This document shows positions 1-64,000 of a DNA stretch of 64,000 bases, piece by piece; the first letter of the stretch is position 1; each line of letters begins with the position of its first letter. Below the pieces are notes generated by a model. It saw only the letters and a list, made by a program, of their open reading frames with translations, ran no database searches and had not been told where the DNA came from. This DNA comes from an uncultured Clostridia bacterium (GTDB taxonomy: Bacteria > Bacillota > Clostridia > Christensenellales > UBA1242). A program made the translations under genes and the position numbers. The stretch covers positions 291,453 to 355,452 of the forward strand of contig CALWJY010000015.1 of NCBI GenBank assembly GCA_944381135.1. Direction: 5' to 3'.

Positions 1-3
1 ATT

Positions 4-1056
4 TCAATCATGTGCCACCTCTTTTTCAACTTGAGCAAATGCATCAGTCAAAAATTTCAGACTTTTCTCGCGCTCTGCAGAAACTTTTTCTTTGACAGCG
101 GAAAAATCCAACTTAAAGAGGTTTTCATCTTCAAGTGTTTTGAAGTTTCTATCCTCAAGCCCCGTCATCTTCAAAAGCGTTGCAATGCGTGATTTTGTGC
201 TTTTGAATGGCATGAAAGAAACAAACGGTTTTTCAAGCGCAATTGACATGGCATGCCCATGAAAAGAATTTGTGCAGACAAGTTCGGCAGAGGAAATGAG
301 GTCAACAAATTCGCTTGGATTGGTTTTGAAAAATTTGTCAAAAGACTTGTTGATGTTCACCACCTTCAAGCCAAATTTTTGTGCAATTTCTTCCACTTTT
401 TGCTTATATTCTTTCTTCGGAGCAAGAAAATATGTCAGCACATATTTTTCCGGTTTGTTTTTGACAGGTTGTGCAAATTTTTCCCATTCCTCCTTTGTCA
501 AAAGCATGGTTGGGTCAAGCACAACAGGCGCTTGTTCGCCACAAAGGTTTTCAATGATTTTTGCACCCTCGTTTTCACGGACTGACAGATGTGAAATGTG
601 GTTAAGTCCATTTTTGAAAGTGTCTTCAAATTTTTCTATCAATTTTTCAACACCAAAACTTGGTGCATATGCCACGCATTTTTCTTTTTCTGCAAATTCA
701 AGAAAACTGATTTTTTTGTTTGCCATATATTTTGGGTTCCAAACTTGGTCGCTTCCCACCACAAAGGCGTCAAAATTTTTTGCTTTCCTTTCAAGTTTTT
801 TGGTTGAAAAACAGCCAATTTTGACATTATGAAGAAACTTTTTTGTGTGCTTTTTTGAATTCTTCATTCGTTCGACAACCGGCACAAATGGCACAATGTT
901 TGCAAGTGGCATGACAAGAGAATAAATCTTCTTCGGGCTGACAGCAAGTGTTGTCACCTCGTGTCCCATTTTGATTATGGTCTGCTCCAAAGCATAGTTT
1001 TGAAGTCTGTTTCCATGATTGAAAAAATCATAAATTGTCACAATTGCAACTTTCAT
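4..1056 (-). CDS. polysaccharide pyruvyl transferase family protein
   Basis: Complete ORF 4..1107 with a TGA stop at 4-6. I trimmed the start to the ATG at 1056, which follows GGGAGGAA (the minus-strand sequence is GGGAGGAATTTGATG). The N-terminal 'KVAIVTIYDFFNHGNRLQNYAL' and 'VVGSDQVWNP' motifs are typical of the PS_pyruv_trans (CsaB/WcaK-like) family. Confidence 0.75.
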   Translation of the reverse strand: MKVAIVTIYDFFNHGNRLQNYALEQTIIKMGHEVTTLAVSPKKIYSLVMPLANIVPFVPVVERMKNSKKHTKKFLHNVKIGCFSTKKLERKAKNFDAFVVGSDQVWNPKYMANKKISFLEFAEKEKCVAYAPSFGVEKLIEKFEDTFKNGLNHISHLSVRENEGAKIIENLCGEQAPVVLDPTMLLTKEEWEKFAQPVKNKPEKYVLTYFLAPKKEYKQKVEEIAQKFGLKVVNINKSFDKFFKTNPSEFVDLISSAELVCTNSFHGHAMSIALEKPFVSFMPFKSTKSRIATLLKMTGLEDRNFKTLEDENLFKLDFSAVKEKVSAEREKSLKFLTDAFAQVEKEVAHD

Positions 1057-1138
1057 CAAATTCCTCCCGCACTTGCTGTTCTTGCTGGAAACAATCAAGT
1101 TTTTCATCTAATTTGGCAAAGAGTAAAGCAAAAATTTG

Positions 1139-2119
1139 TCAACTTCTCTTTGCTTTTTTCTTCTTAAGTTTCTTTCCAATCATAAAGAAGTTTGTTCTTT
1201 TGTTGGAGTAGAAAATTACAAGCAAAACAGCAAACAAAACAATTGAAATCAAGATTGAAAACACCATCCACCCTGCAGTGACCGGATGTCCGAAAAAGTC
1301 CAAATTTATGGAATAGTCGTTTAAAAGTGCGTCAATAACCTCTGGAGGCACAGAACTTCGCAAATGTCTGATGACACCGCCCATAAAATAGTTTCGGAAA
1401 AGCCCGGCAGAATATGTCCCCGGAATGAAACATGCAATGTATTGAATGTAGGACGGAAGCATTGAAAACGGCAGATAAGCCCCAATCAAAAAGCCAATTG
1501 CTGTGCAGAAAACACTGTTCAATGCGCCCAAAGCGCCCGTTGTTTTGATGAAACTGCAAATCAGCACCATCAAGAAAGCGGAAGAGAAAACCGAAATCAC
1601 CATCACGCACAAGATTGTCAGAAAATCTGAAAAAGACATCATCAGTCCGCCTGTTGCGGCGAGATAGATGATGGAAAGCGCCAGCACAATCAAACAAATT
1701 GTGAATGTGATGAGAAAGCATGAGATGATGTAGCTTAAATAAAGCACCCAGCGTTTCACCGGTGCTGAGATGACATCGTTCACATTTCCTGTCATTCTGT
1801 CACGCACCATGACAATGTTGGCATTCAACGCAATTGTTATGCACGAAACACCCATAACGCCCGAAATCATCCAATTGTTGACAAGCGCGTTCACATCCGC
1901 AATTGTGACAGTTTCCACGCCTTGTTCTTGAAGCATTGCCAAAATTGATTCCGCCTGCATGTCGCCCAAAAACAAAACATAAAGCAAAAGCACGATGATT
2001 GGCGCCAAAACAGAAAAGAAGACAGTCATTTTGTCTTTCATATAGAGTTTTATGTTTCTTTTGACAAGAACGCCCAGCGCCAGCCAATTGTTTCCAAACT
2101 TATTCTTTGTCTTCCCCAT
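1139..2119 (-). CDS. ABC-2 type transporter permease
   Basis: The protein has about six hydrophobic helices and the layout of the ABC-2 family. The ATG at 2119 follows AAAGAGG. The gene overlaps the 3' end of the upstream ATPase gene by 20 nt, which suggests translational coupling. Confidence 0.75.
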   Translation of the reverse strand: MGKTKNKFGNNWLALGVLVKRNIKLYMKDKMTVFFSVLAPIIVLLLYVLFLGDMQAESILAMLQEQGVETVTIADVNALVNNWMISGVMGVSCITIALNANIVMVRDRMTGNVNDVISAPVKRWVLYLSYIISCFLITFTICLIVLALSIIYLAATGGLMMSFSDFLTILCVMVISVFSSAFLMVLICSFIKTTGALGALNSVFCTAIGFLIGAYLPFSMLPSYIQYIACFIPGTYSAGLFRNYFMGGVIRHLRSSVPPEVIDALLNDYSINLDFFGHPVTAGWMVFSILISIVLFAVLLVIFYSNKRTNFFMIGKKLKKKKAKRS

Positions 2120-3020
2120 GCTCAAACCTCTTTCCTGTGATGTTCAAAAACACATCGTCCATATCACCTTTCAGCACCTCAAAATCGGTGAGATATTCTC
2201 CAAATTTCGAGATGATTTCTTTTGCGTCGGCGCTGTCTTTGATTTTGATGTGATAGCAATCGCCAATATATGGCAAATCTTGCCCAAAAGCCTTTTCAAA
2301 TTCTTCATTTCGTGGCATGTAGGCTTTGATATAGTCAGAAGAATATTGCGTCTTCAAATTGTGAGGCGTGTCGTTTGCAACAATGTGCCCTGAATCAATC
2401 ATCACCACCCTGTCCGCTTTGTTTGCCTCTTCCATATAGTGCGTTGTCAAAAAAACGGTCATTTTTTGAGAAATTCTCAAATCATTAATCAAATCCCAAA
2501 TTCTCATGCGCGTTTGTGGGTCAAGTCCGGTTGTTGGCTCATCCAAAACCAAAAGTTTTGGAAAGTTGATGAGCCCTCTTGCAATGTCCACCCTTCTTTT
2601 TTGCCCACCGCTCAAATTCCTTAGAGGTTTCTTTAAAATTGGCGCAAGGTCCAAAAGTTCCACAAGTTCATCCATGCGCGTTTTCCATTGCTTTCCTCTC
2701 AGCCCATAAAAGCCCGCACGAATTGTCAAATTATCCTTGACAGAAAGCATGTCATCAAGCGCGGAGTTTTGAAAAACCACTCCAATTTTGGACTTGATTT
2801 CATCTGCATGTTCGTCCAAGTCTAAGCCATCAATCAAAATTTTTCCGCTGTCTTTTTTCAAAATGGAACAAATGATGTTGATTGTGGTTGATTTCCCTGC
2901 GCCATTAAGACCCAAAAAAGCAAACAAACTTCCCGCTTCAACATCGAAAGAAATGCCGTCAACAGCTTTGACATCACCATAATATTTTTTTAAGTCACGA
3001 ATTTCAATGATATTTTTCAT
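2100..3020 (-). CDS. ABC transporter ATP-binding protein (DrrA/CcmA-like, with C-terminal extension)
   Basis: Walker A 'GLNGAGKST', ABC signature 'LSGGQKRR', Walker B 'LLVLDEPTTGLD' and H-loop 'TTHYMEEA' are all present. A tail of about 80 aa follows the nucleotide-binding domain. Confidence 0.9.
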   Translation of the reverse strand: MKNIIEIRDLKKYYGDVKAVDGISFDVEAGSLFAFLGLNGAGKSTTINIICSILKKDSGKILIDGLDLDEHADEIKSKIGVVFQNSALDDMLSVKDNLTIRAGFYGLRGKQWKTRMDELVELLDLAPILKKPLRNLSGGQKRRVDIARGLINFPKLLVLDEPTTGLDPQTRMRIWDLINDLRISQKMTVFLTTHYMEEANKADRVVMIDSGHIVANDTPHNLKTQYSSDYIKAYMPRNEEFEKAFGQDLPYIGDCYHIKIKDSADAKEIISKFGEYLTDFEVLKGDMDDVFLNITGKRFEHGEDKE

Positions 3021-3035
3021 AATGCCATTATATCA
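3021..3035 (-). promoter_or_regulatory. extended -10 promoter (TGATATAAT) ending 6 nt before the ABC ATPase ATG; candidate leaderless transcript
   Basis: The minus strand reads TTATGATATAATGGCATT-ATG. There is no Shine-Dalgarno sequence between the -10 and the start codon. Confidence 0.35.
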
Positions 3036-3186
3036 TAAGAAACTTTGAAAAAAAAATGTTTATTCCATCTTGTTGAAAATTTTTAAATGTTTTGACAAAT
3101 TTTGTTGAAAAAACTATTGCAAAAAACGACAAAATCAATTAAAATATATCTATAGAGAAAAAATCAACACAAATTGGAGGTTTACA

Positions 3187-3660
3187 ATGGGACTTTTTGG
3201 TTGGGGAAAGAAAAAAGATAAGAAAAAAGAAGTCGAAAAAACTGTAAAGGAAGAGACAAAAACTTTTGCCAATGTTGAAACACAGGAAAAGCCGGTTCAA
3301 ACACAAGAAAAGGCAAGAGAAAGTCAAAACGAAAAATCAAATGAAAACAAAACTGTGAAAAAGGTGCAAAACCAAAAGGAAACATCTTCAAATCGCACTG
3401 CTTCTGAAAAGAAAAAAGCCGAAAAAGTTGAAACAAAAGAATTGATCGAGACAAAAGAAACCAAAACAAAGAAACCAATCTATCGTGTTTTGTATGACAA
3501 AGAAGCACGCGTTTGGGTCATCAAAAAGGACGGTGCAAAACGCATTATTGCCACATTTGCCACCAAAGAAGAAGCCCTCACCCGCGTGAAAGACCTTTCA
3601 CAAAGCCAAGACACCGGCTTCATTGTTCATAAAAAAGACGGAAAATTTCAGAAAAAATAA
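3187..3660 (+). CDS. DUF2188-like small protein with Lys/Glu-rich N-terminal extension
   Basis: A GGAGG SD lies 6 nt upstream of the ATG. The C-terminal 'YRVLYDKEARVWVIKKDGAKRIIATFATKEEALTRVKDL...IVHKKDGKFQ' matches the DUF2188 pattern. The first ~95 aa are K/E/T-rich and low in complexity. Confidence 0.65.
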   Translation: MGLFGWGKKKDKKKEVEKTVKEETKTFANVETQEKPVQTQEKARESQNEKSNENKTVKKVQNQKETSSNRTASEKKKAEKVETKELIETKETKTKKPIYRVLYDKEARVWVIKKDGAKRIIATFATKEEALTRVKDLSQSQDTGFIVHKKDGKFQKK

Positions 3661-3723
3661 AAAAACAAAAACCTTTAAACAAAATTTAAACTGAAAAATT
3701 CGAAAAAAATTTTAATAAAAATT

Positions 3724-3758
3724 TAAAAATGCATCACGGTTTAAGTGGTGCATTTTTA
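3724..3758. terminator. bidirectional rho-independent terminator hairpin
   Basis: AAAAATGCATCAC-ggtttaa-GTGGTGCATTTTT is a 9-bp stem with one G-T pair, flanked by A and T runs. It lies between convergent genes. Confidence 0.5.
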
Positions 3759-3831
3759 TGTATTTTGCAAATTTTCATAGCAGAATTTTAAACGAAAAAG
3801 CACGACGCCCCAAAAAAATAAACTTAAAGAA

Positions 3832-4035
3832 TCAATCTTCCAGCCCGCAAAGATAGTCCGCTGAGACTTTAAAAAATTTTGCGAGTGCAACCAAATTTTC
3901 AATGCTTGGAACTCTTTTATCTCTTTCCCATAAACTGATTGCCATTTTGCTTACACCTATCTGCTTTGCAAGTTCTTCAATTGTCAAGTTTTCCTCATTT
4001 CTCAATTCTTTCAATCTTTCAGCAAAAATTTTCAT
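3832..4035 (-). CDS. XRE-family helix-turn-helix transcriptional regulator
   Basis: 'LKELRNEENLTIEELAKQIGVSKMAISLWERDKRVPSIENLVALAKFFKVSADYL' is a canonical HTH_3 sequence. An AGGAGA SD precedes the start. Confidence 0.85.
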   Translation of the reverse strand: MKIFAERLKELRNEENLTIEELAKQIGVSKMAISLWERDKRVPSIENLVALAKFFKVSADYLCGLED

Positions 4036-4069
4036 ATATGTCTCCTGTAAAGTTTATAAAAATTTTACA

Positions 4070-4133
4070 CTTTTGTTTACATATTTAGTTGACAATAAAC
4101 AATAGTTTACTATATAATCTTGGTAAACAAAAG
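4070..4133. promoter_or_regulatory. divergent promoter/operator region between two HTH genes
   Basis: On the plus strand, TTGACA (4089-4094) is followed 18 nt later by TATAAT (4113-4118). A perfect 11-bp inverted repeat, CTTTTGTTTAC (4070-4080) and GTAAACAAAAG (4123-4133), brackets this promoter. A third GTTTAC half-site lies at 4105-4110. Confidence 0.45.
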
Positions 4134-4149
4134 TTTAAAGAGGCACAAA

Positions 4150-4377
4150 ATGAACAAATCTAATTATGGTTCTATGAAAGGTGTGATTAAGATTGAATTG
4201 ATTGAAAAGTTCATGAAAGAAAAACATCTATCCAAACAAGAATTTGCGTATAGATGTAAAATTTCTTTGAAAGATTTGCAAAAAGTTTGCGACGAAGTTT
4301 CTCACTTCGAGCCAATTTGCCTTTTGAAAATTGCAAGAACAATAGGTGTGGAATTTTCTGACTTGGTCAATTCTTAA
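4150..4377 (+). CDS. small HTH-like (Cro/XRE-like) protein
   Basis: The ATG at 4150 follows AAAGAGG. 'HLSKQEFAYRCKISLKDLQKV' is HTH-like. The track ORF starts at a TTG at 4120, but that position lies next to the -10 element and is unlikely to be translated. Confidence 0.55.
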   Translation: MNKSNYGSMKGVIKIELIEKFMKEKHLSKQEFAYRCKISLKDLQKVCDEVSHFEPICLLKIARTIGVEFSDLVNS

Positions 4378-4400
4378 ATCTTTGACTTCTTAAAGTCATT

Positions 4401-4979
4401 CTATATTTTCTTTATGTCTTCAAGTTTGATGACTTCAATTTTGGCAGTTATGATTTGCAGATGATGAATTTGTTTGTTTTTCAAACTTATGCGCCTCAAG
4501 AAGAATGCGTCAACCGCTTCCCACAAGAAAACCCAAGCGCAAATCTCAAGAAAAATGTCAAGATAATCATTTGGGAAATAGGCATAAGACAAAAGTAAAA
4601 CAGATAAGAAAGTAAGCCCCACTAAAAGCATTGTCAAACAGAAAAACAAGTTCCTTTTCTGCTCAATTTTCATCTCGTTATAGTCTTTTTTAAACTTGTT
4701 TCTTATGGCATTTTCCACTTCTTGACTTGAAGCTTGCTCGTTGGTGTAAACCTTTATGCGCAAATCTCTGTTTGCTGGCACAAATCGTGTTTCGCTGATG
4801 ATGTATGAGCCCAATTCTTCGTTCAGTTTCTCATTGCTGTCATAGTCATATTCCGAAAAAATTTGATTTTTTCGCTCTGCCTTTATGGCAATCACAGCAT
4901 GCCCGTCACTGTCAATCATAAAGTCGTCAAATTTTGGAACTTTTCGGTCTGCATCTCTGAATTTCTTTCTTAAAAACAT
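4401..4979 (-). CDS. hypothetical membrane protein (soluble N-domain plus two C-terminal TM helices)
   Basis: The ATG follows GGGAGAGGA. The hydrophobic segments 'LFFCLTMLLVGLTFLSVLLLSYA' and 'IFLEICAWVFLWEAVDAFFL' are present. I recognise no family. Confidence 0.5.
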   Translation of the reverse strand: MFLRKKFRDADRKVPKFDDFMIDSDGHAVIAIKAERKNQIFSEYDYDSNEKLNEELGSYIISETRFVPANRDLRIKVYTNEQASSQEVENAIRNKFKKDYNEMKIEQKRNLFFCLTMLLVGLTFLSVLLLSYAYFPNDYLDIFLEICAWVFLWEAVDAFFLRRISLKNKQIHHLQIITAKIEVIKLEDIKKI

Positions 4980-5063
4980 ATCCTCTCCCACACTTCAGTT
5001 TGTCTTTTTCTACTAATTTAACATGTCATATCAATTTTGCTTTTTGCCTTTTACGCAAAACAT

Positions 5064-5552
5064 TCAGCAGTTTGCTGTCACAACAACATCCACCCCTGTG
5101 CCAAGCACATTTTTGATGATTATGTCTCCATATTTGACATCTTTGAGCCTCAGTTTTTCCACCTCTTTCACACAATCAAAAATCAGGTTTTTTGGAATTG
5201 GAGCCGTGGTCTTGCAAGACCTGACACCATGCTCTGTCTTGACTGAAGTCGTGACAATTCGTTTTGGACATGTCACTTCCTCTTTTGCAAAAACAACTCC
5301 ACGATTGCACCCGTTGCCCGTCACCTCAACATTTTCGCCGTCGACTTTCACTGTCAAACTGCAACCCATTGGACACATGATGCAAATCATATGTCTTGTC
5401 TGTGTTGTTGTCTTGTTTGTCACATTGTTTTTTGCACTTTGTGCTGAAACTTTTTTTATTTCTTTTCTTTGCGACAAACTTTTTTCGACTTTCAATTTTT
5501 GCGTCTGTGTTTTTTGATTTTTTTCAGTGGTTTTTGTCTGCTTTATTGCCAT
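5064..5552 (-). CDS. DUF1667 domain protein (third subunit of clostridial-type glycerol-3-P dehydrogenase gene set) with Lys-rich N-terminal extension
   Basis: 'CIMCPMGCSLTVKVDGENVEVTGNGCNRG' and 'TCPKRIVTTSVKT' are DUF1667 hallmarks. An AGGTGA SD precedes the ATG at 5552, which lies only 8 nt after the upstream stop. Confidence 0.75.
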   Translation of the reverse strand: MAIKQTKTTEKNQKTQTQKLKVEKSLSQRKEIKKVSAQSAKNNVTNKTTTQTRHMICIMCPMGCSLTVKVDGENVEVTGNGCNRGVVFAKEEVTCPKRIVTTSVKTEHGVRSCKTTAPIPKNLIFDCVKEVEKLRLKDVKYGDIIIKNVLGTGVDVVVTANC

Positions 5553-5560
5553 ATTTCACC

Positions 5561-6781
5561 TCACTCAATTTCCAAACTGATTCGCCCGGTGGCTCCGCTT
5601 TTGTCAAATGTCAAACTCATCATCTCGCCCGGCACTCCCGCCAAAATGAACCGTTTGCCAAGGATGTTTGCCCCACACTTTGCCGTCAAAGTTTTTCTGA
5701 CCACTTTTTCTTTGAGGCGAAACTTCACTTCAACTTGTCCTGCGCCCTCATACACTTTGCTTGGCAAAACATACGAAAAACCCTCCCCCGCAACAATTGG
5801 AATTTTTTTTGTGCGTGGTGGCAACTTGCCTTGTGCATAGAGGCTGGCAAATTTTCCTGCAAGTTTTGCCTCAAGCGCCACATTATCCACAAGGTCATGC
5901 ACATGCAAAATGTTTCCGCAAGAAAAAAGCCACTGTTTGTCAGTTTGATAGAACTCATTGACAACAGCACCATTTGTCACTCTGGACTTTGTCACAAAAT
6001 CTGCCATTTCCATTTCTGGAATAAGCCCAACCGACAAAACAACTGTGTCACACTTAAGAAATTTCTTTGTGTTGTCAATCGGTTTCATGTTTTCATCCAC
6101 TTGTCCAAACCAAACGCCTTCCACGCGGTCTTTCCCAACAACTTCAAAAATTGTTGTGTTGTAGAGAAGTGGAATGTTGAAGTCCTCAAGGCACTGCATG
6201 ATGTTTCGTCTAAGCCCCGAACTTGTCTTGTTGATTTCCAAAACTGCGTGCACTTTTGCACCCTCAAGCGTCAGTCTGCGCGCCATAATCAGCCCAATGT
6301 CTCCACTTCCCAAAATGACAACATCTTTTCCAACCATTTTTCCGTCAATGTTGACCATTTTTTGCACCGTGCCAGCAGTCAAAACTCCGGCTGGACGCGT
6401 GCCACAAAGCGAAATGTTGCCTGCAGTGCGCTCTCTGCAACCCATTGCCAAAATCACTGCTTTTGCCTCAATTGTTTGCACTCCAAGTGCGCCCATAACC
6501 TCAACTTTTTTCTCGCCAATTTTTGTCACAAGAGCGGAGGTGAAAACCGTGATGTTTTTGTCCGCTTCCACCATTTCTCTGAACCTATGTGCAAATTCGG
6601 GACCCGTGAGTTCTTCCTTAAAATAGTGAAGTCCAAAACCATTATGGATGCATTGGTTCAAAATTCCACCCAAAATTTCATCGCGCTCCACAATCACAAC
6701 TTTGCTTCCGTTTTCTGAGGCAGAAAGTGCTGCGCTCATTCCTGCAGGACCACCGCCAATAACAAGCACATCAGTTTTCAT
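5561..6781 (-). CDS. NAD(P)/FAD-dependent pyridine nucleotide-disulfide-type oxidoreductase (GlpB-like partner)
   Basis: The N-terminus has a 'DVLVIGGGPAGMSAA' dinucleotide fold, and a second Rossmann motif 'VVILGSGDIGLIMA' follows. The gene overlaps the upstream gene by 4 nt. Confidence 0.85.
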   Translation of the reverse strand: MKTDVLVIGGGPAGMSAALSASENGSKVVIVERDEILGGILNQCIHNGFGLHYFKEELTGPEFAHRFREMVEADKNITVFTSALVTKIGEKKVEVMGALGVQTIEAKAVILAMGCRERTAGNISLCGTRPAGVLTAGTVQKMVNIDGKMVGKDVVILGSGDIGLIMARRLTLEGAKVHAVLEINKTSSGLRRNIMQCLEDFNIPLLYNTTIFEVVGKDRVEGVWFGQVDENMKPIDNTKKFLKCDTVVLSVGLIPEMEMADFVTKSRVTNGAVVNEFYQTDKQWLFSCGNILHVHDLVDNVALEAKLAGKFASLYAQGKLPPRTKKIPIVAGEGFSYVLPSKVYEGAGQVEVKFRLKEKVVRKTLTAKCGANILGKRFILAGVPGEMMSLTFDKSGATGRISLEIE

Positions 6782-8196
6782 TCTTTCACCTCCCGAATTT
6801 CGCCAACTGCAACCTCGCTTCCTCGGTTTTCTTTCAACACTTTTTCATATTTCACACCGCACTCTTCAGAGATTGCTTTCACAACCTTTGTGAAACAAAA
6901 ACCACTTTGGCATCTTCCCATGCCAGCGTTTGTCCTTCTTTTCACAGCGTCAACCGAATGAATGGCAAGAGGTCTGTGCAGTGCAGAAATCACATCCGCT
7001 TTGGTGATTTTTTCGCACTTGCAGACAATTTCTTTGTGTCTTGGATCTTGTTTAAGCATCTGCGCTTGCTCTTTTGGAGAGCAATCTTTAAACATTTTGT
7101 AAGGCTGAATTTTTTTCAAATTCTTCTTCTCAACATTCTCAAAACCAAGAAGTTCCAAAACCATTTCGGCAATTGCTGGCGCAGAAGAAAGCCCCGGTGA
7201 GCATATGCCCGCAAGGTTGACAAGCCCCTCTTGCAGAGAAGATTTTTCCACAATGAAATCGTCACCAGAAATCACGCGTACGCCCGCAAACTCTCTTATG
7301 GCATGGCGAAAATTGATTCCTGCAATCATTCCTCCCGCTTTTGATTTGATGTCATCAAGCCCAGCATTTGTGACTTGTGTGTTGTTTTCGCCGTCCTCGC
7401 TTGTTGGCCCAACAAGAAAATTCCCGTCCACTGTTGCAGTCACAAGCACGCCTTTTCCAAATTTGGTTGGAAGAGGAAAGATTGTGCAAGGCACCTCAAG
7501 TCCACACTGCTTGTCAAACACAAAATATTCCCCTCGTCTGAAAAGCAGAGGATGTTCCTCGCCTTTAAAAATCTTGGCAACTTCGTTATATCCTGCCCCT
7601 GCACTGTTGACAACGGTTTTGGCGTGGAATGTGTTTTTCTTTGTCTTAACCTCAAAAAAACCATCAACTTTCTTGGCAGAAATTAAATCTTCTTCCAAAA
7701 AAACTTCTCCGCCATTGACGATTGCCTCTTCCGTCAGTGTGATTGTGAAAAGATATGGGCTGACGATGTAGGCATTTGGTGCGAAAAGCGCCACAGAGAT
7801 GTGTTCTGAAATTTGCGGAACTTTTTGCAAAATTTGCGCCCTGTCCCAAATTTCCACCTCCACTCCGTTCGCATCACCGCGAGCCTTCAAATTGGCAATT
7901 TTTTCGGCGTCGTCGCCAACAACAAGCGCTCCACACTTTTTAAGTGGCACGCCCAAGCGCTGACAAATTTCCGGCATAAGCGCGGTTCCGCGAACATTCA
8001 ATTTTGCTTTCAAACTGCCAGGTTCTGGGTCATATCCAGCATGAACCAACCCGCTGTTTGCCTTGCTTGCACCTGTGGCAACATCACTTGCATGGTCAAT
8101 CATCGCACATTTTTTGCCAATTCTTGTCAATTTGTTGAAAACGGATGCGCCAACCACGCCTGCACCAACAATCAAACAATCATAAATTTTGTCCAT
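6778..8196 (-). CDS. FAD-dependent glycerol-3-phosphate dehydrogenase/oxidase with C-terminal BFD-like [2Fe-2S] domain
   Basis: 'YDCLIVGAGVVGASV' is a DAO-type FAD fold. 'CKCEKITKADVISAL...RRTNAGMGRCQSGFC' is a BFD-like domain. I trimmed the start to the ATG at 8196, which follows GGAGGAG. Confidence 0.85.
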   Translation of the reverse strand: MDKIYDCLIVGAGVVGASVFNKLTRIGKKCAMIDHASDVATGASKANSGLVHAGYDPEPGSLKAKLNVRGTALMPEICQRLGVPLKKCGALVVGDDAEKIANLKARGDANGVEVEIWDRAQILQKVPQISEHISVALFAPNAYIVSPYLFTITLTEEAIVNGGEVFLEEDLISAKKVDGFFEVKTKKNTFHAKTVVNSAGAGYNEVAKIFKGEEHPLLFRRGEYFVFDKQCGLEVPCTIFPLPTKFGKGVLVTATVDGNFLVGPTSEDGENNTQVTNAGLDDIKSKAGGMIAGINFRHAIREFAGVRVISGDDFIVEKSSLQEGLVNLAGICSPGLSSAPAIAEMVLELLGFENVEKKNLKKIQPYKMFKDCSPKEQAQMLKQDPRHKEIVCKCEKITKADVISALHRPLAIHSVDAVKRRTNAGMGRCQSGFCFTKVVKAISEECGVKYEKVLKENRGSEVAVGEIREVKE

Positions 8197-8215
8197 CACT
8201 CCTCCATTTGTCATC

Positions 8216-8245
8216 ATTTTAACTTTTTGCCACAATTTTTGTCAA
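8216..8245 (-). promoter_or_regulatory. sigma-70-type promoter of the glycerol-3-P dehydrogenase operon
   Basis: On the minus strand, TTGACA (8245..8240) is followed by an 18-nt spacer and TAAAAT (8221..8216). Confidence 0.5.
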
Positions 8246-8354
8246 ACATAATCAAGAGTTTGTCAATTTTTGGTCAATTTCACATTTTTGTCTGTGTCAT
8301 TTCCATACTTTGCAACAGAATTTTGAGACTTAAAATAAAAATTTGTCAATTTGT

Positions 8355-8383
8355 TTTTCAAAGGAGTTTTTTTGTGCTAAAAT
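8355..8383 (+). promoter_or_regulatory. extended -10 promoter of glpK
   Basis: TGCTAAAAT lies at 8375-8383, with a weak -35 TTTTCA at 8355-8360. Confidence 0.4.
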
Positions 8384-8445
8384 ATGCTTAAAGAATAAAA
8401 ACACTTTTGGTTTGCAAGTTTGAAATTTTTGATTTGGAGAAGCCT

Positions 8446-9918
8446 ATGAGAAGATTTATTTTGGGTTTAGATGAAGGGACAACAAGTTTGAGGTCTTTTC
8501 TCTATGATGTTGACACGCACAAAATTGTGGACAAGGAAGGAAGAAATTTCAAACAGTTCTATCCAAAAAGCGGTTGGGTGGAACAGGATGCTGAAGAAAT
8601 TTTCCGAAAAATCCTTCAAACTTCAAAAATTGTTCTCAAACGCAACAATGTTTCAAAAGAAGAACTTTTGGGAATTGGCATAACCAACCAGCGCGAAACT
8701 GTTGTGGCGTGGGACAGAAAAACCGGAAAGCCAATCTGCCCTGCAATTGTGTGGCAGTGCCGAAGAACAACCAACATGATCAAAAGCATGCCACAAGTGA
8801 CAAAACAGAAAATCAAAGAAAAAACAGGCTTGATTGCCAATCCATACTTCAGCGCCTCAAAGATGAAGTGGATTATGGAAAATGTCAAAGAGGCACGCAC
8901 TCTTGCCAAAAAGAATGAATTGTGTTTTGGGACAATTGACAGTTTCCTTGCTTTCAGACTTTGTGGAAATCATGTGACAGACACCACAAACGCCAGCCGA
9001 ACTTGCCTTATGAACATCCAAACACTTGAATGGGATGACGAACTTTTGAAAATTTTTAAAATTCCAAAAAATTCACTGCCAAAAATCTTGCCTTGTGATG
9101 CAGATTTTGGCGTATCAAAAAAACTGCTTGGCTCGCACATTGTTGGCATGATTGGAGACCAACAGTCAAGCATGATTGGACAAGGTGCAATTGAAATTGG
9201 AAACAGCAAAGTGACTTTCGGAACGGGTGGTTTCATCCTGACAAACATAAATTCCTTGCAAAGCGTGCCAAACCTTTTGACAACTGTGGCAAGGACTCTT
9301 GGTGGCAAGACGGAATATGCCATTGAGGGAAGCATCTACAGCGCCTGCAGTGCGCTCAATTGGCTGGGCAAAATGAAAATGTTTGACGATGTTTCTGAAA
9401 CCTCAAAAATGGCAAGTTCACTCAAAGACAATGAGGGAGTCTATTTTGTGCCTGCATTCACAGGACTTGGTGCACCATATTGGAAAGATGATGTCCGCGC
9501 CGAAATTGTTGGCTTGACTTTTGACACAACTCCGAAACAAATTGTCCGCGCCTGTTTGGAAAGCATGGCCTACAACACCAAAGCGATTGTGGATGAAATG
9601 AAACTGAGTGGACAGCGCCTGAGAAAAATCAGTGTGGATGGCGGTGCAAGCAAAAATGACTTCCTTTTGCAATTTTTGGCAGACATGCTGGACCATGAGG
9701 TTGTCAAAAGTGTGGAAAGCGAAGCAACTGTGATGGGTGCAATCTATGTGGCAATGTTGTCGCTTGGACTTGTGGACAAAAAGCAAATCAAAGAATTGAC
9801 GCAAAGCAACAAAATCTTCGCTCCAAAAATGACGGACGGAGAAAGAAAGAGGTTGTATGACGGCTGGAAGAGAGCCGTGAAACTTTTAAAAGGAGAAGAA
9901 AATGGCAGAGGAAACTAA
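8446..9918 (+). CDS. glpK: glycerol kinase
   Basis: 'ILGLDEGTTSLRSF', 'GITNQRETVVAWD' and 'CFGTIDSFLAFRL' are FGGY/GlpK signatures, and the protein is the typical ~490 aa long. I trimmed the start to the ATG at 8446, which follows GGAGAA. Confidence 0.95.
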   Translation: MRRFILGLDEGTTSLRSFLYDVDTHKIVDKEGRNFKQFYPKSGWVEQDAEEIFRKILQTSKIVLKRNNVSKEELLGIGITNQRETVVAWDRKTGKPICPAIVWQCRRTTNMIKSMPQVTKQKIKEKTGLIANPYFSASKMKWIMENVKEARTLAKKNELCFGTIDSFLAFRLCGNHVTDTTNASRTCLMNIQTLEWDDELLKIFKIPKNSLPKILPCDADFGVSKKLLGSHIVGMIGDQQSSMIGQGAIEIGNSKVTFGTGGFILTNINSLQSVPNLLTTVARTLGGKTEYAIEGSIYSACSALNWLGKMKMFDDVSETSKMASSLKDNEGVYFVPAFTGLGAPYWKDDVRAEIVGLTFDTTPKQIVRACLESMAYNTKAIVDEMKLSGQRLRKISVDGGASKNDFLLQFLADMLDHEVVKSVESEATVMGAIYVAMLSLGLVDKKQIKELTQSNKIFAPKMTDGERKRLYDGWKRAVKLLKGEENGRGN

Positions 9919-11041
9919 AAAAGAAACTATAAAGAAAAAATCTGGAAACAGCAAAAAACAATCAACAAATGAAGAGAAATCTCAAAAAAGTGTAAAAAAT
10001 GAAGCAAAAACAACAAAAAAAGTTGAAAAAAATGCAAAAATCACAAAAAATGCTTCAAAATCTTCCAATCATGCAATTGAAAGCAAAAGCGCGAAAACAA
10101 CCAAAAGAAATCAAAAGAGCGCGGTTGAAAAAACAGAAACCGAAAAGCCTGTGCCATCTTCACCAAAGCACATCAAGGTTCTGGGCTTTCATGATTTGGA
10201 ACTTAACACCTATGTCTATGACAATGTGAAAAATCCAAAGGCTGTGGTGTTGATTGTTCATGGAATGCAAGAGCACATTTTGAGATATGCTCCTTTTGCT
10301 GAATTTTTGCAAAAAAATGGATATGTTGTTGTGATGAGCGACCTTCGTGGACACGGACACACAATGCAAACACCTGAAGAATATGGCAAAGGCGAAAAAG
10401 ACATCTTCACAGAAACCCTGAAAGACCAACTCAACCTCATTGAATTTGCTCATGACGAATTCAAGTTGCCACTCTACATTTTTGGACATTCCTATGGCTC
10501 AATGCTGACACAATTTCTTGTTCAACTGTCCCCAATTCCAGAAAAAGCCGTCATTTGTGGCACAACAAATGGAGACAGCGGAATTTTCAAACTTGGAAGT
10601 TTGGCTGTTGGAATGATGTCGCCATTTGAAATTCATGACAAACGCGGCGGACTTGCAGAGAAATTGTGCATAAAAAGTTTTGGCAAAAAATTTGAAAATG
10701 GCAATTGGCTGTCACGAGATGACAAGGTTTTTGAAGCATATCTCAAAGACGACCTTTGCGGCGGCTCTTTCCCGTTCAGTTTCTATCGCAGCATGATTAA
10801 AAACATGCGAAAAGCCAACAAGGGCATTGGAAAAATTGGCAACAAAAAACTTTTCCTCATTGCTGGCGACAAAGACCCTGTTGGAGAAAACGGAAAACAA
10901 GTCAAAAAACTCTATAAGACTTATCTTAAAAATAACATCAACGCAAGAATGAAACTCTATCCAAACGCCCGCCACGAACTTCTCAACGAAATCAACAAAG
11001 ATGAAGTCTATGCAGATGTTTTAAGTTTCTTTGACGAATAA
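9902..11041 (+). CDS. alpha/beta hydrolase (lysophospholipase / monoacylglycerol lipase-like) with ~88-aa Lys-rich N-terminal extension
   Basis: 'VVLIVHGMQEH' forms the oxyanion region and 'GHSYGS' is the nucleophile elbow. 'GDKDPV' and 'ARHELLNE' supply the Asp and His of the triad. An AAAGGAG SD precedes the start, which overlaps the glpK 3' end by 17 nt. Confidence 0.8.
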   Translation: MAEETKKETIKKKSGNSKKQSTNEEKSQKSVKNEAKTTKKVEKNAKITKNASKSSNHAIESKSAKTTKRNQKSAVEKTETEKPVPSSPKHIKVLGFHDLELNTYVYDNVKNPKAVVLIVHGMQEHILRYAPFAEFLQKNGYVVVMSDLRGHGHTMQTPEEYGKGEKDIFTETLKDQLNLIEFAHDEFKLPLYIFGHSYGSMLTQFLVQLSPIPEKAVICGTTNGDSGIFKLGSLAVGMMSPFEIHDKRGGLAEKLCIKSFGKKFENGNWLSRDDKVFEAYLKDDLCGGSFPFSFYRSMIKNMRKANKGIGKIGNKKLFLIAGDKDPVGENGKQVKKLYKTYLKNNINARMKLYPNARHELLNEINKDEVYADVLSFFDE

Positions 11042-11129
11042 AATGCGTTCGTATAACAAATTTAACATAAAAAACATTAAACACATCTTTAAACCTCTTC
11101 ATTTCCAATGTCTTGACATATAATATAAA

Positions 11130-11744
11130 ATGGAAAACATAATCTTCGATTTAGACGGCACACTTTGGGACACAACAGAAGCAGTCACAACTGCTTGGAA
11201 CAAAACCATAAAAAAATTCAATTTGGCAAAAAAATTTGAGAGACAAGAGATTGTCTCTCTGATGGGCAAAACATCTTCTGAATTGATGACCTATCTTCAA
11301 AATTCTCGCCAAATTGAAGATGAAAACTTTTTGAAATCTTGTCAAAATCAAGAAATTGAAGTTTTAAAACAATCTGGTGGAAGACTATATCCTAAAACAC
11401 TGCAAACTTTAAAATATCTCAGTGTCAAAAAGCACAATCTCTACATTATAAGCAATTGTCAAGAAAATTATATTGACATTTTTTTAGATTTTCACAATTG
11501 CAGACATTTGTTTTGTGGTTATGATTGTGCTGACTCTCGCTTTAAAAATAAAGAAGATTGCCTTTCTGAGCTTATTAAAATTCAAAAAATCAACAAGTTC
11601 TTTTATGTTGGCGACAGCGAAAGCGACCATATTGCTTGCAAAAATCTTGGTGGTTCTTTTATTTTTGCCAATTATGGATTTGGCATATCTAAAAGTTTTG
11701 ATTTTTTCATCCAAAACATTACTGATTTAAAAAGTTTGTTTTGA
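11130..11744 (+). CDS. HAD-superfamily hydrolase (phosphatase, PGP-like)
   Basis: 'IIFDLDGTLWDT' is HAD motif I (DxDxT). 'ISNCQ' matches motif II and 'VGDSESD' matches motif IV. Confidence 0.8.
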   Translation: MENIIFDLDGTLWDTTEAVTTAWNKTIKKFNLAKKFERQEIVSLMGKTSSELMTYLQNSRQIEDENFLKSCQNQEIEVLKQSGGRLYPKTLQTLKYLSVKKHNLYIISNCQENYIDIFLDFHNCRHLFCGYDCADSRFKNKEDCLSELIKIQKINKFFYVGDSESDHIACKNLGGSFIFANYGFGISKSFDFFIQNITDLKSLF

Positions 11745-12860
11745 CAAGTTGATGTATTTTTCAATCCACAAATTGATGTCATAACCTTCTTGCCATTTTT
11801 TTGATGGCTTTTTTTCTTCAAAACGGTTTTCATCAATCAATTCAATCAAAATGTTTGTCAATTCTTTTAAATTTGAAAACAAATGCGCTTGATCATTCTG
11901 TTGGGAAATCTCCTCAAAAGTTGGAATTTTTGAAAGAATTGTCACCTTTCCAAGCGACAGACCTTCCAAAGCAGAATATCCAAAGGTTTCAGACTTGCTT
12001 GGCACAACAATGCAATCCCCGACTTTAAATCCTTCATTTATGTCCTCAAATTTCACAAATTTCACATCAAGTTTTTTTGCGATTGCAAACACCTTAAGTT
12101 CTGTCGCATATTTTTCATATTGGACATCGATTCCTGTGAGAATTGTTTGAATTTTTGACTTTTTGACATCATCAAGCCCGGCACATGCTTTCAAAAAATA
12201 CTTCGGTCTTTTTTGAACAGGCTCCAATCTGCTTGGTAAGATAAATTTTATTTTTCTTGAATCTAAGCCGTATGTTTTCTCAATTTCGCGCTTTGGAATG
12301 CTACACTTCAATCTTGAAACATCAATGGCGTGTGGAATGCTGAACACATTTCTTTTAAGAACTCTTTTCCAATGTTGAAAATATGACTTTGACGGAACAA
12401 CAAATTTCATGCCCAAACTTGCTTGCCGTTTCATCATTTCAACTTGAAATTCAAACTCTTTCAAACTTGATGTGACACAAAATTCTGCACGATTTGAATG
12501 AATTGTGAAAATTCTGTTTTTGTTTTGCCAGCACTTCAAAAACAAGTGTGAATTTAATTGAAACACATCATATTTTGCCGCATCAATTTTGCTCTCCAAA
12601 AATTGAGCAACTTTATCGTAAGTTGCTTCTGACAACATATCTCCAAATATGGCTTTCAGTTTATATTCATCAATCTCGTCGCAAATGTTGAGAGAAATGA
12701 AGTTGATGCCTTTGTCAACATATGAATCTCCTGAAAGCATGTAAACATCCACTTCACACCTTTTGGTTTTTAAAGCATATGCTAAATCTTTCACATACCT
12801 TTCTGTTCCGCCAATTGATTTTGAACTTATTGTCCACGGATTTATGATTGCCCACCGCAT
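11727..12860 (-). CDS. glycosyltransferase family 4 (GT-B fold)
   Basis: The N-terminal 'GGTERYVKDL' and C-terminal 'VVPSKSETFGYSALEGLSLGK' are GT4 (EX7E-type) signatures. Confidence 0.8.
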   Translation of the reverse strand: MRWAIINPWTISSKSIGGTERYVKDLAYALKTKRCEVDVYMLSGDSYVDKGINFISLNICDEIDEYKLKAIFGDMLSEATYDKVAQFLESKIDAAKYDVFQLNSHLFLKCWQNKNRIFTIHSNRAEFCVTSSLKEFEFQVEMMKRQASLGMKFVVPSKSYFQHWKRVLKRNVFSIPHAIDVSRLKCSIPKREIEKTYGLDSRKIKFILPSRLEPVQKRPKYFLKACAGLDDVKKSKIQTILTGIDVQYEKYATELKVFAIAKKLDVKFVKFEDINEGFKVGDCIVVPSKSETFGYSALEGLSLGKVTILSKIPTFEEISQQNDQAHLFSNLKELTNILIELIDENRFEEKKPSKKWQEGYDINLWIEKYINLSKQTF

Positions 12861-12865
12861 TTTTC

Positions 12866-13885
12866 CTACCTCACATTTTGTTTTAAAACATTCATATAAT
12901 TTTGAACTGTATGTTTCGCAGAAAACTCATAAGCATTTTGGCTTAGCCTCATATATTCCTCTTCTGACAAATTGAAATTTCTGACAACATCATTTTTTTT
13001 AAACACCTTTCCAATTTGATGTTTTTTTACTTCTTCTGAAAAACTCAAAACATCTGTCATCAAAATTGGCTTACCCCTGCTTATTCCATCAATAAGCGAG
13101 TTTGGAACATCTTTGACAATTTGTTCTTGTAGAAAATAAACAACAAAGTCTGCAGAGTCAAAAATCTCAGTCAATTCCTGGTCATTCTTCACATCAACCA
13201 ATTTGACTTGCCTTTGCACATTTTTAAATTTAACATAGTCTGTAAATACCTTTGTTTGATTATCTCTCAACACAACAACCAAATTCAAATTTTTAAATTT
13301 CTCAAGGCAATCCACCAAATATAAAAGCCCTCTTGCTTGTGTTGAATCTGTTTCAACCGTATTGTTCCAACTTGCAAAAACAAGTGACACATTGTTAGGA
13401 GTGTATTTTTTCTGATTCTCTTGTCGAGAAAGCTTGGCTGGTGTGGGTGTGACAACAATCTTTTCAGGATTGAAGCCAAAATCGACCAGAATTTTTTTAT
13501 GTGATTCAAGCTCAACAAAAACTTTTTTAAGTTTTTTATATCCCATTAAATGTTCCATATATTCTTTGTAAGGCTTTCTATACATGGCAACGTAAACGTT
13601 TTTGTTGGACTTATTAAAAACATCCACCTTGAATTTGCAAGGCTCTTCCTCGAAAACCAATATATCTTCGTCTTCATTTGTCAAAACCGCCTCAGAAATC
13701 TTTTCGTTTAATTCTTCAGGCTCAAAAACAAAAATGTTGTCCCTCAAATCTTCCTCTTGCAAAGCCTTTTGCCCCATGAATCTTCTTGCGGAAATAATCT
13801 TTCCGCCCAAAGCCTTCAAAGCCGCCTCCATTTGATTTGAAACAGCCTCAATGTTCCTCTTAAAAAAGTCGTTTATGATAATCAA
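12866..13885 (-). CDS. putative GT-B-type glycosyltransferase (divergent)
   Basis: The C-terminal half 'FVVYFLQEQIVKDVPNSLIDGISRGKPILMTD' resembles the GT1/GT4 nucleotide-sugar-binding lobe. The TTG start forms a 4-nt overlap (TTGA) with the upstream stop and follows a GAGGAAG SD. Confidence 0.5.
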   Translation of the reverse strand: MIIINDFFKRNIEAVSNQMEAALKALGGKIISARRFMGQKALQEEDLRDNIFVFEPEELNEKISEAVLTNEDEDILVFEEEPCKFKVDVFNKSNKNVYVAMYRKPYKEYMEHLMGYKKLKKVFVELESHKKILVDFGFNPEKIVVTPTPAKLSRQENQKKYTPNNVSLVFASWNNTVETDSTQARGLLYLVDCLEKFKNLNLVVVLRDNQTKVFTDYVKFKNVQRQVKLVDVKNDQELTEIFDSADFVVYFLQEQIVKDVPNSLIDGISRGKPILMTDVLSFSEEVKKHQIGKVFKKNDVVRNFNLSEEEYMRLSQNAYEFSAKHTVQNYMNVLKQNVR

Positions 13886-14817
13886 CCCACTTCCTCTTCT
13901 TTTTTTACTAAATCAATAATTGTAAATCTGTCTGTTCTTGGTTTAACTTCTTTCAAAGCTTTGTTCAGCAAATCATCAGTTATTCCATATTTTTCATTCC
14001 ATTTTGCAACATCAAACAATTTTGCAATTTGTTCAATTTCCACATCAATGTTGTTTTGCAACTTTGACATAATCAAAATTCCATTAATTACAGCCAGGCC
14101 GTGTGGAAGATTTGGAATTTCTTTTTCCAGCAATTTTGCAAAAATGTGCTCCGAGCCACTTTCTGGCCTCCCAGAACCATGCTTGTTTGTGATTTCCCCT
14201 GAAATTCGAATCAATTTAAATTCTTTCCACAATTTGTTTTCCAAATTTTTATAGTTCTTTTTTATAAATCTTTCAGTTTTTTTCAAAAGTTTCATTGCAA
14301 CATCAAAATATTTTGTGAAAAGCTCTCCAATTTGCTGATTTGCAATTTTCCAATCAAACAGCGCAGTGTGTATTGACAAAACATCACACAGTCCCCAAAA
14401 ATTCATCTCCTGCGCCTTTGACAACAACTTCTCATCAAAAATCAACACATCAGGTTCTTTTGCATCAAGCGTGATTTTTTCACCATCAACAATCAAACAA
14501 GATTTGTTTGTTGAAAAGGCATTTGTCGAAAGCATTGACATAATCACTGTCAAGTGTTTATTCAACTTGAAAGCCATCTGCTTTGCAACATCAATAACGC
14601 TTCCTCCACCCACAGCAACAATTTCATCAAAGTCTTTGTGTTTCAAAATGAAATCTTCAATGTCCTTGACATTTTTCCCAATATTCTTGATGTTAAGCAT
14701 ACAATGTTTAGATATGTTAAATTTGACATTTGCAATTGAAGAATTTGAATAAACAATTAATGCGCGAGATTCAAGCGTTTCCAAAAATTTTTCTGCATTT
14801 GTTTTTCTTATTTGCAT
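13882..14817 (-). CDS. sn-glycerol-1-phosphate dehydrogenase-like / iron-containing alcohol dehydrogenase superfamily protein
   Basis: 'VAVGGGSVIDVAKQMA' is the GGGxxxD(x)xK nucleotide loop of the DHQS/Fe-ADH/G1PDH superfamily. 'SGSEHIFAKLLEKEIPNLPHG' gives a His-x14-His metal-ligand spacing similar to AraM/EgsA enzymes. At 311 aa the protein is shorter than typical AraM. Confidence 0.5.
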   Translation of the reverse strand: MQIRKTNAEKFLETLESRALIVYSNSSIANVKFNISKHCMLNIKNIGKNVKDIEDFILKHKDFDEIVAVGGGSVIDVAKQMAFKLNKHLTVIMSMLSTNAFSTNKSCLIVDGEKITLDAKEPDVLIFDEKLLSKAQEMNFWGLCDVLSIHTALFDWKIANQQIGELFTKYFDVAMKLLKKTERFIKKNYKNLENKLWKEFKLIRISGEITNKHGSGRPESGSEHIFAKLLEKEIPNLPHGLAVINGILIMSKLQNNIDVEIEQIAKLFDVAKWNEKYGITDDLLNKALKEVKPRTDRFTIIDLVKKEEEVG

Positions 14818-15338
14818 ACTCCATCACTTCCTTTGTTAAAACATCTTTCATGCCCATTTTCTTTGATTGTCCTGACCTCTTTGATTCTGTCTCTATTGTT
14901 TCTCACTGCGTTCAACAAAAACTTGTTTTCTGCTCCACAATCAGAAAAATGAACCAAAACATCAAGAACATAGTTGTCCATCATAGGAATGTATTTTTCT
15001 CTTATTGCATTCTTCAGCATCTTTGTTTGGACACAAAACTTATGCTGTTCTTCATAATCAAACAAGAATTCTGGATTGTCAACCGTGATTTTGAAAACTA
15101 AGATGTCTCCACATCCGCGCTCTTCCAACATTTTTGCTTTATATTTCGCATAATCGTCTGGCAACAAAGGATGATAGGCATCCTTAATAAAACGATATAA
15201 ATTGTCTCTTACATCCACTTCAATCAAAGATTCAACACGATATGTTTTGTCTATGTCGGAAATCAAATCTTTTGCAAAATCAAAATTCTTATTCCACAAA
15301 ACACCGTAAAAAGAAAATTTATCCACATCCACCTCCAA
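14808..15338 (-). CDS. hypothetical protein (first gene of glycosyltransferase operon)
   Basis: The ORF overlaps the downstream gene by 10 nt and I recognise no family. The start is ambiguous: either the TTG at 15338, or the GTG at 15326, which follows GGAGG. Confidence 0.45.
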   Translation of the reverse strand: MEVDVDKFSFYGVLWNKNFDFAKDLISDIDKTYRVESLIEVDVRDNLYRFIKDAYHPLLPDDYAKYKAKMLEERGCGDILVFKITVDNPEFLFDYEEQHKFCVQTKMLKNAIREKYIPMMDNYVLDVLVHFSDCGAENKFLLNAVRNNRDRIKEVRTIKENGHERCFNKGSDGVCK

Positions 15339-15355
15339 TAAAAATCCTTTGTGAC

Positions 15356-15364
15356 ATTATATCA
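15356..15364 (-). promoter_or_regulatory. extended -10 element TGATATAAT for the glycosyltransferase operon
   Basis: The minus strand reads TGATATAAT about 18 nt upstream of the ORF start. Confidence 0.45.
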
Positions 15365-15440
15365 TAAAATAAATAAAAAATCAACATCAACTGTTTGAAA
15401 ACATGTTTGGCACAAGAAAGTTGTGTTTCGCATTTAAATA

Positions 15441-15449
15441 TGATATAAT
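15441..15449 (+). promoter_or_regulatory. extended -10 element TGATATAAT for the CitC-like fusion gene
   Basis: The plus strand reads TGATATAAT 6 nt upstream of the GGAGG SD (15456-15460). Confidence 0.45.
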
Positions 15450-15462
15450 CTTTTTGGAGGGT

Positions 15463-17580
15463 ATGATGAATTTTATATTAAACAGTTTGAAAGATATAGA
15501 AAAAAATGTGATTGAAAAAAATAATGTTAAAATCAATCAAATTATTAAATCTCTTTTTAAAAATCCAAGTAGGATTTTCTATGTGACAAACAACAATAAA
15601 TTTTTTGGAGTCATCAACAAAAAAAGTGTTCTCTCGGCAAACCTTTCCAATCTTGAGAACATTGTTTGCAAAAACCATCCTGTTGTTGAACAATTGGACG
15701 ATGTTGAAACAGTCAAAAAAATTGCTCACATCAATCAAACACTAAACATTCCAATTGTAAAAAATCAAAAATTGATTGGAGAATATGAATTTAAACCGAC
15801 GCAAAGTCTCTTTTCTATGGACAAAAAACGATGGAACATTCTGTATGGCAAAAATGAAATTGTAAAAAATTTTATAAACTTCAAAAAATTTTCACAAATC
15901 ATTGTGATTGGTCCCTTTGCAAAAACTGTTGTCAAACACATCAAAAACAATTGCAAACACATTGATTGCACAGAGGGGAAAAACACATTCGATTCGTTTA
16001 AAGATTATATAAAATCAAATTGCACAATCATTGACACAAGTGAAGATGGAGAAATCAAAAAACAAATTCTCAATTTGTCCAAACTGACAAAATTCGCAAA
16101 TTTGAAATCTCAATATTTAACCTTGTATGATTTTTGCAATCTTGCAGAACTTTATGATTTTAAAACAAAGCAAATTCAAAGTTTTTTCTTTGTTTTCCCA
16201 GATGCCAACAAATTTAAAAATTTAAGTTTGCAAGAGCGATACAGAATTGCATTTGACAAACCATATAGGTTTTATTTTGAACACCGCAAGAACCCTGAAA
16301 TTCTGTCATTGATTAAAAATGTTTTTGGAGATTTATTTTCAGAGAAATTTCTTCAATCAAGAGATGAACTTTCTGGACTTGTTTTTCAAAATGGAATTTG
16401 CAAACTCACAGATTCGAGCAACGAGTTTTGCAAAGCATCAAACGGAACAAGGTTCACAACAGACAAAACTTCTTTCTATAAACACTCAATTTACACTTTT
16501 GGTGCTTGCTTTGTTTACGGCGCAATTGTTGACGACAAACACACTCTTGCAAGTTGCATGCAAAGGTTTGTAAATCAAGACGGAAAAGACTATGAACTGT
16601 TGAACTATGGCGCAAGAAATCTGTCAATTTTTGAATCTTTGAGAATTGCTCGGACATTGTTTCTGACAAAATTTGACAAGTTGATTTTTGTCATTTCAGA
16701 AGAAGAGTGCAAATTCATTCAAAAATTCGGATTTTCAAACATCTTTTTCTTGCAAGAATTTTTCGATTCAACAGAAATTCACGATTTTTTCTTGGACGAG
16801 CCAATTCATTGCAACCATATTTGCACAGAAAAAATTGCCAAATTCATATATGACAAACTTAAACCAAATTTGGTTGATAAACCAAAATTAAACAACACCA
16901 CTCCAATTCAAAAAGAAAATCTTTTCAAATCTTCTTTAAATCAAATGCAAGAGAATGTGGACGCTTACATCAAATATTTAAAGAAATTCAGAGTGGAAAA
17001 AGAAAATTGCTCAATCATTCTCACACATGCAAATCCTTTCACATTGGGGCATTATAAATTGGTGGAATATGCCTCCAAACATTCTGAACATGTCTTTGTT
17101 TCGGTTGCAGATGATGACAACTGGTTCAGTCCAAAGGACAGATATGAAATGGCATTTCAATCTTGCAAAAAACTTCCAAATGTCACCGTTTTCAGCGCAA
17201 GAGATGACTTGATTTCAAGCAAATTATATTTGCCAGGATATTTTGAAAGAGACGAAAATCCTCATGCCGCTGGGAACACTTCCGGATTGCTTGATTTCAT
17301 TGCAAATGTGTTGAAGCCTGCCTTAAACATCAAGGAAAGGTTTTTGGGCAGTGAGCCTTTTGACGCTTTCACGCAAAAAATGAATGAAGAAAGCGCAAAA
17401 ATTTTGCCACAATATGGCATAAAATCAACAGAAGTGCCAAGATTTGAAAATGCCAATGGCATCCCATACAGCGGAAAAATTGTGCGAAATGCACTGAAGC
17501 GTAAAGATTGGGACACAATCAGACAAATGGTCACTCCAGAAACTGAAAAAATCCTAAGAAAATATGCTGAGCTTATGTGA
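15463..17580 (+). CDS. large fusion protein: unknown ~530-aa N-terminal region plus C-terminal [citrate lyase] ligase (CitC)-like nucleotidyltransferase domain
   Basis: The C-terminal ~190 aa, 'ILTHANPFTLGHYKLVEYA ... RFLGSEPF ... IPYSGKIVRNAL', parallels the E. coli CitC C-domain (NPFTLGHRYL ... RFVGTEPF ... ISASRVR). The N-terminal part has a CBS-like stretch ('FYVTNNNKFFGVINKKSVL') and is otherwise unrecognised. The start is the ATG at 15463 or 15466, after GGAGG. Confidence 0.7.
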   Translation: MMNFILNSLKDIEKNVIEKNNVKINQIIKSLFKNPSRIFYVTNNNKFFGVINKKSVLSANLSNLENIVCKNHPVVEQLDDVETVKKIAHINQTLNIPIVKNQKLIGEYEFKPTQSLFSMDKKRWNILYGKNEIVKNFINFKKFSQIIVIGPFAKTVVKHIKNNCKHIDCTEGKNTFDSFKDYIKSNCTIIDTSEDGEIKKQILNLSKLTKFANLKSQYLTLYDFCNLAELYDFKTKQIQSFFFVFPDANKFKNLSLQERYRIAFDKPYRFYFEHRKNPEILSLIKNVFGDLFSEKFLQSRDELSGLVFQNGICKLTDSSNEFCKASNGTRFTTDKTSFYKHSIYTFGACFVYGAIVDDKHTLASCMQRFVNQDGKDYELLNYGARNLSIFESLRIARTLFLTKFDKLIFVISEEECKFIQKFGFSNIFFLQEFFDSTEIHDFFLDEPIHCNHICTEKIAKFIYDKLKPNLVDKPKLNNTTPIQKENLFKSSLNQMQENVDAYIKYLKKFRVEKENCSIILTHANPFTLGHYKLVEYASKHSEHVFVSVADDDNWFSPKDRYEMAFQSCKKLPNVTVFSARDDLISSKLYLPGYFERDENPHAAGNTSGLLDFIANVLKPALNIKERFLGSEPFDAFTQKMNEESAKILPQYGIKSTEVPRFENANGIPYSGKIVRNALKRKDWDTIRQMVTPETEKILRKYAELM

Positions 17581-17585
17581 AAGAC

Positions 17586-17615
17586 AAAAACATGGCAAAA
17601 ACTGCCATGTTTTTA
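17586..17615. terminator. bidirectional rho-independent terminator
   Basis: AAAAACATGGCA-aaaac-TGCCATGTTTTT is a perfect 8-bp stem flanked by A and T runs, between convergent genes. Confidence 0.65.
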
Positions 17616-17630
17616 AATTTCCGAAAAAGA

Positions 17631-18122
17631 TTATTTTGATGAAATATATTCCAAAAAATCTCGATATGGCTGAATGTGATATTTAAAGAATGTCTTGTTT
17701 TTAATCATCTTCTCAATTTCAGATTTGCTGAACCAAGCAACATTTTGCACTTCTTCGTCTTGCATCTTGATTTCTTCAAGATTTATGTCTTTTTTCAAAT
17801 AATAAAAATCAACAAAGTCGTCCTCAGTCTGAATGGTCTTATACAACACCAACTCTTTCTCATCCACATCAACTCCAAGCTCTTCCTTTATTTCAACAAC
17901 CATTCCTTGAATGCTGTTTTCTCCAGATTTTGGATGTCCTCCAGTGGTTGCCCATTGTCCTCCCTTGCTTAAAGAACGCTGTTGCAACAGCATTTCACCT
18001 TTTGAATTTTCGATGAAAACCATAACTGTCACATAGAACCTTCCTGCTGGCACAGGCTCATTTTTTTCAATCTTCTCTCCTGTAAGATTTCTGTTTGCGT
18101 CATACAAATCTCTAAGTTCCAT
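17631..18122 (-). CDS. NUDIX hydrolase
   Basis: The Nudix box 'GGHPKSGENSIQGMVVEIKEELG' (GX5EX7REUXEEXGU-like) is present. Confidence 0.85.
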   Translation of the reverse strand: MELRDLYDANRNLTGEKIEKNEPVPAGRFYVTVMVFIENSKGEMLLQQRSLSKGGQWATTGGHPKSGENSIQGMVVEIKEELGVDVDEKELVLYKTIQTEDDFVDFYYLKKDINLEEIKMQDEEVQNVAWFSKSEIEKMIKNKTFFKYHIQPYRDFLEYISSK

Positions 18123-18232
18123 AAATATAACCCCTTCCTTAAACTCAATATGTTACATTATATCATTAAAAACCTATCGTGTCAAATTATGATTGTTTTT
18201 ATGTCAAAAAGTTTTTATGATGGCTTAATCAC

Positions 18233-18265
18233 AAAAAAAACAGGCGGATTTGCCTGTTTTTGTTT
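18233..18265 (-). terminator. rho-independent terminator downstream of the 929-aa membrane protein gene
   Basis: AAAAAAAACAGGC-ggattt-GCCTGTTTTTGTTTTTT lies 52 nt after the stop at 18317. Confidence 0.55.
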
Positions 18266-18316
18266 TTTATTGACATTTGTTTAATTGCTTGATTTTTATT
18301 CGCAAAGTTGAAATCT

Positions 18317-21106
18317 TTATTTGCTCAAACCTTCGTCAATTGTTGCAACTGTCGCTGTTTCAGATGTTGTTGCAATCACTTCAACTCCCGTTTTTTGTGC
18401 TGAATATCCCGGAATTCTGCTTCCTGCAATGCAAGCAATTGCATTAACTTGAGAATATGATGCACCATTAACTGTCACATTGTAGGTTGAAACTTCACCG
18501 TTTGAAACGATTTCCATTGTCTGTCCATTTGATGTTTGAACCTCATTTTCTGCCAAAGTCAAAACTTCAACTTTTGCGCCATTTTTTGTTCTGACAACTT
18601 TTGTCCATGCCTCAGTTGCCCCAAAACTTCCGTCTTGGAAAACATATCCATCAAAATAGTTTGCAACAATTACTTCGTTTCCGTTTGTTGCGGACAACAT
18701 AGTTTCAAAATTTGAGAATCTTTCAACATCTTGTCCTTGAATGCTTGCTTCCAAGTTTGTGATGGTGTCTGCATCACCAGAAAGTTCAATTCTGTAGAGA
18801 TAATTCCCATCAGCAGTTCTTGCAAAGAGCGTTCCTTCAAAAACTGAGCTTTCTCCAATTGTGACTCTGTCTCCAGTTTGCACTCTAATTGCGTTTGAAA
18901 TGATTTGTTGCCCCTCAACAGAATTGATTGTTGTTTCTGTTGCTTCTTCTTTTGTTGGTTGGTCTGGTTCAACTTCTTTAGGCTCGTTCTTTGTGATTGT
19001 TTCACCAATCATATTTACACCAACGCCAGTTGAAATTCCATTTTCCAAACCTGTTGCAAAATTGGCACTGTTAAGGTTTTCAATTCCAGTTGATGTCGAA
19101 ATTGTTTCAATCAACGCGTCAACTGTTGCATCGTTGAGAACAACTTCTTTGTTTTCAATCACAGCATTTCCATTTTCATCAAAAGTCAAAATTCCGGTTT
19201 CTTCACCAAGCCATCCTCTTGCATTTGCGAAAATTTCATTTGCAACTTGTTCGCCAACATATTGTCCAAGCAATGTTGAAAAAGTTGTGTTGTATGCATT
19301 CACTGCATTTGTGTTTGTTTCGTCTGTTCCAAAATTTGCAATGATTGCATTTTTTGCTGCATCACTCAAAACAATTGCTGTTGGCATGTTGCCTGTTTCA
19401 CCATTTGTGAGAGTTGTTTCTTGAAGAGTTATGAACGAATTGTTTCCAAGAGCATCAATTGCGTCAATTGCATTCTGAACATCTGCCTCAGCCTCCGCTT
19501 TTGCATTTTCAATCAATTCATTTTCATCCACAATTTCTGGCGCCCTGTTCATTTCAACTTCAATATCTTTAAGTCCAACTGCAAGTCCGGCTTGCAAGCC
19601 TGCACTCAATGAATCTTCATCAAAAACAACATCGCCGTTTTCGCTGTATGTTGCTGACAATTCTTTAACCAACTCGTCAAAGAGGTCACCTGCCACTTCG
19701 TTGTTCAAAACAGGCACACCATCTTCCTTCACAATTTGCCCGTTGCTGTTGAATGTCAAAAGCCCTGATGCTTCACCCAAATATCCTTCAAAATTGTCTG
19801 CAAGTTGTTGTGCAACAATTTGACCAATTTGCATTCCAACTTGTTCGGAATATGCTTCTTGATATGCACTGATTGCTTGGCTGTTGGTTTCAGCTGTGTC
19901 AAAATTTGCAACGATTACAGCAATTGCATCTTCACTCAATTCAACCGATGTTGGCTTCTTGCCTGCCTCTCCTGTTGTCAATGTGATGTCTTCAGAACCA
20001 ATTGTAACCCCGTCACTGATGCCATTAATTTGATTGATGGCATTTTGTGCATCTGTCACAGCCTCTGCCTCAGCTCTGTCAATTGCTTCATTGGTTTGTG
20101 TTTGTTCGTTGTGTTTATCGTTTTCTTCCTTAAGGTTGCTGGAATTAACTTGTCCTACGACTGCCCACACTCCAAATGCAAGTCCGACGGCAACAACAGC
20201 GCTCAAAACACCAATTCCAATTTTCTTAAGTTTCCCGCTTTTTTTCCTTTCTTCTCCCAACTCACCTTCTGCGGCTGCTTTATCGCTCTCTGCAGTGTCT
20301 GCTCTTGCCTTTTCTGCATTAGCCCGAGTAGTTTCTGCTGCAAGACTTGCATTCAATGTTGCAATTTGCCCCCTTAAAGTGCTTATTGTTGCATCTCTAT
20401 CGGTGATATGTGCAGTTGCTTTTGCATGCTTTTCTTTTTCTTTAGAAAGCTTTTCTTCCAATCTGTAAACTTCCCTGTCCAACCTGACAGATTCATCCGC
20501 GTGCTCTCCCACAACTTCTTGAGCAATTCTTAAAGCTTCTTGCCTTTCATTTCGAGCAGTTGTCAATTCTGCAAGAATGCCTTGTTTTTCCTTAAGAAGA
20601 TTGGAAATCATTTTTGTTGCCTTCGCATGCTTTGCTTCCTTACGATACAATTTTTTGTCAAGACTTTCAGCTGTTGCCGTCATATTGCCGGCATCAACTT
20701 CAAGAGCAGCCATTTGGGCATTTACAACTCTAAGTCTTTCAATAAGTCCATTATATTTTTCTTCTGTCACGCTGAACGCAGGCGCGCCTGTTGGAGATGC
20801 GATTGGTGCGCCAGCAACCGCTCCGCTTGCTGATTTTTTTGCATTCTTTTTTTGTGCGTAGGCGTCTTTTATTTCATCAACAAAATCTGAAGTTTTGTCG
20901 TTATATTTGATGACACAATCATCAACAGAAACAAAACCGCCTCGTTTTTGCTCAACCTTTCTGGCAGTTTTAACTGCCCCTTTTTCATCTTTATAATATA
21001 TGTTGCCATCATAAATCAAGAAAGTGATTTTCTCTCCACCTTCTGTTGTGATGGCTGAACTTTTTGCTCCACCTGCAACCAATTCGTCAAAAGTTGTTTT
21101 TTTCAT
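18317..21106 (-). CDS. type-II (N-in) membrane protein: cytoplasmic coiled-coil region, single TM helix, ~600-aa extracellular region with an internal duplication
   Basis: I trimmed the start to the ATG at 21106, which follows GGAGGTG. A heptad-like Ala/Lys/Glu-rich region covers ORF aa 140-315. The TM helix 'IGIGVLSAVVAVGLAFGVWAVVG' maps to about 20150-20224. I recognise no enzyme motifs. Confidence 0.7.
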   Translation of the reverse strand: MKKTTFDELVAGGAKSSAITTEGGEKITFLIYDGNIYYKDEKGAVKTARKVEQKRGGFVSVDDCVIKYNDKTSDFVDEIKDAYAQKKNAKKSASGAVAGAPIASPTGAPAFSVTEEKYNGLIERLRVVNAQMAALEVDAGNMTATAESLDKKLYRKEAKHAKATKMISNLLKEKQGILAELTTARNERQEALRIAQEVVGEHADESVRLDREVYRLEEKLSKEKEKHAKATAHITDRDATISTLRGQIATLNASLAAETTRANAEKARADTAESDKAAAEGELGEERKKSGKLKKIGIGVLSAVVAVGLAFGVWAVVGQVNSSNLKEENDKHNEQTQTNEAIDRAEAEAVTDAQNAINQINGISDGVTIGSEDITLTTGEAGKKPTSVELSEDAIAVIVANFDTAETNSQAISAYQEAYSEQVGMQIGQIVAQQLADNFEGYLGEASGLLTFNSNGQIVKEDGVPVLNNEVAGDLFDELVKELSATYSENGDVVFDEDSLSAGLQAGLAVGLKDIEVEMNRAPEIVDENELIENAKAEAEADVQNAIDAIDALGNNSFITLQETTLTNGETGNMPTAIVLSDAAKNAIIANFGTDETNTNAVNAYNTTFSTLLGQYVGEQVANEIFANARGWLGEETGILTFDENGNAVIENKEVVLNDATVDALIETISTSTGIENLNSANFATGLENGISTGVGVNMIGETITKNEPKEVEPDQPTKEEATETTINSVEGQQIISNAIRVQTGDRVTIGESSVFEGTLFARTADGNYLYRIELSGDADTITNLEASIQGQDVERFSNFETMLSATNGNEVIVANYFDGYVFQDGSFGATEAWTKVVRTKNGAKVEVLTLAENEVQTSNGQTMEIVSNGEVSTYNVTVNGASYSQVNAIACIAGSRIPGYSAQKTGVEVIATTSETATVATIDEGLSK
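19085..20083 (-). repeat. internal ~190-aa protein-level duplication in the extracellular region
   Basis: 'EAEAVTDAQNAINQINGIS..TLTTGEAGKKPTSVELSEDAIAVIVANFDTAETNSQAISAYQ..' aligns with 'EAEADVQNAIDAIDALGNN..TLTNGETGNMPTAIVLSDAAKNAIIANFGTDETNTNAVNAYN..'. Confidence 0.65.
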
Positions 21107-21216
21107 AAACACCTCCGTTTTCTTGTCCATATTATACTTCATTTTGGGTGTGGTGTCAATACCCTTTCCCAAAAAATAATTCATTTTTTACAATATTTTG
21201 CCAAATTTTCTCAATC

Positions 21217-21240
21217 AAAAACCAATTTTTGTTGGTTTTT
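21217..21240. terminator. AT-rich hairpin, probable terminator of the HD-domain gene
   Basis: AAAAACCAA-tttttg-TTGGTTTTT is a perfect 9-bp stem. Confidence 0.4.
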
Positions 21241-21385
21241 GAAGTGTCTCCCCCCTTTTTCAGAGTGAGAACCTCATATTTTTATATGCATTTTGGCAGA
21301 TTGATTTGAATTAAACAAAGAAAAACACAAAAAGTGTCAAAATTTTTGAAAAACAACAAAATTTCATCAAAAAATCACAAATAAA

Positions 21386-21979
21386 TCAATCAGAAATGAC
21401 AGTTTCGTCCAAATATGATGCCATATAGTCAGCAAGGTGAAAGAGGAATGCAATTGGATGACGATAGAACACATCTGAAAGAATGGAAGAATGTTCTGCA
21501 CGAGGGTCGAACGCGCCCATATGCCAATTGATTGCCATTGCCTCCTCGCGCGTCAAGCGCATGAAACCAGAAATCATATAGACCGATTTTTCTCCATGCC
21601 CATATGGCAGAGGGTCGAAATATTTAAAATATGGCTTTTGCACCCACTGTCCATCCACTTTGACATTGCGCGTATCGACGGTGTAGGTGTTGACTTTGCA
21701 GATGTCGTGCAAAAGTGCAATGATTGCCACGCTTTCTGGCGAGATTTTTTCCGTCCAACTTTCGCCATATTCATTTTGAAGAAGTTTGAGAAACCTTTTA
21801 TACACATTCAAACTGTGAAAACAAAGTCCACCCTCAAAATTGGAGTGCCTGCGCCCCGATGCTGGTGCGGTGAAAAAATCTGATTTTTCAAGATAGTTTA
21901 AAAGTTCTTCCGCTCCATCCCTCTCCACATTGTCATAGAAAATTTCCAAAAATTCCTGCTTAAGTGCTTCAACATCCAT
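21386..21979 (-). CDS. HD-domain phosphohydrolase
   Basis: 'GRRHSNFEGGLCFHSLNV' and 'ALLHDICK' supply the H...HD metal-ligand pattern. Confidence 0.75.
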   Translation of the reverse strand: MDVEALKQEFLEIFYDNVERDGAEELLNYLEKSDFFTAPASGRRHSNFEGGLCFHSLNVYKRFLKLLQNEYGESWTEKISPESVAIIALLHDICKVNTYTVDTRNVKVDGQWVQKPYFKYFDPLPYGHGEKSVYMISGFMRLTREEAMAINWHMGAFDPRAEHSSILSDVFYRHPIAFLFHLADYMASYLDETVISD

Positions 21980-22349
21980 TTTCTTTTCTCCCTTTCTTTT
22001 GTTGAATGATTGATGTAAAATCCAAATTTTTGCTTATTTTTGCTTAAACTTTTGCAATTTTATTTGAATTTTTGTATTTTTTTTGACATTTTATATTATT
22101 CTTGTCGTTTTTTATTGTTTGTTTTTCCACATATTTTTGTTTTGTCGCATTTCTCTTGACAAAAAATTGTTTTCAAAAATCAAACAAAAATTGAAAAATT
22201 AATAAAAATTACATTAAATTACATTAAAAATTGAAATTTTTGTTGTTATATATTGCCATATTTTATATATTACATCATTTTCTTATTTTTTCAAAACAAA
22301 TTCTCTGATGTTTTGGTTTTGCAGTAAGATTTTGCCACTTTTCAAGATT

Positions 22350-23282
22350 TCAGCAATAAAGAATGCCAAAAACCAAATAATATAATGCATTTTCAATTTG
22401 CATTTGTCCGCTTTTGATGAAATAGTCCACATCGTTCAACATTTCATATATGTTTTTAAGTTGCAGTTTGCTGAAGTTTTTGGAAAGTTGTCTTGCCTTG
22501 ACAATGGCAAACTCTTTCACGGAAAGCGCCTCGGAAAGTTCTTTGTCAGCCATGTCAGACACAGCCACAAAAAACAGTCTCCTGAAATGGTTGAGAATGA
22601 GGACAAATGTCTTCGTGTCCTTTTCCATCAAATTTAGAAGTGAAACCGCCCTTGAGGCATCGCGTTTGGAAAGTGCGTCAGTCAGTTCGAAAACAGTGAA
22701 CTCGGTCTCCTTGCAAACAAGATTGTCGATTGTCTTTTCCGTGATTTCAATGTCGTCACAAGAGATGAGTTTTTGAAGTTCGTTGTTGATGAGAGAATAA
22801 TATCCACAGCACGCATCAATCAGTTTTTGACATGCGTCAGAAGAGATGTGTTTGCCGTTTTTGTTAAGTTCGGAAACAATGATTTCTTTGAGGCTTTGGT
22901 CTTCCAGCCTTTTGGCGCTGACTTTCTCTGCAATCAAAAAATCAAATTTGTTGAAAAAGTCAAAAACCACCAAGCAAGTGCTTGGAACGGGTGCTTTCAA
23001 ATATGTCTGCAATTTCTTTTTGAAAGCGTCCGAAAATTTGGTGATGTTTTTGAGAAGCACAACTTTCTTTTCGCTTCCCATTGGCAGTGTTTCGCAACTG
23101 TCAATCACGCGGTCGGCGTCAAAAGATTCGTCATCAAAAGTGATGAAATTGAAATCTTCTAAACTTAAATTGCACGCCTTTTTGATGAGGTCCAGCGCGC
23201 GAGAATAGAGAAGCACATCCTCTCCTTGAATGACATAGCATGCTTCAACCTTTTTTGTAAGTCTTGATTTTAATGTTTTCAA
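22350..23282 (-). CDS. holA: DNA polymerase III delta subunit
   Basis: At ~310 aa, the length and motifs ('VIQGEDVLL', 'LQKLISC..', the C-terminal helical domain) fit HolA. The gene sits directly downstream of comEC, as in Bacillus. The TTG start at 23282 follows AAGGAGG and forms a TTGA overlap with the comEC stop. Confidence 0.8.
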   Translation of the reverse strand: MKTLKSRLTKKVEACYVIQGEDVLLYSRALDLIKKACNLSLEDFNFITFDDESFDADRVIDSCETLPMGSEKKVVLLKNITKFSDAFKKKLQTYLKAPVPSTCLVVFDFFNKFDFLIAEKVSAKRLEDQSLKEIIVSELNKNGKHISSDACQKLIDACCGYYSLINNELQKLISCDDIEITEKTIDNLVCKETEFTVFELTDALSKRDASRAVSLLNLMEKDTKTFVLILNHFRRLFFVAVSDMADKELSEALSVKEFAIVKARQLSKNFSKLQLKNIYEMLNDVDYFIKSGQMQIENALYYLVFGILYC

Positions 23283-25468
23283 TCTAAACACCTCCTTGAG
23301 AAATTATTGCCATCAATTTGAAATGATATATTCCCTGACTTCTCAAATGAAAAGTCAGCCGTGGCGCAATCATAGCGTGTCAAAACAACACTTTCAGAAC
23401 TGAAATGGGAAGCACATTCGTCTTGCTCGCCCAAAATCACAAAGTCATAGGTGGAAACAGGCAAGGCGTCAAGTGCCTCGTCTGAAGTTGTCCAATCTTT
23501 CAAAATGAAAACTGTGGTGTCGTCAAAAGAAATCTCCAAGCCTGTCAGTCGTCCGCGATTTCCTCTGAACACAAACGAAAAACCTCCAACCGTGCCCGGC
23601 TGGTTGAGTTCCACCAAGGTCTCTTCGTCATAGCCCTGCCCTTCGTCACATCTTATGATTGTGTCAACACCAATCATGTTGGCAGTGTTATTATATATTG
23701 TTGGTTTTTGCAAGACAAACGCCGTGCTGATGTTTTTGATTTCCAGCGCATTCAAAAGGTCGCGCGTGAAATTTTCATATCCAAAATCGACAATCACACT
23801 TTCACCGGCACTGTTTGTCAAAACCACAACGCTGTTGGAATAGTTCTGCGCATACACAACCGAAGATTGCACAGGAAATTGAACAAAACTTAACCCACAA
23901 AAAATTCCGCTCAAAGCAAAGACAGTGGAGCAGCAAATTGCCTTTCTTTTCTTGCTTGCCATGAAAAACTTGCTGAGCAAGAAAAAGCCCAAAAACAATG
24001 TCGCCACAAAGAATATGTCAAACGGCTGGACATCCACTGAAAGTTGTGTCTGCCCAAAGAAATCGGCAACAATTTCAATCAGCCTGAAACCCCATCCACC
24101 AACTTGAAGCGTGAACCCCAGAAACGGCAAAAATGTGCAAAGAAGCGCACACACCACCACATATGGAAACAGAACGCCAAAAAACGGGACAACAAGCAAG
24201 TTGACAAAGAAGCCTAAGAGGACAACCCCGCCATACATCCTTGCAACAAAAGGCAAGATTGCCACTGTTGCACCAATGGAAATTGCAAAAGAATTTGCAA
24301 CACATTTTGGAAGAAATGTTTGCAAAATTTTCTTCACCCAAGGAGAGATTATGTAGATTCCAAGCACACAGAAGAAACTCATCAAGAAGCCAAGGTCGAG
24401 GGCAGACAGAGGCATGAACAACAAAATGATGAGACCCGCAAACCCAAGCGAATTTAAACTGTCATAGCATTTCCCACATAGTTGAGTGGAAAAAAGCACC
24501 AACCCCATCAAGCCCGCTCTCAAAATTGATGGCGAAAAGTTGCACAGCGAGGCATAGAGAAGCAGAAATGCAAAACAAAGCAAGAAATTCCAAATGCCTC
24601 TGATTCTGATTTTTTTAAGCGTCCATCCAAGAAGGGCAATCAGAAAAGAAACATGAAGTCCGGACACGGTCAGAAGATGTATGATGCCGGCTGAGTTGTA
24701 GGCATCATAGATTTCATCCTCGACACCGCTTTTGTCACCAAAAATCACCGCATAGGCAACCGCACCTTCTCTCTCGCCCATATGCTGATTGAGCGTTTCT
24801 TTGATTTCCAGACGGAAACTCTCATCCCAAGTGATGCAATTTCCTTGCACCACAACATCCTTGGCGTCCACCTCACATGCGTATGGCGTGCGCTTGCGAT
24901 AATACTGACTGTTGAAGTTTCCAAGTGTGAACAACTTGACCTTTTCAACGCGCGAGACAAACATAATTTCATCGCCAATTTGGAAATCGTCCTCGCTGTC
25001 AAAGTTAAGCGTCAAATAGATGTTCCCAGCGGACTGCCCGTCAATCTCAACATCTTTCAAAATCACACGCGCACTTCCACCATAGTCCGAATATGAAATG
25101 TCGTCAGATATTCTGCCGTAAATCGTCACTTCATCGGAGTATGTTTTGCCTTCAAAGACTGCCACACCAGCAAAAAACCAACCAAGTCCAAACATGAAAA
25201 CAGAAAGCACAACAGCCAAAGTCTTGAAACTTCGCGCCCAAATGCAATATCCAAAAAAAACAAGCAAAATAACGACATCAAAAACAATGTATCTTATGTT
25301 TCCATCAAAAATAAACTTTGATGTTGCAATTGCAAGCATCAAAGAAAGAAAAGCATAAAAAAGCGGTCTTGAATTGAAAAACTTTTTCTTATTGTCCTTT
25401 CCTTCCGCTTCTGCATTGATTCCTCTTTTTGTTTCAACATCTGAATTGACTGTTGTTTTTTCTTCCAT
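23279..25468 (-). CDS. comEC: ComEC/Rec2 family DNA internalization channel protein
   Basis: The N-terminal TM and OB-like region (DUF4131-like) is followed by the multi-TM Competence domain ('AGIIHLLTVSGLHVSFL'). The start is uncertain: the ATG at 25468 lacks a clear SD, and the track start at 25519 is a TTG. Confidence 0.8.
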   Translation of the reverse strand: MEEKTTVNSDVETKRGINAEAEGKDNKKKFFNSRPLFYAFLSLMLAIATSKFIFDGNIRYIVFDVVILLVFFGYCIWARSFKTLAVVLSVFMFGLGWFFAGVAVFEGKTYSDEVTIYGRISDDISYSDYGGSARVILKDVEIDGQSAGNIYLTLNFDSEDDFQIGDEIMFVSRVEKVKLFTLGNFNSQYYRKRTPYACEVDAKDVVVQGNCITWDESFRLEIKETLNQHMGEREGAVAYAVIFGDKSGVEDEIYDAYNSAGIIHLLTVSGLHVSFLIALLGWTLKKIRIRGIWNFLLCFAFLLLYASLCNFSPSILRAGLMGLVLFSTQLCGKCYDSLNSLGFAGLIILLFMPLSALDLGFLMSFFCVLGIYIISPWVKKILQTFLPKCVANSFAISIGATVAILPFVARMYGGVVLLGFFVNLLVVPFFGVLFPYVVVCALLCTFLPFLGFTLQVGGWGFRLIEIVADFFGQTQLSVDVQPFDIFFVATLFLGFFLLSKFFMASKKRKAICCSTVFALSGIFCGLSFVQFPVQSSVVYAQNYSNSVVVLTNSAGESVIVDFGYENFTRDLLNALEIKNISTAFVLQKPTIYNNTANMIGVDTIIRCDEGQGYDEETLVELNQPGTVGGFSFVFRGNRGRLTGLEISFDDTTVFILKDWTTSDEALDALPVSTYDFVILGEQDECASHFSSESVVLTRYDCATADFSFEKSGNISFQIDGNNFSRRCLD

Positions 25469-25697
25469 ATTTAAAAGTGATGATATCACATTTCGTGCCT
25501 TTTTGCAACAAAATGGCAAAAACTGAGAAATCTTTACACTTAAAATTTTTTAATTTATGCAAGCCCAACCTTTTTTTTGCTTAATTGTGAAAAAAAGAAT
25601 TTTTTCTTAAAACCAAAGGACATAGGAAATTAAATTAAATCCATTTATGCAATATAATGGAAAAACAAAATAATTATTTAAAATTTTTTAAAAATAC

Positions 25698-25726
25698 TTG
25701 TCTTTTTGTGTCGATAAATGTATAAT
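25698..25726 (+). promoter_or_regulatory. sigma-70-type promoter of the GT2 operon
   Basis: TTGTCT (25698-25703) is followed by a 17-nt spacer and TATAAT (25721-25726). Confidence 0.5.
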
Positions 25727-25763
25727 GGCAATGAAATATGTCTTGAAGGAGTTTGTTTTTAAA

Positions 25764-27107
25764 ATGAGTTATATTGATGTGGTTAATATAGTTATGCTGG
25801 TGATTGGAATTTTGACAGCAATTTTTCCAATTCAATATGCGATAATTTTCATTATTGGAATTTTTGCCAAAAGAAAAACTTTTCCAGAAAGAGAAGAAAA
25901 GTTGAGATATGGTGTGGTGATTTGCGCCCGCAATGAAGAAAAAGTGGTTGGAAATTTGGTGGAAAGCATCCGCAAATGCAACTATCCTCAAGACAAATTG
26001 GATGTTTTTGTGATTGCCCACAACTGCACAGACAACACAGCAAAAGTTGCACGAGAAAGTTGCGGGGGCGATTGCGTTGTTTATGAATATAACAACAACT
26101 CCGAACGCACAAAAGGCTATGCCTTAAAACGAATTTTTCAATGCATTGAGAAAGATTATGGAATCATGAATTATGATGGTTTCTTTGTTTTTGACGCCGA
26201 CAATGTTTTGGACGGCGAATTTTTCAATAAAATGAATGATGCGTTTTTATATTATGATAAACAAAACGCCATCACCTCTTTTCGCAATTCAAAAAATTTT
26301 GGAGCAAACTGCCAAACTGCAATGTATGGCATTCTTTATGTTGCAGGTTGTCGCTTGGAATCTGGTGGAAGAATGGCGCTCAATTGCTCTTCTCGAATTT
26401 TAGGTTCTGGTTTTCTTGTCAGCTCCGAAATGGTTAAGGATGGTTGGAACATCGTGATTCTTTCAGATGACACAGATTTCACAATTGACCAAGTGCTTCA
26501 AGGCAAAAAAGTTATGTATTGCGATGAGGCAATGTATTATGACGAGCACCCCACAACATTCAAAGCTATGTGGCGTCAAAGACTGAGATGGGCAAAAGGC
26601 ACATTGATTGTTTGCAAACAAAGAATCAAAGACCTTTGGAAAACTGTGTTTGGTTTGAAGAAAAAAGGAAAAGAAGAAAAACAACTGCGTGGTTCTTCTT
26701 TTGATTTGATTTGCACAATTCTTCCAGTGGGTGCAATTGGTGTTGTCATCTTAATTTTAAATGTAATTTTGATTTCCCTTTCTCCTTTGTTTGGTTGCGA
26801 CGTCGCTGAGGCGTTCAGAATTTGGGGTGTAACTTTTGGGTTTTCTACACTTTTTGGTTATGTTGGATTATTGATTAGCGCAATCATTTGCTATATAAAA
26901 GAAAGACACAGAATCAAAAATGTTCCTTTGCACATTAAGATTTTTTCTTCTTTATTGTGGCCGTTTTTTGCAATTCTGCTGGTTCCATTGCAGATTGTTG
27001 CAATGTTCACAAGAAAGTTCACATGGACTCCAATTGAACATTCCTACACGGCAAATCATTCAAGCTTTAATGCTGAAGAAACAAAAGAAATAAAGGAGAA
27101 AAAATAA
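25764..27107 (+). CDS. membrane-embedded family-2 glycosyltransferase (processive synthase-like)
   Basis: An N-terminal TM helix precedes the GT-A core 'VVICARNEE', 'FVFDADN' (DxD) and 'QRLRWAKG' (Q(R/Q)xRW-type motif of processive GT2 synthases). Four or five C-terminal TM helices follow. The ATG at 25764 lies downstream of the promoter and 12 nt after GAAGGAG. Confidence 0.8.
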   Translation: MSYIDVVNIVMLVIGILTAIFPIQYAIIFIIGIFAKRKTFPEREEKLRYGVVICARNEEKVVGNLVESIRKCNYPQDKLDVFVIAHNCTDNTAKVARESCGGDCVVYEYNNNSERTKGYALKRIFQCIEKDYGIMNYDGFFVFDADNVLDGEFFNKMNDAFLYYDKQNAITSFRNSKNFGANCQTAMYGILYVAGCRLESGGRMALNCSSRILGSGFLVSSEMVKDGWNIVILSDDTDFTIDQVLQGKKVMYCDEAMYYDEHPTTFKAMWRQRLRWAKGTLIVCKQRIKDLWKTVFGLKKKGKEEKQLRGSSFDLICTILPVGAIGVVILILNVILISLSPLFGCDVAEAFRIWGVTFGFSTLFGYVGLLISAIICYIKERHRIKNVPLHIKIFSSLLWPFFAILLVPLQIVAMFTRKFTWTPIEHSYTANHSSFNAEETKEIKEKK

Positions 27108-35970: not shown

Positions 35971-38900
35971 CTATTGTTTTGACATATATTTCATCTTTCT
36001 TTCGCGTTGTTTTCTGACGATGATGAAGATTATCAAAATCAGAAGCAAAACAGCAACAATTGCGATGATTATCCAAAGCCACCAAATTGATGCTGGAGGT
36101 GATGCCCAAATTGCATAGAGCACAAGTCCATCTTCAAAGTTTACTGTGATTACATCACCATCAAAGAATGCAACATCTCCGTTTGGTGAATATGCCCAAC
36201 CAAGGAAAATCATGTTTCCATTGGTGAACATATCTCCTCGCAACGTCAGTGTTTGATTGTATTGAACATTTCTCTGGATGCTTTCAGAACCATTGTTTGG
36301 ATTGAATGTCACAGTGACAATGCTTTCTTTTGCTGTTGCTGTCAAGGTGAATGGTTCGGACAGAACGCTGAAAATGTATCCTCTTGGTTGGTCTGAATTT
36401 TCAATGGCTGTTTCCGAATCGTTCAAAAGCCAACCATCAAATCTATATCCGACCATTGTTGTGACGCTGAGGCTAAGTTGTTTGGTGTATTTTGCAGTGA
36501 ATGTATAGGACTGCGTTTCTGGATTAAACTCTCCACCCTCAATGTCTGTCTGGCTTATCAATCCTTCAACTGTGATTGCCTCAATTCCTGTGCCAAATTT
36601 CACTTCAAAGGTGACAGTGTTCAAATTGTAATATAGCCTGATGACTGTCGAGCCATCGCCAACAACTTCATATGTTTCAAACTCGGAACTGTCATAGGTA
36701 TAGCCCACAAAAGTTTGAACATATTGCAAGAAATCAATTTCGCTTTCTGTTGTGCCGGTGTATGTCTCCGGTTCTCCAAACAGAACATAATTTCCTGTTT
36801 CAATCACCTCAAGATAGTGTTCAACTGTATAATCTGCCTCGCCAACATCAGAGATGAGTTCAATTTCATATTTCTCTGTGCCGTCAATGACAAACGATGC
36901 CTCAAGTTCGGACAATCTTGTGTCTGCATCAATTTGCCATTCAACAAACCTATAGCCCGGCATGAGTGTTGCTGAAAGGTTGACAGTTGCACCAAATTGA
37001 TATGTGCCTGCACCAACCACACTTTCAACTTGGTCTTCATTGAATGTGATTTCAACATCAACCAACTGACGAGTGTAGAAGAATCTGATGACTGTCCTTG
37101 CAGTTGAATTGCTTCCTGCAATATAGGCATTGTCAGTTGAATCAACACCATCAATCAGCACATCATAGTGGTCAAAGTTGAACCCGAAGAACACTGATTC
37201 ATCAAACTCGACAAAAATGTTGGAGATGTTTGTGACATAGTCTTCAATAATTTCTTCCTCAGTGAATGGATGATGTGTTGTCCCTGTCAAATCTCTTGAA
37301 AGAGCAATTGAATATTCTTCGCTGTCAAGGTTCTGCCTATAGTATTCCAATCTGAATGGGCTTTCTTCTGCTGTGATTGTGGCATTAATTGCAAGGTCTT
37401 CATCTTCCATTGTGCGTGTCAGTGTTGTTCCAATCACGCCCGTTGAAATTGGCAAATCATCAATTGTATAACCGCCAAATGAGAAACCTGCCATATATTC
37501 AAATGTCAATTCAAAGGTTTGACCATAAGCAACATTCCAAGTGTATTCTGTGGATGTTTGAGGTTCGGTTCCGTCAACAGTAAGCAGAACGCTTTCGCCA
37601 ACAAGTCCACGCATTTCATCAACGAATGTGAGTGTGACTATGTGCATGTTTCTGTTGAAATAGATGTAAACAACTGTTGAGCCATCGCCGGCAATTGTCA
37701 CTTCCTGTCCATCAATTGAAGACATAAATGCTTCAAACCCTGTGATTACGGCTGTGTTGAAGCCGATGTCTTCTCTTGTCAACACCTGACCGGTGAAGCC
37801 TTGCAATGTGATTGGATCTGAATATGGAGCATAGTCAACATCCAAATCTTCACCCAAAGATTCATTTTGAATCATATAGTAAACCATGAAGTCAACTTCA
37901 AGTGCTTCTGGCGAAAGATTTAATGTGACATCACTTGCTGGCATGTTGAAAACAATCGTCACAGTTGTTGAACCGTCTTCCTCTTCAACTGTGGAAATTG
38001 AGAACTCAACCTCGGTGCCGAGCGTTCCGTCAGATGGATTTGTCATCAATGTGATGTTTTCTTCAGCAAGCAAAAATCCAACTCTGACTGTGAATGTCAA
38101 GGACACTTCTTCGCCAAACATGTGCGCGCCCTCACTGTCCGTCTCAATGAATGCGTTTTCGTTTTCATATGAGATTGAAAGTGAATAGGAATTTCTTGTG
38201 TATGTCATTATTACAACCGTTGAGCCGTCACCCATGATTGTGTTGATACCATTTTGATAGGTTATGCTTCCAAAAGTGAAGCCTGCCAAATTTTGAGCAT
38301 AGGTTGCCTCAACAATGTTTCTTATGATTGCATCTGAAAGTTGTTGCTCGGTTGTGCCTGTTTGTCCAAATGTGATTTCTGCCTCTTCATTGAACGACCC
38401 ATCAAGATTTTGCAAGAACACTTCAATTGTATATGGAGTGTCGGTGCGTGGCGTTGCGTCCGCATACAAAACAACATCTTCCGTGCCAATTTCAAGTGTG
38501 AATCCACCTTCCACTTCAGTGAGTGGTGTGTCAAATGTTGGAGACTGATAGCCCTCATTTGCCGTCAAACTCAAGTTGACAACATCGCCAAATCTGATCG
38601 TGTAGGTCTTGGAATTTTCTGTCTCTTCCTGAAGTGTGAAAGTGTCATAGAGCGATGAGGTTATGCTTGCGTCAGCAATTCTGTCGGTCGTGTTGATTGT
38701 GACTTCATAGAACCTGCGAGCAAAATAAACATCAATGACATTCTCATCTGTTGCAGTGACAAACAAGAAGCTGTCTTGGCTGTGTTGCAAATCATATTCA
38801 TAGCCCTCTTCAGCAAGTTGTGTTTCAAAGTCAGAGTCTTGCAAGAAGAGTTCATATGCTCTGTCGCCTGTGAGATATCTTTGAATTTCAAATTCAAACT

Positions 38901-41900
38901 CGTTGTCTGGGTCTGGAACATCTCGAACATTTGTTGTCCAATTTCCGTCTGCATCTTGAAGCAGAACACGAACATCAACTTCAATTGAACCCATTGTCCA
39001 ACGAGCAAAAAGTTCAACCTCTTTTCCGTCTGTTGCCGTCAATCTTGAAAGTTGAATTTGCTCATCGACTCCAGCAAGAGTCTCTTGCACCTGACCTTCG
39101 TCATCTGTGTATGTCCAGCCTGAAAAGTCATATCCTGGTGGGTCAGCCCAGCCCTCTGCTTGAAGTTCGGCATAAGTTGGAAGTGTGATTGTCTCGTTGT
39201 AGGTGAATGAGGTTTCAAATTCATAGACATGACTTGGATTTTCCTCGTCACGCAGAACAACAGTATATGAAATTTCTTCCCAAACCGCATAGATTGTCAC
39301 TGTGCGATCTGTCTCCGATCCTGTTGCAAGGTTGAATGCATAGATTGTGCCTTGATATTCATAAAGCCCGCTTCCTGCAACGTTTTGAACATAGGAAAGC
39401 AAATCTTGTTGTCCAGCCTCAGTGATGATTTCATCTGTCACCAATGTGGCAGGTGTCTGTCCGTCAAGTGACCATGAGGTGAATTTGTGTCCAACAAGGT
39501 TAAAATTCGCTTGGTCTTCCTCTGCAGATGCAAGTTCGACAAGTTGGTCATACACACCTGTGGTGTCACCAATCGAACCCTCAGCGCCGTTGCCATTATA
39601 GGTGACAACATAGTCATTTGCTTCCCAAACAGCATAATATTCTGTGTCTGTGCTAAGCAAATATGGGTCCATTTCTGCGCCAACAGCAAATTCAACTGTG
39701 TCATCATCTGATGTTGACCAACCCAAAAGTTGCCAGCCGGTGATGCTGAAGTTTCCTTCGAGTGTGTAAGCCGAGCCATATGCCACCATTTGCGATGTTG
39801 TGACCATGTCATCTTCTGTGAAGTTGCGGTGATATATGATTTGATGTCTTTCTGCAACCGTTTGAATGTGAATGTTGATGTCTGCTGATGGCATTGTGTA
39901 GGTATATGTGCCGTCAGTCAATTGGTCAACGGTCAAGGAAATTCCCTCTCCTGTGATGAGGATTTGGTCAAATTCATATCCCTCTGTCACCGAAATGGAA
40001 ATTGTCATGCTGGAAGAATATTCCACGCTGACACTTGTTTGTTCGCCAAGTGTGAATGACTGCTCGCCATTTTCAGAAGTTTGATAGGTCATCGAAACGC
40101 CATCAATTCCCGTCACATCTTCTTGTTCTCCCGAAACCGAGAATGAAACTGTGAATGCTTTAAGATGGAAGATCGCTTGTGCTGTTCCTGTGCCATCTGG
40201 CAAGATTGTGCCTGTAGTTTGAAAACTGTCAAACTCATATCCTGCAAGATTGATGCCAAACACTTGATTGAATCCTTCTTCTGCATCGGACTGAGTGATT
40301 TCTTCATCTGTTGTGCCAACGAGGTTTGCTGTGCCAACAACCTCTTCACTTAAATCTCCATTGATGTCTGTGATGAGATAGGTGATTGTGAATGATGTAT
40401 CGTCTCTTGCAACCCAAGTTGCCACAGCCTGAACATCCTCTGTGTAACTGAATGTGAAACTCTGTTCGTCTGCATAAAGTTCGTCACCAATTTGCCAACC
40501 TGCAAATTCATAGCCAAGTTTTGTGAAGCGGTTTTGTGTAAGTGGCAGGGTTTGTTGATAGTTGAATGCTTGAACATAGGTTTGTTCGCCCGAGCCGTCA
40601 CCCAAAATTCCGCCATCGCCACCTGTGAAGATGACGTAATAGTCTCTTGGAGATGTTGTCAAACTGATTGTAAGATTTGACATTGTCATGTTGAACGAAT
40701 CTGCATCCAAGGTTGTCACGCCGTTGATGACTGCGTTTGTGTATCCCGGAGCATATTCATATGAAAGGTCAACTTGGAATCCATGTTTGATTTGGGCTAT
40801 CAGTCTTCCATCTGTTTGAGAAACGGAGCCTGCCAGAAGTCCATCACTTGCAACTTCCACACTTTGAATTTCATTTGTTTCATAGTTGATTGTCAAAACA
40901 TAGTAAGCACGAGTGTAGTAAATTCTGAGTGCCAAGTTTCCGTTTGCATTGATGTCACCCGAAACAATTTCTCCCTCATGGCCCTCATCATAGACATAGC
41001 CTTCCATTTCAAGAATTGTGATTGAAACTTCTGTGCCCGGTGTGCCTGAGAAATATTGTGTGAAGCGGTCGTCAATGACAAACTCGCCATTTGTGTTTTC
41101 AAAGTAATATTCAAAGCGATAGTCCGCATCCTCTGCTGCCCAAACTGCCCACAAATCAAGTCCATAAGTGAACGTATAGTGCTCGTAAGTGATGGCTGAA
41201 GTGATGAACACCTCTCCATTGTCTGCCGCTGTTTGAGAAAGTGCCCAACCTCTGAACTCATAACCCTCACGCGTCCAATTAAGTTGTGGAGAATTGTTGA
41301 ACAAAACTGTGTATGGCTCGTTATAAGTCACTTCATCTTTATATTCGGCAAGGTCAGTTCCTGCATATTTATGATATGTGACAGGGTACGTCTGAGCATC
41401 AATGATTGGAGTGATTATCAAATCATAAGCTGGCATGCTGTCAAGTGTCATTTGCCCGCTTTCATCCACGCTGATTCTGAAGACTTCAGTCATGTCGTTG
41501 TCATAGAAAACATAGTTTCCGTCTTCAACTGTGGCATTGACTGTGATTGATGTTTGTGTGGTTGGGTCTGTGATGGTTGCTCTGAAACCAGCAAATTCAT
41601 AACCCGACCTTGTGCGAACAGTCAAATTCAATGCGCTTTCGAAATAAACGCGCAATTGTCCAGAAGAAGTTGTCACTCTGCTTTCGTTTGGCACTGCTTG
41701 ATAGGTGAAACTTTGAAGTCCTGTCACGGAAGTGTCCAAAGTCAAACCATAGTGCTGACGGAGATAGAAAACATAGATTGTTGTATAGTCTTCTGGGTCT
41801 TCAGCATATCTGATGATTGCTGTCTCATTTGTTGTTCCGTCATTGAGACTTCCAAATGCAAAGCCCTCATATTCTCTCAACAAATCAAGTGAACCAAGAT

Positions 41901-44900
41901 ATTCCGTTGTCACAACTTGGTCGGTTATGCCAGAAACTGCTTCAATTGTCTCAACTGTTTCATATTGATTTGTTGAGAAAGTTTGAAGTCTATAAACAAC
42001 ATTGAAGAATGCCTCGCCTGCCTCAGTCAAGATGTTGATGTTGACATCGTCTGAAATTGTCAGACTGACTGAATCTTCCTCTGTTGTTTCATCTCCAATT
42101 TCAAAGCCGTGGAAAATGTATCCACCCTTAAGAGCCACACGGTCTCCTGTGCTGTTTGCAATTGAAACTGTCACTTGGTTGCCATAGTAAACATAAATTG
42201 TGTTTTCATAGTTCACAGGGCTTCCGTCAACAGTGATTTGCAGTCTGTTTGTTTGAATGCCCGCGCCACCATTGATTGTGAGGTTATAGACAATTGCTTC
42301 CCAAACAGCATAGAGATTGACTTGTGGTGTGTATTGATTCAGCACATATGTTGCGCCGTCCAGATATGCAATGTTTGTACCGCTTGGAGTTGTTGACCAG
42401 CCAACAAACCTAAAGCCTGGATTTTCAAAGGTGTTTGATCTGAGAGTGATGTTTTCGCGATATCTTGGTGCTGGAGATTGTGTCTCTGTCAAATCGGTTT
42501 CACCAAAATTGCTGTGGAAAATGATTTCATATTCTCTTGCCGTGCTTGAAAGTGTGACTGTCACATTTCTTGCTGGCATTTCAAAGGTGTTGTCACTCGT
42601 AATTGTCACATCACTGCTTGAGAACGAACCAACAATGTATCCTTCATCTGTCACACTGCTTGAAAGTGAAATTGTTGCTTCATAACGAACGGAATAATTC
42701 CCGTTTCCAGAATTATAGATATATGTGACATCTGTTCCGACATTTGTGGCAGTTGCTGTTGCGGTCACTCCGTCTTCTGTACGCAAAGTCAAAGAATAAT
42801 AACTTCTGTTATATCTCACTTCAACAACCGTCTGCCCATTTGCATTGATTGTTGTGCTTGTGATGCTTCCAGAATAGATGAAACCATCAATTGTCTGTGG
42901 AATTGTTCCACCAAGTGCCTGTGCAACAACACTTTCGTTGACCACGCTGTCTGTCAAGCCTGAGGCTGGAACATCTTGTCTCAACTCTGTCCTTTGTTCA
43001 TAGTCTGAAGTTGAAAGCCTCTCAAACATAAATCTGATTGTATAGGAGGTTTCAGTTGCTTGCCAATGAGCATAAAGTGTGGTGTTGGAGGTGATTGAAA
43101 CTGTGTCAGACGGCAAAACTTGTGTTCCGTTTGTCCTCTGTGTGAACCAACCAACAAATTTATAGCCCTGTCTTGTTGGCGAAGCATCTTCAAGAGAAAC
43201 TTGAGTGTTGTCCGTTGTTGTGTAGGCATCGGCATAGGTGCTGTCATAATATACATAAAGTGAAGAATATGTGCTTATGACTGAACCTGTTGTGCCTGCA
43301 CTGACATTTGTGTCAAGTGTGAGTGTATATCTGTTTGGATCGTATGTCACATTGACTTCTTGATTTGAAATATATTCCCAAGTGCCAGAAACTGATGCTT
43401 GACGTGGTGTGTATCCGACAACTTGTGGACAATCAACACGATATGTTTGACCATATGTCACATCAATTATTTGAGATTCTGCAACTGAACTTCCGTCAGC
43501 TTTGATGAAGTTGACAGTAAGTCTGAACGATTGTGCTTGCCAGCGTGCAGTGAGTGTGGCATTTCCATATCTTCCTGTCAACGAAACTGAAGATGGGTCT
43601 GCAAATTCTTGTCCAGATGACCAAGAGCCCCCTGCAGTTGTCACGCGCCAAGAAATGAAGTCGTATCCTCTTCTTGTGATTGTTGGAAGCGTTCCAACAC
43701 TTTCAATTGTGTATGAAAGTGTGTAGTTTCCGCTTGCATCGGCAGTCATTCCGTCAATTGTTCCGCCACCACCAATAAGAGTCAGTATGTATGGAATTGG
43801 TGTCCATTGTGCATAAAGTGTGACATCTCTGTCAAAGCGATATGGCGTGAAAGAATATTCGTCACGATAGATTGTGCCATCTTCGCCATTTGGGTCTTCA
43901 GACCAACCAGCAAAGTCATAGCCTGTGCGGGTGAACGCGGTTTCTGGCAATTGAAGGTTTTGACCATAAATGGTCTCAATTGTTGCCATTTCGCCACTTC
44001 CACCATTTGCGTTGAAAGTCAATTGATGTCTGTTCGGCGTCCATTGTGCATAGAGGTGGAATTCTCCATCCGCTTCAGAAGCCAATCTTGAAACAGAAGT
44101 TCCGGAAGAATAGTCACGTCCGCTTCCGTCCTCTTCTGTGTTCCAGCCTGAGAATGTATAGCCTGTGAGTGTGAAGAGAATTGCACTATCTGTGTTGGAC
44201 TTGATTTGGAATGTTTCAGTGTAAAGATGTGTCTCGCTGGATGTTTGGTCAGACATTCCACTTTCAACAAAGTCATAGTTGCTGTGATAAATCAAGTCAT
44301 AGGAATTTTCGTCCCAAACTGCATAAACTGTCACGGTTTCATCATCAATCGTTGTCAAGTTGTATGCATACCAATTGCCGTTGAATTCATAAATTCCTCT
44401 GCCTGTGATTTCGTCAAGACTGTCAACATGTATGATGTCTTGAGCGGTTGAGTTTGATGTCAATCCCCAACCAGAATATGTGAAGCCGGTGAGAGTGTAG
44501 TTTCCAAGTGCGCTTGCAAGCAAGGTTGGCTCTCCGTCATATCTGATGCCTGTGATGTTTTCAATTGCCGTTGTTTGACTTCCACCATTTGTGCTGAAAG
44601 TGATTTGATAGGAGATTGCATCCCAAACTGCATAGAGGTCAACATTTGTTTGATATGCCCTTGTGTTTGAAAAGATGTATCTCTCGCCATTTTCATATTC
44701 CACTGTGCTGTCGTTTTCAGTTGACCAACCAAGGAAGTTATATCCCGTTCTTGTGAATGTGTTTCTTCTGAGGGTGGTTTCTTGGTTGTATTGAATTGTC
44801 TGCGACTGTGTTGTGTCTGCGCCCTCAACATTTCTGTGGAATGTGAGTGTGATGTCTCTTGGAGCAGCAATAGCCGTGATGGAAATGTCTTCCGTTTCTG

Positions 44901-47900
44901 CGGTCACACTGCCTGTGGTTGTCACACTTCCGTCAATATCCCAACCTGTGAAGGAATATCCTGACACACCATCCACCATTTCAAGTGTGTATGTAAGTGT
45001 CACATTTCCCTCATAAAGCAAGTTGAACGAACCGTCTTCTTGGAATGTTTGCGAGAAGGAATAGTTTGTTGCCGTCACAGTCACGCTTTCAATTCCTTCA
45101 GTGAATGCAATGTTGACTGTCACATCATCACGGGTGTAATAAAGTCTGACAATTGTGCTTCCATCAGCAAAGATGATGCCGTTGTTTGTCATTGTCATGT
45201 CGTCATATGTGAAGCCTTCATATTCATTAAAGTCATAATCTTGCAAGTTGACTGCAGTGTCAGTGTAACCCTCAAGGCGAACGCGCTCATGATATGCGCT
45301 TGGATATGTGCTTCCGTCCAAGTTTTGAAGATAATATTCCAAATAGAATGGAGATGGAATTGGGTTTGCACTTGCACTGATTGTCAAGTTTCTTGCTGGC
45401 ATTGTGAGTGTTGCAGTTGTGGTTTCTCCTGTGGATGGGTCTCCAGATGAGGATGTGGCTGTGATGATTTGAGAAGCTGTCATCTCAGTGCATGTCCAAT
45501 CGTCAAACTGATAGCCCGCAATCACAGTTGCAACAAGTGTCACTCGTTGTTCAAACTTAAGTGTGTATCTGTTTGTTGTATCTTCATCAGGGTCAATTCC
45601 TTGAAGTGCCAAACTTGTGATGCGGCTTGTCGTGTTCAAAGTGACAGTGTATGTGTTGCGCGAGTAGTGAACATAGATGACATTTTCAGAAACATCTGCG
45701 GAAATTGTGATGTCATTCATGTTGTCATAGTTGAAACCTGTCAAAAGATGAGTTTCATCGTCAATAAGGTCTGCCAAATCTGCATACCTGATTGTTTGGT
45801 CAACAAGTGCCGTCCTTGTGACTGACTGAACTCCGCGTGTTTCATAGCCGTCACCTGCCAAGTTTTCATAGAGGAAGTTGACAACATAATCTCTCTCTTG
45901 CGCCTCAACATTGACGGTGTAGGTCGTGCTTCTTAAAATGTTGAAATTGTGTGTGTGAGTTCCAGCCTCTTCTTCTGCCAATCTCACACTTGTGTTGACG
46001 CTTTCAGTGAAACTTGCAAACTTATATCCCGCTGAAATTGTGGCACTAATTGTCACAGATTGATTGAATTTGATGCTTGCAGTTGTTTCATTGTCTGTGC
46101 CTGTTGCCGTGTCGAGAGCGTCACCATTCACGATGATTGAAATGCTTTCAACACCAAGGGATGGTTTTGTGAAATTGAGTGTATAGGAATTTCTTGTGAA
46201 ATAGAGTCTCACAACTGTGTTTCCATCGCCTGCAACAGTTGCACTTCTGATGTTTCGGTCGTCATTTGCATTGAATGTGAAACCATAATATGAAACATCT
46301 GGAATTGAAACAACATCTTCTGTGTAGGCTGTTCCTGTTGTGGAATGAGTTGTTGTCAAGTTGCCGTCGGTTGTTTCTGTGTCAAGTTTATAAATTGCAT
46401 TTCCGTCCTCATCCACTTCCAAACTCTCAAGCCAATATTGAATATGGTATGTCACTTGAACAGGTGTCCAAATTGCATGAATTGTCACATTGGCATTTGC
46501 AGTTGAAGAGAGGTTGAACACATAATATTCCACCATCTCGTCTGTGCGAATGAAACGATAGATTCCACCCGAAGCATTTGTGCGGATGAGATATTCAGAA
46601 AGTGTTTCGCCCTCTCCAAGAGCACTTTCGTTGATGTCTCTTGTGCTGGAAATTGAACTTTCAGATGTTGACCAGCCAGCAAAGTCATAGCCAACTCTTG
46701 TTGTGCTTGGAACATAAGTTGCTTCGTCATATGTGACAGTCAGTATGTTTGTGCCGTCATCCGTGTCAACATCTTCGCCACCATGAGTGCTAAGGAGAAC
46801 AACATATTCTCTTGCTGTCCAATGTGCAAAGAATTCACGGTTTCCAATTTCATTAGCTGCAATGGTTGTCACTTCTGTTCCGTTTTCTGCCTCTGTCCAC
46901 CAACCAGCAAAATCATAGCCTGTGCGTGTAATGTTTGCACTGTTTGGAAGAGTTGCGCCCGTGGAAGTGATGTATGTTGTCTGTGGATTGAACCCGCTTG
47001 CCCATGCACCACCTTGATGATGATAGGTGATTGTGTAGACAATGGAATCAAACCTTGCATAATACGTGAAGTTTCCATTTGTTCCCATTGTGATTTGATA
47101 TGGGTTGTTTTCAGAAACAATTGTTCCGTTTGCGGATGTTGACCAACCAACAAATTCATAGCCTGCATATTCGCTTGCAGTCATTGATTGTGTCTGTGAT
47201 GGACCGGTGTAGTCCCAAGTGCTTGAGCCTCCAACAAAGGATGCAGTTCCACCTGTCAGTGTCTGCCCGTCATCTGTGATGACAACAATGTTGCCAGAAA
47301 CAGTGTAAACCGCTTTGAAAGTCAAAGTGTTGCCTGCTGTGTCGGTGTCCTCTGATGTGATTTGATATGCATAAGTGCCGTCACCTCTTGAGGTGATTGA
47401 CCCTGTTCCGTTTTCAACAGTCCATCTGCTGAATGTGTAAACTGCCTGTCCATTTTGCATTGTTGGGTTGTTGGAAAGGATGATTGTGTCACCTGTTCTG
47501 AAAATTCCCGTTGTGAATGTGTTTCCGCCAGTGGAAAGTTGTCCAGAAACAGTGCCTTCATAGTTTCCACCAGAATTGTTGCGGATGTTGACTGTCACTT
47601 GCTTGCTTGTCCAATATGCGTGAAGCGTGTGGTCAGTTTCAATTCCGACAACGCTTGTGGATGTGATTTGGTCTGTTGGAAGCGCTCCGTCAAGTGCAAC
47701 ATCTGACAAGAACCAGCCCACAAAGTTGTAGCCTTCCATTGACAGTGTTGGAAGTGTGCCATATGCTTGGTCGAATGTGACAACCATTTCATCTGGAGTT
47801 TCGCCGTCATACTCATTCACATCAAACGAAACTGTTGGAGTCATTGCAGTTCCACTTGCCGAAATTGTGACTGTTCCGTTGATGACAATGTCTGTGTCGC

Positions 47901-50900
47901 TGTGCTGTCCGACAATTTCAATTGTGATTTCATCACCCTCGATTGTGATTGTCACATCTCTTTCAGTCAAAGTTCTGACACCCTCTTCAGTTGTCACTGT
48001 GACAACAATGCCACTTTCCGCTGGAAGATGATAGCCATATGCTCTTTCAAGCACTGCGGTGTAGTTTTGTCCACTTTGAACAAAGTTTGCTCCGCTTTGA
48101 ACATTGATGTGTTGAAGATTGAAGATGACTGAGTTTGTTTCTCTTTCAGCAGTTGCAATGATTGTGATGTCCTCGTTGATGTAACCTTGCTTGATTGTGA
48201 TTGTGCCATATGAGCCGTCACTTGCAACAACATATGTGTATGCGCTTCCACTTGCAACCGTTGTCGCTCCAATTTGAACTGTGATGGCATTTGGAACTGT
48301 GTAGCCTGTGTAGGCATTAAGCACAATTGTCACATCCTCAGAGTGTGTGACAGTTGAAGTTGGAGTTGTTGGAATGTCAATCTGCGTCAACCTATAGGAA
48401 ATTCCCAAAGGTTCTGCTGTCCATTTTGCAAACAAAGTGTGTGCGTTTGGAGTTGTGACAATTGTTTCTTCTGTCACTTCCTCGTCAGCTTCACAACTTG
48501 CAGTCAAGAACCATCCGCCAAAATCATAGCCCGTTCTTGTTGCTGTTGGAAGAGTGCCATATGCCTCGTCAAATGTCACATCATCAAATTGATATTCAAT
48601 TGAAGGGTCATCTCTCTCATAGGAAGTTGTGACATTCGCGTCAAATGTCACACGATAGGTTGCATTTGTCCAATGTGCATAAAGTTCAACATCCTCTGCA
48701 AGAACCCAAGCACCATTTTGAACATAACCATTTGCATTTGCAACAAGATTTCCTTCATCGTCAATGATTTGTGTGCCGTCACTTGTGAACCATCCCTCAA
48801 AATGATAACCCGCACGCGTTGCTGTTGGGGAGATTGGCTCTCCTGTTGTGTTGTTTGGAAGCGTTGCACCAGACCAATCTGTCCAGAATGTTGAATGATT
48901 GAATGTGATGTAAACCACTGCAGATTCTGGATTGATTGTTGCCCTTGTTGAACCTGTGCTGTCGTTTGCATTCAAGGTGATTGCATAGACATTTTCCTGC
49001 CACTGTGCAACAAGTGTTGCATTGCCTGTGCCAAATGTGTAGGTGTTTGTTGCATCCTCAAAAGTTCCGTTTTCTGGCTGTGACCAACCAAGGAATGTGT
49101 GACCTGTCCATATTGGGTCAGAAACCAAGGTTGTTGTGCCATATCTTTGAGAAATTGGAGTCTGTCCGCTGTAAGTTCCGCCATTTGCGTTGATTGTCAA
49201 TTCGAAAGTGGAACGGATGTAATAGATGCTGAATGTTGTGTTTCCGTCACCTGTGATGATTTTTGTGAGGTCGTTGTTTTCGTTGCCAGAGTCAAATTCA
49301 TATCCCGCAAGTGCAAACACGCTTGAAGAAATTGTCACTTCAGTGTCAACAGTTGCTTGGAAATCAAGGATTGTGTGAGGCGTGAATTGGTCTTCTGTCA
49401 CACCTTCAAGATAAACCGCAACATGATATGCCACCTGTCCTGCCTCAGCAGAAGCCGTGATTGTAACATCGTTTGTTGGCATGGAGAAAGTATTGGAACT
49501 TGAGATTGTCACATTTCCAACAAAGTTTGCGTCATGATAGCCATCGCTCAGGTCTGCAACAAGGCTGACAACTTCACCATAGAAAATGTCGGCAAATGTT
49601 GTCACTGTCTCATCGTCAACAACAGAGTTTGAACCTGTCAGAGTTCTGCTTTCGCTTGTTGCCTCATCAAGTGCGGAAGCGGAAACAGAGTCAACTCCTA
49701 TGCCAATTGTGACTGTCATGTCATATGAATTTCGTGTGTAGAAAAGATAGATTTCCAAACTTCCATCTGCTTGAACAATCACCTGTCCGCTTGTCGCCCA
49801 AGTTGTGTTTGTTGTTGTGTAAGCAAATTGATTGCCATATGTGAAGCCCGAAATGTTCACAACTTCGTTTGTGATTGTGATTGTTGATTCACTTTCTGCA
49901 GACTTACTGTCTGTGTGATGAAGAGTGAAGTTTGAAAGGTCACTCAAAGAATTTGAAACATCTGCATCTCTTGCAGCGTCAATTGTTTGAACATAGTGGT
50001 GAACTTGATATCTCACCGCCTCTGGTGTCCATTTTGCATAGATGGTGATTTCATCATCGCCCTCAACACCTGTGCAAAGTCCGCTGACAAGACTTCCTGT
50101 GCCCACAAGGTCGACATCGTTGCAATCTGGTGTCAAATACCATCCAGCAAAGGTGTAGCCTTCTCGTGTGAAGCGAGCGTTGGTGTCAACAGCAGTTGTA
50201 TAAGAAATTTCAACTGTGGTTTGCATTCCAGAAATCACTTGTGCTGTGCCTTGATAGTTTGCGTCATTTGGGTCATATGTGATTGTATAGGAATTTTCCG
50301 ACCAAACTGCATACAAATCCATATTGTCAAAAGTGAATCTGAACTGCTGTCCAGCCTCATAGGTTGTGTTTCCAGAAAGTCCAACACGCCAATTCACAAA
50401 TGTCCAGCCTGTCACAGTCCAATTCCCTGTTTCTGCAGTTGTCAAAACTGTATAGGTTGCGTCAAATGTGACATTGTCAACAAAAGTGGTTGAACTTCCG
50501 CCAAAGTTATAGTGATATGTGACGGTGCGGCTTAAAGCCTCCCAATGAGCGTACAAAGTTTTGCTTCCGTTGCCCGCTTGGTCATAGGTGACATCTTCCA
50601 CCAAAAGACGAGTGTCGTTTGTCACTTGGTCGCCACCATCCGCTTCTGTGAACCAGCCCAAAAATCTGTATCCCACGCGAGATGGTGTCAAAAGACCTGT
50701 GGTTGACATGCTGTCCAAACTTGTGACAGCGGTGGAATAGAGCGCGTCTGATTTGACATAGATTGTCGAATTTGAAATGCTTGGCACGCTTGAACCTGTG
50801 CCTTGGTTGACATCAAGTGTGACTGTCACATAGTCTGCTTCCCATTGAGCATAGATTGGCACACTTCTGTTTTCAACTTCTGTCAAATTCAAAAGAGTTG

Positions 50901-53900
50901 TGCCAGCAGATGTGAACACTGCTGAAGAAGACTTTGTGATTTCACCTTGTGTTATGCCTGTTGTGGCATCTGAATTGTTTGGCTCCAATGCCCAGCCAAT
51001 GAATGTGTAACCTTGCCTTGTCAAACTTGCAGTGAAAGTTCCATCTTGGTCAAAAGTTGCTTGATACACATTTCCGCCAAGTGAGGTCAACCCAGAAAGT
51101 CCTGTCACATTGGAGAGTGTTCCGCTGTTTCCGCTGAGTGTGATGCGGTAGGTGTATGGCGTCCAATGTGCTGTCCAAGTTCCTTCATCTGCATTTGTCC
51201 AATTTGCAAGGAGGTTGCCTTGTGCGTCTGTCACTTGCGTCTCACCATTCCACCAGCCAAGAAATCTATATCCTCCGCGCGTTGCCAAAGGAAGAATTGG
51301 TGTGGTGTCCAAAGCATTGTTTGACGCAAAGATGTTTGTGCTGTCAAATTCAATGTAAACTGTGTTGTTGACAAGCGTTGATGGAGCGATTGTCACATCA
51401 GTTGAGCCTGTGCCCCTGTTTCCGTCCAAAGTGACTGCAATTCTTTGAGCAGAATAGATTGCCTCAAATCTGACGTCACCAACACTGCCAGATGGAATTG
51501 TTGTTGCAAGTCCGCTTGCAGTCACAGTGAAGTTTCCTCTTTCAGCAGTGGACAAACCATTTTCAAAAAGAATGAATGCCACTTGGTCTTGTGTTGGAGC
51601 GTATTCAAGCGTGGAAACCGTTTGAATGAAAGTTCCGTCTGCGGAAAAGATTTTCCAAACGCCATTTGCGCTGAGAGTGTATGTGATGCCTTGACGCAAG
51701 GAAATTTCATTTGTGTAAACTGAAGACGAGTGGCTTGCGTCCAAAACAAAATTGCCTTCAGCATCAATGGTGCCTGTGTGCCATGTGTCAAACACATAGT
51801 TCAAAGTCCAACCAGCAAATGTATAACCAGTTTTTTCAACATCATCAATTGTTGGAAGTGTGATTGGATTTGATGTGAGTTGATATGAAATTTCCGTTGG
51901 TTGATGAACCCAAGTTCCGTCGTTCAAATCATAGGAAATGTCAAATGTTTTTTGTGTCCAAGTTGGAGTCAATGTGACAGTTCCATACATGTTTCGAAGT
52001 TGTTGTCCTTGTGTGAAAGTTGTGGAAGTCCAATTTCCAACCGCCTGTGAAACTTGCCACCCGGAAAGTGTGTAGCCAATTCTCATAACATCATCACTTT
52101 CAAGAAGTGTGATGAGGGTGTAATAATTGTATGAAACAACCTCTGGTGCACCATTAACCAATGCACCGCTTGTCATGTTATATTCAATTTCAAAAGTGCG
52201 ATAACGATAGTAAAGTTCAATAATAAGTCCACCATTGCCTTGAACAGTGAAAGATGTGACATCGTCATATTCGTCTTTTGATTGATTTTGTGCTGTATAG
52301 AATTTTACGCCGTCAAATTCAAAAGCGTTCAAATAGCCATATTGTGCTGGGCTTTCTGTGATGAGGTCTTGAATTTCTTGTTGTGCAAATGAAAGTTGAA
52401 CGACAGAATCTGTCAACGCTTGATATGTCCCTGTGAGCGTGTTGACCGGGCCAAAAGTTCCGTCCTCGCCTTGAACTCTGTATTGAATTGTGTAGCCAAC
52501 CATATTTGCAGTTGCACTTGAAGAAACATAATAGATTGAGCCAGCATCCAAAACTCCACCATCAGCCACACCAAACAATGAACCGTTGAAAGTGAATGTG
52601 TAGGTTGCCGTTCTGTTTTCATTTGATGTGCTTCCAACAGGTGTTGTTGGATTGCTTGCTGTTCCTGCCGTCCATTGAGAAATGGTGTAGCCCACCCTTG
52701 CTGTTGCAATGACGGTGATTGTGCTGCCATATTCCACTTGAACTGTGCCATTTGTCAGTTTTTCGCCGTCTTGTCCATCAACGCCTGTGCCGGAAATACT
52801 GATTCTGTCAATTCCTGTGCCAAGAGAATAGTTGACGGCATATGTTGCCGCTGTCCAATGAGCATAAAGTGTCACTTGCGCATTTTGACCATCGGTGTCC
52901 GGACGAGTGGTGTTTTTCCAAATCATGTTTGAGCCTGTGCCACTTGCCAGCCAACCATTGACTGCAATTGAAACAGGAGAGCCATCTGCATTGAAAATCT
53001 TTTCACCGTCCGCTCCACTTGTTGTGAAGAAGCCTTCCAAAATGTATCCCGTCTTCCATGCAACTGCGCTTGTTCCGCTTGGAGCGTCATCAGGAAGTTG
53101 GATGTTTGAAACATTTTGGTCAAAGGTGACTGTGTGAGATGTTGCGCCATCACCGCCGTCCAAATTGAAAGTTAAGTCGGTTGTGATTGGTGTCCATTGT
53201 GCCGTCAGTGTGACGTTTCCAAACAAACCATTTGAAGAAGTGAATGCTGTTGATGGAGCAAAATCTCCATTCACCCAAGTTGTGGCAATTCTGTCGCCAG
53301 AATTTGTTGCTTCAGATGTCCATCTGAGTGTATAGCCAGGAAGTGAAATTTGGCTGTAGCCATAAAGGACAATGTTGTCATCTTCAGTTGTGTATTCCAC
53401 TGTTGTTTCGACATTTGATGCAAATTGTCCACCATTTGCAACATATGTGATTTCATATGTTGTTGCTTCCCAATGAGCAAAAAGTTCGTCTCCGCCAGCA
53501 TAAACCCAAATTCCGTTTTCAGCAATCACCACATCGCCTTCTGTTGCGCTTGAAACAAGAAGACCCTCTCTGTCAATGACCTGAACTCCACCCTCTGAAG
53601 AGGTGAAATATCCCATAAATGTGTAGCCATCTCTGGAAGTTGTGACATTTGGAATTTGAATGTTTGTCGAATCGAAGAAATTGTTGCTGTCAAATTCGAC
53701 TTGAATTTGTGTTGTTGCATCCGAGCCATAGTTGTTGTGCAAAGTGATGTCATATCTGTTTGGCGTCCAATGTGCAAAAATTGAAGTGTTCACTGCTGTG
53801 AAAGTCAAAATTCCGTCGCTTTCAAGAAGAATGTTGCCATTTCTGTCAATGATTTGTCTTCCCTGTCCGTTTGTTTGAGTGAAATATCCTTGGAAGGCAT

Positions 53901-56900
53901 ATCCCGTTCTGACAGGTGTTTGGACCTGCGTGAGTTCTTCATCATCGGAAGTGTTCATGAAGAAACCAACATTATATCTCAAATAAATCATCGTGTCGCC
54001 TGGTGTTGTGGCGTCAGTTTGGCTGAGTGTGATTTGCAAATCTTGTGACTGCCATCTGACATAAAGCGTCAAGTTGTCTGCATAGTTCCAAACACCATTT
54101 TGAAGATAAGTGCTGACCTGTTGGATGTTTCCGTTTGCGTCAATGACAAGAGTTCCGTCTGCATCTTCCCAACCTGCAGCAGTATATCCCGCTCTTGTTG
54201 GGTTTGTGATTTGTCCAACAAAACTTGATGTCTGTCCAAAATATGCTGTCAAACTTTCAGTACCTGCCACATCAGCATCAGATTGCTCCAATGTGATTGT
54301 GTATGGCAAACTTTCCCATCTTGCAACAAGTGTGATGACTCCTGCGCCGGAAAGTGTCCAATTTTCGTTCAAATTTCCGCTTGCGTCAATGATTTGTTGG
54401 TTGTTTTGTTCATAATACCAACCCAAGAATCTATATCCTGTTGCATTTGCAATTGGTTGAATGACATCTCCAACAGGCTGATATGGGAAGTTTGTTCCGC
54501 TTCTTTCAGCATAGATGTTTTGAGTGCCATATTCAACATATATATAATAGTTGCCATTGTCCTCTGTCACATTTGTGGAAACTGAGGCATTGACATGTGT
54601 TCCAAAATCAAGTGCAACTTGCACAATGTTTGGCTCCCAATGCGCTGTCAAGGTGACATTTCCATGCATTCCAAGAAGAGAGTGTCCAACAGAATAGTCG
54701 GTGCCAGATGTCCAATTTCCACCAGCAGTTGTCACCGTCCAACCAACAAGAGTGTGTCCTAATTTTGTTGCATTTGGAAGAGTGAGCGTGGAAGAGGTTA
54801 TGTCATAAGTCAGTGGGTTTGAAACTGTGCCCTCAAAAGCACCTCCATCCAAAACAAATGTAACTTGATATGGAACTTTCTGCCAAACAGCATAGAAAAC
54901 CTGTGCGTTGAAACTGTCATAAATTGTTTCCGGAGTGATGATTTCAATTCTATTTGCAGAAGTGCCAAAATCAAGATATGTTGCCCCATTTTCTTCCACA
55001 ACAGTGTATGAAATGCCAGATTCAATGACAATTCCCGAAGAAGAATATGCCCAACCCAAGAATGTATATCCCGTGAATGTGACATCTGTTTGGTTGACAA
55101 CCATTTCTCCATCCACCATGTTCACACCAGGAAGTGCGCCAATTGCTTGGCCAAATGTCACTTCATTTGTGGCAAAAGAAATGTTGTCTTCAGTGCTTGT
55201 TTGAATTGACCAGCCATTGCCGTTCACAAATTCTGCACCACTTTGCCCAAGTGAAAGAGTGACACCAATGCGGTCTGGCGTATAGTGTGCATGAAGTGTG
55301 ACATCGCCGTCATAAATCCAAGCGCCGTTTGAGATGTATCCCGAAACATTTTCAAGGAACATTCCGTTTGCACTTGTGATTTGCACTCCACCATTTTCTT
55401 GTGTGAACCAACCATCAAAAGTGTAGCCCTGTCTGATTGCAAGAGGGTATGGGTCCCCTTGCGCACCTGTGATTGCACTTGAAGAGTCAATCACCCCATT
55501 TGTGCGGGTTTTATAGAAATATTCATCATCAAATTGGGCATAAATTGGTGTGACAATGTTGACATGAGGGTTTTCGCCTGCAATCACCTCATCACCTGCA
55601 TCCAAATCAACTTGATAGTTCTTAGGCGACCAAACGGCATTCAAAGTTGTGGAATTTTCGGAATATGTCCACCCGTTTTCGTCAGCAATCACGCCAGTTG
55701 AATTGATGAGAATTTGAGTCACAGCATTGTCTGTTGTTTCCCATCCGCCAAAGTTATATCCCGTTCTCTGTGCGGTTATGTTTGTGATTTGATTTGTTCC
55801 TGACCTTCCGTCTTGAGACAAACCAAGATACATCTCATCCGTGCCAAATCTGACATAAATTGTGCCATTAAAGGCTTCATTTTCAGAGCCATCCACAAGA
55901 AAAGTTGGAGTTGTCGAACCATCACCTTGGTTTAAATCTAACTGAACTTCAACCATCTTTCCTTCCCAATGTGCATAAAGGGTTGTTGGGGATGTTGTGA
56001 ATGTCAAAAATCCAGAATTGATTGTGCCATTCTCGTCAATCACTTGTCGGTTATCTTCTGTATAGTAGCCCAAGAAGTTATATCCCGTTCTTGTTGGCAC
56101 AAAACCATATTGTGTAATTGATGTGAGCGGCGTGCTGACTTGTCCACCCTCATAGTGAAGGAAGAAGCCGGTGTTGTATTGCAAGAAGATTTCTCCAATG
56201 TTGTTTGGTGAATTATATCCCGCATCCAAACTGATTGTATAAACAGAAGGTGTCCAATGTGCATAGATTGTTGCAGAAACAAAGGAATTGTTTGAACCCC
56301 AAACAAAATTTGCATTGGTTGTGTGGAAGAGGTCGTTTTCATCAACTTGAGTTCCGCCTGTTTCAGCAGTAAACCAACCAACAAAATCATAGCCCGTGCG
56401 TGAAATTGTTGCTGAAGTTGGAAGTGTGCCAAGGGCGGTGTTGTAGGTCAAAGTTTTTGTTGCAGTGTCTCCAGAACCTGTCCAACTTGAGTTTGCCGCA
56501 ATTGTGCCCTCATTGGCATCCAAAGTCAAAGCATATTCATTTGGTGTCCAAAGAGCATACAAAGTGGCGTCACCCGTGAAGAAAGTAAGGAAACCTGAAT
56601 TTATCAATCCGTCCTCGTCAATAATTTGAGTCCCAACGCCAGTTTTGGTGTTGTAATAGCCACCAAATGTATACCCTGTCATGGTTGGAATTGCGATTTG
56701 TGTTGCAGTTGATGCGGATCCGCTTGTCAATGTCCAGCGTGTTTCATATTGCAAATAAATTCTGTTTGTCCCGACAGTGTCCGCAGAAACGCCTGTTGAG
56801 GCTGTTTGACTTGCATATCTTGCGCTGTCCAAAGTGATTTCATATTCTTGAGGTGTCCAGCGTGCGTAGATTGTTGCAGAAACAAAAGAACCACTGCTCC

Positions 56901-59900
56901 ACACAAAGTCGGTGTTATCTTCATTGAAAACAGTTGTGGAAGAAACTTGAACTGTTCCGCCCGGTGCATCGGTAAACCATCCGGCAAAATCATAGCCCGT
57001 GCGCGAAATTGTTGCTGAAGTTGGAAGCGTGCCAAGTTGAGCATTGTATGCCAAATTTTTGGTTGCTGTTGCGCCCGAACCTGTCCAGCCCGAGTTTGCA
57101 GCAATTGTTCCGCCACTTCCATCTAATGTCAATGTGTAAGAATTTGCAGTCCAATGTGCATAGAGTGTGTCATTTGAAGTTGTGTATGTCAAAAGCCCAG
57201 AATTGATTGTGCCATTTGCAGCAACAATTTGAGTTCCCGTGCCTGCCTTTCCGGTGTAATATCCTTGGAAAGTGTAGCCCGTCATGGTTGGACTTGTGAT
57301 TCGTGTTGCACTGGTTGTGGAACCACTTGACAAAGCCCAACGCGTGTTATATTGCAAATATAGCGTTGGTGTGCCCGAAGATGTTGCAGGCGTTCCTGTT
57401 GACGCGTCTGCAGATGCATATCGACTGTTGTCCAAAGTGATTGTGTATTCCACCGGAGTCCAATAGGCATACAAAGTTGTGTTGCTTGTGACAAATGTGT
57501 TGCTTCCAACAATTTCTCCATTTGCATTTATGATTTGGTTGCCAGAAGCTTGCTCTCCAACACCAACCTTTGTTTCATAATATCCGCCAAATGCATAACC
57601 CGCTTTGGTTGGAACTTCAATTCTTGTGATGTCGGCAGTTGCGCCTGCATTGCTGAAGAACCCAACGCCATATTGTAAATATATCACTGACGTGCCTGCG
57701 TCATCCGCATTCGTTCCTGTTGCATCAGAAGAACTTGAATAGAGTTTGCTGTCCAAATTGATGGTAAGCGTATCTGCAGTCCATTGTGCATAGAGTGTCA
57801 CCGTTGCACCTTGTGTGCTTGCCAAATTTTGCACACTTTGCCCTGCAGTGTAAGATTGTCCAGTTCCATCTTGTTCTGTGTTCCAACCTGCAAAGTTATA
57901 TCCCGGATTGGTGAAACCATTTGTTCTCAAAGCTTGTGCAACATCATAGGTGAAAGTTTGACTTGCTGTTGTTCCAGAACCACCATTTGGATGAAATACC
58001 ACATTATATGTGATTGGTGTCCAATCAGAATAGAGTGTGTGGTCGCTTGCTGTTGAAACTGTTGAAGTTGCCTGAATTCTTGTGTCGAATGTTGGCTCCA
58101 AAAACCAACCTTCAAAGGTGTAGCCCGTGCGTGTTGGAGTTGGCAAATTTGCGTAATCTCCATCATATGTGACAGACAAGTTTCCAATGGCATAATCTGC
58201 CTTAATGTCACTCACTTTCTGAATTGAAAGATTTTTATAAGATAAGACATCTCCAACTTGCCAATTATTTGTATAGAACACAAAAGACCTATAGTTGTTT
58301 TCATTTGTTGTTGCCGTGTATGTGTGCGTCACTGTTTGCCAATCTGTTGTCACATTAACCGTTCTTGTGCCGCCCATCTCATGCCCAAAATATCCGATTT
58401 GAATGTTCCTTGATGCCTTAACATCAATGGACCAAGTGTATGTCTCACCAATTTCCAATTCTATGGTTGTTCCAGCATGTGGACCATTGTTGGAAGCAGT
58501 CGTCACTTCCCATTCATAAATCAAAACATTGTCTTCAATGTAAGTCGTATAAGTTCCAGTTGAACCTGATTGATTTCGTGCATATGGATAAACCGCATAG
58601 TTTGTTGAGTCAAAATTGACAACATAGGTGTTTGCTGACCAATGTGCAAAAAGTGTAAAATCTGTTGCTCTATATTTCAGATATCCAGAATTGATTGTTC
58701 CGTTTGCGCTGACAACTTGGTCTCCACCACTTGCCTCAGTGTAATATCCTTGGAAGGTGTAGCCCTCTCTATATGGAACATCCACAGATGTGATTGCTTG
58801 TGTTGCACTTGAATCGGCATACCAGCCTGTGTTATATTTCAAATAAATTTGATGTGGTGTAATTCTGAAATTGCCAACCGAAAAATTGAGAGTGATGTTG
58901 TCTGTCACATAGCCACCATTCAAAATCAAATAGACAACATCATAGTTTCCCGAATTGAAACTTATTGTTGCAGTTCCAGAACTTGCCGTACCGGTGTGAG
59001 ATGTTTCATCATATGGAAAATATCCAATCGCCAAGTCATTATTTTGATTGTTGCTTGCTGCCGGAGTGGTGAAAAGCACTTGATATGCAAAACCTTGATA
59101 ACTTCCCGCAGACGAAAGTGCGTAGTCATCTGGGAAATTATAATCAAAACTTATTGTATAGTTGGTGTTTCTTTCAACATAAATTGGCACACCAATAACT
59201 TCCCAGCCGCCACTTGTTGCCAAAGCCACAGTGCTTGTGTTTGTGGAAGAATCATATGTAGCCTCAAACCTGTCTCCATATTGATATCCAGTCCAATTTG
59301 AAAGGTCACTGTCTATTCCCGGCGTTCCAGAATTTCCATCCATTGTCACTGTGTAGATGTTGGCTGACCACTGCGCCGTCAAAATCACAGTTGCGCTTGC
59401 GCTGTTCCCATACATCCCTTCAACCGTTTTTCCGGCTTGATATGTTGTGCCAGATGTCCAATTTCCTCCCGCTGTCGTCACGCGCCAACCTGTGAAATTA
59501 TATCCCGTGCGCGTTGGTGTTGGAAGTGCCGTTATAACATTGTTGACCCCCGAAATTGACGAATCCGCCTCAATGTTATAATATCTGACTGCATTGCCTG
59601 TTCCGCCATACACAGTTCCACCATTTGGATTGAAAGTGAGGCTGTATGTGACAGGGTTCCAATGAGCATAAATTGAACTGTTGCCTGCAGTTGTGTAGGT
59701 TGTGCCTGTGTTGACTTGCGTTCCGCCAGTCGCTAATGTGAACCATCCAGTAAACTCATATCCTTGGCGAATTACACTTGGAAGTGTTCCATAGGTTGAA
59801 TTGTAGGTGACTGTCTTTGTTGCAGAATTACCTGTTCCTGTCCAACCCGATGTGCTGGTGATTGAACCACTGTTTCCATATGCCGTAAGTGTGTATCGAT

Positions 59901-61275
59901 TTGCTGTCCAATGTGCCCACAACTCCAAATCGCCGTCATGTTGATATGTGTTGGTTGATGACCAATAGTCTGTGTCCGGAATGCAAATTCCATTTGAACC
60001 ATAAACTTGAGTTCCTCCACTTGCTGCTGTATACCACCCAGCGAAATTATATCCTGTTCGCGTTGGCGTCCAACCATCTATACCATAATAATTTCCTGTT
60101 CCATATTTTAATGGAGACAATGTTTGAGAATCTGGAGTTCCACCATTTCCGTGCAAGGTTAGGTCATATTCCTTTCCATCCCATTGTGCTGTCAATGTGG
60201 CAGTTCCGTATTTTTCGCTTACTGATGTGCCAGCAGAAAATGTTGCACCAGAAGTCCAACTTCCTCCCGCTGTCGTCACGCGCCAACCTGTGAAATTATA
60301 TCCTGTGCGCGTTGGCGTTGGCAAAGTGTTGGTTGACTCTGGAGTGTAAGAAATTGATGTTGGACTCACACTTCCACCATTTGCATTCAATGTCAAGGTG
60401 TATCTGCTTGGCGACCAAATGCAGAACACTGCGCCATTGTCTCCAGAAACGGTTCCACCATTTCCATCTGGACCTGTTGACAAAACGCAAGAATATCCAT
60501 TTCTTGTGAGTGTTGATGTGGTTGGCGTTCCAGAAACTCTCACAGATGTTCGAGCCGTGATGTCAAGTCTGTTTAAGGCGCTTCTTGTTGGATAGTAGGC
60601 GTTATAGTAAACATATGTATATCCGCTTGCTCTGCTTGAAGCAGAAACAGGATAAAGATTGCTGTTGCTTGAGTTGACTGAAGTGCCAACATTGTAAATC
60701 CAACCGCCTGAGGTTTGGAAATCCCACGCACCGGAGAAGTTCAAAATTGTTCCACTTCCAACACCCGAAGAACCAAAAATTCTGTTGTCATCATCCGAAG
60801 TGAAAAAACGAATGTCTTGTGCATATCTTTGAATTGTGGCTGCAGCAACATTGATGACATTATCTTCCGTTCCTCCAACAATTGTTGTTGCATTCGGTCC
60901 AAACACATTTCTTCCTGTTGTCACACTCGACACAGTTGATGAAGCCCTTTGCAAGAAAACGCAGTCAATCAATTGAACGCTAGTGGCAGAACCCGTGAAA
61001 GCAGACGTTGTGTTGAAAATGCAGTTTCGAAAGATGTATGAGTTTCCACTTGTCAATGCTCGTGCAGATGTATAATATTCGTTGTCATAATCGTAAGCCG
61101 CGTTGGCAGAAACAGGAAGAGAGTTTTCATCCTCGCCATCTTCAATGGCCTCCTCCTGAGAATAAGAATTTGAGAAGTATTGCGTCATTGCCGTCATGCC
61201 AATTCCAAAAGATGTGGCAAGCACGCAAGCGAATGCCAAAATGGAAAACAAAAACTTATGTTTAATCACGTTCAT
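35971..61275 (-). CDS. giant (~8,430 aa) secreted, C-terminally membrane-anchored repeat protein rich in InlB-B / Listeria-Bacteroides (Flg_new-type) repeats; putative adhesin or glycan-binding surface protein
   Basis: The reading frame is uninterrupted from 35971 to 61368. I trimmed the start to the ATG at 61275, which follows GGAGG (the minus strand reads GATGGAGGTTCTC-ATG) and begins a signal-peptide-like 'MNVIKHKFLFSILAFACVLATSFGIG'. By eye I count about 50 cores of the form '(T/S)R(T/Q)GY.F.GW(F/Y)T...GG.Q' ending in 'LYA(H/Q)W'. There are also about 14 MucBP-like modules ending in 'GDGST(V/I)..(Y/F)Y.R..Y'. The C-terminus is 'IWWLWIIIAIVAVLLLILIIFIIV-RKQRERKMKYMSKQ'. Confidence 0.85.
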   Translation of the reverse strand: MNVIKHKFLFSILAFACVLATSFGIGMTAMTQYFSNSYSQEEAIEDGEDENSLPVSANAAYDYDNEYYTSARALTSGNSYIFRNCIFNTTSAFTGSATSVQLIDCVFLQRASSTVSSVTTGRNVFGPNATTIVGGTEDNVINVAAATIQRYAQDIRFFTSDDDNRIFGSSGVGSGTILNFSGAWDFQTSGGWIYNVGTSVNSSNSNLYPVSASSRASGYTYVYYNAYYPTRSALNRLDITARTSVRVSGTPTTSTLTRNGYSCVLSTGPDGNGGTVSGDNGAVFCIWSPSRYTLTLNANGGSVSPTSISYTPESTNTLPTPTRTGYNFTGWRVTTAGGSWTSGATFSAGTSVSEKYGTATLTAQWDGKEYDLTLHGNGGTPDSQTLSPLKYGTGNYYGIDGWTPTRTGYNFAGWYTAASGGTQVYGSNGICIPDTDYWSSTNTYQHDGDLELWAHWTANRYTLTAYGNSGSITSTSGWTGTGNSATKTVTYNSTYGTLPSVIRQGYEFTGWFTLATGGTQVNTGTTYTTAGNSSIYAHWNPVTYSLTFNPNGGTVYGGTGNAVRYYNIEADSSISGVNNVITALPTPTRTGYNFTGWRVTTAGGNWTSGTTYQAGKTVEGMYGNSASATVILTAQWSANIYTVTMDGNSGTPGIDSDLSNWTGYQYGDRFEATYDSSTNTSTVALATSGGWEVIGVPIYVERNTNYTISFDYNFPDDYALSSAGSYQGFAYQVLFTTPAASNNQNNDLAIGYFPYDETSHTGTASSGTATISFNSGNYDVVYLILNGGYVTDNITLNFSVGNFRITPHQIYLKYNTGWYADSSATQAITSVDVPYREGYTFQGYYTEASGGDQVVSANGTINSGYLKYRATDFTLFAHWSANTYVVNFDSTNYAVYPYARNQSGSTGTYTTYIEDNVLIYEWEVTTASNNGPHAGTTIELEIGETYTWSIDVKASRNIQIGYFGHEMGGTRTVNVTTDWQTVTHTYTATTNENNYRSFVFYTNNWQVGDVLSYKNLSIQKVSDIKADYAIGNLSVTYDGDYANLPTPTRTGYTFEGWFLEPTFDTRIQATSTVSTASDHTLYSDWTPITYNVVFHPNGGSGTTASQTFTYDVAQALRTNGFTNPGYNFAGWNTEQDGTGQSYTAGQSVQNLASTQGATVTLYAQWTADTLTINLDSKLYSSSSDATGTNADDAGTSVIYLQYGVGFFSNAGATADITRIEVPTKAGYAFGGYYETKVGVGEQASGNQIINANGEIVGSNTFVTSNTTLYAYWTPVEYTITLDNSRYASADASTGTPATSSGTPTLYLQYNTRWALSSGSTTSATRITSPTMTGYTFQGYYTGKAGTGTQIVAANGTINSGLLTYTTSNDTLYAHWTANSYTLTLDGSGGTIAANSGWTGSGATATKNLAYNAQLGTLPTSATISRTGYDFAGWFTDAPGGTVQVSSTTVFNEDNTDFVWSSGSFVSATIYARWTPQEYEITLDSARYASQTASTGVSADTVGTNRIYLQYETRWTLTSGSASTATQIAIPTMTGYTFGGYYNTKTGVGTQIIDEDGLINSGFLTFFTGDATLYALWTPNEYALTLDANEGTIAANSSWTGSGDTATKTLTYNTALGTLPTSATISRTGYDFVGWFTAETGGTQVDENDLFHTTNANFVWGSNNSFVSATIYAHWTPSVYTISLDAGYNSPNNIGEIFLQYNTGFFLHYEGGQVSTPLTSITQYGFVPTRTGYNFLGYYTEDNRQVIDENGTINSGFLTFTTSPTTLYAHWEGKMVEVQLDLNQGDGSTTPTFLVDGSENEAFNGTIYVRFGTDEMYLGLSQDGRSGTNQITNITAQRTGYNFGGWETTDNAVTQILINSTGVIADENGWTYSENSTTLNAVWSPKNYQVDLDAGDEVIAGENPHVNIVTPIYAQFDDEYFYKTRTNGVIDSSSAITGAQGDPYPLAIRQGYTFDGWFTQENGGVQITSANGMFLENVSGYISNGAWIYDGDVTLHAHYTPDRIGVTLSLGQSGAEFVNGNGWSIQTSTEDNISFATNEVTFGQAIGALPGVNMVDGEMVVNQTDVTFTGYTFLGWAYSSSGIVIESGISYTVVEENGATYLDFGTSANRIEIITPETIYDSFNAQVFYAVWQKVPYQVTFVLDGGAFEGTVSNPLTYDITSSTLTLPNATKLGHTLVGWTVTTAGGNWTSGTDYSVGHSLLGMHGNVTLTAHWEPNIVQVALDFGTHVNASVSTNVTEDNGNYYIYVEYGTQNIYAERSGTNFPYQPVGDVIQPIANATGYRFLGWYYEQNNQQIIDASGNLNENWTLSGAGVITLVARWESLPYTITLEQSDADVAGTESLTAYFGQTSSFVGQITNPTRAGYTAAGWEDADGTLVIDANGNIQQVSTYLQNGVWNYADNLTLYVRWQSQDLQITLSQTDATTPGDTMIYLRYNVGFFMNTSDDEELTQVQTPVRTGYAFQGYFTQTNGQGRQIIDRNGNILLESDGILTFTAVNTSIFAHWTPNRYDITLHNNYGSDATTQIQVEFDSNNFFDSTNIQIPNVTTSRDGYTFMGYFTSSEGGVQVIDREGLLVSSATEGDVVIAENGIWVYAGGDELFAHWEATTYEITYVANGGQFASNVETTVEYTTEDDNIVLYGYSQISLPGYTLRWTSEATNSGDRIATTWVNGDFAPSTAFTSSNGLFGNVTLTAQWTPITTDLTFNLDGGDGATSHTVTFDQNVSNIQLPDDAPSGTSAVAWKTGYILEGFFTTSGADGEKIFNADGSPVSIAVNGWLASGTGSNMIWKNTTRPDTDGQNAQVTLYAHWTAATYAVNYSLGTGIDRISISGTGVDGQDGEKLTNGTVQVEYGSTITVIATARVGYTISQWTAGTASNPTTPVGSTSNENRTATYTFTFNGSLFGVADGGVLDAGSIYYVSSSATANMVGYTIQYRVQGEDGTFGPVNTLTGTYQALTDSVVQLSFAQQEIQDLITESPAQYGYLNAFEFDGVKFYTAQNQSKDEYDDVTSFTVQGNGGLIIELYYRYRTFEIEYNMTSGALVNGAPEVVSYNYYTLITLLESDDVMRIGYTLSGWQVSQAVGNWTSTTFTQGQQLRNMYGTVTLTPTWTQKTFDISYDLNDGTWVHQPTEISYQLTSNPITLPTIDDVEKTGYTFAGWTLNYVFDTWHTGTIDAEGNFVLDASHSSSVYTNEISLRQGITYTLSANGVWKIFSADGTFIQTVSTLEYAPTQDQVAFILFENGLSTAERGNFTVTASGLATTIPSGSVGDVRFEAIYSAQRIAVTLDGNRGTGSTDVTIAPSTLVNNTVYIEFDSTNIFASNNALDTTPILPLATRGGYRFLGWWNGETQVTDAQGNLLANWTNADEGTWTAHWTPYTYRITLSGNSGTLSNVTGLSGLTSLGGNVYQATFDQDGTFTASLTRQGYTFIGWALEPNNSDATTGITQGEITKSSSAVFTSAGTTLLNLTEVENRSVPIYAQWEADYVTVTLDVNQGTGSSVPSISNSTIYVKSDALYSTAVTSLDSMSTTGLLTPSRVGYRFLGWFTEADGGDQVTNDTRLLVEDVTYDQAGNGSKTLYAHWEALSRTVTYHYNFGGSSTTFVDNVTFDATYTVLTTAETGNWTVTGWTFVNWRVGLSGNTTYEAGQQFRFTFDNMDLYAVWSENSYTITYDPNDANYQGTAQVISGMQTTVEISYTTAVDTNARFTREGYTFAGWYLTPDCNDVDLVGTGSLVSGLCTGVEGDDEITIYAKWTPEAVRYQVHHYVQTIDAARDADVSNSLSDLSNFTLHHTDSKSAESESTITITNEVVNISGFTYGNQFAYTTTNTTWATSGQVIVQADGSLEIYLFYTRNSYDMTVTIGIGVDSVSASALDEATSESRTLTGSNSVVDDETVTTFADIFYGEVVSLVADLSDGYHDANFVGNVTISSSNTFSMPTNDVTITASAEAGQVAYHVAVYLEGVTEDQFTPHTILDFQATVDTEVTISSSVFALAGYEFDSGNENNDLTKIITGDGNTTFSIYYIRSTFELTINANGGTYSGQTPISQRYGTTTLVSDPIWTGHTFLGWSQPENGTFEDATNTYTFGTGNATLVAQWQENVYAITLNANDSTGSTRATINPESAVVYITFNHSTFWTDWSGATLPNNTTGEPISPTATRAGYHFEGWFTSDGTQIIDDEGNLVANANGYVQNGAWVLAEDVELYAHWTNATYRVTFDANVTTSYERDDPSIEYQFDDVTFDEAYGTLPTATRTGYDFGGWFLTASCEADEEVTEETIVTTPNAHTLFAKWTAEPLGISYRLTQIDIPTTPTSTVTHSEDVTIVLNAYTGYTVPNAITVQIGATTVASGSAYTYVVASDGSYGTITIKQGYINEDITIIATAERETNSVIFNLQHINVQSGANFVQSGQNYTAVLERAYGYHLPAESGIVVTVTTEEGVRTLTERDVTITIEGDEITIEIVGQHSDTDIVINGTVTISASGTAMTPTVSFDVNEYDGETPDEMVVTFDQAYGTLPTLSMEGYNFVGWFLSDVALDGALPTDQITSTSVVGIETDHTLHAYWTSKQVTVNIRNNSGGNYEGTVSGQLSTGGNTFTTGIFRTGDTIILSNNPTMQNGQAVYTFSRWTVENGTGSITSRGDGTYAYQITSEDTDTAGNTLTFKAVYTVSGNIVVITDDGQTLTGGTASFVGGSSTWDYTGPSQTQSMTASEYAGYEFVGWSTSANGTIVSENNPYQITMGTNGNFTYYARFDSIVYTITYHHQGGAWASGFNPQTTYITSTGATLPNSANITRTGYDFAGWWTEAENGTEVTTIAANEIGNREFFAHWTAREYVVLLSTHGGEDVDTDDGTNILTVTYDEATYVPSTTRVGYDFAGWSTSESSISSTRDINESALGEGETLSEYLIRTNASGGIYRFIRTDEMVEYYVFNLSSTANANVTIHAIWTPVQVTYHIQYWLESLEVDEDGNAIYKLDTETTDGNLTTTHSTTGTAYTEDVVSIPDVSYYGFTFNANDDRNIRSATVAGDGNTVVRLYFTRNSYTLNFTKPSLGVESISIIVNGDALDTATGTDNETTASIKFNQSVTISATISAGYKFASFTESVNTSVRLAEEEAGTHTHNFNILRSTTYTVNVEAQERDYVVNFLYENLAGDGYETRGVQSVTRTALVDQTIRYADLADLIDDETHLLTGFNYDNMNDITISADVSENVIYVHYSRNTYTVTLNTTSRITSLALQGIDPDEDTTNRYTLKFEQRVTLVATVIAGYQFDDWTCTEMTASQIITATSSSGDPSTGETTTATLTMPARNLTISASANPIPSPFYLEYYLQNLDGSTYPSAYHERVRLEGYTDTAVNLQDYDFNEYEGFTYDDMTMTNNGIIFADGSTIVRLYYTRDDVTVNIAFTEGIESVTVTATNYSFSQTFQEDGSFNLLYEGNVTLTYTLEMVDGVSGYSFTGWDIDGSVTTTGSVTAETEDISITAIAAPRDITLTFHRNVEGADTTQSQTIQYNQETTLRRNTFTRTGYNFLGWSTENDSTVEYENGERYIFSNTRAYQTNVDLYAVWDAISYQITFSTNGGSQTTAIENITGIRYDGEPTLLASALGNYTLTGFTYSGWGLTSNSTAQDIIHVDSLDEITGRGIYEFNGNWYAYNLTTIDDETVTVYAVWDENSYDLIYHSNYDFVESGMSDQTSSETHLYTETFQIKSNTDSAILFTLTGYTFSGWNTEEDGSGRDYSSGTSVSRLASEADGEFHLYAQWTPNRHQLTFNANGGSGEMATIETIYGQNLQLPETAFTRTGYDFAGWSEDPNGEDGTIYRDEYSFTPYRFDRDVTLYAQWTPIPYILTLIGGGGTIDGMTADASGNYTLSYTIESVGTLPTITRRGYDFISWRVTTAGGSWSSGQEFADPSSVSLTGRYGNATLTARWQAQSFRLTVNFIKADGSSVAESQIIDVTYGQTYRVDCPQVVGYTPRQASVSGTWEYISNQEVNVTYDPNRYTLTLDTNVSAGTTGSVISTYSSLYVYYDSTYADAYTTTDNTQVSLEDASPTRQGYKFVGWFTQRTNGTQVLPSDTVSITSNTTLYAHWQATETSYTIRFMFERLSTSDYEQRTELRQDVPASGLTDSVVNESVVAQALGGTIPQTIDGFIYSGSITSTTINANGQTVVEVRYNRSYYSLTLRTEDGVTATATATNVGTDVTYIYNSGNGNYSVRYEATISLSSSVTDEGYIVGSFSSSDVTITSDNTFEMPARNVTVTLSSTAREYEIIFHSNFGETDLTETQSPAPRYRENITLRSNTFENPGFRFVGWSTTPSGTNIAYLDGATYVLNQYTPQVNLYAVWEAIVYNLTINGGAGIQTNRLQITVDGSPVNYENTIYVYYGNQVTVSIANSTGDRVALKGGYIFHGFEIGDETTEEDSVSLTISDDVNINILTEAGEAFFNVVYRLQTFSTNQYETVETIEAVSGITDQVVTTEYLGSLDLLREYEGFAFGSLNDGTTNETAIIRYAEDPEDYTTIYVFYLRQHYGLTLDTSVTGLQSFTYQAVPNESRVTTSSGQLRVYFESALNLTVRTRSGYEFAGFRATITDPTTQTSITVNATVEDGNYVFYDNDMTEVFRISVDESGQMTLDSMPAYDLIITPIIDAQTYPVTYHKYAGTDLAEYKDEVTYNEPYTVLFNNSPQLNWTREGYEFRGWALSQTAADNGEVFITSAITYEHYTFTYGLDLWAVWAAEDADYRFEYYFENTNGEFVIDDRFTQYFSGTPGTEVSITILEMEGYVYDEGHEGEIVSGDINANGNLALRIYYTRAYYVLTINYETNEIQSVEVASDGLLAGSVSQTDGRLIAQIKHGFQVDLSYEYAPGYTNAVINGVTTLDADSFNMTMSNLTISLTTSPRDYYVIFTGGDGGILGDGSGEQTYVQAFNYQQTLPLTQNRFTKLGYEFAGWQIGDELYADEQSFTFSYTEDVQAVATWVARDDTSFTITYLITDINGDLSEEVVGTANLVGTTDEEITQSDAEEGFNQVFGINLAGYEFDSFQTTGTILPDGTGTAQAIFHLKAFTVSFSVSGEQEDVTGIDGVSMTYQTSENGEQSFTLGEQTSVSVEYSSSMTISISVTEGYEFDQILITGEGISLTVDQLTDGTYTYTMPSADINIHIQTVAERHQIIYHRNFTEDDMVTTSQMVAYGSAYTLEGNFSITGWQLLGWSTSDDDTVEFAVGAEMDPYLLSTDTEYYAVWEANDYVVTYNGNGAEGSIGDTTGVYDQLVELASAEEDQANFNLVGHKFTSWSLDGQTPATLVTDEIITEAGQQDLLSYVQNVAGSGLYEYQGTIYAFNLATGSETDRTVTIYAVWEEISYTVVLRDEENPSHVYEFETSFTYNETITLPTYAELQAEGWADPPGYDFSGWTYTDDEGQVQETLAGVDEQIQLSRLTATDGKEVELFARWTMGSIEVDVRVLLQDADGNWTTNVRDVPDPDNEFEFEIQRYLTGDRAYELFLQDSDFETQLAEEGYEYDLQHSQDSFLFVTATDENVIDVYFARRFYEVTINTTDRIADASITSSLYDTFTLQEETENSKTYTIRFGDVVNLSLTANEGYQSPTFDTPLTEVEGGFTLEIGTEDVVLYADATPRTDTPYTIEVFLQNLDGSFNEEAEITFGQTGTTEQQLSDAIIRNIVEATYAQNLAGFTFGSITYQNGINTIMGDGSTVVIMTYTRNSYSLSISYENENAFIETDSEGAHMFGEEVSLTFTVRVGFLLAEENITLMTNPSDGTLGTEVEFSISTVEEEDGSTTVTIVFNMPASDVTLNLSPEALEVDFMVYYMIQNESLGEDLDVDYAPYSDPITLQGFTGQVLTREDIGFNTAVITGFEAFMSSIDGQEVTIAGDGSTVVYIYFNRNMHIVTLTFVDEMRGLVGESVLLTVDGTEPQTSTEYTWNVAYGQTFELTFEYMAGFSFGGYTIDDLPISTGVIGTTLTRTMEDEDLAINATITAEESPFRLEYYRQNLDSEEYSIALSRDLTGTTHHPFTEEEIIEDYVTNISNIFVEFDESVFFGFNFDHYDVLIDGVDSTDNAYIAGSNSTARTVIRFFYTRQLVDVEITFNEDQVESVVGAGTYQFGATVNLSATLMPGYRFVEWQIDADTRLSELEASFVIDGTEKYEIELISDVGEADYTVEHYLEVIETGNYVLFGEPETYTGTTESEIDFLQYVQTFVGYTYDSSEFETYEVVGDGSTVIRLYYNLNTVTFEVKFGTGIEAITVEGLISQTDIEGGEFNPETQSYTFTAKYTKQLSLSVTTMVGYRFDGWLLNDSETAIENSDQPRGYIFSVLSEPFTLTATAKESIVTVTFNPNNGSESIQRNVQYNQTLTLRGDMFTNGNMIFLGWAYSPNGDVAFFDGDVITVNFEDGLVLYAIWASPPASIWWLWIIIAIVAVLLLILIIFIIVRKQRERKMKYMSKQ
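36016..36087 (-). other. C-terminal transmembrane anchor of the giant protein, followed by a 14-aa basic cytoplasmic tail
   Basis: A 24-residue hydrophobic helix is followed by RKQRERKMKYMSKQ-stop. No LPXTG-type motif lies upstream of it. Confidence 0.8.
56251..57453 (-). repeat. tandem duplication of a ~600-bp (two-module, ~200-aa) unit inside the giant gene
   Basis: ORF aa ~1306-1505 and ~1507-1706 align residue for residue ('EY.ITLD..RYAS..ASTG...YLQY.TRW.L.SGS..(S/T)AT.I..PTMTGYTF.GYY..K.G.GTQI' then 'TIAANS.WTGSG.TATK.L.YN..LGTLPTSATISRTGYDF.GWFT'). At the DNA level, cgtgcgtgaaattgttgctgaagttggaagtgtgccaag (~56396) matches cgtgcgcgaaattgttgctgaagttggaagcgtgccaag (~56998). Confidence 0.8.
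58213..58626 (-). other. non-repeat jelly-roll / CBM-like insert 2 in the giant protein
   Basis: ORF aa ~915-1052: 'GPHAGTTIELEIGETYTWSIDVKASRNIQIGYFGHEMGG..VNVTTDWQTVTHTYTAT..NYRSFVFYTNNWQVGDVLSYKNLSIQKV'. The pattern (a ...TY..S..vKAs... strand followed by a ..W..v...f.a strand) is typical of CBM4/9/22-like beta-sandwiches. Confidence 0.45.
58855..59301 (-). other. non-repeat jelly-roll / CBM-like insert 1 in the giant protein
   Basis: ORF aa ~690-838: 'GGWEVIGVPIYVERNTNYTISFDYNFPDDYALSSAGSYQGFAYQVLF...GTATISFNSGNYDVVYLILNGGYVTDNITLNFSVGNFRITP'. The segment contains no GY.F.GW core. Confidence 0.4.
61183..61275 (-). other. N-terminal signal peptide / signal anchor of the giant protein
   Basis: A basic n-region (MNVIKHK) precedes the hydrophobic core FLFSILAFACVLATSFGIG. 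Confidence 0.7.
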
Positions 61276-61404
61276 GAGAACCTCCATCAATTTCTTTACG
61301 CCAAGCAAAATTTCATTTAATTTTCTGCCTTCAATTTCAATCAACCAATTTTCGTTTACAAAAGTCAAACATCAAGCCCTTGAAGACAGAATTCTGTCTA
61401 TATT

Positions 61405-61433
61405 ATTTTAATATATTAAGCAAAAAAAGTCAA
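61405..61433 (-). promoter_or_regulatory. sigma-70-type promoter of the giant gene
   Basis: The minus strand reads TTGACT-ttttttgcttaatatat-TAAAAT, with a 17-nt spacer. It lies about 130 nt upstream of the trimmed start. Confidence 0.5.
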
Positions 61434-62056
61434 TTTAATTCTCATAAAGAAACACCTAAAACCAAAAAATGTTTTTGTCCGCATTTTACGAACAAAAAAT
61501 TGTTTGACAAAAAACAAATTTTTACTTTAATCTCCAAATTTTTTATTTTTCTTTAAAATTACAAAAACAATCGTAAAAAATTAAGAAAAAATGAAATTTT
61601 TATGCAATTTTTATGATTTTTTCAAATCTTTCGTCACTTTTGTGCCAACTTGATGCTTTTAAAAAATCTTTCCATTTCCAAAAATTTTAAAATCAGCCTT
61701 AGAACAGCCATAAAAACAGACAAACTTTCTCTTATTGTCGTAAGAAAAACCTTGGGAACAAATTTAAAACTTAAAAAAGTTAAGATTTCAATTAAATTGC
61801 AAGCAAAAGTGGCAAAATTTCATGTTTTTGACATATTTTTTACCATTTTTATTAAATTTTTGAATATTTTAAAACTTTTTTGCAAAATTTTTTTGCTTAA
61901 TTTTTGTTTTCCCCCACAATTTTCGCTGTTTTTATTTTAGTTTTTCATCTTTGAGTTTCAAAGATTGTCTCATGTTTTTTCAGCAAAACTGACAAAAAAC
62001 ACAAAAATTATTTTTTGGCATAGATTGAATATGAGGAGATTTTAGGTTTACAAAGG

Positions 62057-62824
62057 ATGAATAACGAAACAGTTTCAATCATTTTATGCTTTACACTGCC
62101 TTGCCTGATGACAATTTTGGGCGCAACACTTGTGTTTTTCTTTCAGAAATCTTCCAAAATTGTAAACATGATAACCATAGGTCTTGCGGCAGGAATCATG
62201 CTTTCCGCATCAATATGGTCGCTTTTGATGCCAGCAATGGAATATTCTCAAGACTTTTGGGGGAATCTATACATTCTGCCTGTGGTGCTTGGGTTTGTTT
62301 TGGGTGGCATTTTTATGGTGCTTTTAGATGTTGTTTGTGCCAAATTTTTTAAAACGCACAAGGACAACAAAAACAAAAAAGCATTCAAATTGTTTACAGC
62401 AATCACAATTCACAACATTCCAGAAGGACTTTCTGTTGGCTTTGCAATTGGAACCGCCGTTGCAATGGCATCACCCACGCTTTCTGCCGTCATGTTTGCC
62501 GTTGGAATTGCCATGCAAAACTTCCCTGAAGGGCTTGCAACCGCACTTCCCCTTCAAAACTGTTTGCACAAACGCGGAAAATCTTTTCTTCTTGCAACAT
62601 TAAGCGGAATTGTCGAACCTATTTTTGCAATCATAGGCTTTTTCCTTGCCACATACATCTCGTCTCTTCTTCCGTGGCTTTTGGCGTTTTCAGCCGGAGC
62701 GATGATTTATGTGATTGTTGAAGAAATGATTCCAGAAATTCATATGGACGGAAAAGCATCTTGGGGAACATGGGCTTTTGTGATTGGGTTTGTCGTGATG
62801 ATGATTTTGGATGTTTGCCTATAA
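62057..62824 (+). CDS. zupT: ZIP-family zinc/divalent-metal transporter
   Basis: 'AITIHNIPEGLSVGFA' and 'GIAMQNFPEGLATA' are the paired ZIP/ZupT signature helices. The protein is ~255 aa with about 8 TM helices. Confidence 0.8.
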   Translation: MNNETVSIILCFTLPCLMTILGATLVFFFQKSSKIVNMITIGLAAGIMLSASIWSLLMPAMEYSQDFWGNLYILPVVLGFVLGGIFMVLLDVVCAKFFKTHKDNKNKKAFKLFTAITIHNIPEGLSVGFAIGTAVAMASPTLSAVMFAVGIAMQNFPEGLATALPLQNCLHKRGKSFLLATLSGIVEPIFAIIGFFLATYISSLLPWLLAFSAGAMIYVIVEEMIPEIHMDGKASWGTWAFVIGFVVMMILDVCL

Positions 62825-63200
62825 AATTTAAATCACCGAAATATTAACAAAAACAATAATAAAAGCGAAAAAGTTAAAAAATAATAAAATTTTTATTAAA
62901 TTAAAATAAAATTAATAAAAAAATCAATAAAAAGAAATTAAAATAGTTTTTTTTGATTTTTATTTTATTTCCAAAACCAATTCTTCATCGCAAAATAATG
63001 AACAAAAACCACACCCTCCAAAAAATAAAATAAACAAATTAAACAAATTAAACAAAATTGTTTTTTGCTTAATAAATGTTTAAAAATATATAAAATTTCA
63101 ATTTTTAATTAAAAAATTATAAATATTTTATTATTTTTTAGTCGTATTTTGGTTTTTTATATTTTATTTTTATTTATAAGTTTTAAACAAAAAAACGCAA

Positions 63201-63227
63201 ATAAAAAAAAGGACTTCTCTGTCCTTA
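63201..63227 (-). terminator. rho-independent terminator of dut (overlaps the stop codon)
   Basis: The minus strand reads TAAGGAC-agagaa-GTCCTTTTTTTTAT. Confidence 0.55.
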
Positions 63228-63683
63228 TTTTACTGTTGAACCAAAACCACCCGTCCTGACATTTGTTGATTCCACATCGTCATCAGTTGTCAAAAATTTG
63301 AAAAAGAAGATTTGCCCAATCTTGTCTCCGGCTTTGACATGATATGGTGTCTTGTTGAGATTGTGGAGCAAAAACCCAATGTTTCCATCGTTGGTGATGT
63401 TGTCAGCATAATCACTTTCAATGATTCCAATGCCATTTGCCAAAATGATTCCTTTCTTTCCAAGCCCGCTTGTTGAAGCCAAAATGAACCCCTCATCAGT
63501 GTTGCAATACGCTTTGAAATTGATGAAAACAAGTTCTGTTGACTCTGGTGCAATTGTGATGTCAATCGGAGAAAAACAATCATAGCACACGGAATGCTTT
63601 GTTGCCCTGTATGGTTTTTTCAAAGTTTTTGGGTCAACACCATATTTCATAAATTCTGGTTTGACAAGCGCAAATTTTCTCAT
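63225..63683 (-). CDS. dut: dUTP diphosphatase
   Basis: 'GIGIIESDYADN' matches motif 3 (G.ID.DYRG-like) and the C-terminal 'RTGGFGST' matches motif 5. A GAGGTGA SD precedes the start. Confidence 0.8.
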   Translation of the reverse strand: MRKFALVKPEFMKYGVDPKTLKKPYRATKHSVCYDCFSPIDITIAPESTELVFINFKAYCNTDEGFILASTSGLGKKGIILANGIGIIESDYADNITNDGNIGFLLHNLNKTPYHVKAGDKIGQIFFFKFLTTDDDVESTNVRTGGFGSTVK

Positions 63684-63834
63684 TTTTCACCTCTTTTCAT
63701 CAATTTTATCATATTTTAACAACTTTTTTACATTTTTTTGTTGTTCTTTTAGCAAAAAAGTCACATTTTTTAAATTTGGTTTTTAACTACAATTTTACTT
63801 TAATCACATAACAACTTTATTTTTTAAAAACCAA

Positions 63835-64000
63835 TCACAATTCTTCGTCAGAATAGACAATTGTCTTTCCTTGTTTTAAAGACTCCTTGACATTGATGAC
63901 GCGTTGATTTTCCGAGCCACGAAACTTCAATCTCAAGTTTTTCTTCTCTTCAACAAATTCACCATCCACCAAAAAATCAATTATCTCCAGCATCTCTTGC
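63835..64000 (-). CDS. nrdG: anaerobic ribonucleoside-triphosphate reductase activating protein, C-terminal fragment (5' end beyond window)
   Basis: This ORF is not in the supplied track. My own translation of the minus strand gives '...MLEIIDFLVDGEFVEEKKNLRLKFRGSENQRVINVKESLKQGKTIVYSDEEL*'. The 'LVDG.F......L.FRGS.NQR.I.V..S' string is the conserved NrdG C-terminus. Confidence 0.7.
   Translation of the reverse strand, partial: QEMLEIIDFLVDGEFVEEKKNLRLKFRGSENQRVINVKESLKQGKTIVYSDEEL

Follow-up and report, generated by a model that had tools for sequence, protein, structure and literature searches.

A minus-strand reading frame of 25.3 kbp in an uncultured Clostridia bacterium raises two questions: whether it is a single genuine gene and not a run of fused ORFs, and what a protein of this size would do for the cell. 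In the ORF listing of the window (the whole 64,000-nucleotide stretch of DNA that was analysed) the stop-free minus-strand frame runs over 35971..61368 and, counted from a TTG, gives 8,465 aa. Within it the coding sequence (35971–61275, minus) begins at the ATG at 61275 and encodes 8,434 aa plus the stop, with no internal stops and a predicted product of ~923 kDa and pI ~4.1; independent gene calls on public contigs from two samples give this product of 8,434 aa. Direct sequence reading places a Shine-Dalgarno GGAGG (61281–61285, minus) 5 nt ahead of the ATG, and a terminator-like hairpin of 17 bp with a T-run (35846–35885, minus) lies 86 nt past the stop codon, both in agreement with the original prediction; two terminator-like sites were observed in the hairpin scan against 0.1 expected in shuffles. 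The upstream promoter claimed at the same time corresponds to a promoter-like TTGACT-17 nt-TAAAAT site (61405–61433, minus) ~130 nt ahead of the start codon. This site shows no statistical enrichment when taken alone in the consensus scan, but a AATTAAATTGAC...TATAAT block is kept upstream of the L096 and L098 orthologues, whose tip shares only ~27% identity. The composition of the protein is extreme (Thr 14.4%, pI 4.08, and Lys 0.8% versus 8.5% in neighbouring proteins), although the Lys depletion is not common to all orthologues (1.3% to 6.0%). The higher GC content of the gene, ~43% versus ~35% in the window comparison, goes with this Thr/Gly-rich and Lys-poor composition.

The frame is a genuine and selectively maintained single gene, as was originally proposed, because it is under purifying selection within the species, a second sample gives an identical call, and at least 19 species have an intact orthologue in the same gene context. 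A frame created by repeat mis-assembly, or a gene decaying after loss of function, might be suspected from the two short-read assemblies that break within the gene near window positions 58,000–58,200, and from one related MAG in which the gene is in two parts; we regard this explanation as vanishingly improbable and effectively refuted. The split in the related MAG is a 10-N scaffold gap, and no tandem arrays are found in the DNA of the gene by TRF. Its internal DNA repeats do not exceed 85% identity or 216 nt (the best being 85% over 101 nt), and are old and divergent, making repeat collapse unlikely. A second sample (SAMEA6814450) yields an identical 8,434-aa call, and contigs of two other studies are collinear over ~13 kb at 98.7–99.8% identity with zero indels, with a within-species pN/pS of 0.05–0.22.

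The gene is the local member of a vertically inherited family at a fixed locus. Related loci were recovered by an alignment-based genome scan. At least 19 species representatives contain a syntenic orthologue in the gene order dut-ZIP-giant-DapB-like-tmk. Nineteen of the 20 related loci are stop-free across the entire 10-kb upstream flank (>4,300 aa where the flank is full), the exception being a locus in which the 10-N gap interrupts the frame. Called orthologues range from ~7,750 to 13,845 aa, and independent assemblies give near-identical calls at the same locus (10,225 and 10,228 aa; 13,840 and 13,845 aa). The short or split versions at L004 (6,082 + 1,662 aa) and L006 (1,932 + 912 aa) are scaffold-gap or frameshift artefacts, and we reject a reading of them as small versions or pseudogenes. 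The exceptional size claimed for the window gene was overstated, given orthologues of 10,228 and 13,845 aa and published Clostridia gut proteins of 10,000–30,000 aa with these repeats. The tmk, comEC, holA and dut genes are confirmed in the window, and conservation extends to DapB-like and tmk on the downstream side and to ZIP and dut on the upstream side; as synteny holds on both flanks and the higher GC of the gene goes with its composition, an origin as an island or by horizontal transfer is rejected, in keeping with the core-gene setting originally described. Orthologues share the N-terminal layout of a tip followed by a run of Flg_new modules, and over the final ~3,500 aa the order of modules is near-identical in ~19 species at sequence identities of 26–43%. 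The orthologue comparison proposed as a check on copy number yielded intact orthologues and no variation in repeat number. By their submitter labels and one named protein match, the relatives belong among the uncultured gut Clostridia near Candidatus Caccovivens, a lineage with ~1-Mb genomes (GTDB family UBA1242); all were sampled from the gut of humans or of animals (birds, ruminants and mice), which agrees with the low-GC gut lineage anticipated from the sequence. Candidatus Caccovivens corresponds to GTDB UBA11517 within UBA1242, and its type genome measures 1.1 Mb at 34% GC (PMC8035907). UBA1242 genomes are described as being without most biosynthesis and part of glycolysis, with a proposed dependence on partner cells, and papers on the family speak of no more than 'hypothetical membrane-bound proteins' (PMC12306168).

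The protein is almost wholly modular, as both the Pfam map and a map made with self-built HMMs show, the latter giving ~83 modules (54 + 15 + 14, with the 54 A-type modules including a single MucBP). The N-terminal stalk (residues 279–2784; 52924–60441, minus) contains 25 modules of the Flg_new or InlB-B-repeat type, matches Pfam Flg_new in 12 stretches (E=2.9e-98) and also TIGR02543, and has two stretches without a module (residues 696–760 and 917–968). The mixed stalk (residues 2812–8393; 36097–52842, minus) has 28 Flg_new-type, 15 B and 14 C modules and one MucBP. The ~50 InlB-B cores first counted by eye correspond to ~53 mapped modules, 44 of which individually match Pfam Flg_new, and the A modules also match the InlB B-repeat structures 1m9s and 2y5p by sequence. 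The Flg_new_2 identity and count hold as well, with 14 C modules of this type (10 of 14 match Pfam Flg_new_2). Pfam scans of four protein tiles returned 31 stretches of Flg_new, four of Flg_new_2 and one of MucBP; the domain count suggested with the original prediction upholds the two Flg_new families, but MucBP in only one module. This sole canonical MucBP module (residues ~5916–5980; 43336–43530, minus) scores 24.5 bits against a PF06458 cut-off of 23, and E=1.3e-5 when scanned alone.

The ~14 modules originally described as MucBP-like are close in number to the 15 B modules, each of ~80 aa and nearly always followed by a C module, but their assignment is not supported. With the threshold relaxed to E<=1, Pfam MucBP still fails to match any of the 15, a PDB sequence-profile search returned nothing relevant, and hhalign against the genuine MucBP module of the same protein gave a probability of 2.5%. 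All three tests of a MucBP identity were negative, and the B modules are, on sequence comparison, a distinct orphan type. An AF2 model of one B-C pair (pLDDT 93.9) has its Foldseek neighbours in Gram-positive adhesins and pilins, namely stalk or repeat domains from Cpa, SdrD, SpaC, YwfG and Mub, with TM-scores of at most 0.48, too low to assign a fold to module B. The jelly-roll inserts named in the first reading have no family match. No catalytic domain was recognised in Pfam or NCBIfam searches, as had been noted, and a recognisable adhesive, lectin or CBM domain is likewise missing from the whole protein.

A signal-peptide-like N-terminus common to orthologous N-termini (residues 1 to ~30; 61186–61275, minus) reads MNVIKHKFLFSILAFACVLATSFGIG, with a K/H-rich n-region, a hydrophobic core and a conserved SAFGIG, and would direct Sec-type export of the giant protein with cleavage of the signal. 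A lipoprotein signal was rejected, Cys17 being outside any lipobox and missing from some orthologues. The signal is followed by a distal, beta-rich tip domain of ~250 aa (residues ~31–278; 60442–61185, minus) with conserved motifs NSYxFxNCIFN and SGAWDF. This domain matches no Pfam family, and a word-indexed homology search with residues 1–300 gave zero matches. An exhaustive HMMER search of 1.84 billion representative proteins found a single relative, the fragment P0015 (33% identity), and a DNA pattern scan recovered four tip-bearing loci (26–27% identity), so that the tip is kept in every N-terminus open to inspection. Because very long proteins seem to be absent from the databases, the scarcity of homologues is weaker than its face value: both protein databases failed to return the giant protein itself, and the longest match to a C-terminal query of 1,000 aa was 1,721 aa. 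An AF2 model of the tip from the single sequence (pLDDT 31.6) is unusable. At the other end, a 24-residue hydrophobic helix, IWWLWIIIAIVAVLLLILIIFIIV (residues 8397–8420; 36016–36087, minus; read by eye from the translation), is a predicted transmembrane anchor, and precedes a basic and putatively cytoplasmic tail, RKQRERKMKYMSKQ (35974–36015, minus), whose K-x-M-S-K-Q ending is shared by many orthologues. The WWxW-hydrophobic stretch is retained in most orthologue tails, and the C-terminus has a sub-threshold match to NCBIfam GG_III-CTERM. No LPXTG-like motif occurs within the last 400 aa, and the pattern [LIVS]Px[TSAG]G is unmatched after residue 8000. Both the signal-like N-terminus and the membrane-anchor segment that had been pointed out are thus seen in the translation and conserved in orthologues.

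These features make the gene a well-supported member of the known class of giant fibrillar adhesins and not a new type of system. In the literature on fibrillar adhesins Flg_new counts as a stalk domain, and annotation gaps at the anchor-distal N-terminus often hide adhesive domains (10.1101/2021.12.07.471604); Flg_new proteins, read as adhesin-like, show enrichment in gut-associated microbes (PMC9723798). Of what defines fibrillar adhesin-like proteins, the protein has a rod of tandem known stalk domains (Flg_new and Flg_new_2 by Pfam) and a conserved cell-surface anchor, judged from its helix and basic tail; at the anchor-distal end, where an adhesive domain would be expected, lies the conserved orphan tip without a family match. 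It shares with the fibrillar adhesins of Monzon and Bateman a putative signal peptide, an unannotated anchor-distal N-terminus, a tandem Flg_new stalk, a Thr-rich bias and a C-terminal anchor, but has roughly ten times the length of a typical member, appears to be anchored by a transmembrane helix and not by LPXTG, has ancient stalk modules fixed in position and not recently duplicated, and is without a known adhesive domain. Clostridia proteins of 10,000–30,000 aa with Listeria-Bacteroides repeats were reported from mammalian gut metagenomes by West-Roberts et al. 2023, who propose adhesion to other cells as a frequent role of giant repeat proteins (10.1101/2023.11.21.568195). The present family resembles these in class, gut habitat and dominant repeat family, and its orthologues reach 13,845 aa; the window gene, at 8,434 aa, falls under their range, and the few sentences that the paper gives to the class name no loci, taxa or architecture. 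It also differs from the Omnitrophota-type giant genes, which exceed 30,000 aa and combine many transmembrane regions with SecA-DEAD-like domains, in having one transmembrane helix and, by Pfam, repeat families only.

Other surface proteins are more distant. The InlB B-repeat of Listeria monocytogenes (2Y5P, 1M9S) is the structural prototype of Flg_new, and the A modules match both Flg_new and InlB chains, but the giant protein is without an internalin LRR domain (no Pfam LRR family is found in it) and GW modules, and has ~53 B-repeat-type modules versus one; its NCBIfam internalin matches are confined to the B-repeat region and score 39–44 bits versus cut-offs of 1,050–1,600. Like the Mub/MucBP proteins (e.g. 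Mub-R5, 3I57) and Lactococcus YwfG it has long arrays of two-domain units and one true MucBP, and these are structural neighbours of the B-C model (YwfG, TM 0.45–0.48; Mub 3i57, E=0.011), with the TM-scores too low for a fold call. In contrast to these proteins, however, its B modules fail the MucBP tests, only one module passes PF06458 where the class has repeated ones, and LPXTG is absent; the hydrophobic segment and basic tail that follow this motif in sortase-anchored proteins are present. Periscope proteins, Ebh, SiiE and SasG-type proteins also use very long tandem folded modules to hold a distal end off the cell, but have different module families; the near-identical repeats and strain copy-number variation of periscope proteins are not seen here, as TRF finds no arrays and there is no strain-level length change over the ~13 kb compared.

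We favor the view that this genuine, maintained gene encodes a membrane-anchored fibril of the fibrillar-adhesin type whose tip is held far from the cell, with a rough probability of 0.7. What is observed is that the gene is intact, conserved, syntenic and under purifying selection, and to which families its modules belong; export, surface display, fibre length and adhesion are inferred. The ~923-kDa type-I product would be exported by its N-terminal Sec-type signal and held in the cytoplasmic membrane by the single C-terminal helix and its basic, conserved cytoplasmic tail. The ~83 small beta-rich modules would form a long, acidic, Thr-rich stalk, estimated at ~0.3 micrometres if each contributes 3–4 nm, which would display the orphan ~250-aa N-terminal tip far from the cell. 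As an anchor, a stalk and a distal binding region make up the layout of fibrillar adhesins, attachment to an external surface is the most likely role, via the tip and possibly also via the stalk modules. Nonetheless, the modules keep a strict order and do not vary in copy number, unlike those of many adhesin stalks, and this could point to a structural and not an adhesive role.

What such a fibril would contact is a more tentative matter. Binding to host mucus, glycans or epithelium, so as to retain the bacterium in the gut, is possible, though we are inclined to doubt it: Flg_new proteins, interpreted as adhesin-like, are over-represented among microbes of the animal gut (PMC9723798), one MucBP module is genuine, every relative is from an animal or human gut, and YwfG, a mannose-binding surface protein, is among the Foldseek neighbours together with the Mub repeat, but the 15 'MucBP-like' modules fail the MucBP match, lectin and CBM searches are negative, the tip is an orphan, and the same module order is found across birds, ruminants, mice and humans, a conservation over such different hosts that argues against a host-specific ligand. 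Somewhat less probable in our judgement is that a metabolically dependent, genome-reduced cell uses the fibril to attach to a bacterium that supplies metabolites. The relatives are labelled Candidatus Caccovivens, whose type genome is 1.1 Mb (PMC8035907), UBA1242 has metabolic gaps and a proposed dependence on partners (PMC12306168), a gene of 25–41 kb would be ~2–4% of such a genome and yet is intact in at least 19 species, and a role in cell-cell adhesion is suggested for giant repeat proteins by West-Roberts et al.; the dependence of UBA1242 is itself a genomic prediction only, however, and a more distant relative is without the gene at the locus. We speculate further, with little confidence, that the ~1-MDa fibril is a cell-to-cell attachment organelle of the genome-reduced UBA1242, in which the tip recognises a partner bacterium and module order sets the length of the tether. 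On this reading the fibril would be the parallel, in a Firmicute, to the giant surface proteins that have been put forward as tethers of CPR, DPANN and Omnitrophota cells to their hosts.

An alternative without adhesion, which we consider improbable, is a surface coat or spacer: present in many copies, the protein would make up an acidic brush, resistant to proteases, that takes the place of an S-layer or capsule or extends it and shields the cell from proteases, bile, phages or immune factors. The strictly conserved module order and length with no variation in repeat number, the extreme composition described above and the lack of a recognisable adhesive domain would all suit such a coat. Against this, a distinct tip is conserved in all of the N-termini examined (one fragment and four loci), the Lys depletion varies among orthologues, and a ~920-kDa protein would be costly in coat-forming amounts.

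If the taxonomic inference holds, the fibrillar adhesin-like family would be the largest single investment, at ~2–4% of coding capacity, in these biosynthesis-poor genomes, and it is a concrete, conserved and easily recognised candidate for the attachment of uncultured and possibly partner-dependent gut bacteria. As a defined orphan domain of ~250 aa, the tip can be expressed and assayed for binding, and the modules conserved in position at 26–43% identity form a data set on selection for stalk length and module order. Members of UBA1242 are negatively associated with broiler body weight, and their colonisation factors may thus be of some applied interest (PMC13155120).

The giant gene lies in a single minus-strand reading frame (35971..61368 in the ORF listing of the window), in which the product read from the ATG at 61275 is 8,434 residues long, with its only stop codon at the end. 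A GGAGG is located 5 nt 5′ of this ATG, bearing out the long, real reading frame with Shine-Dalgarno sequence and start codon of the original prediction; 8,434 stop-free codons at approximately 43% GC cannot have arisen by chance. The signal-peptide-like start and the downstream terminator were likewise recovered, as the N-terminus (MNVIKHKFLFSILAFACVLATSFGIG...) resembles a Sec signal by eye, and a terminator-like hairpin of 17 bp with a T-run is located 3′ of the stop codon on the minus strand (35885–35846). The predicted promoter is a more qualified case: TTGACT-17-TAAAAT (61433–61405, minus strand) is not significant alone in its AT-rich spacer, but the block is also kept 5′ of orthologues whose N-terminal orphan domain, the tip, is only ∼27% identical at the protein level. 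Just downstream of the promoter-like −10 box and upstream of the giant-gene RBS is a perfect 16-bp palindrome, AGACAGAATTCTGTCT (61384–61399), which is identical in two other strains and absent from the orthologous leaders of related loci L096 and L098; an operator and an RNA hairpin are both conceivable roles for it. At the C-terminal end a 24-residue hydrophobic helix is followed by RKQRERKMKYMSKQ, and there is no LPXTG-like motif at this terminus.

Tandem Repeats Finder identifies no DNA tandem arrays in the giant gene, and the best internal DNA repeats share only 77–85% identity over 101–216 nt, showing that the modules are old duplicates resolvable by short reads. ENA contig ONAT22-1_SAMEA6814455 scaffold_122 (169.8 kb) matches the window at 100% identity and has a gene call of the same 8,434 aa, and a second sample (SAMEA6814450, scaffold_592) provides another 8,434-aa call and is identical across the comparable 9.8 kb. 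Contigs of two other projects end within the gene and are otherwise collinear with the window for ∼13 kb, with 98.7–99.8% identity and zero indels; strain substitutions in the gene are largely synonymous (pN/pS 0.05–0.22). The divergent repeats, the second-sample call, the lack of indels and the low pN/pS effectively rule out mis-assembly and gene decay; this is an intact gene, subject to purifying selection. Two independent short-read assemblies break inside it at almost one spot (window ∼58,000–58,200), and nucleotides 1–307 of sequence L002 have no alignment to the window, which suggests a strain-variable or hard-to-assemble segment.

A Pfam analysis of four overlapping tiles of the protein reports only three families, with 31 stretches of Flg_new, four of Flg_new_2 and one of MucBP, and NCBIfam adds a TIGR02543 match. 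When regions are assigned competitively to HMMs built from the protein's own repeats, the tip (residues 1–278) is followed by 83 modules of three classes. Class A contains 54 modules, 44 of which match Flg_new individually (E≤0.01) and one of which is a canonical MucBP domain in Pfam (residues ∼5916–5980); A modules also match InlB B-repeat chains in the PDB, so that the InlB-B/Flg_new cores proposed originally are confirmed. Ten of the 14 class C modules match Flg_new_2. The 15 class B modules (consensus Y.v.Y..q...G.T....GF.fd....I..DGsTvv..YY.R) match no known family, are almost always followed by a C module, and are a real, distinct class. These are the modules originally described as MucBP-like (about 14), an identity that is not supported, as a threshold as loose as E≤1 gives no Pfam MucBP match for any of the 15, hhalign of B against the genuine MucBP module of the same protein gives 2.5% probability, and a profile search of PDB sequences with B modules yields no relevant match. 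The AF2 model computed for one B-C pair, with 27 B-C pairs from the giant protein and its relatives as input, is confident and all-beta (pLDDT 93.9, pTM 0.82); its Foldseek neighbours are Gram-positive adhesin/pilin stalk or repeat domains (Cpa, SdrD, SpaC, YwfG, Mub), with TM-scores ≤0.48 that are too low for naming the fold. Six short unassigned gaps (residues 696–760, 917–968, 3191–3264, 4289–4465, 4550–4646 and 4897–4942) have no family match.

The composition of the protein is extreme, with 14.4% Thr, 0.1% Cys, a pI of 4.08, a mass of ∼923 kDa, and 0.8% Lys compared to 8.5% in ten other window proteins. With 1.3% to 6.0% Lys in orthologues, the depletion is specific to the lineage, and protection from trypsin-like proteases is a possible reason for it. 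Of the final 14 residues, four are Lys.

Scanning GTDB species representatives with an alignment yields 20 loci with near full-length matches, and in 19 of them the frame is open across the whole 10-kb upstream flank (>4,300 aa where the full flank is present). The twentieth is a gapped contig of the NCBI MAG GCA_964405555.1, in which a 6,082-aa call comes before a C-terminal fragment that adjoins the DapB-like and tmk genes on their upstream side, as in the window; nothing but a 10-N scaffold gap, within a module, parts the two calls. The records belong to uncultured Clostridia MAGs sampled from chicken, deer, mouse and human gut; one carries the label Candidatus Caccovivens sp., the best named homologue of a neighbour gene is from Candidatus Caccovivens as well, and the placement of the relatives follows MAG labels rather than phylogeny. 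Orthologue lengths are those of indexed gene calls, with sequences compared in their N- and C-terminal parts; at the same locus in other species these are 10,225/10,228 aa (three assemblies, one from JGI) and 13,840/13,845 aa (an ENA assembly and an NCBI MAG). In human-gut UMGS1447, tip (L098) to C-terminus (L012) spans 37.25 kb on apparently one 258,787-bp contig with two accessions, so that an uninterrupted gene here would encode ∼12,400 aa.

ZIP and dut are kept upstream of the giant gene and the DapB-like gene and tmk downstream, and in a more distant relative uvrC occupies its position. Identity to the window across species is 79–89% for the DapB-like neighbour, 54–75% for tmk, 26–43% for the C-terminal 1,000 aa of the giant protein, and 26–33% for its tip. 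The last ∼3,500 aa have essentially one module order in all species (BCBCBC-AAAAAAA-BC-AA-BC-A-BC-A-BC-AAA-BCBCBCBCBC-A-TM), and every examined N-terminus has the tip and then a long Flg_new run. Because this order is conserved and paralogous modules within the protein are only 13–25% identical, the array is older than the clade radiation, with length and order conserved. The C-terminal 1,000 aa as query recover fragments of 28–43% identity with the same anchor as the giant protein, several of which end ...KxMSKQ; the longest match is 1,721 aa, and the 8,434-aa protein was returned by neither protein database. As the protein itself was never returned, very long proteins are apparently lacking or scarce in the databases used, and a failure to find homologues of such genes is biased accordingly. 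The K-x-M-S-K-Q end of the cytoplasmic tail (window 35974–36015) is conserved in many orthologues (tails of L008–L018 and L026), and the anchor scores 17.8 bits against NCBIfam GG_III-CTERM, below the cut-off of 22; together these hint at a dedicated sorting or retention signal.

With an intact, conserved and selected gene, identified modules, and signal-like and anchor-like ends, a plausible working can be outlined. The protein would be exported by the Sec pathway and anchored in the membrane through the C-terminal helix, its basic tail lying in the cytoplasm by a topology assigned by eye, and its ∼8,360 extracellular residues would fold as a string of ∼83 beta modules. Tandem Ig-like and beta-grasp stalk domains are typically 3–4 nm each, and at 3–4 nm per module the fibre would be ∼0.3 micrometres long, presumably displaying the orphan tip at its far end. 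Flg_new is a recognised fibrillar-adhesin stalk domain, and unannotated N-terminal regions often conceal an adhesive domain (10.1101/2021.12.07.471604). The anchor-stalk-tip plan is that of fibrillar adhesins, and by this analogy the protein is probably a surface fibril mediating attachment through its distal end (a probability of roughly 0.7). Host mucus or glycans are one candidate target, in keeping with the enrichment of Flg_new proteins in the gut (PMC9723798). The target may instead be a partner bacterium: UBA1242 genomes are without most biosynthesis and dependence on other cells has been proposed (PMC12306168, in which the giant protein goes unmentioned), and a gene of 25–41 kb would take 2–4% of a genome of the 1.1-Mb type. 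Candidatus Caccovivens corresponds to GTDB UBA11517 of family UBA1242, with a type genome of 1.1 Mb and 34% GC (PMC8035907). A non-adhesive protective brush is possible too, with the fixed architecture and extreme composition in its favour.

The protein has the stalk and anchor of fibrillar adhesin-like proteins, with the orphan tip as the candidate for their adhesive domain, and differs from MucBP/Mub, internalin, LPXTG, periscope and Omnitrophota-type giant proteins, being a member of none. West-Roberts et al. described Clostridia proteins of 10,000–30,000 aa with Listeria-Bacteroides repeats from mammalian gut metagenomes and suggested surface binding (10.1101/2023.11.21.568195), so the kind is already known. 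What is new is one particular family, syntenic and passed on vertically, now delimited within the Caccovivens/UBA1242 group as defined by MAG labels, together with its positionally conserved architecture, orphan tip and orphan 80-aa module. The observation is solid and biologically suggestive, not categorically new, and the function is proposed from sequence.

Among the neighbours, the DapB-like gene with a DAP_DH_C domain (34640–35779, minus strand) is immediately downstream of the giant gene, always adjoins it, and is unusually conserved; its product ends in a Cys/His/Asp-rich tail, CCDDDCDCHHDH, which suggests metal binding. A 955-aa ORF at 18317–21184 (minus strand) matches no Pfam family; its one similarity, weak and of coiled-coil type, is to SMC. 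A glycerol-use cluster (5561–9918) contains glpK, a type-2 glycerol-3-phosphate oxidase-like gene and a pyridine-nucleotide-disulfide oxidoreductase; it is linked to the giant-gene region in relatives (L004, 19665–24491; L005, 9755–14306), and is of note in a lineage reported to be without upper glycolysis. Relative L085 has a Spo0A gene close to the locus (6906–7140), which fits reports that UBA1242 has, unexpectedly, kept sporulation genes.
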